Notes under the pieces: generated by a model
Seen by the model: only the letters and a program-made list of their open reading frames with translations
What the model was told of the DNA's origin: nothing
The model's database searches: none
Translations under genes and position numbers: made by a program
Part shown: positions 1 through 64,000 of the stretch, in pieces
Layout: every line of letters begins with the position of its first letter
Position numbering within the stretch: the stretch's first letter is position 1
NCBI GenBank assembly: GCA_038087875.1
Contig: CM075979.1
Location: 45,694,001 to 45,758,000, forward strand
DNA length: 64,000 bases
Direction of reading: 5' to 3'
Source of the DNA: Malacoraja senta
Lineage: Eukaryota

Positions 1-660
1 CCATGGGTCGACCAGAACTGCACACAAGACTCCAAATGGGGCCTGACCAAAGTCATGTAAAGCTGCATCATGACTTCCTGACTCTTGTACTCAATGCCCC
101 ATGGAATCATTGAAATATGAATGTGATTTGATTGCCTGTCGTGGATTGTACATGTTTAACATCTGGTAAATCCCTGGGAATATTATCTCCATCATCTAGA
201 GATAAGGCATTTCCAATGTGCTGCATACACATGGTTTGATGTGTACAACTGCCTTGTCTTTTTTGGAGGGTTTCAAACCCGTTCCTTATAATATATCACA
301 AATTCCAGAAATGCTCCCCTGCTGACTCTCCCTCTATTTCACCAACTCAATCCCACATGACAACATTCTGTCACATTCCTTGCCTCGTTAGTCTATCTAC
401 GGACTGTGTCGGAGGCTCCCTTAAATACGACTCAATAAATATGCTCCTTCTGTACTTAGATGCCAAGACAGTCTGTTAATACTTGGGGAAATTAAAATTC
501 CTGAGATTAATAACGTTATTGTTTAGTATCTCTGTGACTACTGTCTACATCACGGTTCCTCTACCTCTTGTTAACTGATGAAAGATCTGTAGCTCATCAC
601 CAGCAAAGTGACAATATCCTTTTGTTCCTGAACTCTTCTACATGGCCTCATTTGTGAAAC

Positions 661-940
661 AGGCAGCACGGTGGTGCAGCGCCGGAGACCCAGGTTAGAT
701 CCTGGCTGCATGTGCTGTGTGTACGGAGTTTGCACGTTCCTCCCGTGACTGGGTGGGTTTCTTCCCTCACTCCATAGACGTACAGGTTTGTAGGTTAATT
801 GGCTTCGGTAAGATTGTAAATTGTAAATTGTCCCTAGTGTGCAAGTTAGTGCAAGTGTAGGGGTGATCGCTGGTCGGCACAGACTCCGTGGGCTGATTGA
901 CCCGTTTCCGCGCTGTATCTCTGAAGTTTAAAGTTCAAAG
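661..940 (+). mobile_element. tRNA-derived V-SINE (HE1-like)
   Basis: GGCAGCACGGTGGTGCAG head, GTTTGCACGTT...GGGTTT...ACTCCA central V-domain-like core; further copies near 11617-11925 (+), 15610-15860 (-), 18280-18520 (-), 59290-59520 (-), 60535-60720 (+). Confidence 0.7.
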
Positions 941-1247
941 ATAATCTCTCCAACACTGAAATAATGCAGTGATGACAAAGTTAATTAATACAAGCGTTAT
1001 ATTTGCTTAAAGTCAGCATTTTAAATACAGGATTTCTCATCGCAGCAAGCAGATGATAGGACTTATCCTGCTTAAATTAGAATGTAAAACATAGAACAGT
1101 ACAGCATAGGAACAGGCCCTTCGGCCCACTATGTCCGTGCTAGACATAGTTCCGACATGAATTCTGTGAATCATATGTACAATAATTTTGACGCTGTTCA
1201 TATTTGCTTGTTTCCATTTCTAAGCTCTTTCCTTTGTGTTAATTCAG

Positions 1248-1387
1248 CATCAGATCCAACGGGAATACAAGTGGAAGCATAAGACAGCAAAGCAAAAAAT
1301 AAGTTTAAATCACAGAATCAGGAAGAGAAAGGGGAAAAAGAATCGGAAAATGACTTTTACACTGAGAAAAAAGAAGAAAATAATTGA
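1248..1387 (+). CDS. Terminal exon of upstream paralogue, with early TAA at 1280-1282
   Basis: Near-identical to 38092-38231, but AAA>TAA after GIQVEA; the original TGA is still at 1385-1387. Confidence 0.65.
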
Positions 1388-1806
1388 CAGCTTTAAACAA
1401 AGCTTCAGACAAAGGCAAAGACACCACAGGAACAAATGGTGTAAATTATAACATGGGGTTGCCAGCACGGTGGAGACACCAGGAACTGCAGATGCAGGAA
1501 CATTGAGCAAAACACAAAGTGCTGGAGGAACTCAGTGGGTCAGGCAGCATCCATGGAGGGAACATCAAGGGTCCCGACCCCAAAGATAATCAGTCCATTC
1601 CCTCCACAGATGCTGACTGACTCGCTGAGTTCCTCCAGCACTTTGTAATTTTTCATGTATGGTGGATCATTATTAAAATGAAAAGTGGAACTCAATGATG
1701 AAAGGCATTATTGTATAAAGAATTCCTGATCATATGATGATCAATACTACACTGATAAATTAATGTTCTACAAATGAGACAAAGTGAATGTGTAAATGGT
1801 CAAACA

Positions 1807-2444
1807 TCTATCTATCTATATACTTTGTATGTGTATGTGTATGTCATATTTTTGGCCTTTGATTCGTTACTCCGCCAAAACCAGACGCAAAAACGCGGAG
1901 ATTTTTACCATTTCGATAGCCATGTCACTTTTACTTTCGCTCATCCACTCCTCATTAAATTTAGTCATTTTTCAGTACACATTTTAATAAAATCCTTCCC
2001 CCCCCCACTCACTCATTTTTTCGCCTCACGCTAGCCACCTTCTACATCGCGTGCCCCGCACGACCAAACGGCTGCTGCTGCCCGGCTCTCCTCCACTCCC
2101 CCCCCCCCTCCCCTCCCCCGGCTCTGTCACGCTGTAGGAAGCCAAAGATCGGCCGTTCCCCCCGCTGCTTTTCACCGTCCTTGCTGGCGGCCCGCACGCT
2201 TGCAACTGTCCGAAAATCCCGCGCTGTCAACGGCCTGTCGGCCCGCAGGCGCATTAAGAGCGTACGCAGCGTCTCGACGGGCGTATGCAGCGTCTTGACG
2301 TCGTACGCAGCGTCTTGACGTTGTATGCAACGTCTTGACGCCGTATGCCTAGCGCGTGGTGTAGCGCGATGACGTCAGGCCGCCACCTCCCCTCCCAACC
2401 GCGCGTTGCCGGAACAGACCCAACGGGGTCTACACTTGGTCTAG
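1807..2444 (+). mobile_element. Non-autonomous Helitron-like element
   Basis: A|TC 5' end (TCTATCTATCTATATAC), hairpin AGACCC-aacg-GGGTCT (2416-2431) then CTAG|T at 2441-2445; internal ~20-nt tandem repeats at 2262-2345. Confidence 0.65.
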
Positions 2445-2959
2445 TACATAACTAAAAGTCTTCGTCTTGTTTGTGCCCACGATGTGTCTGCCCTGTGTCT
2501 CTGTGTCAATCTGGTTAATTCCTATCTTACATACGCTAGGCCACAGCCTTCCCATTTTCACACATCCTACTCACATTTTTCCCGCTGTGGCGATAAACAT
2601 CTTCCTGTCGCATTTCCACCTATATTTCCGAAGTTATTCGCGATTACAGCTTTAAAAATGCCAACTTTAACTACATTTTTACTGTCAAACTCCTTTCTCC
2701 CAGCTTCCAACACACATCAATACAAAGTTGCATGACAGGAACACTCAATTTCACCATAATGGGATATTTTCAACAGAGGGGGGAGAGAGCCAAATGCTAT
2801 TGCAATTGGAACTGCTGCAGCAGGCAAGGGAGGTGCAATTGGATCTTTTTTTCAAGTCCACTGCTGAGGGAGGCAGGTGAGTGCTGAAATCTTACGTTCA
2901 GGAAGCCCTTCAGTTGCGTTGGGGGAACGGGTGTGAGTGGTGGAATATTGTGTTGGGGG

Positions 2960-2990
2960 AGCAGACCTAACGGGTCTTCACTTGGTCTGG
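2960..2990 (+). mobile_element. Second Helitron-like 3' end
   Basis: CAGACCTAACGGGTCTTCACTTGGTCTGG|T; reads CTAG|T in the paralogue at 49445-49449. The 5' end was not located. Confidence 0.45.
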
Positions 2991-3229
2991 TTTCAACTAA
3001 AATTATATTTCAGCAACATGTGAATTGCACAAATTATAGGAAATATTTTGAACCAATATAACAACCATACTTTATTTCTAAAACATAATTTTATAAAATA
3101 ATGTTACTGGTATCCTCGATATATTCCTGCAGTATTAATTATGTATTGTTCCTCAAACTCAAGTAGAATAGGAAGATACAGAGTGCAGAATCAGTTCCAG
3201 AGACAAAGTCCAATGTCCGCAATGGGGTA

Positions 3230-3370
3230 GAGGTGAATCCTCTGGTTACCCCAGCTTATGGAAGGATCATTGAGAAGCCTGATCACAGAGGGGAAGTAGC
3301 TGTTCCTCAGTCTGGTGCTGCGCACTTTCAATCTTCTGTACCTTCTGTAAGTGGGATCACATAGAAATAG
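3230..3370 (-). mobile_element. Rex1/Babar-like LINE 3' fragment
   Basis: Minus-strand RRYRRLKVRSTRLRNSYFPSVIRLLN, typical of the C-terminus of Rex1/Babar-type ORFs; related pieces at about 13990-14400 (-), 49720-49810 (-) and 60340-60530 (+). Confidence 0.6.
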
Positions 3371-3839
3371 TGTGAATGGGTAAGCGTTGGTCAGCGTGGA
3401 CTTTGTGGGCCGAAGGGCCTGTTTCCATGCTGTATCCACTCCCGCACCCTTGTCTCCCTTCCTGACGCTTCAAGTCCCACCACGAACAGTAGCTCTGAAC
3501 TGCTGCAGCTCAATATCCCGGACCCTGCCCCCCACTTCCATTCCCACCCCCCCCCTCCACCCCAAACTGCAGCCTCAGTATCAAACTACAGATGCTGTAA
3601 TCCTGAGCAATGCACAAAGTGCATCTGAAACTCAGAAGGTCAGACAGCGTCTGTGGAGGGAATGGACAGAAGACGTTTCGGGTTGAGAACGTCACTTGTC
3701 CATTCCATCCACAGATGCTGCCTGACCTGCTGAGTTCCTCCAGCACTTTGATTTGTGTACAATATTCTACAGAATGTAACTTATACTAAGTTACTAATTT
3801 ATTCTACTGATCAGATTGGTTCATTCCCTCTGGAATTAG

Positions 3840-4650
3840 CACAAGGTTTCAGGTCGGAACCTTTCTTCAGACTGATTGTAATAGTGGGGTGAAAGCTTGA
3901 AAAGAAAGTTGGGATGGGACAAAGCCTGGCAAGTGATAGGTGGATACAAGTGTGGGAGGGGAGTGAATGGCAGATGTGTGGAGTGGGTGACAAAGGCCCA
4001 AGCCACCCCCCTCCCCAGCTACTTACCCCTGCAACCGCAGGAGATGCAACACCTGGCCCTTTACCTCCCCCTTCAACTCCAAGGACCCCTACAGTATTTT
4101 CAGGTGAGGCAGAGGTTCACTTGCACCTCCTCCAACCTCATCTACTGTATCTGCTGTTCCAGGTGTGGACTCGTGGTGTATATCGGCGAGACCAACCAAA
4201 GGCTCAGTGATCGTATCATTGAACCACCTCCACTCAGTCTGCTTAGACCTACGCAATCTCCAGGTTGCTAAACACTTTAACTCTCCCTCCCATTCTCACT
4301 GACCTTTCTGTCCTGGGCCTCCTCCATTGTCAGAGTGAGGACCCAACGCAAATTGGAGGAAATGCACGTCATATTTTGCTTGGGCAGCTTACACTCCAAT
4401 AGTATGAATATTGACTTCTTCAAATAACCCTTGCTTTCCCTCTCACCCCGTCCCTCCCCCACCCTTGGTTTCTTTGATTAGTTTCACTGTCCTGATAATT
4501 TGACTGATTGTATGCCTCGTTGTCACCTTCCCCCTCAGCGAACAATGAACAATGAACCATTCTACATTTCCTTATCATCTGCTTTCATCTGTCATTTTCT
4601 CACCTTACCCTTCCATATCTCTCCCCTGACTCCTCAGACTGAAGGGTCTA
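3840..4650 (+). mobile_element. 5'-truncated Penelope-like element (GIY-YIG endonuclease fragment)
   Basis: FQVRQRFTCTSSNLIYCICCSRCGLVVYIGET..RL GIY-YIG motif, preceded by an inverted terminal segment. Confidence 0.8.
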
Positions 4651-5860
4651 TACCTTTCCTTTAGCCCTTAGAGCTAAATCTAACTCTTTCTTGAAAATAT
4701 CCAGTGAATTGGCCTCCACTGGCTTCTGTGGCAGAGAATTCCACAGATTCACAACTCTCTGGGTGAAAACGTTTTTCCCTCATCTCAGTCCTAAATAGCC
4801 TACCCTTTACTCTTAAACTGTGAGCCCTGGTTCTGGACTCCCCCAACATAGGGAACATGTACAGTTATATAAGATGACAGTGAGGCAGCATTTACAACAT
4901 TGTGTTCAGTTCTGGGCACCCATGTTATAGGAAAGATGGTGTCAAGCTGGAATGGGTATGGAGAAGATTTACGAGGACAAGGTTAATTCCCGGGATGGCG
5001 GGACTGTCATATGCTGAGAGAATGGACCAGCTGGGCTTGTACACTCTGGAGTTTAGAAGGATGAGAGGATATCTCATTGAAACATATAAAATTGTTAAGG
5101 GTTTTAGACACGCTAGATGCAGGAAACATGTTGCCGATGTTGGGGGAGTCCAGAACCAAGGGGTTTAAGAATAAGGAGTAAGCCATTTAGAAGGGAGATA
5201 AGGAAACACTTTTTCTCACAGAGAGTGTTGAGTCTGTGGAATTCTCTGCCTCAGAGGGGCGGTGGAGGCAGGTTCTCTGGATGCTTTCAAGAGAGAGCTA
5301 GATAGGGCTCTTAAAAATAGTGGAGTCAAGGTGATATGGGGAGAAGGCAGGAACGGGGGTACTGATTGGGGGATGATCAGCCATGATAACATTGAATGGC
5401 TACGAAGGGACCGAATGGCCTACTCCTGCACCTATTGTCTATTGATGTTGCCAGGACTCGACGGTTGTGAGCTATCGGGACAGGTTTAAACAGCTGGTAC
5501 TCTATTCCTTGGAGCGCAGGAGGATGAGGGGTGAACTTATAGAGGTGTATATAAACGCGCTATATAAATACAATTTATTATCATTATTATTATTATAGGT
5601 CGGGTAGATGCGCGGAGCACGGGTATCGAGGACCAGAGGACATAGGTTTAAGGTGAAAAAGATTAATAGGAATCAGAGCTGTCACAGGAGGTCGTTGAGG
5701 CAGGGACTATCGTTACGTTTAAGAAACAATTAAGACAGGTACATGGATCAGACAGGTTTGGTGGGGATTTGGGTGTGAAATACAGGCAGGTGGGACTAGT
5801 GAAACTGGGACATGTTGGCCGGTTTGGGAAGTTGGGCCGAAATGTGTGTTTTCACACTGA
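4650..5860. mobile_element. Cluster of CR1-like LINE 3' fragments in both orientations
   Basis: Translations such as [15 protein letters not shown]...LEFRRMRG and HFFSQRV..LWNSLP. Confidence 0.8.
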
Positions 5861-6004
5861 CTCTATGCTGAGTTACTCAGCACTGTGTGTCAGTGTGCAT
5901 CTGTGTTATTGATCAGGGCCACTCGATAGACGTCTAGTCCACCGATGTAATCAATAAATATCCAAAGCCAGCGGATGTACAGACGGGAAACAACGTGAGG
6001 ACAC

Positions 6005-6016
6005 GAAAACGAAAGT
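6005..6016 (+). promoter_or_regulatory. ISRE/IRF-binding element GAAAACGAAAGT
   Basis: Matches the GAAANNGAAA(G/C)T consensus, 17 nt upstream of the ATG; identical in the paralogue. Confidence 0.65.
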
Positions 6017-6032
6017 AATTCATCTCTGCAAG

Positions 6033-6162
6033 ATGGTGGCGGGGCAGGGCGCTGGCTGCGGCCGGACGAGGACTGTCTTGGGGCTGAGGGGCTGCTGCGT
6101 CTCTTCGGGAACCCGGCTACCGACCCTGTTACTGGCGCTGGCGTGGCTGCTACCCGCGGCAG
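6033..6162 (+). CDS. NCR3LG1: Exon 1, signal peptide (MVAG...RLPTLLLALAWLLPAA)
   Basis: ATG 6033 in a CpG-rich region; hydrophobic LLLALAWLL core ending PAA; donor G|GTA at 6162/6163 in phase 1; the split codon G+AT gives Asp at the start of the V exon. Confidence 0.8.
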
Positions 6163-6784
6163 GTANNNNNNNNNNNNNNNNNNNNNNNNNNNNNNNNNNN
6201 NNNNNNNNNNNNNNNNNNNNNNNNNNNNNNNNNNNNNNNNNNNNNNNNNNNNNNNNNNNNNNNNNNNNNNNNNNNNNNNNNNNNNNNNNNNNNNNNNNNN
6301 NNNNNNNNNNNNNNNNNNNNNNNNNNNNNNNNNNNNNNNNCTGCAAGTTGTACTTTCCAATCAACCATAAAAAGTCGATGGCATCTGCTTATCCTTTGCA
6401 ATGCTGACAATGGGCTGGCCCTTTGCAGAGTGCAGTCCTTGCAGTTTCAAATGTGACCAATGAAGCTCAAAGAGCCCGCCCAAAAACGGTGTCCATGAAA
6501 AGTCTTGCGGGTTATATAATGTAATGTAATCATCGTTTGATTGTTTTTTTGCTAAGTAGATATATTTGGTGAAGGAGTGGAGATATTTTAGACGTGTGAA
6601 AGAATACTAAAGAACTAAGAACTACTAAAACAGGGCGATCTGTCACATGAGTTACTCCAGCATTTTGCGTCTGTTTTCCACCTAGTTGACAGACACTGGC
6701 CTAAACTGGTCCTCCTGTAGAAACACGGAATTGCAGATGCTGCTTTACCGAGGAAAGACACAGAGTGCTTGAGTACATAGATAC

Positions 6785-8936
6785 AGATACATAGACAACA
6801 GGTGCAGGAGTAGGCCATTCGTGCCTTCAAGCCAGCACCGCCATTCAATGTGATCATGGCTGATCATCCACAATCAGTACCCCGTTCATGCCTTCTCCCA
6901 TGTCCCCTGATTCCGCCAGCCCTAAGAGCTCTATCTAACTCTCTTTTGAATGCATCCAGTGAATCGGCCTCCACTCCACTGCCTTCTGAGGCAAAGAATT
7001 CCACAAATTCACAACTCTCTGGGTGAAAAGGTTTTCCGCATCTCAGTTCTAAATGGCCTACCCCCATATTCTTAAACTGTGGCCCCTGGTTCTGGACTCC
7101 CCCAACATCGAGAACATGTTTCCTGCATCTAGTGTGTCCAATCCCATAATAATTTTATATGTTTCTATAACATACCCCTCTCATCCTTCTAAATTCCAGT
7201 GAGTACAAGCCCAGTCCGCTCCATTCTTTCATCATAAGTCAGTCACGCCATCATAAGTCAGTTAACGTCGTGAACCTATGTTGCACTCCCCTCAATAGCA
7301 AGAAAGTCGTTCCTCAAATTAGGAGACCAAAACTGCACACAATACTCCAGGTGTGGTCTCTCCAGGACCCCCGACTGGGAGTCAGGAGACAGCAAACTAG
7401 CGATTACTTAAAGAAGTAGCCCCAGAAATAGTGGATGCATTAGTGATAATTTTTCAAAACTCTTTAGATTCTGGAGTAGTTCCTGAGGATTGGAGGGTAG
7501 CAAACGTAACCCCACTTTTTAAAAATGGAGGGAGAGAGAAAATGGGGAATTACAGACCAGTTAGTCTAACATCGGTAGTGGGGAAACTGCTAGAATCAGT
7601 TATTAAAGATGGGATAGCAGCACATTTGGAAAGTGGTGAAATCATTGGACAAAGTCAGCATGGATTTATGAAAGGTAAATCATGTCTGACGAATCTTATA
7701 GAATTTTTCGAGGATGTAACTAGTAGAGTGGATAAGGGAGAACTAGTGGATGTGTTATATCTGGACTTTCAGAAGGCTTTCGACAAGGTCCCACATAAGA
7801 GATTAGTATGCAAACTTAAAGCACACGATATTGGGGGTTCAGTATTGATGTGGATAGAGAACTGGCTGGCAGACAGGAAACAAAGAGTAGGAGTAAACGG
7901 GTTCCTTTTCACAATGGCAGGCAGTGACTGGTGGGGTACCGCAAGGCTCAGTGCTGGGACCCCAGCTGTTTATGATATATATTAATGATTTGGACGAGGG
8001 AATTGAATGCAACATCTCCAAATTTGCGGATGACACGAAGCTGGGGGGCAGTGTTAGCTGTGAGGAGGATGCTCGGTAGGCTGCAAGGTGACTTGGACAG
8101 GCTGGGTGAGTGGGCAAATGCATGGCAGATGCAGTATAAATGTGGATAAATGTGAGGTTATCCACTTTGGTGGCAAAAACAGGAAAGTAGACTATTATCT
8201 GAATGGTGGCTGATTAGGAAAAGGGGAGATGCAACGAGCCCTGGGTGTCATGGTACACCAGTCATTAAAAGTAGGCATGCAGGTGCAGCAGGCAGTGAAG
8301 AAGGCAAATGGTATGTTAGCATTCATAGCAAAACGATTTGAGTATAGGAGCAGGGAGGTTCGACTGCAGTTGTACAGGGTCTTGTTGAGACCACACTTGG
8401 AGTATTGCGTACAGTTTTGGTCTCCTAATCTGAGGAAAGACATTCTTGCCATAGAGGGAGTACAGAGAAGGTTCACCAGACTGATTCCTGGGGATGGCAG
8501 GACTTTCATATGAAGAAAGACTGGATAGACTCGGTTTTGTACTCGCTAGAATTTAGAAGATTGCGGGGGGATCTTATAGAAACGTACAAAATTCTTAAGG
8601 GGTTGGACAGGCTAGATGCAGGAAGATTGTTCCACAATGTTGGGGGAAGTCCAGAACAAGGGGTCACAGTTTAAGGATAAGGGGGAAATCTTTTAGGACC
8701 GAGATGAGGAAAACATTTTTCACACAGAGAGTGGTGAATCTGTGGAATTCTCTGCCACAGAAGGTAGTTGAGGCCAGTTCATTGGCTATATTTAAGAGGG
8801 AGTTGGATGTGGGCCCCTTGTGGCTAAAGGGATCAGGGGGTATGGAGAGAAAGCAGGTACAGGATACTGAGTTGGATGATCAGCCATCATCATATTGAAT
8901 GGCGGTGCAGGCTCGAAGGGCCGAATGGCCTACTCC
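6785..8936. mobile_element. CR1 fragments: minus-strand 3' piece (about 6785-7370) and plus-strand RT region (about 7396-8936)
   Basis: NYRPVSLTSVVGKL, QHGF.KGKSCLTNL, LDFQKAFDKV and FADDTK motifs; frameshifted. Confidence 0.9.
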
Positions 8937-9136
8937 NNNNNNNNNNNNNNNNNNNNNNNNNNNNNNNNNNNNNNNNNNNNNNNNNNNNNNNNNNNNNNNN
9001 NNNNNNNNNNNNNNNNNNNNNNNNNNNNNNNNNNNNNNNNNNNNNNNNNNNNNNNNNNNNNNNNNNNNNNNNNNNNNNNNNNNNNNNNNNNNNNNNNNNN
9101 NNNNNNNNNNNNNNNNNNNNNNNNNNNNNNNNNNNN
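8937..9136. other. Assembly gap (200 N, probably unsized); other gaps at 6166-6340 and 53499-53766
   Basis: Runs of N seen directly. Confidence 0.97.
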
Positions 9137-9162
9137 ACTTCATGTTTTTGATTTCCATTTAG

Positions 9163-9501
9163 ATTCGTTGGATATGAACATTTTTGCCAGTCCGAAGAAA
9201 GTATTTTTGAAGGATTCGGTTTTGTTGGAATGTAAATTTTCTGGGTTTAAAGCACCGCTTGACTTGTCAAATGTAGGTGTGCGGTGGTTGTTCGGACCAC
9301 ACCAGGAAGAAATCTATGTTTTTCAAAAGGGAGAACATAGGCCCAAGAAACCTGGCATAGAAATATCCGACATTAAACTATCCGAAGGAGATGCTTCACT
9401 TCTGCTTCATAATGTCCAATTGGAAAATGAAGGGAATTATACTTGCATTGTGTTTGTCACTCCTGAAAAGGCAGAAAAGAGTTCGGAACTGCGAGTTTTA
9501 G
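9163..9501 (+). CDS. NCR3LG1: IgV-set exon of B7-H6-like protein
   Basis: Acceptor tttccatttag|AT, donor TTA G|GTAAA. LLECKF...PLDLSNVGVRW...GDASLLLHNVQLENEGNYTCIVFVTPEKAE parallels human B7-H6 as I recall it (PLNITSMGITW...[30 protein letters not shown]). Confidence 0.92.
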
Positions 9502-10314
9502 GTAAAAGACCATCAACATTACCCGGGGTGATCTGCACTGTTATTACTGGATCTTGGTGGTAAAAATGGGTTTCACCAATTGGCCTTCAACTACCAGCGT
9601 ATTGAATATAGAAGTTTGGAGGTCATGTTGCAGTTATATAAGACGTTGGTGAGGCTGTATTTAGAGTATTGTGTTCAGTTCTGGGCACCATGCTGTAGGG
9701 AAGATGTTGTCAAGCTGGAAAGGGTACAGAGAAGATTTACGAGGATGTTGCCAGGATTCGAGGGTCTGGGCTACAGGGAGAGGTTGAGCAGCCTGGGACT
9801 TTATTCTTGCGGCACAGGAGGATGAGGGGTGATCTTATGGAGGTGTATAAAGTTATGAGAGGAATAGATCGGGTAGACACACAGAGTCTCTTGCCCAGAG
9901 TAGGGCGATCGAGCACCAGAGGGCATATGATTTAAGGTGAATTGGCCCTCTGTAAATCACCTCTAGTGTGTCGAGAGTGGATGAGAAAGAAAGGATAACA
10001 GAACTAGTGTGAACGGGTGATTGATGGTTGACGTGGATTTAATGGACGTAGGGCCGATTTCAATGCTGATTCTCAAATAAAATTGCAAATGCAAAACTGT
10101 ATAAAGAGTGACCACGTCAAAAGTATTTTAGTGTTCTCATTAATATATGCTACATATACTTAGCTGAATAATGTGGCAATCTAAATCTGCATGTCGTCAA
10201 AGGCACTAAATTATAGGAAAGGAATGGTTGGCATGGACTCGATGGGCTGAAGGGCCTGTTTCCAAGCAGTATTAATCAATCAATCAAAAATCAACATTAA
10301 TTGACTTTTATAAC

Positions 10315-11326
10315 CATATAACAATTACAGCACGGAAACAGGCCATCTCGGCCCTTCTAGTCCGTGCCGAACACTTACTCTCACCTAGTCCCATCTACCT
10401 GCACTCAGACCATAACCCTCCATTCCTTTCCGTCCATATACCTATCCAATTTATTTTTAAATGATAAAATTGAACCTGCCTCCACCACTTCCACTGGAAA
10501 CTCATTCCACACAGCTACCACTCTCTGAGTAAAGAAGTTCCCCCTCATGTTACCCCTAATCTTCTGTCCCTTAATTCTCAAATCATGTCCTCTTGTTTGA
10601 ATCTTCCCTACTCTCAATGGAAAAAGCTTATCCACGTCAACTCTGTCTATCCCTCTCATAATTTTAAAGACCTCTATCAAGTCCCCCCTTAACCTTCTGC
10701 GCTCCAAAGAATAAAGACCTAACTTGTTCAACCTTTCTCTGTAACTTAGGTGCTGAAACCCAGGCAACATTCTAGTAAATCTCCTCTGTACTCTCTCTAT
10801 TTTGTTGACATCTTTCCTATAATTTGGCGACCAATATTGTACACCATACTCCAGAGTTGGCCTCACCAATGCCTTGTACAATTTTAACATTACATCCCAA
10901 ATTTTATACTCAACGCTCTGATTTATAAAGGCCAGCACACCAAAAGCTCTCTTTACCACCCTATCTACATGAGATTCCACCTTCAGGGAACTATGCACAG
11001 TTATTCCTAGATCCCTCTGTTCAACTGCATTTCTCAATGCGCTACCGTTTACCATGTACATCCTATTTTGATTTGTCCTGCCAAGATGTAGCACCTCACA
11101 CTTATCAGCATTAAACTCCATCTGCCATCTTTCAGCCCACTCTTCCAAATGGCGTAAATCTCTCTGTAGACTTTGAAAATCTACTTCATTATCCACAACA
11201 CCACCTATCTTATTATCATCTGCATACTTACCAATCCAATTTATCACACCATCATCAAGATCATTGATGTACATGACAAACAACAGTGGACCCAACACAG
11301 ATCCCTGAGGCACCCCACTAGTCACC
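10315..11326 (-). mobile_element. 5'-truncated CR1 LINE (RT C-terminal half)
   Basis: ORF 10405-11325: [14 protein letters not shown]...YADDNK...LEYGVQYWSP. Confidence 0.9.
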
Positions 11327-12003
11327 GGGTAAGGGAAATCTATTTTTATTAGGGCAAGGGTTGAAGGAAGGAAAGTGGTCCATTTTGTATTAGCCCATCA
11401 ATAGGTTAATATAGGACATAGGTTTAAGGGGAGAGGGGAAATATTTAATAGGAACAAGAGGAGCAACTTTTTCACAGAGAAGGTGGTGAGTGTATGGAAC
11501 AAGCTGCCTAACGAGGTAGTTGAGGCAGGTACTATAACAACATTTAAAAGACATTTGTACATGGATAGGAAAGGTTTAGAGTGTTATGGTCCAACACGGG
11601 CAGGTGGGATTGGGACAGCACAGTGGCACATCTGGTAGAGTTGCTGCCTCACAATGCAGGAGACCCAGGTTCAATCCTGACCATGGGTGCTGTCTGTATG
11701 GGGTTGTACGTTCTCCCTGTGACCACGTGGGTTTTCTCCAGGTGCTCCGGTTTCCTCCCACACTCCAAAGGTGTACAAGTTTATAAGTTAATTGACTTCT
11801 GCAAAACAAAATTGTAAATTGTCCATAGAGTAGGATCGTGCTAGTGCACAGGGCGATCGCTGTTTGGTGCGGACTCGTTGGGCTGAAGGGACAGTTTCCA
11901 CGCTGCATGTCTAAAGTCTAAACTAGTGTAGATGGGGCACTTTGGTCATTGTGGGCAAATTGGGCTGAAGGGTCTGCTTCTGTGCTGTATGCTGTGACCC
12001 TTA

Positions 12004-12688
12004 ACGGCCTGTCCCACTTACGTGTCCTTGGCACGCAAATTACGCGACCTCGTGGTCACGATGGTCCCGCGAAGGTCGGGCGCGATTAAATGCGTACACA
12101 CAGCCGTCGGGAGCGCGTGACGTCATTTGGAGATGGACACAAAGCTGGAGTAACTCAGCGGGACCGGCAGCATCTCCGGAGAGAAGCAATGGGTGACGTT
12201 TCGTGTCGAGACTCTTCTTCAGTCTGAAAAGAAGGGTCTTGACCCGAAACATCACCCATTGCTTCTCTCCGGAGATGCTGCCGGTCCCGCTGAGTTACTC
12301 CTGCATTTAGTGTCTATCTTCAATTTACTTGGCCCCGCTCTGGGAGTAGAAGTGGGGGCGGATCCGGACCGCAACGGCCGTGAGCCCCAGGCCGAGTTCG
12401 GCGATCGTTTGCCTGCTTCTGCTGCTGTTGAAGGTGAGACGTTGCGTCGCACCAGGGTCTTGGGCCTGTCCCACTTTGGCTGTCAGTTCCGCGACAGGCC
12501 GTTGGCGCGCGGAGATTTAGTTCACTACAAAAATTTCGGAGCCCCGTGCGATATCGCGCACAACTACATACCCCTCTGCGCTTCTCATTGGGTCCGGCCC
12601 CGCACGGCCACACAATGCCCGTGCGCCTCAATGCGACCACGAGGTTGCGTAATTTGCATGCCAAGGACACGTAAGTGGGACAGGCCCT
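12004..12688. mobile_element. PIF/Harbinger-type MITE with nested palindromic Penelope-derived unit
   Basis: About 55-bp TIRs (A(C/G)GGCCTGTCCCACTTACGTGTCCTTGGCA...) and TTA target duplication at 12001-12003 and 12689-12691; nested palindrome at about 12135-12315. Confidence 0.8.
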
Positions 12689-12779
12689 TTAGACTTAAGA
12701 GTCTTATAATATGACATAGTTATTTCTGGTAATACACTGCATGGCAACTAACCCGAGGTTGCACTTGTCTTTAATACAG

Positions 12780-13100
12780 TTCAGCCGAAGCTGCATTTAT
12801 CCACAGAACATGTTACCATTGAGACTGGTGCGGAGAAGCTGGTGATGTGTGATGCTACAGGATTTTACCCTCAGACACATAACATCTACTGGGGAAAAGT
12901 ATCCAAGGATAAGACTGAGAAACTAAGGCACGATGTCTTCATCACACCTCTAGTTCTTAATCTGGATAAAACCTTTAATGTCTCCATTAGAATGAGAATT
13001 AAACCAACTCTAGTTGATAATGGCAATGTGTACAAGTGTGTCGTGGAGCACCAATCATATAATGACGCACTCTCGCTCGAGTTGAAACTCACAGTCAAAG
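12780..13100 (+). CDS. NCR3LG1: Extracellular IgC1-set exon of B7-H6-like protein
   Basis: Acceptor ttaatacag|TT, donor AAA G|GTATG. VQPKLHL...MCDATGFYP...W...NLDKTFNVS...DNGNVYKCVVEHQS matches the B7-H6 C1 pattern (MCESSGFYP...NMDGTFNVT...DPGTVYQCVVRH). Confidence 0.92.
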
Positions 13101-16100
13101 GTATGTTACATCCTTTGGAAAAGTTTAGTTTAGTTTATTGTTACGTGTACCAAGGTAAAGTGAAAATTTTTTGTTTGCATGTTGTCGAGTCACAGAAACA
13201 TCGAAAAGTAGGTGCAGGAGTAGGCCATTCGACCCATCGAACCAGCATGATCATGGCTGATCATCTAAAATCAGTACCCCGTTCCTGCTTTTTTCCCATA
13301 TCCCTCGATTCCTTTAGCCCTAAGAGCTAAATCTAACTGTCTTGAAAACATCCAGTGAATTGGCCTCCACTGCCTTCTGTGGCAGAGAATTCCACAGATT
13401 CACAACTCTCTGAGTGAAAAGGTTTTTACTCATCTCAGTCCTAAATGGACCTACCCCTTATTCTTAAACTGTGACCCCTGGTTCTGGACTCCCCCAACAT
13501 CAGGAACATTTTTCCTGCATCTAGTCTGTCCAATCCTTTAAGAATTTAAGATACCCTCTCATCCTTCTAAATTCCAGTGAATAGTAGTCCAGAAAAGATT
13601 AGTTTGCTTTAGTTTATTGTCACGTGTACCAAAGGGCAGTTAAAAGCTTTAGTTGTATGCTAACCAGTCAGCGGAAAGACTATACATGATTACAATTGAT
13701 TCATTCACAGTGTACAGATCCATGACAAAGGGAATAACATTTAGTGCAAGATAAAATCCCGTAAAGTCCGAATAAAGATAGTCCAAGGGTTTCCAGTGAG
13801 GTTGCCTGTTGCTCAGGACCGTTGTCTAATTGTTGAGAGGATGATTCAGTTGCCTGATAACAAACTATACATGAATACAACCAAGCTGTCCACAGTGCTT
13901 GGATAAAGGGCACAATATTTAGTACAAACTTTGAAGTCCAATAAAGATTGTTTAAAGGTCTCCAATGAGATAGATGGGAGGTCAGGACCACAATCTAGCT
14001 GATGAAACGGCCATTCAGTTGCCTGATAACAGCTGGGAAGAAACTGTCCCTGAATCTGGAGGTTTTTGCTTTTAAACTTCTGTATCTCTTGCCTGATGGG
14101 AGAGGGGAGAAGAGGGAGTGACCAGGGTGATTCCCTTGATTATGCTGGTGGCCTTGCCGAGGCAGCGTGAAGTGCAGATGGAGTCAGTGGAAGGGAGGTT
14201 AGCTTGCACGATGGTCTGCGCTGCGTACACAACTCTAATTTCTCGCTGTTCCAGAACCATGTTATGATGTCTCCCAATAAGATTCTTTCTATATCAAAAC
14301 TGTAGAAGCTTGTGAGGGTTGTTTGGGACATACCGATCATCTGAGCCTTATAAGGAAGTGTGCTTTCTTGGCCTTAGCTTCAATGTGGCTGGTGCAAGAC
14401 AAATTAATTTTGTTATTTATTCATAGGAACTTGGAGATATTTTACAGCGTACTTTATTAAAATGTTTCCAATAATATATATGAAAATATTTGTGTGTGCT
14501 TAATACATATCCTTCACTGAGATGTGCAGTGCTTTAACTAGTGTTTATCCTTTGACCAAGATAAGAATGAGAGGATTTAAGATGAGAGGGGAAAGAGTTA
14601 TTAGAAACTTGAGAATAACTTTTTCAGAAAGAGGTGGTGCGTATATGGAAGGAGCTGCCAGGGGAGGTAGTTGAGGCAACATTTAAAAGACATTTGGAGA
14701 GGTTAGAAGGATATGGGGTAAATAAGGACAGGTGTCAACAGTCAAGTCAAGTCAAGAGAGTTTATTGTCATGTGTCCCAGATAGGACAATGAAATTCTTC
14801 CAAGTGTTTAATAGGCATTTGTACCGAAAACGGAACAATTAAATTCTTACTTAGATGGACTACTGTAGATGGGGCATCTTGGTCAGCATGGAGAAGTTGG
14901 GCAGAAGGGCCTATTTCCATGCTGTATGACTCTCTTCCACAACAAGTAGATACAGTCTCAGCCATTGAGAATGAACATAATCCTGGCACATTTGTGGTTT
15001 GGTGGGGAAGTTTGGTTCTGGTCTTTCATTGACTGCTTAGTAATTCATACAGGTTTTTGTGGCCTGGCAGTGCAAGCTTTTGGGAGACCCTGATAGAAAT
15101 ATCTAACATAATTAGAGGCATTGATAGGTGTAGAACCTTTTTCCCAGAGTGGAAATGTCAAAGACTGGAGGACATAGCTTCAAGGTGAACAGGGCAAAGA
15201 TTAAAGAAGATGTGCAGAACAAGTTTTTTACACAGAGAGTGTCTGGAACACGCTGCCAGGGGAGGTGATGGAGGCAGATTCCATAGTGGCATTAACTAGG
15301 CTTAAATCAGCACATAGATATACAGGGAATTAAGGGATATGGATGATATACAGGCAGATTAATTTAATTTGGCATCATGTTCAGCATGGACATTGTGGGC
15401 CGAAGGGCCTGTTCCTGTGCTGTATTGTTCTAAATTTGTTCTTTCCATATGCCATTAAAGTATAATTTTTTTCAGCCTAGTTGCCATGAGTAATATTTTT
15501 CTCATTTTTCCCCTTTCTATGTACATTAGCTTAATCTCTTAATCTCTCCTTTCCAATATGCCGCAGCAGAATTTACTTTATTGCCAGTTCGGATCTGCGC
15601 TGACCAGCGATCAACCCCCTCCCCCCCTCCCCCCACCGCACTATCCTACACATTACGGACAATTTACAATCTTACCAAAGCCAATTAAGTTACAAACCTG
15701 CACGTCTTGGATTGTGGGATGAAACCGGAGCACAGAGAGAAACCCACACAGGTCACAGGGAGAACGTACAAACTCCATACACACAGCACGTAGTCACGAT
15801 TGATCCCGGGTTTTTGGCGCGTAAGGCTGCAACTCTACTGCTGCGCCACTATGCCGCATCTAAAAGTAACTATTACACACCTCTCTTCTGTACGTGTGGG
15901 TGAGTCGAGTCAGAAATTGAGGTGTGAATAGCCCTCTAAACACTTGAATTATTTCTGATTGCAGCAGAAATAATGGAATCACTAATTGGAATTCCTAGGC
16001 CTTTAATTAAAGGGGGATATAAATTGCACAATTATGGTTTCAATGTTAATAACTGTCCCCCTCCCCCTCCCTTTTTCCTTCCCTTTACCACCCGCCCCTT

Positions 16101-16457
16101 CCACCAAAATTCCTCCCTCCATGTTACATTTCACTATCCCCTTCACTCCTTATCTGACATCTTTTGTCTCCTTATCACCATGTTCTTTCCATCTTTCCCC
16201 CACTACAATCAGACTGAAGGAAGGTCCTGACCCGAAACGTCACCTATCCATGTTCTCCAGAGAAGCTGCTGAGTTACTCCAGCACTCTGTTCTACACAAC
16301 ATTTTGGCATCTGTAGTTCCTTGTGTCGCCTCTTTAAAATCCTGTCCACTTGTATTGTTTACTATTGGCAAAAATGAACGAGTCTGCAAATCAAGAAGGT
16401 TATTTCACGTGCGTGGTTTTTGTGGATATGCCTGATTCTTAGTGTTTTACATTCCAG

Positions 16458-16571
16458 AACCTGTGGAATATTCGTCAACAGGGGCTATTGTTGGAGTTGT
16501 ATTTGCTGTAATTATTATATTGCCACTACTTGCCTTTGGACTCTATATGTTCATCGTGAAATACAGACCAG
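16458..16571 (+). CDS. NCR3LG1: Transmembrane exon (EPVEYSSTGAIVGVVFAVIIILPLLAFGLYMFIVKYRP)
   Basis: Acceptor ttacattccag|AA, donor CCA G|GTAAT; about 26 uncharged residues followed by basic KYR; 114 nt, phase 1-1. Confidence 0.88.
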
Positions 16572-17122
16572 GTAATATGACAAATGGAGAACGTTCCTCA
16601 ATGCGTTGTAATTGTCTGCCTCGAGTTATAGCAGCTACAGCACGGAAACAGGCCATTCAGCCCACCACATCCTCGCCGACCATCGGGCACTCGTATACAT
16701 AAATATCATTTCATTCAGCCCACTTTCCCATGAGCTCGTACCTGATCCTACCACATTCCTCACACACAAGCGGAAAGTTACAGGGCACAATTAACCTAAC
16801 TTTTTGGGGTGCAGGAGGAAACCAAAACACCCAACATGGGGAACGTGCAAACTCCACATAGACAACATATGAGGTTAGCATTGAACCCCGCCTGTGTGCT
16901 GTGTAAAGTACTGGAGTTGTGTGGCTTTTGTGATTCTTTGATTGCTTGTTACATTTCCCCAACATGGAGGGCTGGTGATCTATTAGTTTCAACCACAGAT
17001 GACCCTGTGATGATTGTATACCCATATAGACAGGCAGCCAGGCTTGGAGCTTCTCTTTGAATGGCCTTCTGGGCATAACTTGTTTCAGTTATAATTTTAG
17101 AGATACAGTGTGGAAACAGGCC

Positions 17123-18258
17123 CTTAAAGCACACGGTATTGGGGGTTCAGTATTGATGTGGATAGAGAACTGGCTGGCAGACAGGAAGCAAAGAGTAGGA
17201 GTAAACGGGTCCTTTTCACAATGGCAGGCAGTGACTAGTGGGGTACCGCAAGGCTCGGTGCTGGGACCCCAGCTATTTACAATATATATTAATGATTTGG
17301 ACGAGGGAATTGAATGCAACATCTCCAGGTTTGCAGATGACACGAAGCTAGGGGGCAGTGTTAGCTGTGAGGAGGATGCTAGGAGACTGCAAGGTGACTT
17401 GGATAGGTTGGGTGAGTGGGCAAATGCATGGCAGATGCAGTATAATGTGGATAAATGTGCGGTTATCCACTTTGGTGGCAAAAACAGGAAAGTAGACTAT
17501 TATCTGAATGGTGGCCGATTAGGAAATGGGGAGATGCAACGGGACCTGGGTGTCATGGTACACCAGTCATTGAAAGTAGGCATGCAGGTGCAGCAGGCAG
17601 TGAAGAAAGCGAATGGTATGTTAGCATTCATAGCAAAAGGATTTGAGTATAGGAGCAGGGAGGTTCTACTGCAGTTGTACAGGGTCTTGGTGAGACCACA
17701 CCTGGATTATTGCGTACAGTTTTGGTCTCCTAATCTGAGGAAAGACATTCTTGCCATAGAGGGAGTACAGAGAAGGTTCACCAGACTGATTCCTGGGATG
17801 GCAGGACTTTCATATGAAGAAAGACTGGATAGACTCGGCTTTTACTCGCTAGAATTTAGAAGATTGAGGGGGGATCTTATAGAAACTTACAAATTTCTTA
17901 AGGGTTTGGACAGGCTAGATGTAGGAAGATTGTTCCTGATGTTGGGGAAGTCCAAAACAAGGGGCCACAGTTTAAGGATAAGGGGGAAGTCTTTTAGGAC
18001 CGAGATGAGAAAAAAAAAATTTCACAAAGAGAGTGGTGAATCTCTGGAATTCTCTGCCACAGAAGGTAGTTGAGGCCAGTTCATTGGCTATATTTAAGAG
18101 GGATTTAGATGTGGCCCTTGTGGCTAAGGGGATCAGGGGGTATGGAGAGAAGGCAGGTATGGGATACTGAGTTGGATGATCAGCCATGATCATATGGAAT
18201 GGCGGTGCAGGCTCGAAGGGCCGAATGGCCTACTCCACCTATTTTCGATGTTTCTATG
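17123..18258 (+). mobile_element. 5'-truncated CR1 LINE
   Basis: RT motifs in ORF 17057-18073 ([14 protein letters not shown]) and TTTCTATG-type tail. Confidence 0.9.
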
Positions 18259-18577
18259 ACCAGTGATCGCCCCATATACTAGTTCTATCAAGTCCGCGCC
18301 GACCAGTGATCGCCCCATATACTAGTTCTATCCTTCTCACTTGGGATAATGTACAGAAGCCGATTAACCCACAAACCTATACGTCTGTGGAATCTGGGAG
18401 AAAACCCACGCGGTTACAGGGAGAATGTATAAACTTCGTACAGACAGCACCCGAGGTCTGGATTGAACTCTGGAGTCTGGTGGTGTGAAGTAGTACTTTT
18501 CCACTGCACCACATTGCCGCCCCATATTAACTTGCATTTTGAAAGGCCTGTTCCTGATTGCACGCTTGCATGTGCTA

Positions 18578-18660
18578 ACACACACACATACATACACGCA
18601 CACACACATACACGCACACACACACACTCGCACGTACACGCACACGCATAAATATACACA
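18578..18660. repeat. Imperfect (CA)n microsatellite
   Basis: acacacacatacatacacgcacacacac... seen directly. Confidence 0.9.
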
Positions 18661-18907
18661 GACATTATATCTCCTGTACTTCCTGCATAACAATTAAAAT
18701 GAATGTACAAGAAATAATATTTAATGTAGGAAGGAACTGCAGATGCTGGTTTACACTGAAGATAGACACAAAATGCTGGAGTTACTCAGCGGGTCAGGCA
18801 GCATCTCTGGAGAAAAGGAATAGGTGACGTTTTGGGTTCAGACCCTTGTATCTTCAGAAAGAACATTTAGATTGCCAAGTTTTAATTACCTGCTTTGTTT
18901 TGACTAG

Positions 18908-19339
18908 TTCGTCCAGAGATCACTGGCCCCAATGGACATCAAACCATGAAACATCTTGAAAAAAAAAAGGCCACTTGGAGGGTTAGTCCATTCCGACCTT
19001 GTGAAATTATAATTCACTTATACCTAAAGAGGAAGGGGGATCAGGTGAGAAGTACAATTTTAGATTGGGACAGCAGAAAATTTCTTGAAAACAGAAATGG
19101 AATGATCAACGGAGAGGGTCGCAATGAAGCGTGGATTCTTATGAATTCAAATTGGGTCGATGCATCTTTTACACCTTTGGATCCCGAATATAACATTAAT
19201 GCAGATGGGATTGTGACGATCAATGTGGAAATATATCCAGATGTTAACAAGGATGCAGGGGCTGAATTAACCATTGAAGTTCAACATACATCACTGAAAC
19301 AGCCGATATCAAAGACTTTGTTACTGGATGTTATAGGAG
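18908..19339 (+). CDS. NCR3LG1: First post-TM exon: degenerate IgC1-type domain without canonical cysteines
   Basis: Acceptor tgttttgactag|TT, donor GGA G|GTAAA; open frame VRPEITGP...ATWRVSPFRP...NADGIVTINVEIYPDVNKDAGAELTIEVQHTSLKQPISKTLLLDVIG keeps C1 spacing (xxRP start, FxP, NxDG, VxHxSL). Confidence 0.8.
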
Positions 19340-20557
19340 GTAAAGTATAAATGTTTTCTTTAATCATTAATGTCTATATATTGTGATTTCAGTCCGAATG
19401 TCTTCAGAGACATAGAGTGATACAGCGTAGAAACAGGCCCTTCAGCCCAACTTGCCCAAGCTGACCAACATGTCAGTCAGTCTGGACACTTCATCCCATC
19501 TGCCTGCGTTTGGTCCATATCCCTCTAAACATGTTCTATCCATGTACCCGCCTAAATAGTTCTTTAAAATTGTGATAGTACCTACCTCAACTATCTCGTC
19601 TGGCAGCTTGATCCATACACTCACCACCTTTGTATGAAAAGGTTACCCCTCAGATTCTGATAAAATCTTTCCACCCTCCTCATCTGAAATCTATGTCCTC
19701 TGGTCCTCGATTCACCTACTCTGGGCAAAAGACTCGGTGCATCTACCCGATCTATTCCTCTGATGATCTTCTACACCTCTATTTGATCACCCCTCATCCT
19801 CTTGCGCTCCAAGTCCTAGCCTGCTCAACCTCTCCCTGTAGCTCAGGCCCTCAGGTCCTGGCAACATCCTCGTAAATCTTCTCTGCACCCTTTCCAGCTT
19901 GACAACATCTTTCTTGTAACAAGGTGTCCAAAATCTGCTGAACATGATGCCAAGATAAACTAATCTCTGCTGCTTGCATGCACTCCATGTCCCTCCATTC
20001 CCTGCATATTCATGTGCCTATCTAAAAGCTTCTTAAACACCACCATTGTATCTGCCTCCACCACCACCACCCCTGGCAGCATGTTCCACGCTGTGTTTAA
20101 AAATGAAACGCCCCTCACCTCTCCTTTAAACTTTGCCACTCTAATCTTAAAGCTATGCCCTCCAGTCTTAGACATTTCCACCCTGGGAAAAATATTCTGA
20201 CTGCCTACCTTTCATCATGTACGTCTCGATGGGCCGAAGGGCCTTTCCACGCTGTACCTCTAAACTAAACTAAACTAAATCAGGACCATTCTCTGGTTGG
20301 TAATAGGATGGTTCAATTGCCTGATAACAACTAATACATTAGTAATGGTAATACATTTGCAATGGGGGACTAGAACTGCACGCAATACTCCAACTATGGC
20401 CTAACCAAAGTCTGCAGAGCTGCATCGTGACCTTAACACTTTTAGGAGATTCTCTCATCAGTCGACTCAAAGTCATGGAAAATTCACACAGTAATGTAAT
20501 ATGTTCTTGCTTTTGTGAATTTCAACTAGTTGATTTGTTTGTTTTCTTTTCTCAAAG

Positions 20558-20935
20558 TGCCACCCAAGGTTTTAAACATCTTCAAACCCTCTTGCATCAT
20601 TCACAATAAATCTGCATCTTTGTTCTGTTCAATCACTGGGTTTAAACCGAGACCTTTACGTATCACGTGGCAACGAAAGAGAAAGAACATGGAGGCAGAA
20701 GAAATAGTTCGAATGGAGGAGGACAACAGGACAATTATTTCCGGTGGTGACGGGGAGATGTCCACATATAAACATTACATCAGTGAGATGAAGCACGATG
20801 ATGAATCCTACAGCATCACTAGTGTACTAGAGATAGTGCCTGATATACAGCAAGATCAAGGCTCACTTTACACCTGTAAAGTACATCACAACGGCACCAA
20901 TGACCAGGAGAGAGAAATCAAGTTAATGATTGCAG
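20558..20935 (+). CDS. NCR3LG1: Second post-TM exon: IgC1-set domain with both cysteines
   Basis: Acceptor ttttctcaaag|TG, donor GCA G|GTATA; VPPKV...LFCSITGFKPRPLRITW...DESYSITSVL...YTCKVHH. Confidence 0.87.
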
Positions 20936-22679
20936 GTATATAATACTTCCATCTAAGCCTTGCATTGACAGAGGATGCAGAGTGCGTACTTATTTGGAAT
21001 GGTGTCTTAAATATCATACCACAACCATTAATGTACGCAGAGCGTTTGAAGGCTCTGGGTCTGTGCTAGCTGGAGTTTAGAAGGACGAGGGGGGAATCTC
21101 AATGAAACCTACTGAATAATGAAAGGCCTGGATAGACTGGATGTAAAAAAGATGTTTCTACTAATGTGAGAGTCCAGGACCAGACTCGGAGTAAAAGGAT
21201 GTACCTTTAGAATGGAGATGAGGAGTAATTCCTTTCGTCAGAGGTTGGTGACTCGGTGGAATTCATTGCTACAGACATCTGTGGAAACCAAGTCATTGGG
21301 TTTTTCACAGCGGAGATTTATAGGTTGTTGATTAGTAAGAGTGTGAAAGGTTATGGGGAGAAGGCAGGAGAATGGGGTTGAGAGGGAAAAATAGATGGCA
21401 AAGTAGACTAGATGGGCCGAATGGCCTAATTGTGGTCCTATAACTTATGAACGTATAAATTATCTAATGATATAGAACGAAGAACGGTACGGCACAACCG
21501 CTCGACCCACAATGCCTGCACATAAACCATATCCCTCCATATCCATGTGCCTATCCAAAAGTCTATTAAATGCCACTATCCTTTCTGCCTCAACCACCAT
21601 CCCCGGTAACGCGTTCCAGACACTCACCCCCATCTATATTAAAAAAATTGACCCACACATCTTCTTTAAAATTTGCCCTCTCACCTTAAAACTATGGCCT
21701 CTAGTATTTGATTGTTCTATCCTTTTTTTCTCCGGACAGAGGCTCTGACTGTCTACCCTATCTATGCCTCTCCTGATTTTATGTACCTCATTCAGGCCTC
21801 AGACCTTTTTGACCACCCGATCTACCTGCGATTCCACCTTCAAGGAACCTTGCACCTGAACTCCTAGATCCCTCTGCTCCACAACACTCCCCAGAGCCCT
21901 ACCATTTACTGTGTTGGTCCTGCCCATGTTAGACTTCCCAAAATGCAACATCTTACATTCTCTGTATTAAATTCCATCAACCATTCCTCAGCCCACCTGG
22001 CCAATCGATCCAGATCCTGCTGCAATTCTTCACAACAATCTTCACTAACTGCAAAACCACCCATTTTTTTAACCTTATGTTTCTGCCGACAAGTATAGAT
22101 CCCTTAATTTATTTTCTTGCATTAACCTTAGAACTATATTCTGCACTCTGTATCTTCCCCTTTGTTCTATTTATTGTATTTGAATTTGACTTGATTGTGT
22201 TTGTGCCTGGTACATCTGATCTGGTGGGATTGCCTGCAAAACAAAGCTTTTCACTGTACCTGTACATGTGACAATAATACACCTGAACCTAAACCACGTG
22301 GTTTTACTGCAGTAAGATCTTCTGCTATGAGCCACAGGCGCAGATGCTGAATTATTTCAATTTATATTCCCTGGGTTGACAGAGAGACATTTGTCCAGTG
22401 TGAATAGCCCAGTTCATTCTGAATTCTAGTAAACATTAGGCTTGTAGCAGGGACGGGGTCAGAGGGAATTTGATGTCTAGAATGATGTATTTAACTAAAT
22501 AACAGTTGTACGTAACTTGTCCTGCAGCAACATGCAGATCTTTAGTCAGGTTAAGGCTTCTCTTAGAGTCATAGAACCATAGAGTGATACAGTGTGGAAA
22601 TAGGCCCTTCGGCCCAATTTGCCCACACTGGCCCACATGTCCCAGCTACACTAGTCCCACCTGCCAACATTTGGTCCAT

Positions 22680-23460
22680 ATAAGGTTCATATAAGGTTCA
22701 TAAGGTTCCTTTATTGTCACCTACACCAATTAGTGTGAAATTCGAGTTGCCATTGCAGCACATTAATAAGAATACAACATAACATTATAAAGAAAATTTA
22801 ACATAAAACATAAAAAGTCCCCCCACAATGGTTCTGACTGTGAGGGAAGGCACAAAGACCAGTCCCCATCCCCTTGTCCACCCATAGTCGGGCCTATTGA
22901 GGCCTCCACAGTCGCTGCTACGGGGCCCGATGTTTCAGGCCCTTCTCGCTGGGTGATGGTGCTCCGGCGTTGGGAGAACCCTCTCAGCGGCTTGGGACGC
23001 CTGGAACGGCCGTTTCCTTACACGGGACCGCGGCGTCCGAAGCCGACAGGCCGCGCTGGATGGAGCTCCACCATTGGTGATCTCGGCGAGAGATCCCAGG
23101 CTCTGCGATGTTAAAGTCAGCGCCGCCGCCCGCGGCTGGCCGCTCCACAGTCCCGCAGCTCCGCGATATTTCATCGGCGGTCTCAGCTCACCGGAGTTCC
23201 AGCGCGGCGACCCGGGCAGGGCATCGCCCGCTCCGCGATAGCGCTCCAGCGCTGTGCCGCCGCCGAAGCCGAGGTTCTGGCCGGTCCCGTCAGGAAACTC
23301 CGCTCCAGACCCCAATGGTAGGTCGCGAGGACGGGTCGAGATGCTGCTCGGAGGAAAGCCGCCTCTTCGACCAGGCAGGGACGTGGAAATACAGTTTCCC
23401 CCTTCCCCCACCCACCCTCCACACATAAAAGAATAGACCACCAAACAAAAACACTTTTTA
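22680..23460 (-). mobile_element. Unclassified GC-rich non-autonomous retroelement-like repeat
   Basis: Short tandem tail (taaggttca)n plus CTTTATTGTCA (GACAATAAAG on minus), GC-rich body; splits a LINE-tail fragment; similar layout at 31215-32010. Confidence 0.4.
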
Positions 23461-23763
23461 ATATACTAAAAATAAAAAAATTAAAATGAAAGGACGAAGA
23501 GGGGAAGTCGAAGAGGGGAACCCCCGCTCCCTAAAGAATGAGGACATCTCAGATGCCCTGGTTAGGAACACCTCATCCTGGGTGCAGATGCGGTGTAGAC
23601 GGAGGAATTGGGAGTAGGACGTAGAGTCCTTACAGGAAGGAGGGTGGGAAGATTGGTTGGTTCTACTACTCTGGGCACGAGACTGCATCTACCCGATCTA
23701 TTCCTCTCATGATTTGATACACCTTTATAAGATCACCCCTCATTCTCCTGCACACCAAGGAAT

Positions 23764-26700
23764 TTACTCAGAACTGCTGTAGATTTGGGAGCAACAGCAG
23801 CAGGAGATTAGCAAGAGATACGACTGATTGGCTCTAGCCCGAGTGGGAGGAGAGAAGTGAGTCAGTGCCGGAAAACAGTTGAAAACTGAGGAATTTTGTT
23901 TGTAAATTGGTAAATCAGGCAATTTATCCGTCAATTTAAGCAATATGGCTCTTAGCGAGCGGCAGTGAGGGAGCGGCCTTGTGAGGGAAGTGCGAGTCTT
24001 TGGCTCGAGAGTCTTCGGTGAGGAGACCACGCAATACGCTTGAGAGGTAGAGACGAAAGAAGGAGATGTCAGGCAAGCTGATTCAGTGCGATGCTTGCGG
24101 TATGTGGGAGGTCAAGGACACTGCTGGTGCCTCTGGCTGCTACATATGCGAGAAGTGCATCCAGGTAGAGCTCCTGAAGGGCCGTGTTGGGGAACTGGAG
24201 AAGCAAGTGGATGACCTCAGGTTCGTCCAAGAAACTGAGTCGTTCCTCGACAAGTCCTACAGTAAGATTGTTTACACCTAAGGTACTGGAATAGAGAAGG
24301 TGGGTGACGGTGAGAAAGGGAGGGAAACATGGAATGCAAACGTCCCTGGGTGTTGTACCTCTTGTGAACAGGTTCGCCCACTTAGAAACTGTCGGGACAG
24401 AAGACGTTATCACACTGAGCGGCGGACTGGCTTGCAATGCGAATAGGGCTGTTGAGCCAAAACCAAAATGGCCTAAGGCAGGCAACGCCATTGTAGTGGG
24501 AGACTCCATTGTGAGAGGTACGGACAGGGGTTTCTGCGGGAACAGACGGGATTCGAGGATGGTGTGCTGCCTTCCTGGTGCCAGGATCCAGGATGTCACG
24601 GACAGAGTGCAGAAAATCCTCAAGGGCGAAGGTGAACAGCCGGAAGTGGTAGTGCATGTCGGCACAAACGATGTCGGAAAGAAGGGGATGAATATTCTGC
24701 AGCGTGACTTTAGAGAGCTCGGAAAAATGCTGAAAAGCAGGACCTCCAGGGTTGTTATCTCCGGTTTGCTTCCAGTTCCTCGTGCTGGCGAGAGCAGGAA
24801 CAGGGAGATACGGGACCTGAACGTGTGGCTGAGGAACTGGGGCACGGGGCAGGGATTTAGATTCTTAGATCACTGGGATCTGTTTTAGGGTAAGGGGGGA
24901 ACTGTGCAAAAGGGACGGATTGCATCTTAACATGTGTGGGACCAGCATTCTGGCAGGCAGGTTTGCCACTGCTACACGGGTGGTTTTAAACTGAATAAGG
25001 GGGGTGGGGTGTCGAATGGGATAGTGGAGGATGGAGTTAAAGGGAAAGGGTTTCTTAAATGTGTGAGCGTAGAGACAGAGGGGTGTAAAATGAGGGTAGA
25101 AGCAATAGGTAGCAAGATGAAAAGTAAAAGTGGCAGGCAGACAAAACCAGGGCAAAAATCAAAAAGGGCCACTTTTCAACATAATTGTATAAGGGGTAAG
25201 AGTGTTGTAAAAACAAGCCTGAAGGCTTGGTGTCTCAATGCAAGGAGCATTCGTAATAAGGTGGATGAGTTGAATGTGCAGATAGCTATTAATGACTATG
25301 ATATAGTTGGGATCATGGAGACATGGCTCCAGGGTGACCAAGGCTGGGAGCTGAACATCCAGGGATATTCAATATTCAGGAGGGATAGACAGAAAGGAAA
25401 AGGAGGCGGGGTAGCGTTGCTGGTTAGAGAGGAGATTAACACAATAGAAAGGAAGGACATTAGCTTGGAGGATCTGGAATCGATATGGGTAGAGCTGCGA
25501 AGCACTAAGGGGCAGAAAACGCTGGTGGGTGTTGTGTACAGGCCACCTAACAGTAGTGAAGTTGGAGATGGTATCAAACAGGAAATTAGAAATGCGTGCA
25601 ACAAAGGTAAAACAGTTATAATGGGTGACTTCAATCTACATATAGATTGGGTGAATCAAATTGGCAGGGGTGCTGAGCAAGAGGATTTCTTGGAATGTAT
25701 GCGGGATAGTTATCTAAATCAACATGTAAAGGAACCAACGAGAGAGCAGGCTATTTTAGACTGGGTATTGAGTAATGAGGAAGGGTTAGTTAGCAGTCTT
25801 GTTGTACGTGCCCCCTTGGGCAAGAGTGACCATAATATGGTTGAGTTCTTAATTAGGATGGAGAGTGACATTGTTAATTCAGAAACAATGGTTCTGAACT
25901 TAAAGAAAGGTAACTTTGAGGGTATGAGACGTGAATTGGCCAAGATTGACTGGCAATTAATTCTAAAAGGGTTGACGGTGGACATGCAATGGAAGACATT
26001 TAAAGACTGCATGGATGAACTACAAAAATTGTTCATCCCAGTTTGGCAAAAGAATAAATCAGGGAAGGTAGTGCATCCGTGGATAACAAGGGAAATCAGG
26101 GATGGTATCAAAGCGAAGGATGATGCGTACAAGTTAGCCAGAAAAAGCAGCATACCGGAGGACTGGGAGAAATTCAGAGACCAGCAGAGGAGGACAAAGG
26201 GCTTAATTAGGAAAGGAAAAATAGATTATGAAAGAAAACTGGCAGGGAACATAAAAACTGACTGCAAAAGTTTTTATAGATATGTAAAAAGAAAGAGATT
26301 AGTTAAAACAAATGTAGGTTCCTTGCAGTCAGAAACAGGTGAGTTGATCATGGGAACAAGGATAAAAATAATCTGCCGGAAATAGCAGGGGACCGCGGGT
26401 CAAAGGAGTTGGAGGAATTGAGTGAAATCCAGGTTAGTCGGGAAGTGGTTTTGGGTAAATTGAATGGATTAAAGGCCGATAAATCCCCAGGGCCAGATAG
26501 GCTGCATCCCAGAGTACTTAAGGAAGTAGCTCCAGAAATAGTGGATGCATTAGTAATAATCTTTCAAAACTCTTTAGATTCTGGAGTAGTTCCTGAGGAT
26601 TGGCGGGTAGCAAACGTAACCCCACTTTTTAAGAAGGGAGGGAGAGAGAAAACGGGGAATTACAGACCAGTTAGTCTAACATCGGTAGTGGGAAAACTGC

Positions 26701-28073
26701 TAGAGTCAGTTATTAAAGATGGGATAGCAGCACATTTGGAAAGTGGTGAAATCATTGGACAAAGTCAGCATGGATTTACGAAAGGTAAATCATGTCTGAC
26801 GAATCTTATAGAATTTTTCGAGGATGTAACTAGTAGCGTGGATAGGGGAGAACCAGTGGATGTGGTGTATCTGGACTTCCAGAAGGCTTTCGACAAGGTC
26901 CCACATAAGAGATTAGTATACAAACTTAAAGCACATGGCATTGGGGGTTCAGTATTGATGTGGATAGAGAACTGGCTGGCAAACAGGAAGCAAAGAGTAG
27001 GAGTAAACGGGTACTTTTCACAATGGCAGGCAGTGACTAGTGGGGTACCGCAAGGCTCAGTGCTGGGACCCCAGCTATTTACAATATATATTAATGATCT
27101 GGATGAGGGAATTGAAGGCAATTTCTCCAAGTTTGCGGATGACACTAAGCTGGGGGGCAGTGTTAGCTGTGAGGAGGATGCTAGGAGACTGCAAGGTGAC
27201 TTGGAGAGGCTGGGTGAGTGGGCAAATGTTTGGCAGATGCAGTATAATGTGGATAAATGTGAGGTTATCCATTTTGGTGGCAAAAACAGGAAAGCAGACT
27301 ATTATCTAAATGGTGGCCGACTAGGAAAAGGGGACATGCAGCGAGACCTGGGTGTCATGGTACACCAGTCATTGAAAGTAGGCATGCAGGTGCAGCAGGC
27401 AGTGAAGAAAGCGAATGGTATGTTAGCAAAAGCATTGTGAGTATAGTGAGCAAGGGAGGTTCTACTTGCCAGATTGTACAGGGTCTTGTGGTGAGACCTA
27501 CACCTTGGAGTATTTGCGTACAGTTTTGGTCTCCAAATCTGAGGAAGGACATATTGCCACAGAGGGAGTGCAGAGAAGGTTCACCAGACTGATTCCTGGA
27601 TGTCTGGAATGTCTTATGAAGAAAGACTGGATAGACTTGGTTTATACTCTCTAGAATTTAGGAGATTGAGAGGGGATCTTATAGAAACTTACAAAATTCT
27701 TAAGGGGTTGGACTGGCTAGATGCAGGAAGATTGCTCCCAGTGTTGGGGAAGTCCAGGACAAGGGTCACAGCTTAAGGATTAAGGGGAAATCCTTTAAAA
27801 ACCGAGATGAGAAGAACGTTTTTCACACAGAGAATGGTGAATCTCTGGAACTCTCTGCCACAGAGGGTAGTCGAGGCCAGTTCATTGGCTATATTTAAGA
27901 GGGAGTTAGATGTGGCCCGTGGCTAAAGGGATCAGAGGGTATGGAGAGAAGGCAGGTACGGGATACTGAGTTGGATGATCAGCCATGATCATATTGAATG
28001 GTGGTGCAGGCTCGAAGGGCCGAATGGCCTACTCCTGCACCTAATTTCTATGTTTCTATGTTTCTATGTTTCT
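23764..28073 (+). mobile_element. Near full-length CR1 LINE (ORF1 zinc finger plus SGNH esterase; ORF2 APE plus RT), mildly decayed
   Basis: ORF1 CDACGMW...CEKC, GDSIVRG, VHVGTND (24066-24888); ORF2 CLNARSIRNK, MGDFN, SDHN, RT (about 25160-27970); (TTTCTATG)n tail; AAT target duplication at 23761-23763 and 28074-28076. Confidence 0.93.
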
Positions 28074-29089
28074 AATAGAGTCCCAGCCTACTCTCCCGTT
28101 AGCTCTGACCCTCTATTCCTGGCAATATCCTCGTAGAATTTTCTCTTTGCCAATGTGTAGGAAGGAACTGCAGATGCTGTTTTAAACCGAAGAGAGACTG
28201 TCTGAAGAAGGGTCTTTGACTTTGGATCAGTCTTCACTAAAGACACAAACAATCTCTCTGATGTACTAGAGAAGCAAAGAGGTCCTGCAGTTGTACAAGG
28301 GCCTAGTGGGACCGCACCTGGAGTATTGTGTGCAGTTTAGGTCTCCAAGTTTGAGGAAGGACATTCTTGCTATTGAGGGAGTGCAGCGTAGGTTCACCAG
28401 ATTAATTCCTGGGATGGCAGGACTGTCATATGTTGACAGAATGGAGCAGATGAGCTTGTAACTGTGCCTCAGAAGGCGGTGGAGACCGACCGGTTCTCTG
28501 GATGCTTTCAAGAGAGAGTTAGATGGAGCTCTTAAAGATAGCGGAGTCACGAGATATGGAGAGAAGGCAGGAACAGGGTACTGATTGTGGATGATCAGCC
28601 ATGATCACATTGAATGGCGGTGCAGGCTCGAAGGGCCGAATGTCCTCCTGCACCTATTGTCTATTGACCCGAAACATCATCCATTCCTTCTCTCCAGAGA
28701 TGCCGCCTGTCCGCTGAGTTACTCCAGCTTCTTGTGTCTACTCTTTACCATTTCCATCTTGACAATATCTTTCCTATAGCATGGTGCCCATAACTAAACA
28801 CAATAATCGAAATGCGGCTTCACCAACGTCTTATACAACTGCAACATGACCTAACTTCTCAATACTCAGACTGATCAAGGCCAATGTGCTAAAGGCATTT
28901 TTGACCTCCCGATCGACCTGCAACCCTACCTTCAAGGGACCATGCACTTGCACTCCTAGATCCCTCTGCTCTACAACACTCCCCAGAGCCCAACCATTCA
29001 CTGTGTCGGTCCTGCCCATGTTAGACTTCCCAAAATGCAACACCTCACATTTCTCTGTATTAAATTCCATCAACCATACCTCAGCCCAC

Positions 29090-32000
29090 CAGGTGCAGGA
29101 GTAGGCTATTCGGCCCTTCGAGCCAGCACCGCCATTCAATATGATCATGGTTGATCATCCAAAATCAGTACCCCGTTCTTGCTTTTTCCCAATATCCCTC
29201 GATTCACTTAGCCCTAAGAGCTAAATCTAATTCTCTCTTGAAAACATCCAGTGAATTGGCCTCCACTGCCTTCTGTGGCAGAGAATTCCAAAGAATCACA
29301 ACTCTCTGGGTGAAAATGTTTTTCCTCATCTCAGTCCTAAATGGCCTACCCCTTATTCTTAAACTGTGACCCCTGGTTCCGGACTCCTCCAACTACCCCA
29401 ACATTGGGAACATTTTCCCTGGATCTATCCCGTCCAATCCTCTAAGAATTTTACATGTTTCTATCAGATCCCCTCTCATCCTTCTAAATTCCAGTGAATA
29501 CAAACCCAGTAGCCCCATTCTTTCATCATCTGTCAGTCCCGCCATCCCGGGAATTAACCTATACTGCACTCTCTAAATAGCAATAATGTCCTTCCTCAAA
29601 TTACGAGAACTAATTTCCACACAATACTCCAGGTGCGGTCTCACCAGGGTCCTGGACAACTGCAGTAGGGCCTCCTTGCTCCTAAACTCAAATCCTCTTG
29701 CTATGAAGGTCAACATGCCATTAGATTTCTTCACTGCCTGCTGTACCTGCATGCTGACTTTCAGTGACTGATGTACAAGCACACCCAGGTCTTGTTGCAC
29801 CTCCCCTTCTCCTAATCTGACACCATTCAGATAATAATCTGCCTTCCTGTTCTTAACACCAAAGTGGATAACCTCATATTTATCCACATTACACTGCATC
29901 TACCATGTTTCTGCCCACTCACCCAACCTATCCAAGTCACCCTGCAGCCTCATAGCATCCTCCTCTCAGCTCACACTGCCACCTAGCTTCGTGTCATCCA
30001 CAAACGTGGAGATGTTACATTCATTAGTCTAAATCGTTAATATATATTGTAAATAACTGTGGTGCCAGCACTGAGCCTTGCAGCACCCCACTAGTCACTG
30101 CTTGCCATTCTGAAATGGATCTGTTAATTCCTACTCATTGCTTCCTGTCTGCCAACCAGTTCTCTATCCATGTCAATACCCTACCCCCAATACCATGTGC
30201 TCTAATTCTGCACACTAATCTCTATTGTGGGTGCTTGTCAAAGGCATTTTGACAGTCCAGATTTACTACATCCACTGGCTCTCCCTTATCCATTCTATTT
30301 GTTACATCCTCAAAAAATTCCAGAAGATTAGTCAAGCAAGATTTCCCCTTCATAAATCCATGCTGACTTTGACCGATCCTGTCACAGCTTTCCAAATGCT
30401 CTGCTATTACATCTTTAATAATCGACTCAAGCATCTTCACCACTACCGACGTGAGGCTAACTGGTCTATAATTCCCTGTTTTCATTCTCCCTCCTTTCTT
30501 AAAAAGTGGGGTTACATTGGCTACCCTTCAGTCCACATAGAATCCAGAGTCTATAGAATATTGGAAAATGATCATCAATGCATGCACGGTTTCTAGGGCC
30601 ACCTCCTTGAGTACTCTGAGATGTAGACCATCAGGCCCTGGGGATTTATCTGCCTTCAATCCCAACAGTTTACCTAACACCGTTTTCTGACTAATGTGGA
30701 TTCCCTTCAGTTCCTCCCTCCCACTAGATCCTCAGTCCCCGAGGGAGATTGTTTGTGTCTTCCTTAGTGAAGCACTCGTTTAACTGTTCTGCCATTTCCT
30801 TGTTTCCCATTATAAATTCACCTGTCTCTGAGTGTAAGGGACTATTCTTTTCATTTTTACATACCTAAAGAAACTTTTACAGCCAGTTTTTATATTCCCC
30901 ACAAGCTTTATTTCATGCTCTTTTTTCCGCTCTTAATTAACCCCTTTGTCCTCTGTTGAATTCTAAATTTCTCCCAGTCTTCTGGTTAGCCGCTCCTTCT
31001 GGCCAATTTATATGCCACTTCCTTGGATTTAACACTATCCTTGACTTCCCTCGTCAGCCACGGTTGAGCCGCCTTCCCAGTTTTATTTTGTCGCCAAACA
31101 GGGATGAACAATTTCTGGAGTTTATCCATGTGGTCTTTAAATCTTTGCCATTGCATCTCTACTGTCAACCCTGTAGGTATAATTTGTCAGTCTATCCTAG
31201 CCAATTCCAGTCTCATAAAGTAAAGTATAAAGGATCCTTTATTGTCATTCAAACTGTCTCCAGTTTGAACGAAATTACATACCTTGCAGTCATGACAGAG
31301 AATAAAACAACAGAACACACAATGAACCCAGTTTAACATCCACCACAGTGAGTCTACCAGGCACCTCCTTACTGTGATGGAAGGCAAAAGTCTTAAAGTC
31401 CTTGTCTCTTCCTTCCTTGTTCTCCCTCTGCGTTGAGGCGATCCAGGCTTCCGATGTTGTGACCCCGCCGGGTGATGGTAAGTCCCGCAGCCGAGTCTGA
31501 GCTCCGAGAACGGGCCGATGCAAACTCCGCGGCCCGGGGTGGACGAAGCTGCCACCCTCCAGTCTAGCGGACGAAGCTGTTGTTGCGGGAGCTCCAGAGA
31601 ATCGGTCACCAACCAGGGACCTGCGAGCTCCCGACGTTGTCGTCCACTGGGCCCGCGGCTGAAGTCTCCAGGGCTCCGAAGTAGGGCTGCCGCCGCAGCT
31701 CCACCACAGCCCCGAAGTTGGCCAGCTTCGCGTTGGTGAGTCCAGGCTCTGCCTCCGGAGCCTCGAGGTTGGTCCCAGTTGGAGGCTGCCAGCTCAGACA
31801 GAGACAGAGACGGAGATACGACAAGGAAAAGGTCACATCCCCCCGAAGGAAAAGACCAAAAACAAGTTTCTCCCACCCCCCACACATACACAACTAAAAA
31901 TAAACTAAAACATACATCTAACAAGACAAAAGAAAACAAATAAAAAGGAAAAGACAGACGGACTGCAAGCGAGCCGCAGCTGCTTGGGCTGCGCCACCAC

Positions 32001-32200
32001 TTCCGGAACAGTCTCTGTTCATACCTTCAAAGCCTCCGTTATGCAAGTTGAGGACATTAGTCTCTGAATTAACCGTGTCATCCTAGTGGAGAATTCCACC
32101 ATATTATGGTCACTTTTGCCCAAGGGGCCTTGCACAACAAGATCGCTAACTAATCCTTCCTCATTACACAATACCCAGTTTAGGATTGCCTGCCCTCTAG
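29090..32200 (-). mobile_element. Decayed minus-strand CR1 (EN-RT), interrupted at 31215-32010
   Basis: Minus ORFs 29573-29899, 30222-30485 and 30986-31168 with CR1 motifs. Confidence 0.85.
31215..32010 (-). mobile_element. Unclassified GC-rich non-autonomous retroelement-like repeat inserted in a CR1
   Basis: Minus strand starts TTCCGGAAGTGGTGGCGC and ends GACAATAAAGGATCC plus (taaag)n; interrupts the minus-strand CR1 EN region. Confidence 0.4.
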
Positions 32201-32229
32201 TCGGTTGAAAGATTCTAGGGGGAAAAAGA

Positions 32230-34590
32230 GGTGACATTGGCTGACAAGGACAGCATAAAACTAAAAGCGAAGGCGTATAACGTTGCAAAGATTCATGCAA
32301 AGCCCGGGGATTGGGAAGCTTTTCAGGGACCACAGATGGTAACAAAGAATGCAGTATGGGGAGAAAAGATGAAATACAAAGGTAAGCTAGCCAATAATAT
32401 TAAACAGGATAACAAGAGTTTCTTCCGTTCTATAGAGAGTAAGAAAGAGGCAAGAGTGGACGTTGGACCGCTGGAGAATAATGCCGGTGAAGTGATAATC
32501 GGGAATATAGAAATGGCCGAGTAGTTGAACAACTTTTTGCATCAGTCTTTAGAGTGGAAGACACCAGCAACATGCCTGAAATTCAAGAGAGTCAGGGGGT
32601 GGAAGTTAGTGGAGTGGTTATTACTGGGGAGAATGTGCTTGGAAAGCTGAAAGGGCTGAAGGTGGATAAGTCACCTGGGCCGATGGACTGCACCCTAGGG
32701 ATCTGAAAGATGTGGCTTTGGAGATTCTGGGGGCATTGATAGTGATATTTCAAGAATCACTAGAGACTGGAGTGGTTCCAGATTATTGGAAAATTGCCAA
32801 TATTACCCCGCTGCACAAGAAGGGAGCAAAGCCATGGGCGGAAATGCTGGGGGGGGGATGGGGGGGGGCCACGCCCCCCTCGTGCTTTTTGAGGTGGGGG
32901 ACAATCCCCCCCATGTTTTGTAATCCGGACTTAATCAGACGCTTTCTAAGGGCTGAATCGGCCCGTTCGTGGGGCCTTTCAGCGCCCGGCGCAACTTAAA
33001 ATCAAACTGGTGCATCGAGGCGATCGAGGCTCCTGATGTTGAAGCCCCCGCCGGCCGATGAAAGCCCCCGTGAACAGGCCGATTCAAGCCCCACGATTCG
33101 GGGCGGACGCAGCTGCTGTTGCTGGAGTTTGGAGTCGGTCACCAACCAGGTCAGCTCCCGATGTTACCGTCCACAGGGCTCACGGCCGAAGCCTCACGTA
33201 TGAGCGTGCGTGCGTGTGTGTGTGCGCGCTTGCACGCGCGCGACCGCCAAGAAATTGTGTCCCCCGCATGTTTTGATTGCGATTTCCGTGCCTGGGAGCA
33301 GAATATTGGGAACTATAGGCCGGTTAGTCTGACTTTGGTGGTTGCTTAAATTTTAGAATCCATTCTAAAGGATGAGGTTATGGAGAACTTGGCTGAAGTC
33401 AGCATGGCTTAGTGAAGGGAAGATCTTGCCTGACAAATTTGCTGGAATTCTTTGAAGAAGCAAATAGCAGGACAGACAAAAGAGAGTCAGTCGACGTTGT
33501 TTACCTAGATTTTCAGAAAGCCTTTGATAAGGAGCCTCTCAGGAAGATGTTATCAAAGGGCAGATACTAGCATGTGTAGCAGGTTGGCTGGATAGCAGAA
33601 GACAAAGGGAGGCAATAAAGATTGCGGATGATATAAAAGTAGGTGGAAGGGCAGATAATATAGAGAAAGCAGGGACTCTGCAGAAGGACTTTGAAAGGCT
33701 GGGAGAGTGGGCAGAGAAGTGGCAGATGGAATATAGTGTAGCAAAGTTAGGAGTCAAGCATTTTGGTAGTAGGAATAAAGGCATAGACTATTTTCTAAAT
33801 GGGAAAAGAATCCATAAATCAGAGGTGCAAAGGGACTTGGGAGCTGGTGCAGGAGTCCCAAAAGGTTTATCTGCAACTCGAATCGTTAGTAAAGAAAGCA
33901 AACGCAATACTAGCATTTATTTTGAGGGTGCTTGTATACAAAAACAGGGATGTATTGCTGAAGCTCTATAAGGCACTGGTAAGGCCACATTTAGAATATT
34001 GTGATCAATATGGGCACCATATCTGAGGATGTGCTGGCTCTAGAGAGGGTCCAGAGGAGGTTTACAAGAATGATCCCAGGAATGAGTAGGTTAACCTATG
34101 ATGAGTGTTTGACGGCACTGGGCCTGTACTCCATGGAGTTTAGAGGAATGAGTGGGGACCTCATTGAAACATACAGAATAGTGAAAGGCTTGGATAGAGT
34201 GGATGTGGAGAGCATGTTTCCCCTAGTGGGAGAGTCTAGAATAGTAAGATTAAACGAGAACTTACCAGTGCTGGACGGGTTCTTCACGTAGTCACTCATG
34301 TGACTCCGAAGTAAAACTAGAATTCATAGCCTCAGAATTAAAGGATGTTCTTTTAGGAAGGAAATGAGGAGAAATTTCTTTAGTCCGAGGGTGGTGAATG
34401 TGTGGAATTCCAAGTTAGTGGATATTTTTAAGGCAGAGATAGATAGATTCATGATTAGTACAGGTGTCAGAGGTTATGGGGAGAAGGCCGGAGAATGGAG
34501 TTGGGATGGAGTGATAGATCAGCCATGCTTGAATGGCAGAGGGGACTTGATGGGCCAATGGCCTAATTCAACTACTACCACATGACCTTA
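32230..34590 (+). mobile_element. Decayed CR1 of another subfamily, interrupted by a MITE
   Basis: VVPDYWKIANITPL, NYRPVSLT, QHG..KG.SCLTNL and LYKALVRPHLEYC motifs. Confidence 0.85.
32832..33295. mobile_element. Possible hAT-type MITE
   Basis: Imperfect 14-bp TIRs (CCATGGGCGGAAAT / ATTTCCGTGCCTGG) and degenerate 8-bp flanks gagcaaag / gagcagaa; splits the CR1 RT frame. Confidence 0.45.
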
Positions 34591-37005
34591 TGACCTCATG
34601 ACTAGCAGGGATGGAAACAGGAAATTTGATGTCTAAAGTGATGTATTTAACTAAATAACAGCTGTACGTAACTTTTTCAGCAGCAACATCCAGATCTTTA
34701 GTCAGGTTAAGGCTTCTCTTTTGTGCTCTCAAAATGTTGGTGGAAATCTACAAAAGTTTGAGTCCTGTGATCCAGCTTCTCGGAATGTGTTGTGATACCT
34801 TATCTCAGGCAGTGTTGGCATCATTACATGTGAGACACCTTGTGTTTTAATACAACGATCTGGAAAATCAAAATGCAGGAAAACAGGAAGGTAATGCTTT
34901 TGCTGAAACATAGAACAAAGAACAGTACAGCACAGGAACAGGCCCTTCAGCCCACAATGTCTGTGCTGAACATGATGCCAAGACCATCACTTAGCTACCT
35001 GCACATAACCCATTTCCCTCCATTCCCAGCATAACCATGTGTAAATCCAAAGGCCTCTTAAACGTCACTATCGTATCTGCCTCCACCACCACCCCGGGCA
35101 GCAAGTCCCAGTCACCCACCATCCACGGTGTATAAACCCTGCCCCACACATCTCTTTTAAACCCTGCCCCTCTCATCTTAAAGCTGTGGCCTCGTATTTG
35201 ATGTTTTCCATGCTGGGAAAAGGCCTCTGACTGTCCACTCTATTTATGCCTCTATTAATTTTATATACTTCTATCAAAGATGTTGGATTTTCAGTGTGGA
35301 ACTCCACACATTCAAGTTCAATGGTTGCTCTTTGTGTGATCTACTCTTTTAAATCTTGTTTTTCTTCCTGTAGGTATAGAACTATATTCTGCACTCTGTA
35401 TCTTCCCCTTTGTTCTATCTATTGTACTTGAGTGTGACGGTTGTATTTATGGCTGGTACACCTGATCTGGTGGGATTGCTGCAAAACAAAGCTTTTCCCT
35501 GTACCTCAGTACATGTGACAATAATAAACCTGAACCTAAACCACGTGATTTTACTAGAATAAGATCTTCTGCCATGAGACACAAGCGCACTTGCTGAATT
35601 GTTTCAATCTATATTCCCTGGGTTGACAGAGAGACATTTTGTCCAGTGTGAATAGCCCAGAATTGTTCATTTTGAAGTCTAGTAAACATTTGGTTTGTAG
35701 CAGGGACGGGATAGTCACAGAGTGATACAGTATGGAGACAGGCTCTTCCGCCCAACTTGCACACACTGGCCAACATGTCCCAGCTACACTAGTCACACCT
35801 GCATGCGTTTGATCCATATCGCTCCAAACCTGTCCAATCCATGTACCTGTCTAACTGTTTCTTAAACGTTTTATAGTCCCAGCCTCAACTACCTCATCTG
35901 GCAGCTTGTTCCATACATCCACCACCCTTTGTGTGACAATGTTACACCTGTGATTCCTAATAAATCGTTTTCCCTTCACCTTAAACCTATGTCCTCTGAT
36001 CCTCGATTCACCTACTTCTGGCAAGAGACTCTGTGCATCTACCCAATCTATTCCCCTCATGATTGTATACACCTTTATAAGATCATCCCTCACCCTCCTG
36101 CTCTCTAAGGAATTGTATATACTTCAGTCTGTCCCAGCCTACTCAACCTTTCCCTGTCATTCAGACCCTCTAGTCCTAGCAACATCCTTGTAAAACCTTG
36201 TCTGCACCCTTTCCAGCTTGACAACATCTTTCCTATGACACAGTGACCAGAACTGAACACAATACTCTAAATGCGGCCTCACCTATGTGACCACTTTATC
36301 TACCTGTGACTCCACCTTCAAGGAACCATGCGCCTGCACTCCTAGATCCGTCTGCTCTACAAGCTGCACCAGGGGCCTACCATTCACTGTAGATCCTGCC
36401 TATGTTAGACTTCCCAAAATGCAACACCTCACATTTCTCTGTATTAAATTCCATCAACCATTCATCAGCCCACCTGGCCAATCGAACAAGATCCTGCTGC
36501 AATTTTTCACAACCATCTTCACTATCTGCAAAACCACCCACTTTTGTATCATCTGCAAACTTGCTAATCTTGCCCTGTATATTCTCATCCAAATCATTGA
36601 TGTAGATGACAAACAGTAACGGGCCCAGCATCGAACCCTGAGGCATACCACTAGTCACAGGCCTCCAGTCCAAGAAGCAACCCTCCACAATCACCCTCTG
36701 CTTCCTTCCATGCAGCCATGTAGATTTGTCTACCTTCATACATGAAAGTATCTTCATCAGGATCAGAGGAAATTATATGTCTAGAGAGATGTATTTAACT
36801 AAATAACAGTTGTATGACCTTTTGCAGCAGCAACATGCAGATCTTTAGTCAGGTTAAGGCTTCTCTTTTGTGCTCTTAAAATGTTGGTGGGGAACTACAA
36901 AAGTTCGAGACCTGTGATCCAGCTTCTCGGAATGTGTTGGGATACCTTATCTCAGGCAGTGTTGGCATCATTACATGTGAGACTCCTTCTTGTGTTTTAA
37001 TACAG

Positions 37006-37079
37006 CGCCGGATACAGATGTCACCACAGGAAGTCCCGATGAGGAGGATAAATAAATCAAAGTGCAGTAAAACAGGAAG
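37006..37079 (+). CDS. Candidate mini-exon (APDTDVTTGSPDEEDK*), 74 nt, one base short of frame-preserving
   Basis: Acceptor tcttgtgttttaatacag|CG, donor GAA G|GTAATG. TAA at 37053; one extra A in the run at 37050-37052 would open the frame (KINQSAVKQE) into the terminal exon. Confidence 0.5.
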
Positions 37080-38091
37080 GTAATGCTTTTGCTGAAACAT
37101 AGAACATAGAACAATACAGCACAGGAACAGGCCCTTCAGCCCACAATGTCTGTGCTGAACATGATGCCGACCATCACTTATCTACCTGCACATAACCCAT
37201 ATCCCTCCATTCCCAGCAAATCCATGTTTCTATCCAAAAGCCTCTTAAACGCCAGTCCCTCACCGCCCCTGGCAGTATGTTCCGGACATTCACTTCCTTC
37301 TGTGTAAAAAATAACTTGTTCCACACATCTCCATTAATCTTTGCATTTCTCACCTTAAGCTATGGCCTCTAGTGTTTGATTTCTCCATTCTGGGAAAAAG
37401 ATTCCTACAATCTTCCTGTTCATACCTCTCATAATTATACATACCTTGCTACACAATCTCCAGCAATCCAGAAATAAACAATCCAAGTCTGTCCAACCAC
37501 TCCCTGTAGCTAATACCCTCAAATCCAAGCATCATTCTGGCAAACCTCTTCTGCACCCTTCACACCATTCCTGCCATGGGTCGACCAGAACTGCACACAA
37601 GACTCCAAATGGGGCCTGACCAAAGTCATGTAAAGCTGCATCATGACTTCCTGACTCTTGTACTCAATGCCCCATGGAATCATTGAAATATGAATGTGAT
37701 TTGATTGCCTGTCGTGGATTGTACGTTTAACTGATGGGCCTGTTTCCGCGCTGTATCTCTGAAGTTTAAAGTTCAAAGATAATCTCTCCAACACTGAAAT
37801 AATGCAGTGATGACAAAGATAATTAATACAAGCGTTATATTTGCTTATTTAAAAAGTTAGCATTTTAAATACAGGATTTCTCATCGCAGCAAGCAGATGA
37901 TAGGACTTATCCTGCTTAAATTAGAATGTAAAACTTAAAACAGTACAGCATAGGAACAGGCCCTTTGGCCCACTATGTCCGTGCTAGACATAGTTCCGAC
38001 ATGAATTCTGTGAATCATATGTACAATAATTTTGACGCTGTTTATATTTGCTTGTTTCCATTTCTAAGCTCTTTCCTTTGTGTTAATTCAG

Positions 38092-38231
38092 CATCAAATC
38101 CAACGGGAATACAAGTGGAAGCAAAAGACAGCAAAGCAGAAAATAATTTTAAATCACAGTATCAGGAAGAGAAAGGGGAAAAAGAATCGGAAAATGACTT
38201 TTACACTGAGAAAAAAGAAGAAAATAATTGA
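38092..38231 (+). CDS. NCR3LG1: Terminal coding exon, acidic/lysine-rich tail (ASNPTGIQVEAK...ENDFYTEKKEENN*)
   Basis: Acceptor ctttgtgttaattcag|CA is phase 1 and in frame with upstream exons; open to TGA 38229-38231; conserved in the paralogous segment at 1248. Confidence 0.7.
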
Positions 38232-40155
38232 CAGCTTTAAACAAAGCTTCAGACAAAGGCAAAGACACCACAGGAACAAATGGTGTAAATTATAACATGG
38301 GGTTGCCAGCACGGTGGAGACACCAGGAACTGCAGATGCAGGAACATTGAGCAAAACACAAAGTACTGGAGGAACTCAGTGGGTCAGGCAGCATCCGTGG
38401 AGGGAACATCCAGGGTCCCGACCCCAAACGTAATCAGTCCATTCCCTCCACAGGGAACTGATCCGCTGAGTTCCTCCAGCACTTTGTAATTAACATGTAT
38501 GGTGGATCTGGTGGCGCTATGCTGGCTTAGAACACCCGCTAATCACCTCCGCACCGTCAAATGCCAAAAACCTATTGAAAATTTAAACCGGGCAGACCTA
38601 AAAATACTCACCAGCAGACGTTCAGCCTCGCGTAAGTGACGTCATCAGAACTCGACCCCGGTACTTTTAAAATGCCCGTTAGGCGTTTGCCTAAACACCC
38701 GCGGAAACATCAACTACAGGTTACAGAAGTTACTGAAGGCCACGAAGAAGCCTCGACCTCGACTATGGCACACCCCCGAGAGGAAGCAGCAAGGTAACCT
38801 CCGGGTTTGGTGGAGGAGATCCGTTCAACACTGTGTCATGAACCTTCGGCTGTGAAGGCAGAAATCTGTGGGAAGATTGACAAGATTGATGCCCGTATAG
38901 AGGAGGTGAATGCCGATTTGAAAGGGGTAATCGACAGGCTTGAAACTGATATCAGCCGTAAGTTGGAACCTATTCTTGCTACTTCACAAAAACAAAGCGA
39001 GGCTATCCGGGAATTGGAAACAACTGCGGCTTTAAATGACGAGACAACACACAGGCTGACGGCTGAAGTGGAACGTATCTCCGGGTTACTAGCTAAAGTA
39101 ACAGAAAATGTCTAGATTTGGAAGGGCGCTCTAAATGTCAGAACCTAAGGATTGTTGGAGTGAAAGAAGGCAAAGAACTTGGTCAAAATCTTCGAGATTT
39201 TACAGCTCAACTACTTCAAGACGTACTCTCTTTGGATGAAAAACCTAAACTTGACGGGGCTCACAGAGCTCTGAGAGTCAGGTCAGACATCACAGCCCCA
39301 CCAAGACATTTGATTCTGAGGGTGCACCACTGTCATGTTCTAGAGGATATTCTGCAGAAAGTTGCCAGCAACAGAAACCTAACTTTTCAAGGTGAAAACA
39401 TACGAATCTTCAGAGACTTTCTTGCCGAAGTCGTTAAGAAAAGAGCACTCTTCTCCAAGTCAAGAGCTATTCTGAGGGACATACCTGATCTCCGATTTGG
39501 CCTAATTGCGAGTTACTTATAAAGGGGTTGAATCCTTCTTTACTGATCCTGATGAAGCATTCAAGTTTGCCCAGGACACTGGGGGATCCGTCAGGGGATA
39601 TGTAATACTTTACTGAGTTTATACTGTGATAATGATCAATACGTTTATACTGTATTTATAATCTATAAGTTGTTATAAATATACAGACTTAGAGTTGGTT
39701 AATACTTCAAAACAGTTTTAATAGAAAGTTAAGTAATAAGTGCCGTATGTTAGTTAAATTTCTCATTATTCAACTCCTTAGTTAGATCCCACTAAGATAC
39801 TTAACTTCTTGGGAATGTTGATTCCCTGACGGATTTAAATGTTTTAAAATATTTTTAAGGATTGTTCTGTTTAGTTTTTATTAACTCCTTAAGGTGCGGA
39901 GTTATCTAATATTATCTATCTTACGGAAGCTTTCATTCACTAGCAGCATCCTTATATGCTGTAATTTTTGTGATAATATCCTAGTTAATAATGAAATATT
40001 TTATAATTAAAATGGATTAAGTAAAATATTAGCGTGAATATAGCCTGAGTATAACCCAGCTTTTTCTGGGTGCTGAAATAAGCTGAAGTTTGCAGAAATG
40101 TGGGAATCAGGAAATTGGAGGCCAGCTTTCAAACTGCATCCAAGCTGCTTCCTGT

Positions 40156-41066
40156 TTTTTTTTATTTTTTATTTTTTTATTAAATTCTTTATTTCGAACA
40201 GAATAAAAGAATAAAAAGCAAGTGTGAAACAGCATACAAAAAACAAAACAAGAATATTTATAAAGTGTCATAAACAATATCTATAAATAAATGAAATCGT
40301 ATGTGTCCGAAAAGGAGCAGGAAGAAGCCAAAGCTTATTAATTCCCACCCCTTATTCAACTGCTTATAATTATCTTATACAAATTTAGCAGCTATATATG
40401 TACACCATATGTACACCAGCCGCTATATGTACACCAAATTATTTACATTTATACACTAATCAAATATTTACAAAGCCATACAAAAAAAAGAGAAAAAAAG
40501 AAAAAAGAAAAGAAAAAACCCTCATACTATACAGTATCTCTTAGTCATATATACAACCCATCACCCTATAATCACCCTTCTCAATACAATCAGTATAACA
40601 AATATCCCACTCACAATCACCTATCCCAATATCCTTTAAAACATGTGTTTTTGTACATCATCTTAAACTGAATTATGTTTGTGTTAAGTTGTATCTCCTG
40701 TTCCACACCATTCCACAAATTCACCCCACAGATTGCTATGTGCATACTTTTAAGAGTTGTTCTGATATTGAGGTTTTTTTTAATTATGTTCCCCTCTCAA
40801 ATTATACCCACCCTTTCTTTCCATAAACAGTTTTTGTATATTTCTTGGAAGTAAATTATTTCTTGCTTTGTACATGATTTGCGCAGTCTTAAATTTAACC
40901 AGATCGGTGAACTTCAGTATATGAGACTTTAAGAATAATAAATTGGTATGTTCAAGATATCCAACGTTATTGATAATTCTTATTGCTCTTTTTTGTAATG
41001 TGCATAACGGCTGTAGGTTGGTTTTGTAGGTGTTACCCCATATCTCCACACAGTAACTCAGATATC
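40156..41066 (-). mobile_element. 5'-truncated L2/Crack-like LINE nested in the L1
   Basis: Minus ORF YLSYCVEIWGNTYKTNLQPLCTLQKRAIRII; poly-T tail at about 40156-40190; short CTGTT duplication at both ends. Confidence 0.7.
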
Positions 41067-44000
41067 TGTTGTGCCCAAGCAAAATAAAAGAGCACTCTTC
41101 TCCAAGTCAAGAGCTATTCTGAGGGACATACCTGATCTCCGATTTGGCCTAATTGCGGGTTACTTATAAAGGGGTTGAATCCTTCTTTACTGATCCTGAT
41201 GAAGCATTCAAGTTTGCCCAGGACACTGGGGGATCCGTCAGGGGATATGTAATACTTTACTGAGTTTATACTGTGATAATGATCAATGCGTTTATACTGT
41301 ATTTATAATCTATAAGTTGTTATAAATATACAGACTTAGAGTTGGTTAATACTTCAAAACAGTATTAATAGAAAGTTAAGTAATAAGTGCCGTATGTTAG
41401 TTAAATTTCTCATTATTCAACTACTTAGTTAGATCCCACTAAGATACTTAACTTCTTGGGAATGTTGATTCCCTGACGGATTTAAATATTTTTAAGGTTT
41501 GTTCTGTTTAGTTTTTATTAACTCCTTAAGGTGCGGAGTTATCTAATATTATCTATCTTACGGAAGCTTTCATTAACTTAACCACCGTTGGGTAGTATTC
41601 ACTAGCAGCATCCTTATATGCTGTAATTTTTGTGATAATATCCTAGTTAATAATGAAATATTTTATAATTAAAATGGATTAAGTAAAATATTAGCTTGAG
41701 TATAGCCTGAGTTTAACCCAGCTTTTTCTGGGTGCTGAAATAAGCTGAAGTTTGCAGAAATGTGGGAATCAGGAAATTGGAGGCCAGCTTTCAAACTGCT
41801 TCCTGTTGTGCCCAACCAAAAGATATTGACAATGGTGAGAGGGGATGTACTTCCTGAGAAGGTTCTGGCTTCTGTAAACAGAAGCCTTAAGAGAGGATAA
41901 GCTTTCTGAAACGTTGGAAGTTTCTGTATACTGAAACTTCTGTGGGCAATTGATAAGGATCCTTACATTGTTTAAGAAGGTACTGCAGATGATAGACCTT
42001 TGACTAACTTCCTGTTATTTGGGGGTTTCGTAACTAAAGTTTGTGATCAATATAACCATAGCAGGAGAAGTATTGTATCAGTGACAAGCATGCTTTGAAT
42101 GGGTAGAGCTGTAATTGATATGTTAGACGTCATTGCTGCAACTCTGTATAAACATGTGACTATGTTTCCAAAATACTATAAAAGATGCTGTATGTCTTCA
42201 TTCATTAGAGTGATGGCCTAGGAGGAGTTAAGTATCTGCTGTATACTTGACTTTGTATCTCCTAACACTCTCGCTGGCTAAATGATCATTAAAGCTTGTA
42301 TTGGTTTTAAATAACTTATTGTAAGTTGTCTGTTTTAAGAAAATGAACCTTAACATTTGTTGTTTCTCTTTTTCACTTTCTAATTTCTTTACTAAATATC
42401 TCATCTATCTTTACTAATGCACATTTTCCTTGGAGATATCTCTGGGGGATAGGGGAAATGGGGATAGGGCTCACCCACCCAGCATTTAAAGGAAATATTT
42501 CAAATAATGTGTTGGACCATTTAAATCAAAAGAGACCATGTAAGCTTTAAAATGCAAGATGATGTCGCTAGGAAAATAGGAGGAATCACATTTTGTAGTT
42601 GGAACGTTAGGGGCGTTAATTAGCCAATTAAAATGGGTAAATTATTAGCCCATTTGAAATCTATTAATACTGATATAATATTTCTTCAGGAGACGCATCT
42701 CAAAAATGGAGCTCACAACAGGCTGAAGGGTAGGTGGATTGGACAATTATATCATTCTACGTTTTCTTCCAAAGCAAGAGGAACAGCAATTCTAATTCGT
42801 AAAGGGATACCATTCAAACATAAATCCTCTATAGCTGATAAGGAAGGCAGGTACATTATAATATCAGGGGAATTGTATTCAACTCCATTGCACATGGTGA
42901 AAATTTATGCTCCTAACTTTGATAATCCCCTATTTTTTAACAAAATATTGAATACAATTTCAGACTCTGGTCAGCATAATCTGATAATTGGGGGAGATTT
43001 AAATTGTGTATTAGATCAATATTTGGATAAATCTTCACTTCAAAGGAAAAGTACATCAAAATCTAGTGACCTTTTAAACACCTTTATAAACAACACAAAC
43101 ATAAGAGACGTATGGAGGATTGCCAATCCGTCTGGAAGAGAATACTCTTTTTATTCAGGCGTTCATAAAGTTTACACACAAATTGACTATTTCTTGGTTG
43201 ACACCAAACTTATCCCTTTTACCTACAACCCAAAATATCACAACATTATTATTTCGGATCACTGTCCTCTTACTTTTTCAGTAAAATTGGAAGGAATGTA
43301 TAATAAACAACCGTTTTGGAGATTTATCCCACAAATACCAGCTGAGGCAAGTTGTTGTGACTATCTGAAGCTACAGATGAAAACATTTTTTGAGACAAAC
43401 GACACCCCCGGTATTTCTCCATCTTTGCTGTGGGAAACTTTTAAAGCCTATGTCAGAGGCTGTATTATCGCATACCAAGCTTTTCAAAATAAGAAAAATA
43501 AGACTGGACAATTGGAATTAGAAAAATAGATAAAACTGTTAGACCTAGACAATGCGGCTGACCCAACCATTGCAAAACATAATAAGATAGCTGCACTAAA
43601 ATTTAAATTAAACCAGATTCTCTCAGCAAATATTAGGGTATTTCAATATAATAAACAGAAACATTTTGGATTTGATGATAAACCACACAAGCTACTAGCA
43701 CGTCAACTTAGCAAATTAGAGAATGACCATACTATACACAGAAATAGATCAGAAAAAGGAGATTTGCTTACATTGCCTAAAGATATCAATGAAAGATTCT
43801 TACAATTTTACCAAACTCTATATTCATCAAAAACAACAGTCGATTCTGCAAAGATGAAAAGCTTTCTTGAGAATTGTAATCTCCCATCTCTTAATGAGGG
43901 GGAACGGGATGAATTAGGCGCAGAGATAACAACAAAAGACATTGTAGAGACTATTAAATCATTGAAAAGTGGAAAAACTCCTGGCCCGGATGGGCTTAAT

Positions 44001-45132
44001 AACAAATTTTATAAAAAATTTAATGATTTAATTTCTCCACGCTTACAAGCCCTTTACATTCAAGCATTTAAAGAACAAACTTTACCACAAACTCTTGCTG
44101 AATCAACTATTACATTAATTCCAAAAAAAGATAAAAAATCTCGAGGAGCCTGGATCCTATAGGGCAATAGCCCTTTTAAATACGGATCAGAAGATACTAG
44201 CTAAGACTTTGGCTCGTAGATTAAGCCTAGTTATCGGTAAATTAATACATCCAGATCAAACTGGGTTTATACCTAAACGACACTAGTTTTATAATTTGAG
44301 ACGTTTGTTTAACATAATATATTCGCAGAGAATGCCAAACGAAGATCTAACAATTATTTCTCTAGATGCAGAAAAGGCTTTCGACCAAGTGGAATGGTCT
44401 TATCTTTTCACAGTGTTGGAAAAATTCCAATTGGGAGAAAACATTACTTTATGGGTGAAGCTTTTATACACTAATCCGACAGTTAGAATACTGACAAATC
44501 AAATGCTTTCACCCACATTTTATCGATCTAGGGGTAACAGACAAGGATGTGCTCTTTCTCCAATGTTATTTCCTTTAGCCATAGAACCCCTTGCCGAGAG
44601 TATCAGGTCCCATTCAGGCATTTATGGATATAATACCAAATATACCTCCAATAAAATCTTGTTATATGCAGATGATGTACTTTTATACATTACTAATCCA
44701 CAAGTTAGTATTCCAAATGTTTTAAACATAGAACAATTTGGTTCTTTTTCTAGATACAGAATAAATTGGAACAAAAGTGAAATCATGCCAATAAAAGAAC
44801 AAGACCCTTCTCAACTCCAACAATTTCCTTTCAGAATCATTACTGAAAAGTTCAGATATCTTGGAATTTACGTGACTAGATAGTATTCCTCTTTGTTTAA
44901 AATAAACTTCCCACCATTAATCACTAAATTGTATGTCTACATCCAATTTGGAAAACACTTTCTATCTCCCTTAGCGGTAGATTAAATGCCATAAAGATGA
45001 TCTTCCTTCCGCAACTTTTATACTTATTCCAATTAATACCGATATATCTCCCTAAAAGCTTTTTTTTTTTTTTAATTGACTATTGTCACTAACTTTATTT
45101 GGGACTACAAAACCCACAGAATACACAAAAGA

Positions 45133-45276
45133 TTTAAAGAAGGAACTGCAGATGCTGGAAAATCGAAGGTACACAAACATGCTGGAGAAACTCAGCGGGT
45201 GCAGCAGCATCTATGGAGCGAAGGAGATAGGCAACGTTTCAGGCCGAAACCCTTCTTCAGACTGAGAGGGGGTCCT
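45133..45276 (-). mobile_element. 144-bp Penelope-terminus-derived unit inserted in L1 ORF2
   Basis: 13-bp target duplication AATACACAAAAGA (45120-45132, 45277-45289); minus strand carries CTGAAGAAGGGTTTCGGCCTGAAACGTTG. Confidence 0.75.
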
Positions 45277-46903
45277 AATACACAAAAGACATTTGTGCAA
45301 ATCCAAAGAAAATGGAGGTTTAGCTTTACCTAATTTTCTTTTTTATTACTGGGCAACCTATATTAAAAATAGAACGTGCTGGTTGGACGATACATGTCAA
45401 CATGTAAATTGGTTAAAAATGGAGAGGGAAGATTGTTTGCCTTTTTGTATAGGCTCGATCTTCCTATCTCCAATACATTTGAATAAGTCAACGTATGAGC
45501 AAAATCCGATAATACATAGTACTATCCGTATCTGGAAACAGCTGAAATTCAGTCTTAAATTGAGAAATATGTCTCTCCATCCTATTGCAAATAATCCCTC
45601 GTTTAAACCGTCTACTTTAGATGTGGTGTTTGTTCAATGAACCTGGGAATCAATACTGTGGGAGACCTCAATAAGAAGGGGACTCTCTTCTTTTCAACAA
45701 CAACAGGAGTAATATGACTTGAATGGCAATAATTTTTTTAGATACTTTCAAATCTGAGATTACGTGAAAACATATACACAAGACTGTCCTCTTATGGGTC
45801 CAGATATATTAGACGATTGTTTGAATAGACATGCTGATTCAAGTAAGTTGATATCTTACATTTATAAGACTCTTCTAAATATTGACACTCCACCCTCTGA
45901 GATTTATAGGCGAGCATGGGAGAACGAGCTGGGTTCACCCATTTCGAAAGATATATTGGAGGAAAGCCTACAATGCATACACTACTGTTCTTTAAATGCC
46001 AGGCATTGCCTGATACAATTTAAAGTATTACATAGGTTATACTACTCAAAGACCAAACTGAACAAGATCTCCCCAACTCTCTGTGATAAATGTCACTTTC
46101 AAGAAGCCACCATAACTCCTTCTTTTGTATCCTGTATAAAAATACAAAACTTCTGGATGGAAATATTCAATATCATTTCTAAAACACTTAAAATTCAATT
46201 GGACCCAGATTCAAAACTAATAATATTAGGAATGTTAAAGGGCTGCCCTAATCTAAAGATGCTTCCTTGACTATGGTTTAATAACGGCGAAAAAAATTAT
46301 ACTTAAATTCTGGAAAAAGATAACATTCCCCACAGTGAAGATGTGGATCACAGAAATGATCGAGACACCACATCTAGAAAAAATAAGGTTTGTCTTGACT
46401 GACAAACCAGATGAATTTTCCAAAATATGGTCTCCTTTTATTGAAGTTCTTCAACAACATAATGGTTGAACACAAACTCAAAGCTGATGCTAGGGTCATG
46501 TGAGCGGTCGTATGGAAGGGCAGTGGGATATATCTCCGTTTCTTTCACTTCTTCGTTAGTTCTGGGGGTTTTCTTTTTTCTTTTTCGTGTCTCTCGAAAT
46601 TCTTTCTTTTCTTTTTCTTTTCTTTCTTTCCCTTTTTCCTTTTTCCTTTATTCCGATTTAGTTATTAGTTTATAAAATGTTAAAATTGAAGCTGTTATAT
46701 CGATTACTTTCTCTTTATACAATTGCTTCTAATAAAATAAATATTTTGAAAAAAGAAAAGTAATGGAGTGCAACTCAATGATGAAAGGCATTATTGTATA
46801 AAGAAATCCTGATCATATGATGATCATTTCTACACTGATAAATTAATAAGTTTTACAAATGAGACAAAGTGACTGCGCAAATGGTCCAACATCTATCTAT
46901 ACA

Positions 46904-48420
46904 CTAGACTAAGTGGGACCCGTTGGGTCCCAGCATCACACGGGAGGGCTGGTCTCCCGATGCAATATTCCACTCCCCACCAATTCCAATATTGGTGGCC
47001 AGTGGAGGGGGGGGGCTTTCTGGAGTGCTAGAATGAGTGTTGTGGACTGAAGGGACTGGTTTCCAGGGCTAGAATGGACATTGTGGGCCGAATGGATTCT
47101 TGGGCTGGTGGCTCAGTTACTCAAGCCTGTTGTGCTGGCAGCTCACTCACAGCTGGTGGGCTGGCAGTTGACTCACGGCTATTCCTTAGAATTCCATTTC
47201 AAGCAGGGTGCAAGGCCACCAAATTCAAGTGCAGTTTCTTACCACTTCAAGCAGGGTGCAAGGCCACCAAATTCAAGTGCAGTTTCATACCATTTCAAGC
47301 AGGGTGCAAGGCCAATAAAGACTGCAAGCCATGACCTCTCCCTGCTCCTTCTTGCAGAGACTGAGCCATGCCCACACTTCTGGGTTTTATTGTCCCTCTC
47401 CCCCCTTCCACCAGAAGAGGCGTGGCCTTAATGGCGTCATTGACAGGATTGAGAATCTCAACATTTTAAAAACGCCAATAACTCTTTTATTTTTCATTGA
47501 TGAGAAGATCCTCAGCACCTGATGAACGGAGGGGGACTCTGAGTAAGATGGCCAAAAATCACAGCCGTACGTGGCAGCGTTTTTTCTAAAATCAATATAA
47601 AGCACAAACAGGAAGAGGTCAAGATTAGACTTTTAATTATATAGAAGGCAAGGCAACTTTAATTAGGCAAGGCAACTTTAATTAGGGAAGGCAACTTTAA
47701 TTAGGGAAGGCAACTTTAATTAGGCAAGGCAACTTTAATTAGGGAAGGCAACTTTAATTAGGCAAGGCAACTTTAATTAGGCAAGGCAACTTCAATTAGG
47801 CAAGGCAACTTTAATTAGGGAAGGCAACTTTAATTAGGCAAGGCAACTTTAATTAGGCAAGGCAACTTTAATTAGGCAAGGCAACTTTAATTAGGCAAGG
47901 CAACTTTAATTAGGCAACACAGCTTTAGCATTTCCAAACCAAAGGCAACACAGCTTTAACATTTCCAAACCAAGAGCAACACAGCTTTAGCATTTCCAAA
48001 CATAACGCAACACAGCTTTAGCATTTCCAAACCATATTTTCAAACCACATTAAGGGCACTGACAGGTCGGTAAAACCACTCAGTTTAGTAGACATGTGTT
48101 CGGTGTTATTCACAGCTCAGACTGAGAGACGTGACCCTCTCGCTCCCCCATCTTGCAAAGACTGACTGAGGCACTCAACATTTCCAGGTTTTATAGTCCC
48201 TCCGGAAGAGGTGTGGCCTTCAGGAGAGAGAATCTCAGAAAATTTTAAACACTAATAACTCTTTTATTTTTCATCGATGGGAAAAATCCTCTTGTTCTGC
48301 GCAGTGAAGGGGGACTCTGAGTAAGATGGCCAAAAATCACAGCCGTAAGTGGCAGCGTTTTTTCTAAAATCAATATACAGAACAACAGGAAGTGGTCAAG
48401 ATCAGACTTTTAGTAATATC
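46904..48420 (-). mobile_element. Minus-strand Helitron-like element with duplicated 5' module
   Basis: CTAG at 46904-46907 with hairpin GGGACCC-gtt-GGGTCCC (46915-46931); 5'-like TCTATATAATTAAAAG (minus) at about 47644 and a related copy at about 48420. Confidence 0.6.
47646..47911. repeat. 19-bp minisatellite, 14 copies (AGG(C/G)AAGGCAACTTTAATT)
   Basis: Head-to-tail units with no spacers, followed by three ~33-bp CAACACAGCTTTA(G/A)CATTTCCAAAC units. Confidence 0.92.
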
Positions 48421-48435
48421 TATATCTATCTATCT

Positions 48436-48907
48436 TCTATATACTTTTAAAACTCTCTGGCTGTCGTCCGTCTGTACGTCCGACGGCCTGCTTGACTTTG
48501 CCGCGCGGCCTTTGATACGGCCCCTGGCCCACACGGCGCGCGGAAAGGCCCACGTTTTTCGCCATTTCCAAAGAGATGACATTTATCTTTACGAATAGCC
48601 ACTCCTGATTAAATTCGGTCCTGTTTATGTACACGTTTTTTAATAAAATCCATCCCCCCCCAACCCCAATGTGATTTTCTCCGATTGTCTCCGATTTTCT
48701 CCGAAAACGACGCCATCTTTTTTTCGCCGATTTTCTCTGAAAACGACGCCATCTTTTTTTCGCCGATTTTCTCCGATTTTTTCAGAAAACGACGCCATCT
48801 TTTTTCAGCAGATATTCACCCCGGGGTCTGAAGCATGTTCGGGAACAACACCCCGGGGTGTCAAGCACTTTCGGGGACCAGACCCAACGGGTCTGCACTT
48901 GGTCTAG
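48436..48907 (+). mobile_element. Helitron-like element at the site paralogous to 1807-2444
   Basis: TCTATATACTTT start, hairpin CAGACCC-aac-GGGTCTG (48879-48895), CTAG|T at 48904-48908. Confidence 0.65.
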
Positions 48908-50289
48908 TAGATAACTAAAAGTCTTCGTCTTGTTTGTGCCCACGATGTGTTTCTGCCTGTGTCTCTGTGTCAATCTGATTAATTCCTATCTTCTTCCAAC
49001 GCTAGGCCACAGCCTTCCCATTTTCACACATCCTACTCACATTTTTCCCGTGGTGGCGATAAACATCTTCCTGTTTTCCACCTATATTTCCGAAGTTATT
49101 CGCGATTACAGCTTTAAAAATGCCAACTTTAACTACATTTTATACTGTCAAACTCTTTTCTCCCAGCTTCCAACACACATCGATACAAGTTGCATGACAG
49201 GAACACTCTCAATTCCACCATAATGGGATATTTCAACAGGAGGGGGAGAGCCAAATGCTATTGCAATTGGAACTGCTGCAGCAGGCAAGGGAGGTGCAAT
49301 TGGATTTTTTTTTCAAGTCCACTGCTGAGGGAGGCAGGTGAGTGCTGAAATCTTACGTTCAGGAACGCCTTCAGTTGCGTTGGGGGAACGGTGAGTGGTG
49401 GAATATTGTGTTGGGGGAGCAGACCTAACGGGTCTTCACTTGGTCTAGTTTCAACTAAAATTATATTTCAGCAACATGTGAATTGCACAAATTATAAGAA
49501 ATATTTTGAACCAATATAACAACCATACTATATTTCTAAAACATAATTTTATAAAATAATGTTACTGGTATCCTCGATATATTCCTGCAGTATTAATTAT
49601 GTATTGTTCCTCAAACTCAAGTAGAATAGGAAGATACAGAGTGCAGAATCAGTTCCAGAGACAAAGTCCAATGTCCGCAATGGGGTAGAGGTGAATCCTC
49701 TGGTACCCCAGCTTATGGAAGGATCATTGAGAAGCCTGATCACAGAGGGGAAGTAGCTGTTCCTCAGTCTGGTGCTGCGCACTTTCAATCTTCTGTACCT
49801 TCTGTAAGTGGGATCCCATAGAAATAGTGTGAATGGGTAAGAGTTGGTCAGCGTGGACTTTGTGGGCCGAAGGGCCTGTTTCCATGCTGTATCCACTCCC
49901 GCACCCTTGTCTCCCTTCCTGACGCTTCAAGTCCCACCACGAACAGTAGCTCTGAACTGCTGCAGCTCAATATCCCGGACCCTGCCCCCACTTCCATCCC
50001 CCCCTCCACCCCAAACTGCAGCCTCAGTATCAAACTACAGATGCTGTAATCCTGAGCAATGCACAAAGTGCATCTGAAACTCAGAAGGTCAGACAGCGTC
50101 TGTGGAGGGAATGGACAGAAGACGTTTCGGGTCGAGAACGTCACTTGTCCATTCCATCCACAGATGCTGCCTGACCCGCTGAGTTCCTCCAGCACTTTGA
50201 TTTGTGTACAATATTCTACAGAATGTAATTTATACTAAGTTACTAATTTATTCCACTGATCAGACTGTTTCATTCCCTCTGGAATTAGC

Positions 50290-51215
50290 ACAAGGTTTCA
50301 GGTCGGAACCTTTCTTCAGACTAATTGTAATAGTGGGGTGAAAGCTTGAAAAGAAAGTTGGGTTGGGACAAAGCCAGGCAAGTGATAGGTGGATACAAGT
50401 GTGGGAGGGGAGTGAGTGGCAGATGGGTGGAGTGGGTGACAAAGGCCCAAGCCACCCCCTCCCCAGCTACTTACCCCTGCAACTGCAGGAGATGCAACAC
50501 CTGGCCCTTTACCTCCCCCTTCAACTCCAAGGACCCCTACAGTATTTTCAGGTGAGGCAGAGGTTCACTTGCACCTCCTCAAACCTCATCTACTGTATCT
50601 GCTGTTCCAGGTGTGGACTCGTGGTGCATATCGGCGAGACCAACCGAAGGCTCAGTGATCATTTCATTGAACACCTCCACTCAGTCTGCTTAGACCTAAG
50701 CAATCTCCAGGTTGCTAAACACTTTAACTCTCCCTCCTATTCTCACACTGACCTTTCTGTCCTGGGCCTCCTCCATTGTCAGAGTGAGGACCAACGCAAA
50801 TTGGAGTAACAGCGCGTCATATTTTGCTTGGGCAGCTTACACTCCAGTAGTATGAATATTGACTTCTTCAAATAACCCTTGCTTTCCCTCTCACCCCGTC
50901 CCTCCCCCACCCTGGTTCTTTGATTAGTTTCACTGTCCTGATTAATTTGACTGATTGTATGCTTCGTTGTCACCTTCCCCTCAGCGAACAATGAACAATG
51001 AACCATTCTACATTTCCTTATCATCTGCTTTCATCTGTCATTTTCTCACCTTACCCTTCCATATCTCTCCCCTGACTCTCAGTCTGAAGAAGGGTCTGTA
51101 CCCGAAACGTCACCTATTTCTTCTCTCCAGAGATGCTGCCTTTCCTGCTGAGTTACTCCAGCATTTTTTTTGTGTCTATCTTCAGTGTATACCAGCATTT
51201 GCAGTTCCTTCCTAC
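50290..51215 (+). mobile_element. Penelope-like element, paralogous copy with intact 3' terminal unit
   Basis: ORF 50363-50809 NLIYCICCSRCGLVVHIGETNRRLSDHFIEH, followed by 3' UTR and the hammerhead-like terminal unit. Confidence 0.8.
51078..51116 (+). ncRNA. Putative minimal type I hammerhead ribozyme in the Penelope 3' end
   Basis: CTGAAGA (51084-51090), A, stem II GGGT-ctgt-ACCC, GAAAC, GTC. Stem III reduced to palindromic ACGT; stem I weak. Confidence 0.5.
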
Positions 51216-51234
51216 AAGTTGAGAGGTCATAGAA

Positions 51235-52890
51235 ACATAGAACATAGAAACATAGAAAAATAGGTGCAGGAGTAGGCCATTCGGCCCTTCGAGCCAGCAC
51301 TGCCATTCAATATGATTATGGCTTATCATCTAAAATCAGTACCCCGTTCCTGCTTTTTCCCCATCATCCTCGATTCCTTTAGCCCTTAGAGCTAAATCTA
51401 ACTCTTTCTTGAAAACATCCATTGAATTGGCCTCCACTGGCTTCTGTGGCAGAGAATTCCATAGATTCACAACTCTCTGGGTAAAAACGTTTTCCTCATC
51501 TCAGTCCTAAATAGCCTACCCATTACTTAAACTGTGAGCCCTGGTTCTGGACTTCCCCAACATAGGGAACAGGTGCAGTTATATAAGATGACAGTGAGGC
51601 AGCATTTACAACATTGTGTTCAGTTCTGGGCACCATGTTATAGGAAAGATGGTGTCAAGCTGGAATGGGTATGGAGAAGATTTACGAGGACGTTGCCAGG
51701 ACTCGACGGTGTGAGCTATAGGGACAGGTTAAACAGGCTGGTACTCTATTCCTTGGAGCGCAGGAGGATGAGGGGTGAACTTGTAGAGGTGTATATAACC
51801 ATGAGGCATAGAAAGGGTAGATGCATGGAGCAGGGGTATCAGGGGTATCGAGGACAATAGACAATAGACAATAGGTGCAGGAGTAGGCCATTCGGCCCTT
51901 CGAGCCATTCAATGTGATCATGGCTGATCATCCCCAATCAGTACCCCGTTCCTGCCTTCTCCCCATATCCCCTAACTCCGCTATCTTTAAGAGCCTTATC
52001 TAGCTCTCTCTTGAAAGCATCCAGAGAACCTGCCTCAATCACCCTCTGAGGCAGAGAATTCCACACACTCACAACCCTCTGTGAGAAAAAGTGTTTCCTC
52101 GTCTCCGTTCTAAATGGCTTACTCCTTATTCTTAAACTGTGGCCCCTGGTTCTGGACTCCCCCAACGTCGGGAACACGTTTCCTGCCTCTAGCTTGTCCA
52201 AGCCCTTAACAATCTTATATGTTTCAATGAGATACCCTCTCATCCTTCTAAACTCCTGAGTGTACAAACCCAGCTGCTCCATTCTCTCAGCATATGACAG
52301 TCCCGCCATCCCGGGAATTAACCGTGTAAACCTACGCTGCACTCCCTCAATAGCAAGAATGTCCTTCCTCAAATTAGGGGACCAAAACTGCACACAATAC
52401 TCCAGGTGTGGTCTCACTAGGGCTCTGTACAACTGCAGAAGGACCTCTTTGCTCCTATAGTCGATTCCTCTTGTTATAAAGGCCAACGTGCCATTCGCTT
52501 TCTTCACTGCCTGCTGTACCTGCATGCTTACTTTCATAGACTGATGTACAAGGACCCCCGTTGTACTTCCCCTTTTCCCAACTTGACGCCATTTAGATAG
52601 TAATCTGCCTTCCTGTTATTTGCTACCAAAGTGGATAACCTCACATTTAGCCACATTAAAACTTCATCTGCCATGCATGTGGCCACTCCCACAACCTGTC
52701 CAAGTCACCCTGCATTCTCATAGCATCCTCCTCACAGTTCACACTGCCACCCCAGCTTTGTGTCATCTGCAAGTTTGCTAATGTTACTTTTGAATCCCTT
52801 CATCCAAATCATTGATGTATATTGTAAATAGCTGCGGTCCCAGCACCGAGCCTTGCAGTACCCCACTAGTCACTGCCTGCCATTCTGAAC
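51235..52890. mobile_element. CR1 fragments, mostly minus strand
   Basis: ORF 51938-52537 (-) QVQQAVKKANG...[13 protein letters not shown]. Confidence 0.85.
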
Positions 52891-53341
52891 CAGAGGACAT
52901 AGGTGTAAGGTGAAGGGGGAAAAAATTAATAGTAATCAGAGCTGTCGAAGGAGGTCGTTGAGGCAGGGACTATCGTTACGTTTAAGAAAACCAATTAGAC
53001 AGGAACATGGATCGACATTTCGTTTGGACCTCAACGGGGGTCCAATGTCAAATTTGTCCAAAAGACAAAGAAATTGTATTGTATCGGACAGGGTTGGAGG
53101 GATTTGGCCAAATACAGGCAGGTGGGACTAGTGAAACTGGGACATGTTGGCCGGTTTGGGCAAGTTGGGCCGAAATGTGTGTTTTCACACTGACTCTATG
53201 CTGAGTTACTCAGCACTGTGTGTCAGTGTGTATCTGTGTTATTGATCAGGGCCACCTCGATAGACGTCTAGTCCCACCGATGTAATCAATAAATATCCAA
53301 AGCCAGCGGATGTACAGACGGGAAACAACGCGAGGGACCAC

Positions 53342-53353
53342 GAAAACGAAAGT
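53342..53353 (+). promoter_or_regulatory. ISRE/IRF-binding element (paralogue)
   Basis: Identical GAAAACGAAAGT upstream of ATG 53370, despite indels immediately 5' of it. Confidence 0.65.
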
Positions 53354-53369
53354 AATTAATCTCTGCAAG

Positions 53370-53498
53370 ATGGTGGCGGGGCAGGGCGCTGGCTGCGGCC
53401 GGACGAGGACTGTCTTGGGGCTGAGGGGCTGCTGCGTCTCTTCGCGAACCCGGCTACCGACCCTGTTACTGGGCGCTGGCGTGGCTGCTACCCGCGGC
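53370..53498 (+). pseudogene. Exon 1 of downstream paralogue with +1 frameshift (pseudogenised or sequencing error)
   Basis: Near-identical to 6033-6162, but GGG at 53471-53473 versus GG shifts LALAWLLPAA to GAGVAATRG; runs into an N gap before the donor. Confidence 0.6.
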
Positions 53499-55029
53499 NN
53501 NNNNNNNNNNNNNNNNNNNNNNNNNNNNNNNNNNNNNNNNNNNNNNNNNNNNNNNNNNNNNNNNNNNNNNNNNNNNNNNNNNNNNNNNNNNNNNNNNNNN
53601 NNNNNNNNNNNNNNNNNNNNNNNNNNNNNNNNNNNNNNNNNNNNNNNNNNNNNNNNNNNNNNNNNNNNNNNNNNNNNNNNNNNNNNNNNNNNNNNNNNNN
53701 NNNNNNNNNNNNNNNNNNNNNNNNNNNNNNNNNNNNNNNNNNNNNNNNNNNNNNNNNNNNNNNNNNTCCCTGCAAGTTGCACTTTCCAATCAACCATAAA
53801 AAGTCGATGGCATCTGCTTATCCTTTGCAATGCTGACAATGGGCTGGCCCTTTGCAGAGTGCAGTCCTTGCAGTTTCAAATGTGACCATTGAAGCTCAAA
53901 GAGCCGCGCCCAAAAACGGTGTCCAGAAAAGTCTGGCGGGTTATATAATGTACTGTAATCATCGTTTGATTTGTTTTTGCTAAGTAGATATATTTGGTGA
54001 AGGAGTGGAGATATTTTAGACGTGTGAAAGAATACTAAAAGAACTAAGAACTACTAAAACAGGGCGATCTGTCACATGAGTTACTCCAGCATTTTGCGTC
54101 TGTTTTCTCCACCTAGTTGACTGACACTGGCCTAAACTGGTCCTCCTGTAGAAACACGGAATTGCAGATGCTGCTTTACCGAGGAAAGACACAGAGTGCT
54201 TGAGTACATAGATACAGATACATAGACAACAGGTGCAGGAGTAGGCCATTCGTGCCTTCAAGCCAGCACCGCCATTCAATGTGATCATGGCTGATCATCC
54301 ATAATCAGTACCCCGTTCATGCCTTCTCCCATGTCCCCTGATTCCGCCAGCCCTAAGAGCTCTATCTAACTCTTTTGAATGCATCCAGTGAATCGGCCTC
54401 CACTCCACTGCCATCTGAGGCAGAGAATTCCACAAATTCACAACTCTCTGGATGAAAAGTTTTTCCTCATAATCTTAAACTGTGGCCCCTGGTTCTGGAC
54501 TCCCCCAACATTGAGAACATGTTTCCTGCATCTAGCGTGTCCAATCCCATAATAATTTTATATGTTATCTATAACATCCTTCTAAATTCCAGTGAGTACA
54601 AGCCCAGTCGCTCCATTCTTTCATCATAAGTCAGTCACGCCATCCCGGGAGTTAACGTCGTGAACCTACGCTGCATTCCCTCAATAGCAAGAAAGGTCGT
54701 TCCTCAAATTAGGAGACCAAAACTGCACACAATACTCCAGGTGTGGTCTCTCCAGGACCCCGACTGGGAGTCAGGAGACAGCAAACTAGCGATATGGAAG
54801 GGTAAAGGTGTAAAACGACAGATCAAAGCAGATGTTAAGGGAATGTAGAATGGTTCTACATTACAATGTAGAATGTCTACCTGTCCCCTTACTCTCAGTC
54901 TGATGAAGGGTCTCAACCCAAAACGTCACCCAAAACTTCTCTCCAGAGATGCTGCCTGTCCCGCTGAGTTACTCCAGCTTTTTGTATCTATAGTGTAAAC
55001 CAACATCTGCAGTTCCTTCCTACAAATCT

Positions 55030-58000
55030 CTGGAGAGATTTGTTGGGAGTACTCAACATATAGGTACCAATGACATAGGTAGAAAAAGAGAAGATTTCCT
55101 GAAAGGAGAATTTAGGGAGTTAGGAGGAGAGTTAAAAAGAAGGACCGCAAAGGTAACAATCTCGGGATTACTGCCTGTGCCACGCGACAGTGAGAGTAGG
55201 AATGGAGCGAGGTGGAGGATAAATGCGTGGCTGAAGGACTGGTGCAGAAGGCAGCGATTCAAGTTTCTGGATCATTGGGACCTCTTTTGTGGAAGGTGCG
55301 ACCTGTACAAAAAGGATGGGTTGCACTTGAACCCGAGGGGGACCAATATCCTGGCGGGGAGATTTGCAAAGGCTACTGGGGAGACTTTAAACTAGAACGG
55401 TTGGGGGGAGGGACTCAAATAGAGAAAGCTAGTAGACAGGGTGTGAGGCAGGAGGCAGAGAAGGGAAGCACTCAGACCCAACATGTAGGGGGGAAAGAAG
55501 AAAACAATAATAAACAGAGAATAAGAGGTGGCGGGGTTCTTAAATGTGTGAGCAGAGAGACAGAGGGGTGTAAAATGGGGGTAAAAGCAATAGGTAGCAA
55601 GGTGAAAAGAAAAAGTAGCAGGCAGACAAATCCAGGGCAAAAATCAAACAGGGCCACTTTTCAACAAATTTGTATAAGGGGTAAGAGCGTTGTAAAAACA
55701 AGCCTGAATGCTTTGTGTCTCAATGCAAGGAGCATTCGTAATAAGGTAGATGAGTTGAATGTGCAGATAGCAATTAATGATTATGATATAGTTGGGATCA
55801 CGGAGACATGGCTCCAGGGTGACCAAGGCTGGGAGCTGAACATCCAGGGATATTCAATATTCAGGAGGGATAGAGAGAAAGGAAAAGGAGGTGGGGTAGC
55901 GTTGCTGGTTAGAGAGGAGATTAACGCAATGGAAAGGAAGGACATTAGCTTGGAGGATGTGGAATCGATATGGGTAGAGCTGCGAAACACTAAGGGGCAG
56001 AAAACGCTAGTGGGTGTTGTGTACAGGCCACCTAGCAGTAGTAGTGGTTGGGGATGGCATCAAACAGGAAATTAGAAATGCGTGCAACAAAGGTAAAACA
56101 GTTATAATGGGTGACTTCAATCTACATATAGATTGGGTGAATCAAATTGGCAGGGGTGCTGAGGAAGAGGATTTCTTGGAATGTATGCGGGATAGTTTTC
56201 TAAACCAACATGTAGAGGAACCAACGAGAGAGCAGGCTATTCTAGACTGTGTATTAAGTAATGAGGAAGTGTTAGTTAGCAGTCTTGTTGTGCGTGCCCC
56301 CTTGGGCAAGAGTGACCATAATATGGTTGAGTTCTTCATTAGGATGGAGAGTGACATGGTTAATTCAGAAACAATGGTTCTGAACTTAAAGAAAGGTAAC
56401 TTTGAGGGTATGAGACGTGAATTGGCCAAGATTGACTGGCAATTAGTTCTAAAAGGGTTGACGGTGGATATGCAATGGAAGGCATTTAAAGACTGCATGG
56501 ATGAACTACAAAAATTGTTCATCCCAGTTTGGCAAAAGAATAAATCAGGGAAGGTAGTGCATCCGTGGATAACAAGGGAAATCAGGGAGAGCATCAAAGC
56601 AAAAGATGAAGCGTACAAATTAGCCAGAAAAAGCAGCCGACCAGAGGAATGGGCGAAATTCAGAGACCAGCAGAGGAGGACAAAGGGCTTAATTAGGAAA
56701 GGGAAAATAGATTATGAAAGAAAACTGGCAGGGAACATTAAAACTGGCTGCAAATGTTTTTATAGATATGTGAAGAGAAAGAGATTAGTTGAAACAAATG
56801 TAGGTCCCTTGCAGTCAGAAACAGGTGAATTGATCATGGGGAACAAGGACATGCCGGACCAATTGAATAACTACTTTGGTTCTGTCTTCACTAAGGAAGA
56901 CATAAATAATCTGCCGGAAATAGCAGGGGACCGCGGGTCAAAGGAGATGGAGGAACTGAGTGAAATCCAGGTGAGCCGGGAAGTGGTGTTAGGTAAAATG
57001 AATGGATTAAAGGCCGATAAATCCCCAGGGCCAGATAGGCTGCATCCCAGAGTACTTAAGGAAGTAGCTCCAGAAATAGTGGATGCATTAGTGATAATTT
57101 CCAAAACTCTTTAGATTCTGGAGTAGTTCCTGAGGATTGGAGGGTAGCTAATGTAACCCCACTTTTTAAAAAGGGAGGGAGAGGGAAAACGGGGAATTAC
57201 AGACCAGTTAGTCTAACATCGGTAGTGGGGAAACTGCTAGAGTCAGTTATTAAAAATGGGATAGCAGCACATTTGAAAAGTCGTGAAATCATTGGACAAA
57301 GTCAGCATGGATTTACGAAAGGTAAATCGTGTCTGACGAATCTTATAGAATTTTTCGAGGATGTAACTAGTAGAGTGGATAGGGGAGAACCAGTGGATGT
57401 GTTATATCTGGACTTTCAGAAGGCTTTCGACAAGGTCCCACATAAGAGATTAGTATACAAACTTAAAACACACGGTATTGGGGGTTCAGTATTGATGTGG
57501 ATAGAGAACTGGCTGGCAAACAGGAAGAAAAGAGTAGGAGTAAACGGGTCCTTTTCAGAATGGCAGGCAGTGACTAGTGGGGTACCGCAAGGCTCAGTGC
57601 TGGGACCCCAGCTATTTACAATATATATTAATGATTTGGACGAGGGAATTGAATGCAACATCTCCAAGTTTGCGGATGACACTAAGCTGGGGGGCAGTGT
57701 TAGCTGTGAGGAGGATGCTAGGAGGCTGCAAGGCGACTTGGATAGGCTGGGTGAGTGGGCAAATGCATGGCAGATGCAGTATAATGTGGATAAATGTGAG
57801 GTTATCCACTTTGGTGGCAAAAACAGGAACGCAGACTATTATCTAAATGGTGGCCGATTAGGAAAAGGGGAGATGCAACGAGACCTGGGTGTCATGGTAC
57901 ACCAGTCATTGAAAGTAGGCATGCAGGTGCAGCAGGCAGTGAAGAAAGCAAATGGTATGTTAGCATTCATAGCAAAAGGATTTGAATATAGGAGCAGGGA

Positions 58001-58607
58001 GGTTCTAGTGCAGTTGTACAGGGTCTTGGTGAGACCACACCTGGAGTATTGCGTACAGTTTTGGTCTCCTAATCTGAGGAAAGACATTATTGCCATAGAG
58101 GGAGTACAGAGAAGGTTCACCAGACTGATTCCTGGGATGTCAGGACTTTCATATGAAGAAAGACTGGATAGACTCGGCTTGTACTCGCTAGAATTTAGGA
58201 GATTGAGGGGGGATCTTATAGAAACGTACAAAATTCTCAAGGGGTTGGACAGGTTAGATGCAGGAAGATTGTTCCCGATGTTGGGGAAGTCCAGGACACG
58301 GGGTCACAGCTTAAGGATAGAGGGGAAAACCTTTAGTACCGAGATGAGAAAAACTTTTTTCACACAGAGAGTGGTGAATCTCTGGAACTCTCTGCCACAG
58401 AAGGTAGTTGAGGCCAGTTCATTGGCTATATTTAAGAGGGAGTTAGATGTGGCCCTTGTGGCTAAGGGGATCAGGGGGTATGGAGAGAAGGCAGGTACGG
58501 GATACTGAGTTGGATGATCAGCCATGATCATATTGAATGGCGGTGCAGGCTCGAAGGGCCGAATGGCCTACTCCTGCATCTATTTTCTATGTTTCTATGT
58601 TTCTATG
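55030..58607 (+). mobile_element. CR1 LINE truncated within ORF1, ORF2 nearly intact
   Basis: GTNDIG esterase remnant; EN and RT in ORFs 55212-58508 with few frameshifts; (TTTCTATG)n tail. Confidence 0.93.
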
Positions 58608-60924
58608 AGACCATGGATGGGTGATGTTTTGGGTTGGGACCCTTCTTCAGACAAGTGGGGGGTGGAGAGAATGCTGAATGAGAGGAGGTGCAAGCCAAAG
58701 CAAATGTTAGTCAAAGGCCAGAGATGAAAAGACAGAAGGTGTGAGACAAGTTGAGGTGGGGCAGAGGGGAAGGGTGGGGGAGAAGGGAGGGGTATGGGGG
58801 TTTGGTTACTTACAATTGAAGAATTCAATGTTCATATGACGTGCTGTTTCTCCAGCTCGCATTTGGACCAACTCGTCCATGATGCCCCATCTACTCTAGT
58901 CCCAATTGCCTGCGTTTGGACCATATCGCTCTGAACCTTACTTATCCATGTACCTGTCCATGGATATGGTATCTCAGTATATCTGTTATACTCAGCTACT
59001 CCAGCAATGTGATTCTATCTTCACACAACCAGTTTTACTCTGTTTGAAAGCGGCAGTAGTGGTTTGTTACAATACCACCGTGGTGTAGGACTAGAGTCGG
59101 GCACAGACAAGCAAGACTGAGTACAGTGTCTCTTCATGAAGAGCATTAGTCAACCATTTGTGCTTTCCTGACAGTATTGCAGCTTTTGCAGTCAGTATAT
59201 CGTTTTCCAACCTTCTGGTCATTAACCCTGTTTCAGTTCCACATTTGCAATGACAGTTTAGTTTTTTTGCTTAGTTTAGAGATTCGGCATGGAAGCAGGC
59301 TCTTCAGCCCACCGAGTCCGCAATGACCAGTGATCCCCGCACACTAACACTACCCGACTACGCAATTTACATTTACACCAAACCAATTAACCTACAAACC
59401 TGTACGTCTCTGCAGGTCACGGGGAGAACGTACGAACTACCGTACAGACAGCACCCGTAGTCGGGATCGAACCTGGGTCTCTGGTGCTGGAGGCAGTAAC
59501 TCTACCATTGCTCCACTGGGCTGCCCTAAATGTGGTGGGGGGGGGGGGGAATTGGCAGATATGTGGAAAAAGGCTGGAGGTAAAAGCAAGACAAAAGCCA
59601 GGTCATTGGTGGACAGGGAAATTGGAGATTTCAATTTCCATTGAGGAATGGTCTCGACCCAAAACGTTGCCTATCCATGTTCTCCAGAGATGCTGTCTGA
59701 CCGGCTGAGTACTCCAGCACTTTGTGGGAGTTTTTTTGTAAACCAGCATCTGCAGTTCCTTGAGTCTTAATGTTCATACCGCTGGGTTGCAAGTTATCCA
59801 AGTTTTATTTATGAAGTGCTCGTCCACTAGTTTGCCAGCGGCTGCTGCTGGCTTTGTTCCCAGATAAACCATATCCTGCATCACCAGTGGAGTCTGTTGC
59901 ATGTCCACTTAGAGTCATAGCGTCACACAGCATGGAAACAGGCCCTTCGGCCCAATCTATCATGCCTACCAACATGCCCATCTACACTAGTCCCACCTGC
60001 CTGCGTTTGGCCCATATCCCTCTAAACATGTCCTATCCATGTACCTGTCATATGTTTCTTAAATGTCGTGATAGCACCTGCCTCAACTACCTCCTCCTAC
60101 TGCTCGTTCCATACACCCACCACCCTTAGTGTAAAATAAAAAGATCCCCCTCCGATTCCTATTAAACCTTTCCCCCTCACCTTAAACCCATGTCCTCTGG
60201 TTCTTTATTCCCCAACTCTGAGCAAAAGAGTCTGTGAATTTACTTGATCTATTCCTCCCATGATTATTACACCTCTATAATATCACCGCTCATCCTCCTG
60301 CGCACCAAGGAATAAAGTCCTAGCCTGCTCAACCTCTTGCATTTCTTGAACAGAGGTAAAACCATCTGAACTAGATCTTCTACTTCCTGACCAACAGACC
60401 ACAATCAGTGGGGATCGGTGACAAATCATTCACTACGATAACCCTCAACACTGGCGCCCTGCATGGATGTGTTCTCAGCCCCCTTCTATAATCTTTATGC
60501 ACTCACGACTGTGTAGCCAAATACCAATTAGGGCCAGCATGGTGGCGCAGTGGTAGAGTTGCATTGCTTTACAACACTTACAGCGGCAGAGACCCGGGTT
60601 CAATCCTGACTACATGTGCTGTCTATACAGAGTTTGTACGTTCTCCCCGTGACCGCGTGGGTTTTCCCCCGAGATCTTTGGATTTCTTCCCACACTCCAA
60701 ACACATACAAGTTTTCAGTTGAATTTGCTTGGCAGAGCTCGAAATTAACGGTTGCCCGGGTGCCAATGGCCACCTAAAGTCCTGCCGGGCAACCTAAAAG
60801 CCAAGTCATTTTGCCCGGCTTGGCAAGCGAAGGAAAGCTTGGCTAATGTGGGACAGGCCCTTTAAGGGAACAACAGCAACAGAACAATTTAGCAAATTTA
60901 GCAACAGCAACAGAACAAACTAGC

Positions 60925-61850
60925 AAATTTGCAGATGACACAAAGCTGGGTGGCAGTGTGAACTGTGAGGAATATGCTATGAGGATGCAAGGTGACTCTG
61001 ACAGGTTGGGGGAGTGGGCAGATGCATGGCAGATGAAGTTTAATGTGGATAAATGTGAGGGTTATCCACTTTGGTAGCAAAAACAATAAGGCAGATTACT
61101 ATCTAAATGGCGTCAAGTTGGGAAAAGGGGAAGTACAACGGATCTGGGTGTCCTTGTTCATCAGTCTATGAAAGTAAGCATGCAGGTACAGCAGGCAGTG
61201 AAGAAAGCGAATAGCATGTTGGCTTTTATAACAAGAGGGGTCGAGTATAGGAGCAAAGAGGTCCTTCTGCAGTTGTAAGAGCCCTAGTGAGACCACACCT
61301 GGGGTATTGTGTGCAGTTTTGGTCCCCTAATTTGAGGAAGGACATTCTTGCTATTGAGGGAGTGTAGCGTAGGTTTACAAGGTTAATTCCCGGGATGGCT
61401 GGGACTGTCATATGCTGAGAGAATGGCGCAGCTGGGCTTGTACACTCTGGAGTTTGGAAGGATGAGAGGATATCTTATTGAAATTATATAAGATTGGTAA
61501 GGGTTTGGACACGCTAGAGGCAGGAAACGTGTTCCCGATGTTGGGGGAGTCCAGAACCAGGGGCCCACAGTTTAAGAATAAGGGGTAAGCCATTTAGAAT
61601 GGAGACGAGGAACCACTTATTCTCACAGAGTGTTGTGAGCCTGTGGAATTCTCTGCCTGGGTGGTGGAGGCAGGTTCTCTGTCTCTGGATACTTTCAAGA
61701 TAGAGATAGATAGGGCTCTCTTAAAGATAGCGGAATATGGGGAGAAGGCAGGAACGGGGTACTGATTGGGGATGATCAGCCATGATCACATTGAATGGTG
61801 GTGCTGGCTCGAAGGGCCGAATGGCCTACTCCTGCACATATTGTCTGTGT
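60925..61850 (+). mobile_element. 5'-truncated CR1 LINE
   Basis: Starts at KFADDTK; standard CR1 3' UTR. Confidence 0.85.
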
Positions 61851-63301
61851 CTAATTTGCAGCGGTGTCGAGCGCCTGAGCCCCATCTTCCCTGCTTCCTG
61901 CTTCCCTTCCCCCCTCTTCCTCCCCTCTCCCCGATCCACTCTTCTTCCCCTTCTCCACCCTCCCCCACTCCCGTCACATCACCTTCTCCCCCTCTCCCTC
62001 CCTTCTCCAACCCCCCCCCCCCCACCCCCGCACTTTCCCTGACGGCTCCCATTTGTGGACCCAGCCTGTGACCAGCGATCCCTTGCACACTATCCCACAC
62101 ACGTTAGGGACAATTTATACAAACCTTTGGAGTGCAGGAGGTAACCCTAACCCTAACTCTAGGTTGATAGGCTTGATATTTATAAATTGTCCCTAGCATG
62201 TGTGGGATAGTGTGCGGGGGATCGCTGGTCGGTGCGGCCATGGTGGGCCGAAGGGCACAGTATCTCTGAACTAAATGTGACACAGGGGCCCCAGGGGTTG
62301 GACTTGAACCCTCAATATTCTGCATGGGAACTAAACTGTTGGTCACGAGTTATCCCAGAGGCAGGTCTCTCTTCCAATGGTCTCTCCAAACCCCTAGAGG
62401 CAGCGAGCTTCTCAACTGGGTACAGGCAATGTTATCAATGTACCACCCACCTGCTCCGGCCACTGAGTCTAATACCCACCACCCATTTTGAACCAAGGCA
62501 AGGGGTGGAGGGGGGAGGGGGGAAAGGTGGGGGTGATATTCCCAAAGTCTGCATTTATCCATAGTCAATGTTACTAGAACAGATGATGAGGCCTTTAGGC
62601 AGCACTATTCGTGTGATCTAGCTGTCACAGGCTGGGTCCACAAATGGGGGGCATCGGGGAAAGTGGGGGGGGGGGGGTTGGAAAATGAGAGAAGGGAAGG
62701 GGAGGGGGAGAAGGGGATGTGAGGGGAGGGGGGGGAGTGGAGAAGGAGGGATGGAGGCGGGAGGGAGGAAGAGGGGGGTGGAGGGAGTTCAGTCTACACT
62801 CACTGAATCCATCCCTGTGAAAAGTTAGAGACGGTGATTTGGATCTGGAAGCGGACCAATACAAAATAAAACTGAACAATCTTTTCATTTGCACAATTGA
62901 TTTTATTGTATTAATTTAAATATATTAATGTTTAAAATCCATGCATTGAAGGAAGAATATTTTACAGCCCATCTGTGGACCCTAACCCCAACCCTAGCCT
63001 TAACCCTAACCAGGCGTCACCCGCAGGACAGCATACGTCATCGTGTGACACTGCGCACGACATGATGAGACACCCAAGTGTCGCCCCTGGATTTTGAACA
63101 TTCCAAACACCTGGGGTGACAGGGAGACGCCGCGCGTCACTACATGCGTCACCACGCATCACGGCCCGACAACGATGCGGCAACCTCTTTTCAGAAAATG
63201 CCGCCCAAGTGGGACAGGATCTTAAATCCCTCACCCCACGGGAGGGGGAGAGAAACTGCAAAGCCACCTGCCCGCGTTTGGTTCATATCCCTCCAAACCT
63301 G

Positions 63302-63659
63302 ATAATAATAATAATAATGGATGGGATTTATATAGCGCCTTTCTAATACTCAAGGCGCTTTACATCACATTATTCATTCACTCCTCAGTCACACTCGGTG
63401 GTGGTGAGCTACTTCTGTAGCCACAGCTGCCCCTGGGGCAGACTGACGGAAGCGTGGCTGCTAATTTGCGCCTACGGCCCCTCCGACCACCACCAATCAC
63501 TCACACACATTCACACACATTCACACACATTCACACGCAGGCAAAGGTGGGTGAAGTGTCTTGCCCAAGGACACAACGACAGTATGCACTCCAAGCGGGA
63601 TTCGAACCGGCTACCTTCCAGTTGCCAGCCGAACACTTAGCCCATTGCGCCATCTGTCG
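63302..63659 (-). mobile_element. tRNA-derived SINE with L2-type tail (AFC/teleost-SINE-like)
   Basis: Minus strand: A box TGGCGCAATGG, B box GGTTCGAATCC, GTGTCCTTGGGCAAGACACTT core, AAAGCGCCTTGAG...GGCGCTATATAAAT and (ATT)n tail. Confidence 0.7.
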
Positions 63660-64000
63660 TCCCAATGGATCTATCCACATGGATCTATCCATGTGCCTCT
63701 CTCTGTCCCTGTCTTTCTATCTCAGGGCTCAAAATTAACGGTTGCCTGGATGTCAATCGTGTGACACCCAAAGCACCGCCAGGCAACCTAAAACCCCGGT
63801 CATTTTCCCCGGCTTGACACAGCAGATACTGGTTTATACCGAAGATAGACACAAAAAACTGGTGTAACTCAGCGGGTCAGGCAGCATCTCTGGAGAAAAG
63901 GAATAAGTGATGTTTCTGGTCATAGAAACATAGAAAATAGGTGCAGGAGGAGGCCATTCGGCCCTTCGATCATTGTGATCATGGCTGATCGTCCCCTATC

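What the first reader, a model, noticed from the sequence alone, without database searches (positions are those of the whole stretch)
6033..38231. B7-H6-like receptor-ligand gene with two Ig C1-type domains predicted on the cytoplasmic side (V-C1-TM-C1-C1-tail)
Seen: a signal peptide, V, C1 and an uncharged TM with basic KYR behind it are followed, through in-frame phase-1 splice sites, by two more C1-type exons and an acidic tail; no second signal peptide or TM was found. Known: human B7-H6 (ligand of NKp30) has V-C1-TM and a Gag-related cytoplasmic tail, and Ig domains are rarely cytoplasmic in surface receptors. Inference: this elasmobranch family uses intracellular Ig-fold modules instead, possibly as a scaffold or signalling platform in an early NK-type ligand system. 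I cannot verify whether this architecture is already described for non-mammalian B7-H6.
Basis: partly seen in the sequence, partly recalled or inferred. Interest (0 to 1): 0.9.

Follow-up and report, generated by a model that had tools for sequence, protein, structure and literature searches.

The report
Truncated skate B7-H6 gene, Ig tail
This is a shortened tandem copy of the skate version of the immune ligand gene B7-H6, in which antibody-type (Ig) domains follow the membrane anchor; that odd design is real, runs from chimaeras to turtles, and is already in the public record under the B7H6 name.

Summary
The exon chain is there. Seven + strand exons all join in phase 1 and give 617 aa. Both N gaps lie in intron 1 and break no coding frame.

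V-set, C1-set and the TM exon are confirmed. Of the two post-TM exons, 20558-20935 is a clear C1-set domain. Exon 18908-19339 has no Pfam hit but models as an Ig fold with C1-like motifs.

This is not a local oddity. It is a truncated tandem paralogue of a gnathostome-wide B7-H6 (NCR3LG1)-like family built SP-V-C1-TM-(Ig)n. A 1092-aa nurse-shark record named "B7H6" has the same layout.

RNA-derived contigs of a related species join the TM exon to the first post-TM exon, and that exon to the C1 exon. Cytoplasmic placement is inferred from:
- the leader and a single TM with a positive-inside flank;
- glycosylation sequons enriched only on the ecto side;
- canonical cysteines intact in 91% of pre-TM but 53% of post-TM domains.

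TM-exon-skipped (soluble) isoforms are annotated in a stingray and a caecilian, so the Ig chain may also act outside the cell.

The "acidic tail" exon shows no coding constraint. This copy's 3' end and its expression are unverified.

The scan noted this design on other DNA of this genome (s1-140065, s1-140145).

The parts
6033..6162 (+). Leader (signal peptide) exon, phase-1 donor; only GTA is readable before the N gap
   Evidence: The junction to the V exon gives LLPAA|DSLDMNIF, as in A. radiata P0001.
6166..6340 (.). Assembly gap inside intron 1, starting 3 nt after the leader exon
   Evidence: It does not interrupt coding sequence in the model; its content is unknown.
8937..9136 (.). Assembly gap inside intron 1, ending 26 nt before the V acceptor
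9163..9501 (+). V-set Ig exon (ectodomain)
   Evidence: Pfam V-set 4.1e-11; 74% identical to A. radiata
12780..13100 (+). C1-set Ig exon (ectodomain), both canonical cysteines, conserved NVS sequon
   Evidence: Pfam C1-set 1.3e-10; family alignment
16458..16571 (+). Transmembrane exon: acidic stalk EPVEY, about 26 hydrophobic residues, then KYRP; a cassette exon in relatives
   Evidence: Its 3' end is joined to X5 in an RNA contig of a relative. It is skipped in Hemitrygon isoform X6 and Microcaecilia isoform X3.
18908..19339 (+). X5: first post-TM Ig-fold exon (143 aa), C1-derived by motif, canonical cysteines lost, long variable insert
   Evidence: No Pfam hit; alignment A3; AF2 pLDDT 85; Foldseek hits all Ig; covered by RNA contigs at 93-94% identity
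20558..20935 (+). C1b: second post-TM exon, a bona fide C1-set domain with both cysteines; phase-1 donor
   Evidence: Pfam C1-set 3.4e-13. Profile hits Ig heavy constant, SIRP and UrIg2 C1 domains. RNA contigs join X5 to its first bases. A contig leaves the sequence exactly at 20935.
38092..38231 (+). Putative terminal 'acidic tail' exon; assignment unverified and probably not under coding constraint
   Evidence: Good acceptor. Against it: 5 nonsynonymous and 0 synonymous differences, plus an in-frame stop in the copy at 1250-1384.
1250..1384 (+). Copy of the tail segment belonging to the preceding tandem unit
53370..53498 (+). Leader exon of the next tandem unit, 97% identical but with a 1-nt insertion that shifts the frame; followed by an N gap

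Best explanation
The locus is a truncated tandem paralogue of the skate B7-H6 (NCR3LG1)-like gene family.

In this family one transcript encodes, in order:
- a cleavable leader;
- a B7-H6-type V-C1 ectodomain;
- a single stop-transfer TM with a basic cytosolic flank;
- a chain of C1-set-derived Ig domains, six to eight or more in full-length genes and two here.

When the TM exon is included, ordinary type I insertion puts V-C1 outside the cell and the Ig chain in the cytoplasm. When the phase-1 TM cassette exon is skipped, as annotated in two distant species, the whole protein becomes a secreted multi-Ig molecule.

Shown here:
- exon structure;
- domain identities;
- family membership;
- TM->X5 and X5->C1b junctions in RNA of a relative.

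Inferred:
- cytoplasmic location;
- any scaffold or signalling role;
- expression and the 3' end of this particular copy.
For: Exons and phases. Pfam.

Family membership:
- The family ectodomain profile hits human B7-H6 first (E 2e-50), ahead of CD276 and TAPBPR.
- The model is colinear with nurse-shark 'B7H6' P0191 over V-C1-TM-X5-C1b, E 3e-137.
- It is 83% identical to A. radiata XP_032894416.
- About 50 of the top 70 cluster representatives have one TM at residue 230-330, followed by 400-1500 aa of Ig domains.
- Species range from Callorhinchus to frogs and a turtle.

RNA evidence:
- A run X15 contig places ...GTGAAATACAAACCAG, the TM exon's 3' end, directly before X5.
- X13 and X15 contigs continue from 19339 into TGCCACCCAAGG..., the start of C1b.
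- Elephant-shark V9K7L7 (P0165) differs from the genome model at several residues and has the same layout.

Topology (68 proteins):
- Net charge is -0.5 before the TM and +2.8 after it.
- Sequons run at 1.30 per 100 aa in the ectodomain (0.76 expected) against 0.67 post-TM (0.57 expected).
- 57 of 68 proteins have the higher density in the ectodomain.
- Both canonical cysteines are present in 81 of 89 pre-TM domains and 187 of 352 post-TM domains.
Against: - No RNA run of the window's own species was available. The contigs are 93-96% identical, so they come from a relative or a full-length paralogue. Expression of this copy is therefore untested.
- This copy lacks the D5-to-last Ig exons. Its proposed tail exon evolves neutrally.
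- The neighbouring unit's leader is frameshifted, which fits a decaying array.
- TM-skipped isoforms exist in Hemitrygon and Microcaecilia, and a TM-less Scyliorhinus torazame model exists. The Ig chain may therefore be selected for a secreted form.
- D4 and D5 keep both cysteines in all lineages, and some members carry sequons in D4.
- The cysteine and sequon statistics use related sequences, so they are not independent samples.
- Topology was not measured.
Confidence: 0.7

Rival explanations
1. The Ig chain works outside the cell. The biologically relevant long product is the TM-exon-skipped, secreted V-C1-(Ig)n protein. TM-containing mRNAs either give a membrane form whose tail is incidental or are a minor species.
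For: - Exact TM-exon skips are annotated as isoforms in a stingray (P0155) and a caecilian (P0174).
- A TM-less S. torazame model exists.
- All exons are phase 1, so skipping keeps the frame.
- D4 and D5 keep both cysteines everywhere.
- D4 is a textbook C1-set domain, a type otherwise known only extracellularly.
Against: - The RNA contig of the relative contains the TM exon joined to X5.
- The named nurse-shark record and the elephant-shark V9K7L7 include the TM.
- Most isoforms and about 50 of 70 representatives include it.
- Half of the post-TM domains have lost a canonical cysteine, and sequons there are at chance level. Both are unusual for secreted C1-set chains.
Confidence: 0.25
2. This particular copy is a dead or dying partial duplicate. 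It would be a pseudogene fragment of the B7-H6 array, and the 617-aa protein is never made.
For: - The D5-to-last exons are absent.
- The 17 kb after C1b is LINE-rich.
- The tail segment shows 5 nonsynonymous and 0 synonymous changes, and its copy carries a stop.
- The next unit's leader is frameshifted, and no V exon was found for that unit in the window.
- No contig at 99% identity or more covers the exons in any RNA run laid.
Against: - All six upstream exons are open, with intact splice sites and conserved key residues.
- Identity to A. radiata is 83% without stops.
- No RNA run of the same species was available, so absence of expression is not shown.
- Read-through after C1b would still end the ORF cleanly two codons later.
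Confidence: 0.35
3. Two separate genes were chained by the reader: a V-C1-TM gene and a downstream Ig gene with its own leader.
For: No same-species transcript was seen. The ORF reads on past the TM donor to a stop at 16700-16702, so a short-tailed form is possible.
Against: - Spliced TM->X5 and X5->C1b junctions are seen in RNA contigs of a relative.
- The order is colinear in a named cDNA-type record and in gene models of more than 20 species.
- No leader or start lies between 16571 and 18908, which is LINE sequence.
Confidence: 0.03

Closest known systems
[quoted passage not shown]
   Same: Same order: SP, V, C1, TM, X5-type Ig domain, C1-set domain. Colinear with the window model at 42.5% identity over residues 38-572.
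   Different: The nurse-shark protein goes on with five more Ig domains, an acidic stretch and a conserved last Ig domain. The window copy stops after two post-TM domains.
Human B7-H6 / NCR3LG1 (PDB 3PV6, 4ZSO, 6YJP)
   Same: V-C1 ectodomain. It is the best solved match to the family profile, E 2e-50 over the whole ectodomain. It is also a type I membrane protein.
   Different: By my own knowledge, the human cytoplasmic tail is a Gag-related sequence with signalling motifs, not Ig domains. Here the tail is built of C1-derived Ig domains. NKp30 binding was not tested.
Amblyraja radiata LOC116984368 (XP_032894416, 'uncharacterized protein')
   Same: Closest relative found: 83% identity over V-C1-TM-X5-C1b, with an identical leader/V junction.
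   Different: That model has a doubled V-C1 and four further Ig domains, and it spans 115 kb. It probably runs across several tandem units.
UrIg / UrIg2 of elasmobranchs (PMC12227049)
   Same: Non-rearranging genes with a V domain followed by a chain of C1-type domains. The UrIg2 C domains are among the solved matches to D4.
   Different: UrIg and UrIg2 have a VJ-type V and a split leader. Their TM, where present, lies at the C-terminal end, so all Ig domains are extracellular. Here the TM sits after the second domain.
Cytoplasmic Ig-domain proteins of muscle (titin, obscurin, MyBP-C)
   Same: Ig folds that work in the reducing cytosol without disulfides. MyBP-C is among the Foldseek matches of X5.
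   Different: Those are I-set domains of soluble sarcomeric proteins. They are not C1-set domains attached to a B7-type receptor-ligand ectodomain.

Membership tests
B7-H6 (NCR3LG1) family | Signal peptide followed by one V-set and one C1-set Ig domain | tested here: met
   Pfam V-set 4e-11 and C1-set 1e-10. A leader with a hydrophobic core is present.
B7-H6 (NCR3LG1) family | Ectodomain closer to B7-H6 than to other B7, butyrophilin or tapasin proteins | tested here: met
   Profile A2 against PDB: B7-H6 2e-50, CD276 8e-41, TAPBPR 1e-24. No phylogenetic tree was made.
B7-H6 (NCR3LG1) family | Single-pass type I transmembrane segment after the C1 domain | tested here: met
   Hydropathy and the basic flank KYR. 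The flank is conserved in 68 relatives.
B7-H6 (NCR3LG1) family | Homology to a record that specialists named B7H6 in a cartilaginous fish | tested here: met
   BLASTP against P0191: E 3e-137, colinear over residues 38-572.
B7-H6 (NCR3LG1) family | Binds NKp30 (NCR3) | not testable with these tools
   Needs a binding assay. Linkage to, and copy number of, NKp30 genes was not examined.
B7-H6 (NCR3LG1) family | Gag-related cytoplasmic tail (mammalian form) | tested here: not met
   The post-TM exons are Ig domains. This feature appears to be specific to mammals rather than to the family.
Ig C1-set domain (for exon 18908-19339) | Match to the Pfam C1-set profile and the canonical B-F disulfide | tested here: not met
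   No Pfam hit at E<=1. The F-strand Cys is absent in nearly all species, and the B-strand Cys is absent in skates.
Ig C1-set domain (for exon 18908-19339) | Ig beta-sandwich fold with C1-type motifs (GF.P after strand B; V.H..L..P after strand F) | tested here: met
   AF2 pLDDT 85; the top Foldseek hits are all Ig domains; the motifs are visible in alignment A3.
Ig C1-set domain (for exon 20558-20935) | Pfam C1-set match, both cysteines, and similarity to solved C1 domains | tested here: met
   C1-set 3.4e-13. C23, W37 and C106 are invariant in A4. Matches Ig heavy constant, SIRP and UrIg2 domains.

The most novel reading that the evidence does not exclude
The post-TM chain would be a true cytoplasmic array of C1-set-derived Ig domains, the first case of this 'adaptive-immunity' domain type working in the cytosol. 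It would be the ancestral state of B7-H6, kept from chimaeras to turtles and replaced in mammals by a Gag-derived tail. A conserved cassette TM exon would switch the same gene between a membrane ligand with an Ig rod inside the cell and a secreted multi-Ig protein.
Probability: 0.45. Interest if true: 0.8.

Novelty: new member of a known kind. Interest (0 to 1): 0.55.

Why it matters
C1-set Ig domains are regarded as extracellular modules of Ig, TCR, MHC and their relatives. A conserved family that places six or more of them behind a stop-transfer anchor of an NK-ligand-type ectodomain is odd, whichever of two readings holds. Either these domains fold and act in the cytosol, or a TM-cassette splice switch decides on which side of the membrane they end up.

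The design is old and widespread. I found no open-access paper that discusses it, and nearly all database entries are labelled 'uncharacterized protein'. The sequence itself is public, though: a nurse-shark record is named B7H6. The gain from this window is therefore a further, truncated member plus comparative evidence on topology. It is not a new kind of gene.

Tried and rejected
- **First RNA search** (4.6 kb stretch). The runs mainly held the intronic LINE. Only one 387-nt contig touched C1b. I repeated the search with exon-only stretches.
- **Same-species RNA.** No RNA run of the window's own organism was offered. Organism D holds all the sampled words but looks like DNA.
- **X5 as a protein query** against proteins of 79-250 aa gave nothing. 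The length filter hides full-length relatives.
- **Second TM or further Ig exons downstream.** The hydrophobic stretch at 22140 lies in a repeat that also occurs at 35377-35710. Sensitive tblastn with the D5-to-end parts of two relatives found no exon.
- **Separate-gene reading.** Rejected on the spliced junctions.
- **UrIg / UrIg2.** Considered and rejected, because their TM is C-terminal and their V is VJ-type.
- **Tail exon as homologue of the acidic linker of full-length genes.** The match is low-complexity only, and the exon shows no coding constraint.
- **Papers not held.** Flajnik et al. 2012 (Immunogenetics 64:571) and Ohta & Flajnik 2015 could not be read. I cannot say whether the post-TM Ig domains are discussed there.
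- **Full-text searches** for cytoplasmic or intracellular Ig domains and for B7H6 in lower vertebrates found no description of this design.
- **Encoding contigs.** The look-up for V9K7L7 found nothing. The A. radiata gene range (115 kb) was too long for its DNA to be returned.
Full report
**Observation**

The seven + strand exons are:

| Exon | Coordinates |
|---|---|
| Leader | 6033-6162 |
| V | 9163-9501 |
| C1 | 12780-13100 |
| TM | 16458-16571 |
| X5 | 18908-19339 |
| C1b | 20558-20935 |
| Tail | 38092-38231 |

Each has an AG acceptor and a GT donor. All junctions are phase 1, and the spliced ORF is 617 aa.

I checked the two N gaps first. Gap 6166-6340 starts three bases after the leader exon. 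Gap 8937-9136 ends 26 bases before the V acceptor. Both lie in intron 1, so continuity of frame across them is not at issue. The spliced junction reads LLPAA|DSLDMNIF, exactly as in the closest relative. What the gaps hide cannot be known and was not looked up.

**Domains**

Pfam gives V-set (4e-11) for exon 2, C1-set (1e-10) for exon 3 and C1-set (3e-13) for exon 6. It gives nothing for the 143-aa exon 5 or for the tail.

Exon 5 nevertheless aligns with the first post-TM domain of 26 relatives. It shares their C1-like motifs, GF(R/K)P after strand B and V.H..L..P after strand F. An AlphaFold model built on that alignment is a beta sandwich with a disordered insert (pLDDT 85). All of its top Foldseek matches are Ig domains. 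It lacks both canonical cysteines. "Ig-fold, C1-derived" is therefore justified for exon 5, and "C1-set" is not.

A profile of exon 6 hits Ig heavy-chain constant domains, the SIRP C1 domain and UrIg2 C domains. Exon 6 is an ordinary C1-set domain in an unusual place.

**Locus context**

The leader recurs at 53370 and the tail segment at 1250. Blocks at 893-1668, 2411-4644, 5744-6160 and 6341-7404 match 37731-38508, 48875-51089, 53080-53498 and 53770-54793 at 93-96% identity. The window therefore cuts through a tandem array of units of about 47 kb, heavily invaded by LINEs.

Compared with relatives, this unit lacks every Ig exon beyond C1b.

The tail exon is weak. Against its copy at 1250-1384 it shows five nonsynonymous and no synonymous changes, and that copy has an in-frame TAA. 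If the C1b donor is not used, the ORF ends two codons later at 20941-20943. The next unit's leader has a one-base insertion that shifts the frame. So this is a shortened copy in a decaying array, and its 3' end is open.

**The family**

A HMMER scan of 1.84 billion cluster representatives with exon 6 found 339 proteins. The best hits are 600-2200 aa long with five to twelve matched stretches each.

The closest is Amblyraja radiata XP_032894416, 83% identical to the model over V-C1-TM-X5-C1b. The window is therefore from a skate or a close relative.

About 50 of the top 70 representatives have exactly one hydrophobic segment, at residue 230-330, followed by 400-1500 residues of Ig domains. They come from:
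- a chimaera;
- sharks, rays and skates;
- reedfish, coelacanth and lungfish;
- a caecilian and many frogs;
- a turtle.

Almost all are labelled "uncharacterized protein". An alignment of twelve species shows a fixed order: SP, V, C1, TM, X5, D4 (this window's C1b), D5, D6, D7, often D8, an acidic stretch, and a well-conserved last Ig domain.

**Is it B7-H6?**

A profile of the family's ectodomains hits human B7-H6 first in the PDB (3PV6, 4ZSO, 6YJP; E 2e-50 over the whole V-C1). CD276 follows at 8e-41 and TAPBPR at 1e-24.

[quoted passage not shown] It is 1092 aa and has no genome contig behind it, so it is a cDNA-type submission. It has the same SP-V-C1-TM-(Ig)n layout and is colinear with the window model (42.5% identity, E 3e-137).

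The design therefore already sits in the public record under the B7H6 name. The paper that most likely goes with it (Flajnik et al. 2012) is not held here. I cannot say whether the post-TM domains are discussed there. No open-access text I could search describes them.

**One transcript or two genes?**

No RNA run of the window's own organism was available. Runs of a related organism hold exon 6 at about a third of its sampled words.

I laid these runs on exon 5 alone at 85% likeness:
- One X15 contig covers 18912-19081. It is preceded by ...TGTTTACTTCGTGAAATACAAACCAGTTAC, whose GTGAAATACAAACCAG is the 3' end of the TM exon (window: GTGAAATACAGACCAG).
- Contigs of X13 and X15 run from 19339 straight into TGCCACCCAAGGTTTCAAAC, the first bases of C1b.
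- The X15 contig extends 378 nt past 19339, the length of the C1b exon.

An earlier X7 contig leaves the genome exactly at 20935. These intron-less junctions can only come from spliced RNA. They carry a 6-nt insertion also implied by the A. radiata protein, so they stem from a relative's or a paralogue's full-length gene rather than from this copy.

Together with the nurse-shark record and elephant-shark V9K7L7, this rules out the two-gene reading for the family. V9K7L7 differs from the genome model at several residues. By my own knowledge it belongs to the cDNA-derived accession series.

**Topology (inferred)**

A cleavable leader plus one strongly hydrophobic segment gives type I insertion. 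Across 68 relatives:
- Net charge of the 12 flanking residues is -0.5 before the TM and +2.8 after it.
- N-glycosylation sequons occur at 1.30 per 100 aa in the ectodomain, against 0.76 expected from composition.
- After the TM they occur at 0.67 per 100 aa, against 0.57 expected.
- 57 of the 68 proteins have the higher density outside.
- With an HMM of the family's own C1 domains, both canonical cysteines are present in 81 of 89 pre-TM domains and in 187 of 352 post-TM domains.
- The pattern of loss is the same from chimaera to frog: X5, D6 and D7 lack the F-strand Cys, and D8 lacks the B-strand Cys.

All of this fits a reducing, glycan-free compartment. The sequences are related, so the P values overstate the case, and nothing was measured.

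**The complication**

NCBI isoform X6 of Hemitrygon akajei and isoform X3 of Microcaecilia unicolor are exact deletions of the 38- and 37-aa TM exon. A Scyliorhinus torazame model also lacks the TM.

Because every exon is phase 1, skipping yields a secreted V-C1-(Ig)n protein. The Ig chain could therefore be maintained for an extracellular role, with the TM exon acting as a switch. D4 and D5 keep both cysteines everywhere, which suits that reading. The losses elsewhere and the neutral sequon density suit the cytoplasmic one. I put the cytoplasmic-function reading at somewhat under one half, and the soluble-only reading at about a quarter.

**Verdict**

Five corrections follow:
1. Only one of the two post-TM exons is a Pfam C1-set domain.
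2. The tail exon is unsupported.
3. The copy is a truncated member of a tandem array, and its expression is untested.
4. The design is gnathostome-wide rather than elasmobranch-specific, and it is already deposited as shark B7H6.
5. A TM-skipping isoform offers a non-cytoplasmic alternative.

The scan's first readers noted the same design twice elsewhere in this genome, with six post-TM domains each (s1-140065 and s1-140145). I did not check those loci.

Noticed in passing
window 53370-53498: The leader exon of the next tandem unit has an extra G (ctgttactgGGcgctgg against ctgttactgGcgctgg). This shifts the frame before the N gap. It is either a pseudogene mark or an assembly error.
   Followed up: partly
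window 58600-64000: After the LINE in intron 1 of the second unit, no V exon was found by tblastn at the place expected from the first unit. The second unit may lack it, or it may lie beyond the window.
   Followed up: partly
window 24934-27440 and 55212-58508 (also 7431-8936, 10405-11325 minus strand, 17057-18073): Several copies of one LINE family carry endonuclease and reverse-transcriptase ORFs, 90-95% alike. They are extremely abundant in the public runs laid, with word depths up to 8e5.
   Followed up: no
window 42633-46270: A different, AT-rich LINE (L1-like ORF2 with endonuclease and RT pieces) is inserted between the tail segment and the next leader. It is absent from the corresponding spacer at 1668-2411.
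   Followed up: no
window 19086-19153 (run X15): One RNA contig follows exon X5 up to 19153 and then continues with unrelated letters (ATGTCAACTTGCACC...). This could be an alternative donor inside the variable insert, a paralogue, or a chimeric contig.
   Followed up: no
Amblyraja radiata LOC116984368 (P0001, P0152): The gene model spans 115 kb and carries a doubled V-C1 before the TM. That suggests transcripts or models that run across several tandem units of the array.
   Followed up: partly
window 16572-16702: If the TM donor is not used, the ORF reads on for 44 codons to a stop at 16700-16702. That would give a conventional short-tailed V-C1-TM protein. No evidence was found for or against this.
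   Followed up: no

Follow-up and report, generated by a model that had tools for sequence, protein, structure and literature searches.

A 432-nt exon on the forward strand of a 64,000-nucleotide stretch of Malacoraja senta contig CM075979.1 (hereafter referred to as the window) encodes a domain, termed X, that recalls an immunoglobulin (Ig) C1-set domain, lacks the residues that form its intersheet disulfide, and comes immediately after an exon encoding a transmembrane (TM) helix. This combination raises the question of whether X is an Ig domain at all, whether it is intact or decaying, and whether the loss of the disulfide reveals a domain that resides in the cytosol, as a preliminary description of the locus had proposed. 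The analysis presented here identifies X as a genuine, selectively maintained Ig domain and as the fixed first tail module of an uncharacterised gene family.

The host gene lies on the + strand, and all of its exons begin and end in phase 1 (Table 1). The open reading frame of the leader exon translates as MVAGQGAGCGRT...LLLALAWLLPAAG, and this exon runs into an N gap. The TM exon lies directly upstream of X and encodes a strong helix, with a mean hydropathy of 2.93 over its best 20-residue stretch. The X exon is flanked by an acceptor AG at 18906-18907, preceded by a pyrimidine tract, and by a donor GT at 19340-19341, and it reads through codons 18910-19338 with zero stops; the boundaries given for it in the preliminary description proved exact. 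An imperfect (CA)n/(CACG)n microsatellite occupies positions 18560-18640, ~270 nt upstream of this exon. Read-through of the TM-exon donor (16572-16702, +) adds 43 open codons up to a TAA stop, partly in SINE-like repeat, and intron retention or early polyadenylation at this point would yield a short V-C1-TM protein comparable to Mobula P0096 (272 residues).

Table 1. Exons, subregions and key codons of the X-bearing gene in the window.
Feature	Positions	Strand	Basis and remarks
Leader (signal peptide) exon	6033..6164 (end approximate)	+	tblastn with Amblyraja P0001 residues 1-28, 82 % identity
IgV exon, B7-H6-like V type	9163..9501	+	Phase 1-1, splice sites read; Pfam V-set E 8e-11
C1a, first C1-set exon	12780..13100	+	Splice sites read; Pfam C1-set E 2e-9; canonical Cys...Trp...Cys
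TM cassette exon	16458..16571	+	38 codons, phase 1-1, EPVEYSSTGAIVGVVFAVIIILPLLAFGLYMFIVKYRP; AG/GT sites
X exon	18908..19339	+	143 codons, phase 1-1; C1-derived Ig domain without B-F disulfide
Trp23 codon, B-strand Cys position	18976..18978	+	Alignment
X insertion, strands C' to D	19072..19167	+	Residues 55-86; helix 55-64, then loop
Ile122 codon, F-strand Cys position	19273..19275	+	Alignment
C1b, canonical C1-set exon	20558..20935	+	Pfam C1-set E 4e-13

Sensitive tblastn searches with the skate orthologue identified no exon past C1b in the last 43 kb of the window (20936-64000), where the C1c and later exons, the acidic repeats and the last Ig-like domain of skate orthologues were sought. 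The Amblyraja gene spans 115 kb, and the missing downstream exons of the present gene reflect either a very long intron or a truncated copy. A second leader-like exon, 74 % identical to Amblyraja residues 1-35, is found at 53370-53474 (+). Both leader copies precede an N gap and share similar flanking ORF fragments (53246-53885 and 5890-6407), suggesting a tandem or segmental duplication of the 5' end of the gene; no V or C1 exon was found between the second leader and base 64000, and no NKp30-like V exon was recognised within the window. The window is rich in LINE and SINE fragments. One LINE family encoding endonuclease and reverse transcriptase fills introns and intergenic space on both strands (24934-27440, 55212-58508, 17057-18073 and 7431-8513 on the + strand; 10405-11325 and 51938-52537 on the minus strand), and two of its copies are nearly full length. 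An AT-rich block at 40000-46300 (GC 0.33-0.35) contains a different, L1-like retrotransposon, with long ORFs at 42633-46270.

Searches with the single sequence of X were largely uninformative. The 143-residue translation matched no Pfam family at E<=1, I-set included, a single-sequence search of the PDB returned nothing useful, and an ESM Atlas feature search yielded weak Ig leads only. The exon thus falls beneath the detection limit of the Pfam C1-set model (PF07654). An AF2 model built with an alignment of 40 X domains folds with high confidence (pLDDT 84.4, pTM 0.78) into strands A-G, and Foldseek matched it to at least 500 Ig structures in the PDB at E<=1e-3, in agreement with the Ig fold proposed for X. 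In Swiss-Prot, the chicken tapasin C1 domain ranks first among the Foldseek matches, and beta-2-microglobulin is listed as well. Superposition with VIA-align (Z about 12, 110-116 residues) favoured V-type domains, because the insertion of ~30 residues between strands C' and D lengthens the domain. Profile comparison with hhalign aligned X with the C1b family over 127 columns (99.6 %, E 7.7e-24), and the best 60 PDB matches listed for the X-family profile are chains bearing C1-set domains (E 2.5e-6 to 1e-3), among them the heavy-chain constant regions of IgA and IgM, MHC class II beta and beta-2-microglobulin. The C1 skeleton previously claimed for X is therefore borne out both by its predicted beta-sandwich and by profile homology: X is C1 by descent and V-like in size. 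An affiliation with the cytosolic I-set domains of titin, obscurin and MyBP-C was considered and rejected, since X has no I-set match in Pfam, its homology is to the C1-set, and X-family proteins carry a signal peptide and an ectodomain; a MyBP-C structure does occur among the Foldseek matches, through general Ig resemblance only.

The closest paralogue of X is encoded next to it. X and C1b share an A-B-C motif (PPK.S.I..P..I.H.E..L.C.I.GF.P..I.I), an F-G motif (D.GAEL..EV.H) and an identical exon phase, and X arose through duplication of this neighbouring long C1-set exon. Like the C1-set at large (PF07654; Ig constant domains, MHC II beta2, beta-2-microglobulin, tapasin and C1b), X is a seven-strand beta-sandwich, from which it differs by lacking the B-F disulfide and the C-strand Trp and by having a new Trp (W53) on strand C'. 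The long insertion noted earlier is also real: the AF2 model renders it as a helix followed by a low-confidence loop, with pLDDT below 50 for residues 65-71 and 73-81. About 16 of its residues are surplus with respect to the C1b exon in the hhalign comparison, and in the alignment of 40 domains its length and sequence vary across the family. Of the two basic patches singled out in the preliminary description, KRK proved to belong to a family-wide LKRK motif at the C-C' turn (R41 is present in at least 90 % of the family, and C1b has W-Q-R-K-R-K at this place), whereas EKKK varies even among skates.

The residues that replace the canonical core were assessed in the alignment of 40 X domains, comprising X from the window and 39 homologous domains, and against the C1b exon. 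As initially proposed, the B-strand Cys is replaced by Trp23, the F-strand Cys by Ile122 (AELTIEVQH, retaining the V-x-H of the Y-x-C-x-V-x-H signature), and the C-strand Trp is absent, with Leu37 in its place (codon 19018-19020). The label "cysteine-less" attached to X does not hold literally, for the domain contains Cys31 (FRPCEII). Across the alignment the B-strand column contains Cys in 18 of 40 domains, mostly from bony vertebrates, and Trp in 17, typically from cartilaginous fishes. The F-strand column is occupied by Val (17), Ile (12), Leu (8), Phe (2) and a single Cys; the latter belongs to a sawshark (Pristiophorus) paralogue that also retains the B-strand Cys and the C-strand Trp. 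Trp53 is nearly invariant (36/40). The core of X has thus been repacked with hydrophobic residues, which take the place of the disulfide and the Trp and which in this skate are Trp23, Leu37, Ile122 and Trp53. Strand E carries a Cys in 30 of the 40 domains, though not in batoids; an alternative disulfide between strands B and E was rejected, as this Cys occurs with or without the B-strand one.

Loss of key residues in a former C1 exon is also what would be seen in a nonfunctional pseudo-exon, and the missing canonical Cys and Trp, the failure of Pfam to see X, the missing downstream exons of the gene and the crowding of the locus with LINE insertions are all compatible with decay. The conservation of X speaks strongly against it. 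By tblastn, X shares 85 % identity with Amblyraja radiata LOC116984368, and its identity to the counterparts in Leucoraja erinacea and Rhinoraja longicauda is 76-78 %; in the comparison with Amblyraja it exceeds both the V (74 %) and C1a (81 %) exons and ranks below C1b (92 %). The Cys and Trp replacements seen in the window recur in all six further batoid orthologues examined, none of them retaining both cysteines, and the F-strand Cys has been lost in 39 of the 40 domains. Being common to batoids and to the family, the replacements are therefore ancient and inherited and do not represent degeneration of the copy in the window. With a family conserved across jawed vertebrates, an open frame, intact splice sites and a confident AF2 fold, the earlier argument that the open 432-nt frame speaks against simple decay is upheld, and dN/dS estimates among Callorhinchus paralogues concur: eight X exons are all open, and their pairwise values lie mostly at 0.25-0.69. 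We consequently regard a pseudo-exon as extremely improbable. X is at least 400 My old and under selection, and the B-F disulfide and the C-strand Trp were replaced early in jawed-vertebrate history. The Callorhinchus milii exons come from a tandem cluster on MU249848.1, with at least three family genes (800-5100, 10001-15748 and 18742-25650) and eight X-type exons in 25 kb; X exons of its upstream gene show dN/dS of 0.85-1.09, faster than the rest of the cluster.

An exhaustive HMMER search with X (E<=1e-3) over 1.84 billion representative sequences returned 45 homologues. The sources of 30 of these were looked up and comprise skates, rays, sharks, a chimaera, coelacanth, polypterids (bichirs), frogs and a newt; all 30 proteins are annotated as uncharacterized, except for two named NCR3LG1 by their sources. 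Searches of the accessible literature yielded no description of the X family or of its tail. The family follows the general build signal-V-C1-TM-X-(X or C1)n, in which X is always the first domain following the TM segment, an order kept from chimaera to frogs. Tails of repeated X domains occur in chimaera, some sharks and ranid frogs, and tails in which a row of canonical C1 domains leads up to a final Ig-like domain are found in batoids, sharks, chimaera, coelacanth, polypterids, frogs and newt. The last domain of the long forms (P0001, P0002, P0003, P0007, P0085, P0100 and P0101) follows the pattern …AHIIWY.D.YPFDE..YVTN.PF.N..GFTT.LTYTPK…; it is highly conserved in batoids and catshark and more divergent in chimaera P0085, it is without a Cys on strand F, and Pfam assigns it to no specific family. 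A Hypanus isoform joins this domain straight to the TM by splicing. Between the usual TM and X, four ranid frog members (P0021, P0008, P0024 and P0043) carry an additional pair of TM helices with the loop KGWRPWI...; this hairpin matched no recognised family, and the ranid members end in a basic WRRWKKR-like tail.

The extracellular head of these proteins has clear relatives. The closest solved structures to the V-C1a region of a ray orthologue are those of human NCR3LG1/B7-H6 (6yjp, 3pv6 and 4zso; E about 4e-31), ahead of CD276, and reciprocal matches with 35 % identity link the head to mammalian (vole) NCR3LG1-like proteins; stingray short forms are likewise named NCR3LG1-like. Judged by sequence, the V-C1 head is a homologue of B7-H6/NCR3LG1, the NKp30 ligand, with which it shares its V-C1-TM arrangement. 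Human B7-H6 continues into a Gag-like cytoplasmic tail; in the X family the TM is optional, and what follows it is a set of between one and seven X domains, as many as ~6 C1 domains, or both. The chain of C1 domains also invites comparison with elasmobranch UrIg2, which consists of a VJ domain, 9-11 C1 domains and a TM (PMC12227049), and a structure of which appears among the C1 matches. Both are cartilaginous-fish genes with a long C1-set chain behind one V domain, plastic exon numbers and acidic stretches (PMC12227049). UrIg2 has a VJ-type V, canonical disulfides in each solved domain and a C-terminal TM, whereas in the X family the V is of B7 type, the TM lies in mid-chain and X is disulfide-less. 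An identification of the gene as UrIg2 was rejected.

The placement of X directly under the membrane, as the preliminary description had it, applies to TM-containing forms and would not hold for annotated isoforms that skip the TM exon. A single TM right before X is present in 24 of the 45 representatives, and in these 24 members the net charges of the TM flanks add up to -30 N-terminally and +32 C-terminally. At the same time, pairs of NCBI isoforms differ by the TM segment alone in Hemitrygon (38 aa), Heterodontus (31 aa) and Rana (37 aa), and TM-less models are also annotated in Scyliorhinus and others. As the TM exon is symmetric and is skipped in these isoforms, the whole chain would therefore be secreted. 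This arrangement resembles that of soluble Fas, a soluble receptor isoform arising through skipping of the TM cassette (exon 6 absent): in both cases the TM exon is symmetric, and skipping it yields a secreted product in place of a membrane protein and exports a tail that is normally cytosolic. The X-family tail differs, however, in consisting of Ig C1 domains with conserved disulfide cysteines, which suggests that the secreted form is more than an incidental product. One Callorhinchus gene encodes C1a and TM in a single exon, with a 260-nt intron to its first X exon, and there the TM cannot be skipped alone; in ranid frogs, the three TMs before X would keep X on the cytosolic side.

The joining of TM and X could in principle be spurious. 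Under this alternative, V-C1-TM would be a complete B7-H6-like gene, X-C1n would belong to a separate downstream gene for a secreted protein, and the long TM-containing proteins would be fusions created by annotation pipelines. Short forms ending after the TM, or jumping from the TM to the last domain, do exist (Mobula P0096, for instance, has a tail of only 9 residues), the uniform 1-1 phase of the exons puts any join in frame, the doubled V-C1 of the Amblyraja and Leucoraja models suggests merging across tandem copies, and the window contains a second leader-like exon at 53370. The X exon itself nonetheless begins in phase 1 and so requires an upstream exon, and a scan of 16572-18907 for a leader gave only weak candidates in repeat-rich DNA. 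Elsewhere in the family, the short TM-to-X intron of Callorhinchus and the persistence of the TM-then-X order from chimaera to frogs also contradict two separate genes, as does elephant-shark V9K7L7, presumably a transcript-derived entry, which spans the TM-X junction and encodes signal-V-C1-TM-X-C1x5 within one ORF. We give an annotation artefact only a slim chance; TM-containing long forms are widespread and look real.

If the TM is normally included, the whole tail would be cytoplasmic, for example as a reverse-signalling scaffold of a B7-H6-like ligand, and the disulfide, Trp pin and sequons of X would have been lost because the domain has to fold and function under the reducing conditions of the cytosol. 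That most members have a single strong TM right before X, flanked by charges biased as in a type I anchor, is in keeping with such a topology, as are the fused C1a-TM exon and short intron of Callorhinchus, the three TMs of ranid frogs, which keep parity, the V9K7L7 ORF joining TM and tail, and the absence of the F-strand Cys from all but one of the X domains. In some tails, moreover, X repeats are the only domains; the linkers of these tails are acidic, Ser-rich and CK2-like, and their C-termini are basic. The preliminary description had gone further and taken the loss of the disulfide and of sequons as independent support for a cytosolic location. This argument fails on C1b, on the sequon counts and on the TM cassette. 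C1b, which would share its side of any membrane with X, keeps its Cys-Trp-Cys (C23, W37 and C106) in 16/16 species from chimaera to newt, and in the window it also carries three sequons (NKS, NRT and NGT; P = 0.035 by shuffling), of which the N-[RT]-T sequon recurs in skates, rays, catshark and basking shark. For a cytosolic tail, the C1 domains after X would thus have preserved an invariant Cys-Trp-Cys over about 450 My together with a lineage-conserved sequon, and we know of no C1-set domain that functions in the cytosol.

The sequon counts of X itself point the same way. X in the window has 11 Asn and, as had been noted, no N-X-S/T sequon, yet zero sequons are also obtained in 30 % of shuffles (P=0.30). 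Sequons are present in X of Narcine, Hemitrygon and Leucoraja, and, counted over kindred rather than independent sequences, X domains family-wide contain 47 sequons against 36 expected from shuffling, a 1.3-fold excess that compares with 1.6-fold for C1b. Overall, and again over kindred sequences, there are 63 sequons before the TM against 42.7 expected and 109 after it against 96 expected, a weaker enrichment after the TM that is consistent with a cytosolic tail; X is nevertheless, if anything, enriched. Examined as an indicator of redox compartment, odd Cys counts are frequent in V-C1a, X and C1b alike; unpaired, non-conserved Cys, a point in favour of a cytosolic tail, are common in the tail domains, although they occur in the ectodomain too. 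The extra Cys conserved in most X domains, together with TM-skipping isoforms annotated in three distant lineages, further weakens the case for a cytosolic domain. Nor does loss of the B-F disulfide require a cytosolic location, as is shown by domain 1 of CD2 and domain 1 of CD58, extracellular Ig domains in which the intersheet disulfide is naturally missing. In X, as in these domains, a hydrophobic core replaces the disulfide; the CD2 and CD58 domains differ from it in being V-type adhesion domains, X being C1-derived and placed after an optional TM. Taken with the topological evidence, a juxtamembrane cytosolic X that owes its altered core to the cytosol is possible but on balance unlikely, and we are similarly doubtful, if slightly more so, that X, perhaps together with the entire C1 tail, has a cytosolic function in cells displaying the B7-H6-like ligand.

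With a probability of roughly 60 %, we favour instead a tail shaped in the secretory pathway, in which X would be cytosolic only in TM-containing isoforms and the disulfide loss would be specific to the domain. The tail looks made for the secretory pathway, given the Cys-Trp-Cys and the N-[RT]-T sequon of C1b, the excess of sequons and the E-strand Cys found in three quarters of X domains (30/40). When the TM cassette is skipped, the product would be a secreted V-C1-X-C1n chain in which X may act as an extracellular spacer with a flexible 30-residue loop; when the cassette is included, V-C1 would be displayed at the cell surface, with X directly under the membrane on its cytosolic side. It would be the secretory, TM-less context that shaped the tail, and the missing disulfide of X would be a domain-specific event, as in other extracellular disulfide-less Ig domains, and no signature of the cytosol.

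X defines a divergent and unnamed C1-set subfamily, invisible to Pfam and kept since the origin of jawed vertebrates, and it offers a natural experiment in repacking the Ig core without a disulfide. It also marks an unstudied B7-H6-like family in which the membrane anchor sits in the middle of an Ig chain and is included or removed by splicing. Were X cytosolic, it would represent the first adaptation of a C1-set-derived Ig domain to the reducing cytoplasm, perhaps as a reverse-signalling or clustering scaffold, and skipping of the TM exon would give the same chain a second, extracellular life; a cytosolic tail would also break the rule that confines C1-set domains to the secretory pathway. 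An extracellular tail would make the family a group of large NK-ligand-like proteins of cold-blooded vertebrates, both secreted and membrane-bound. In either case the family is relevant to how the B7/NKp30 axis and the C1-domain proteins around the MHC first evolved.
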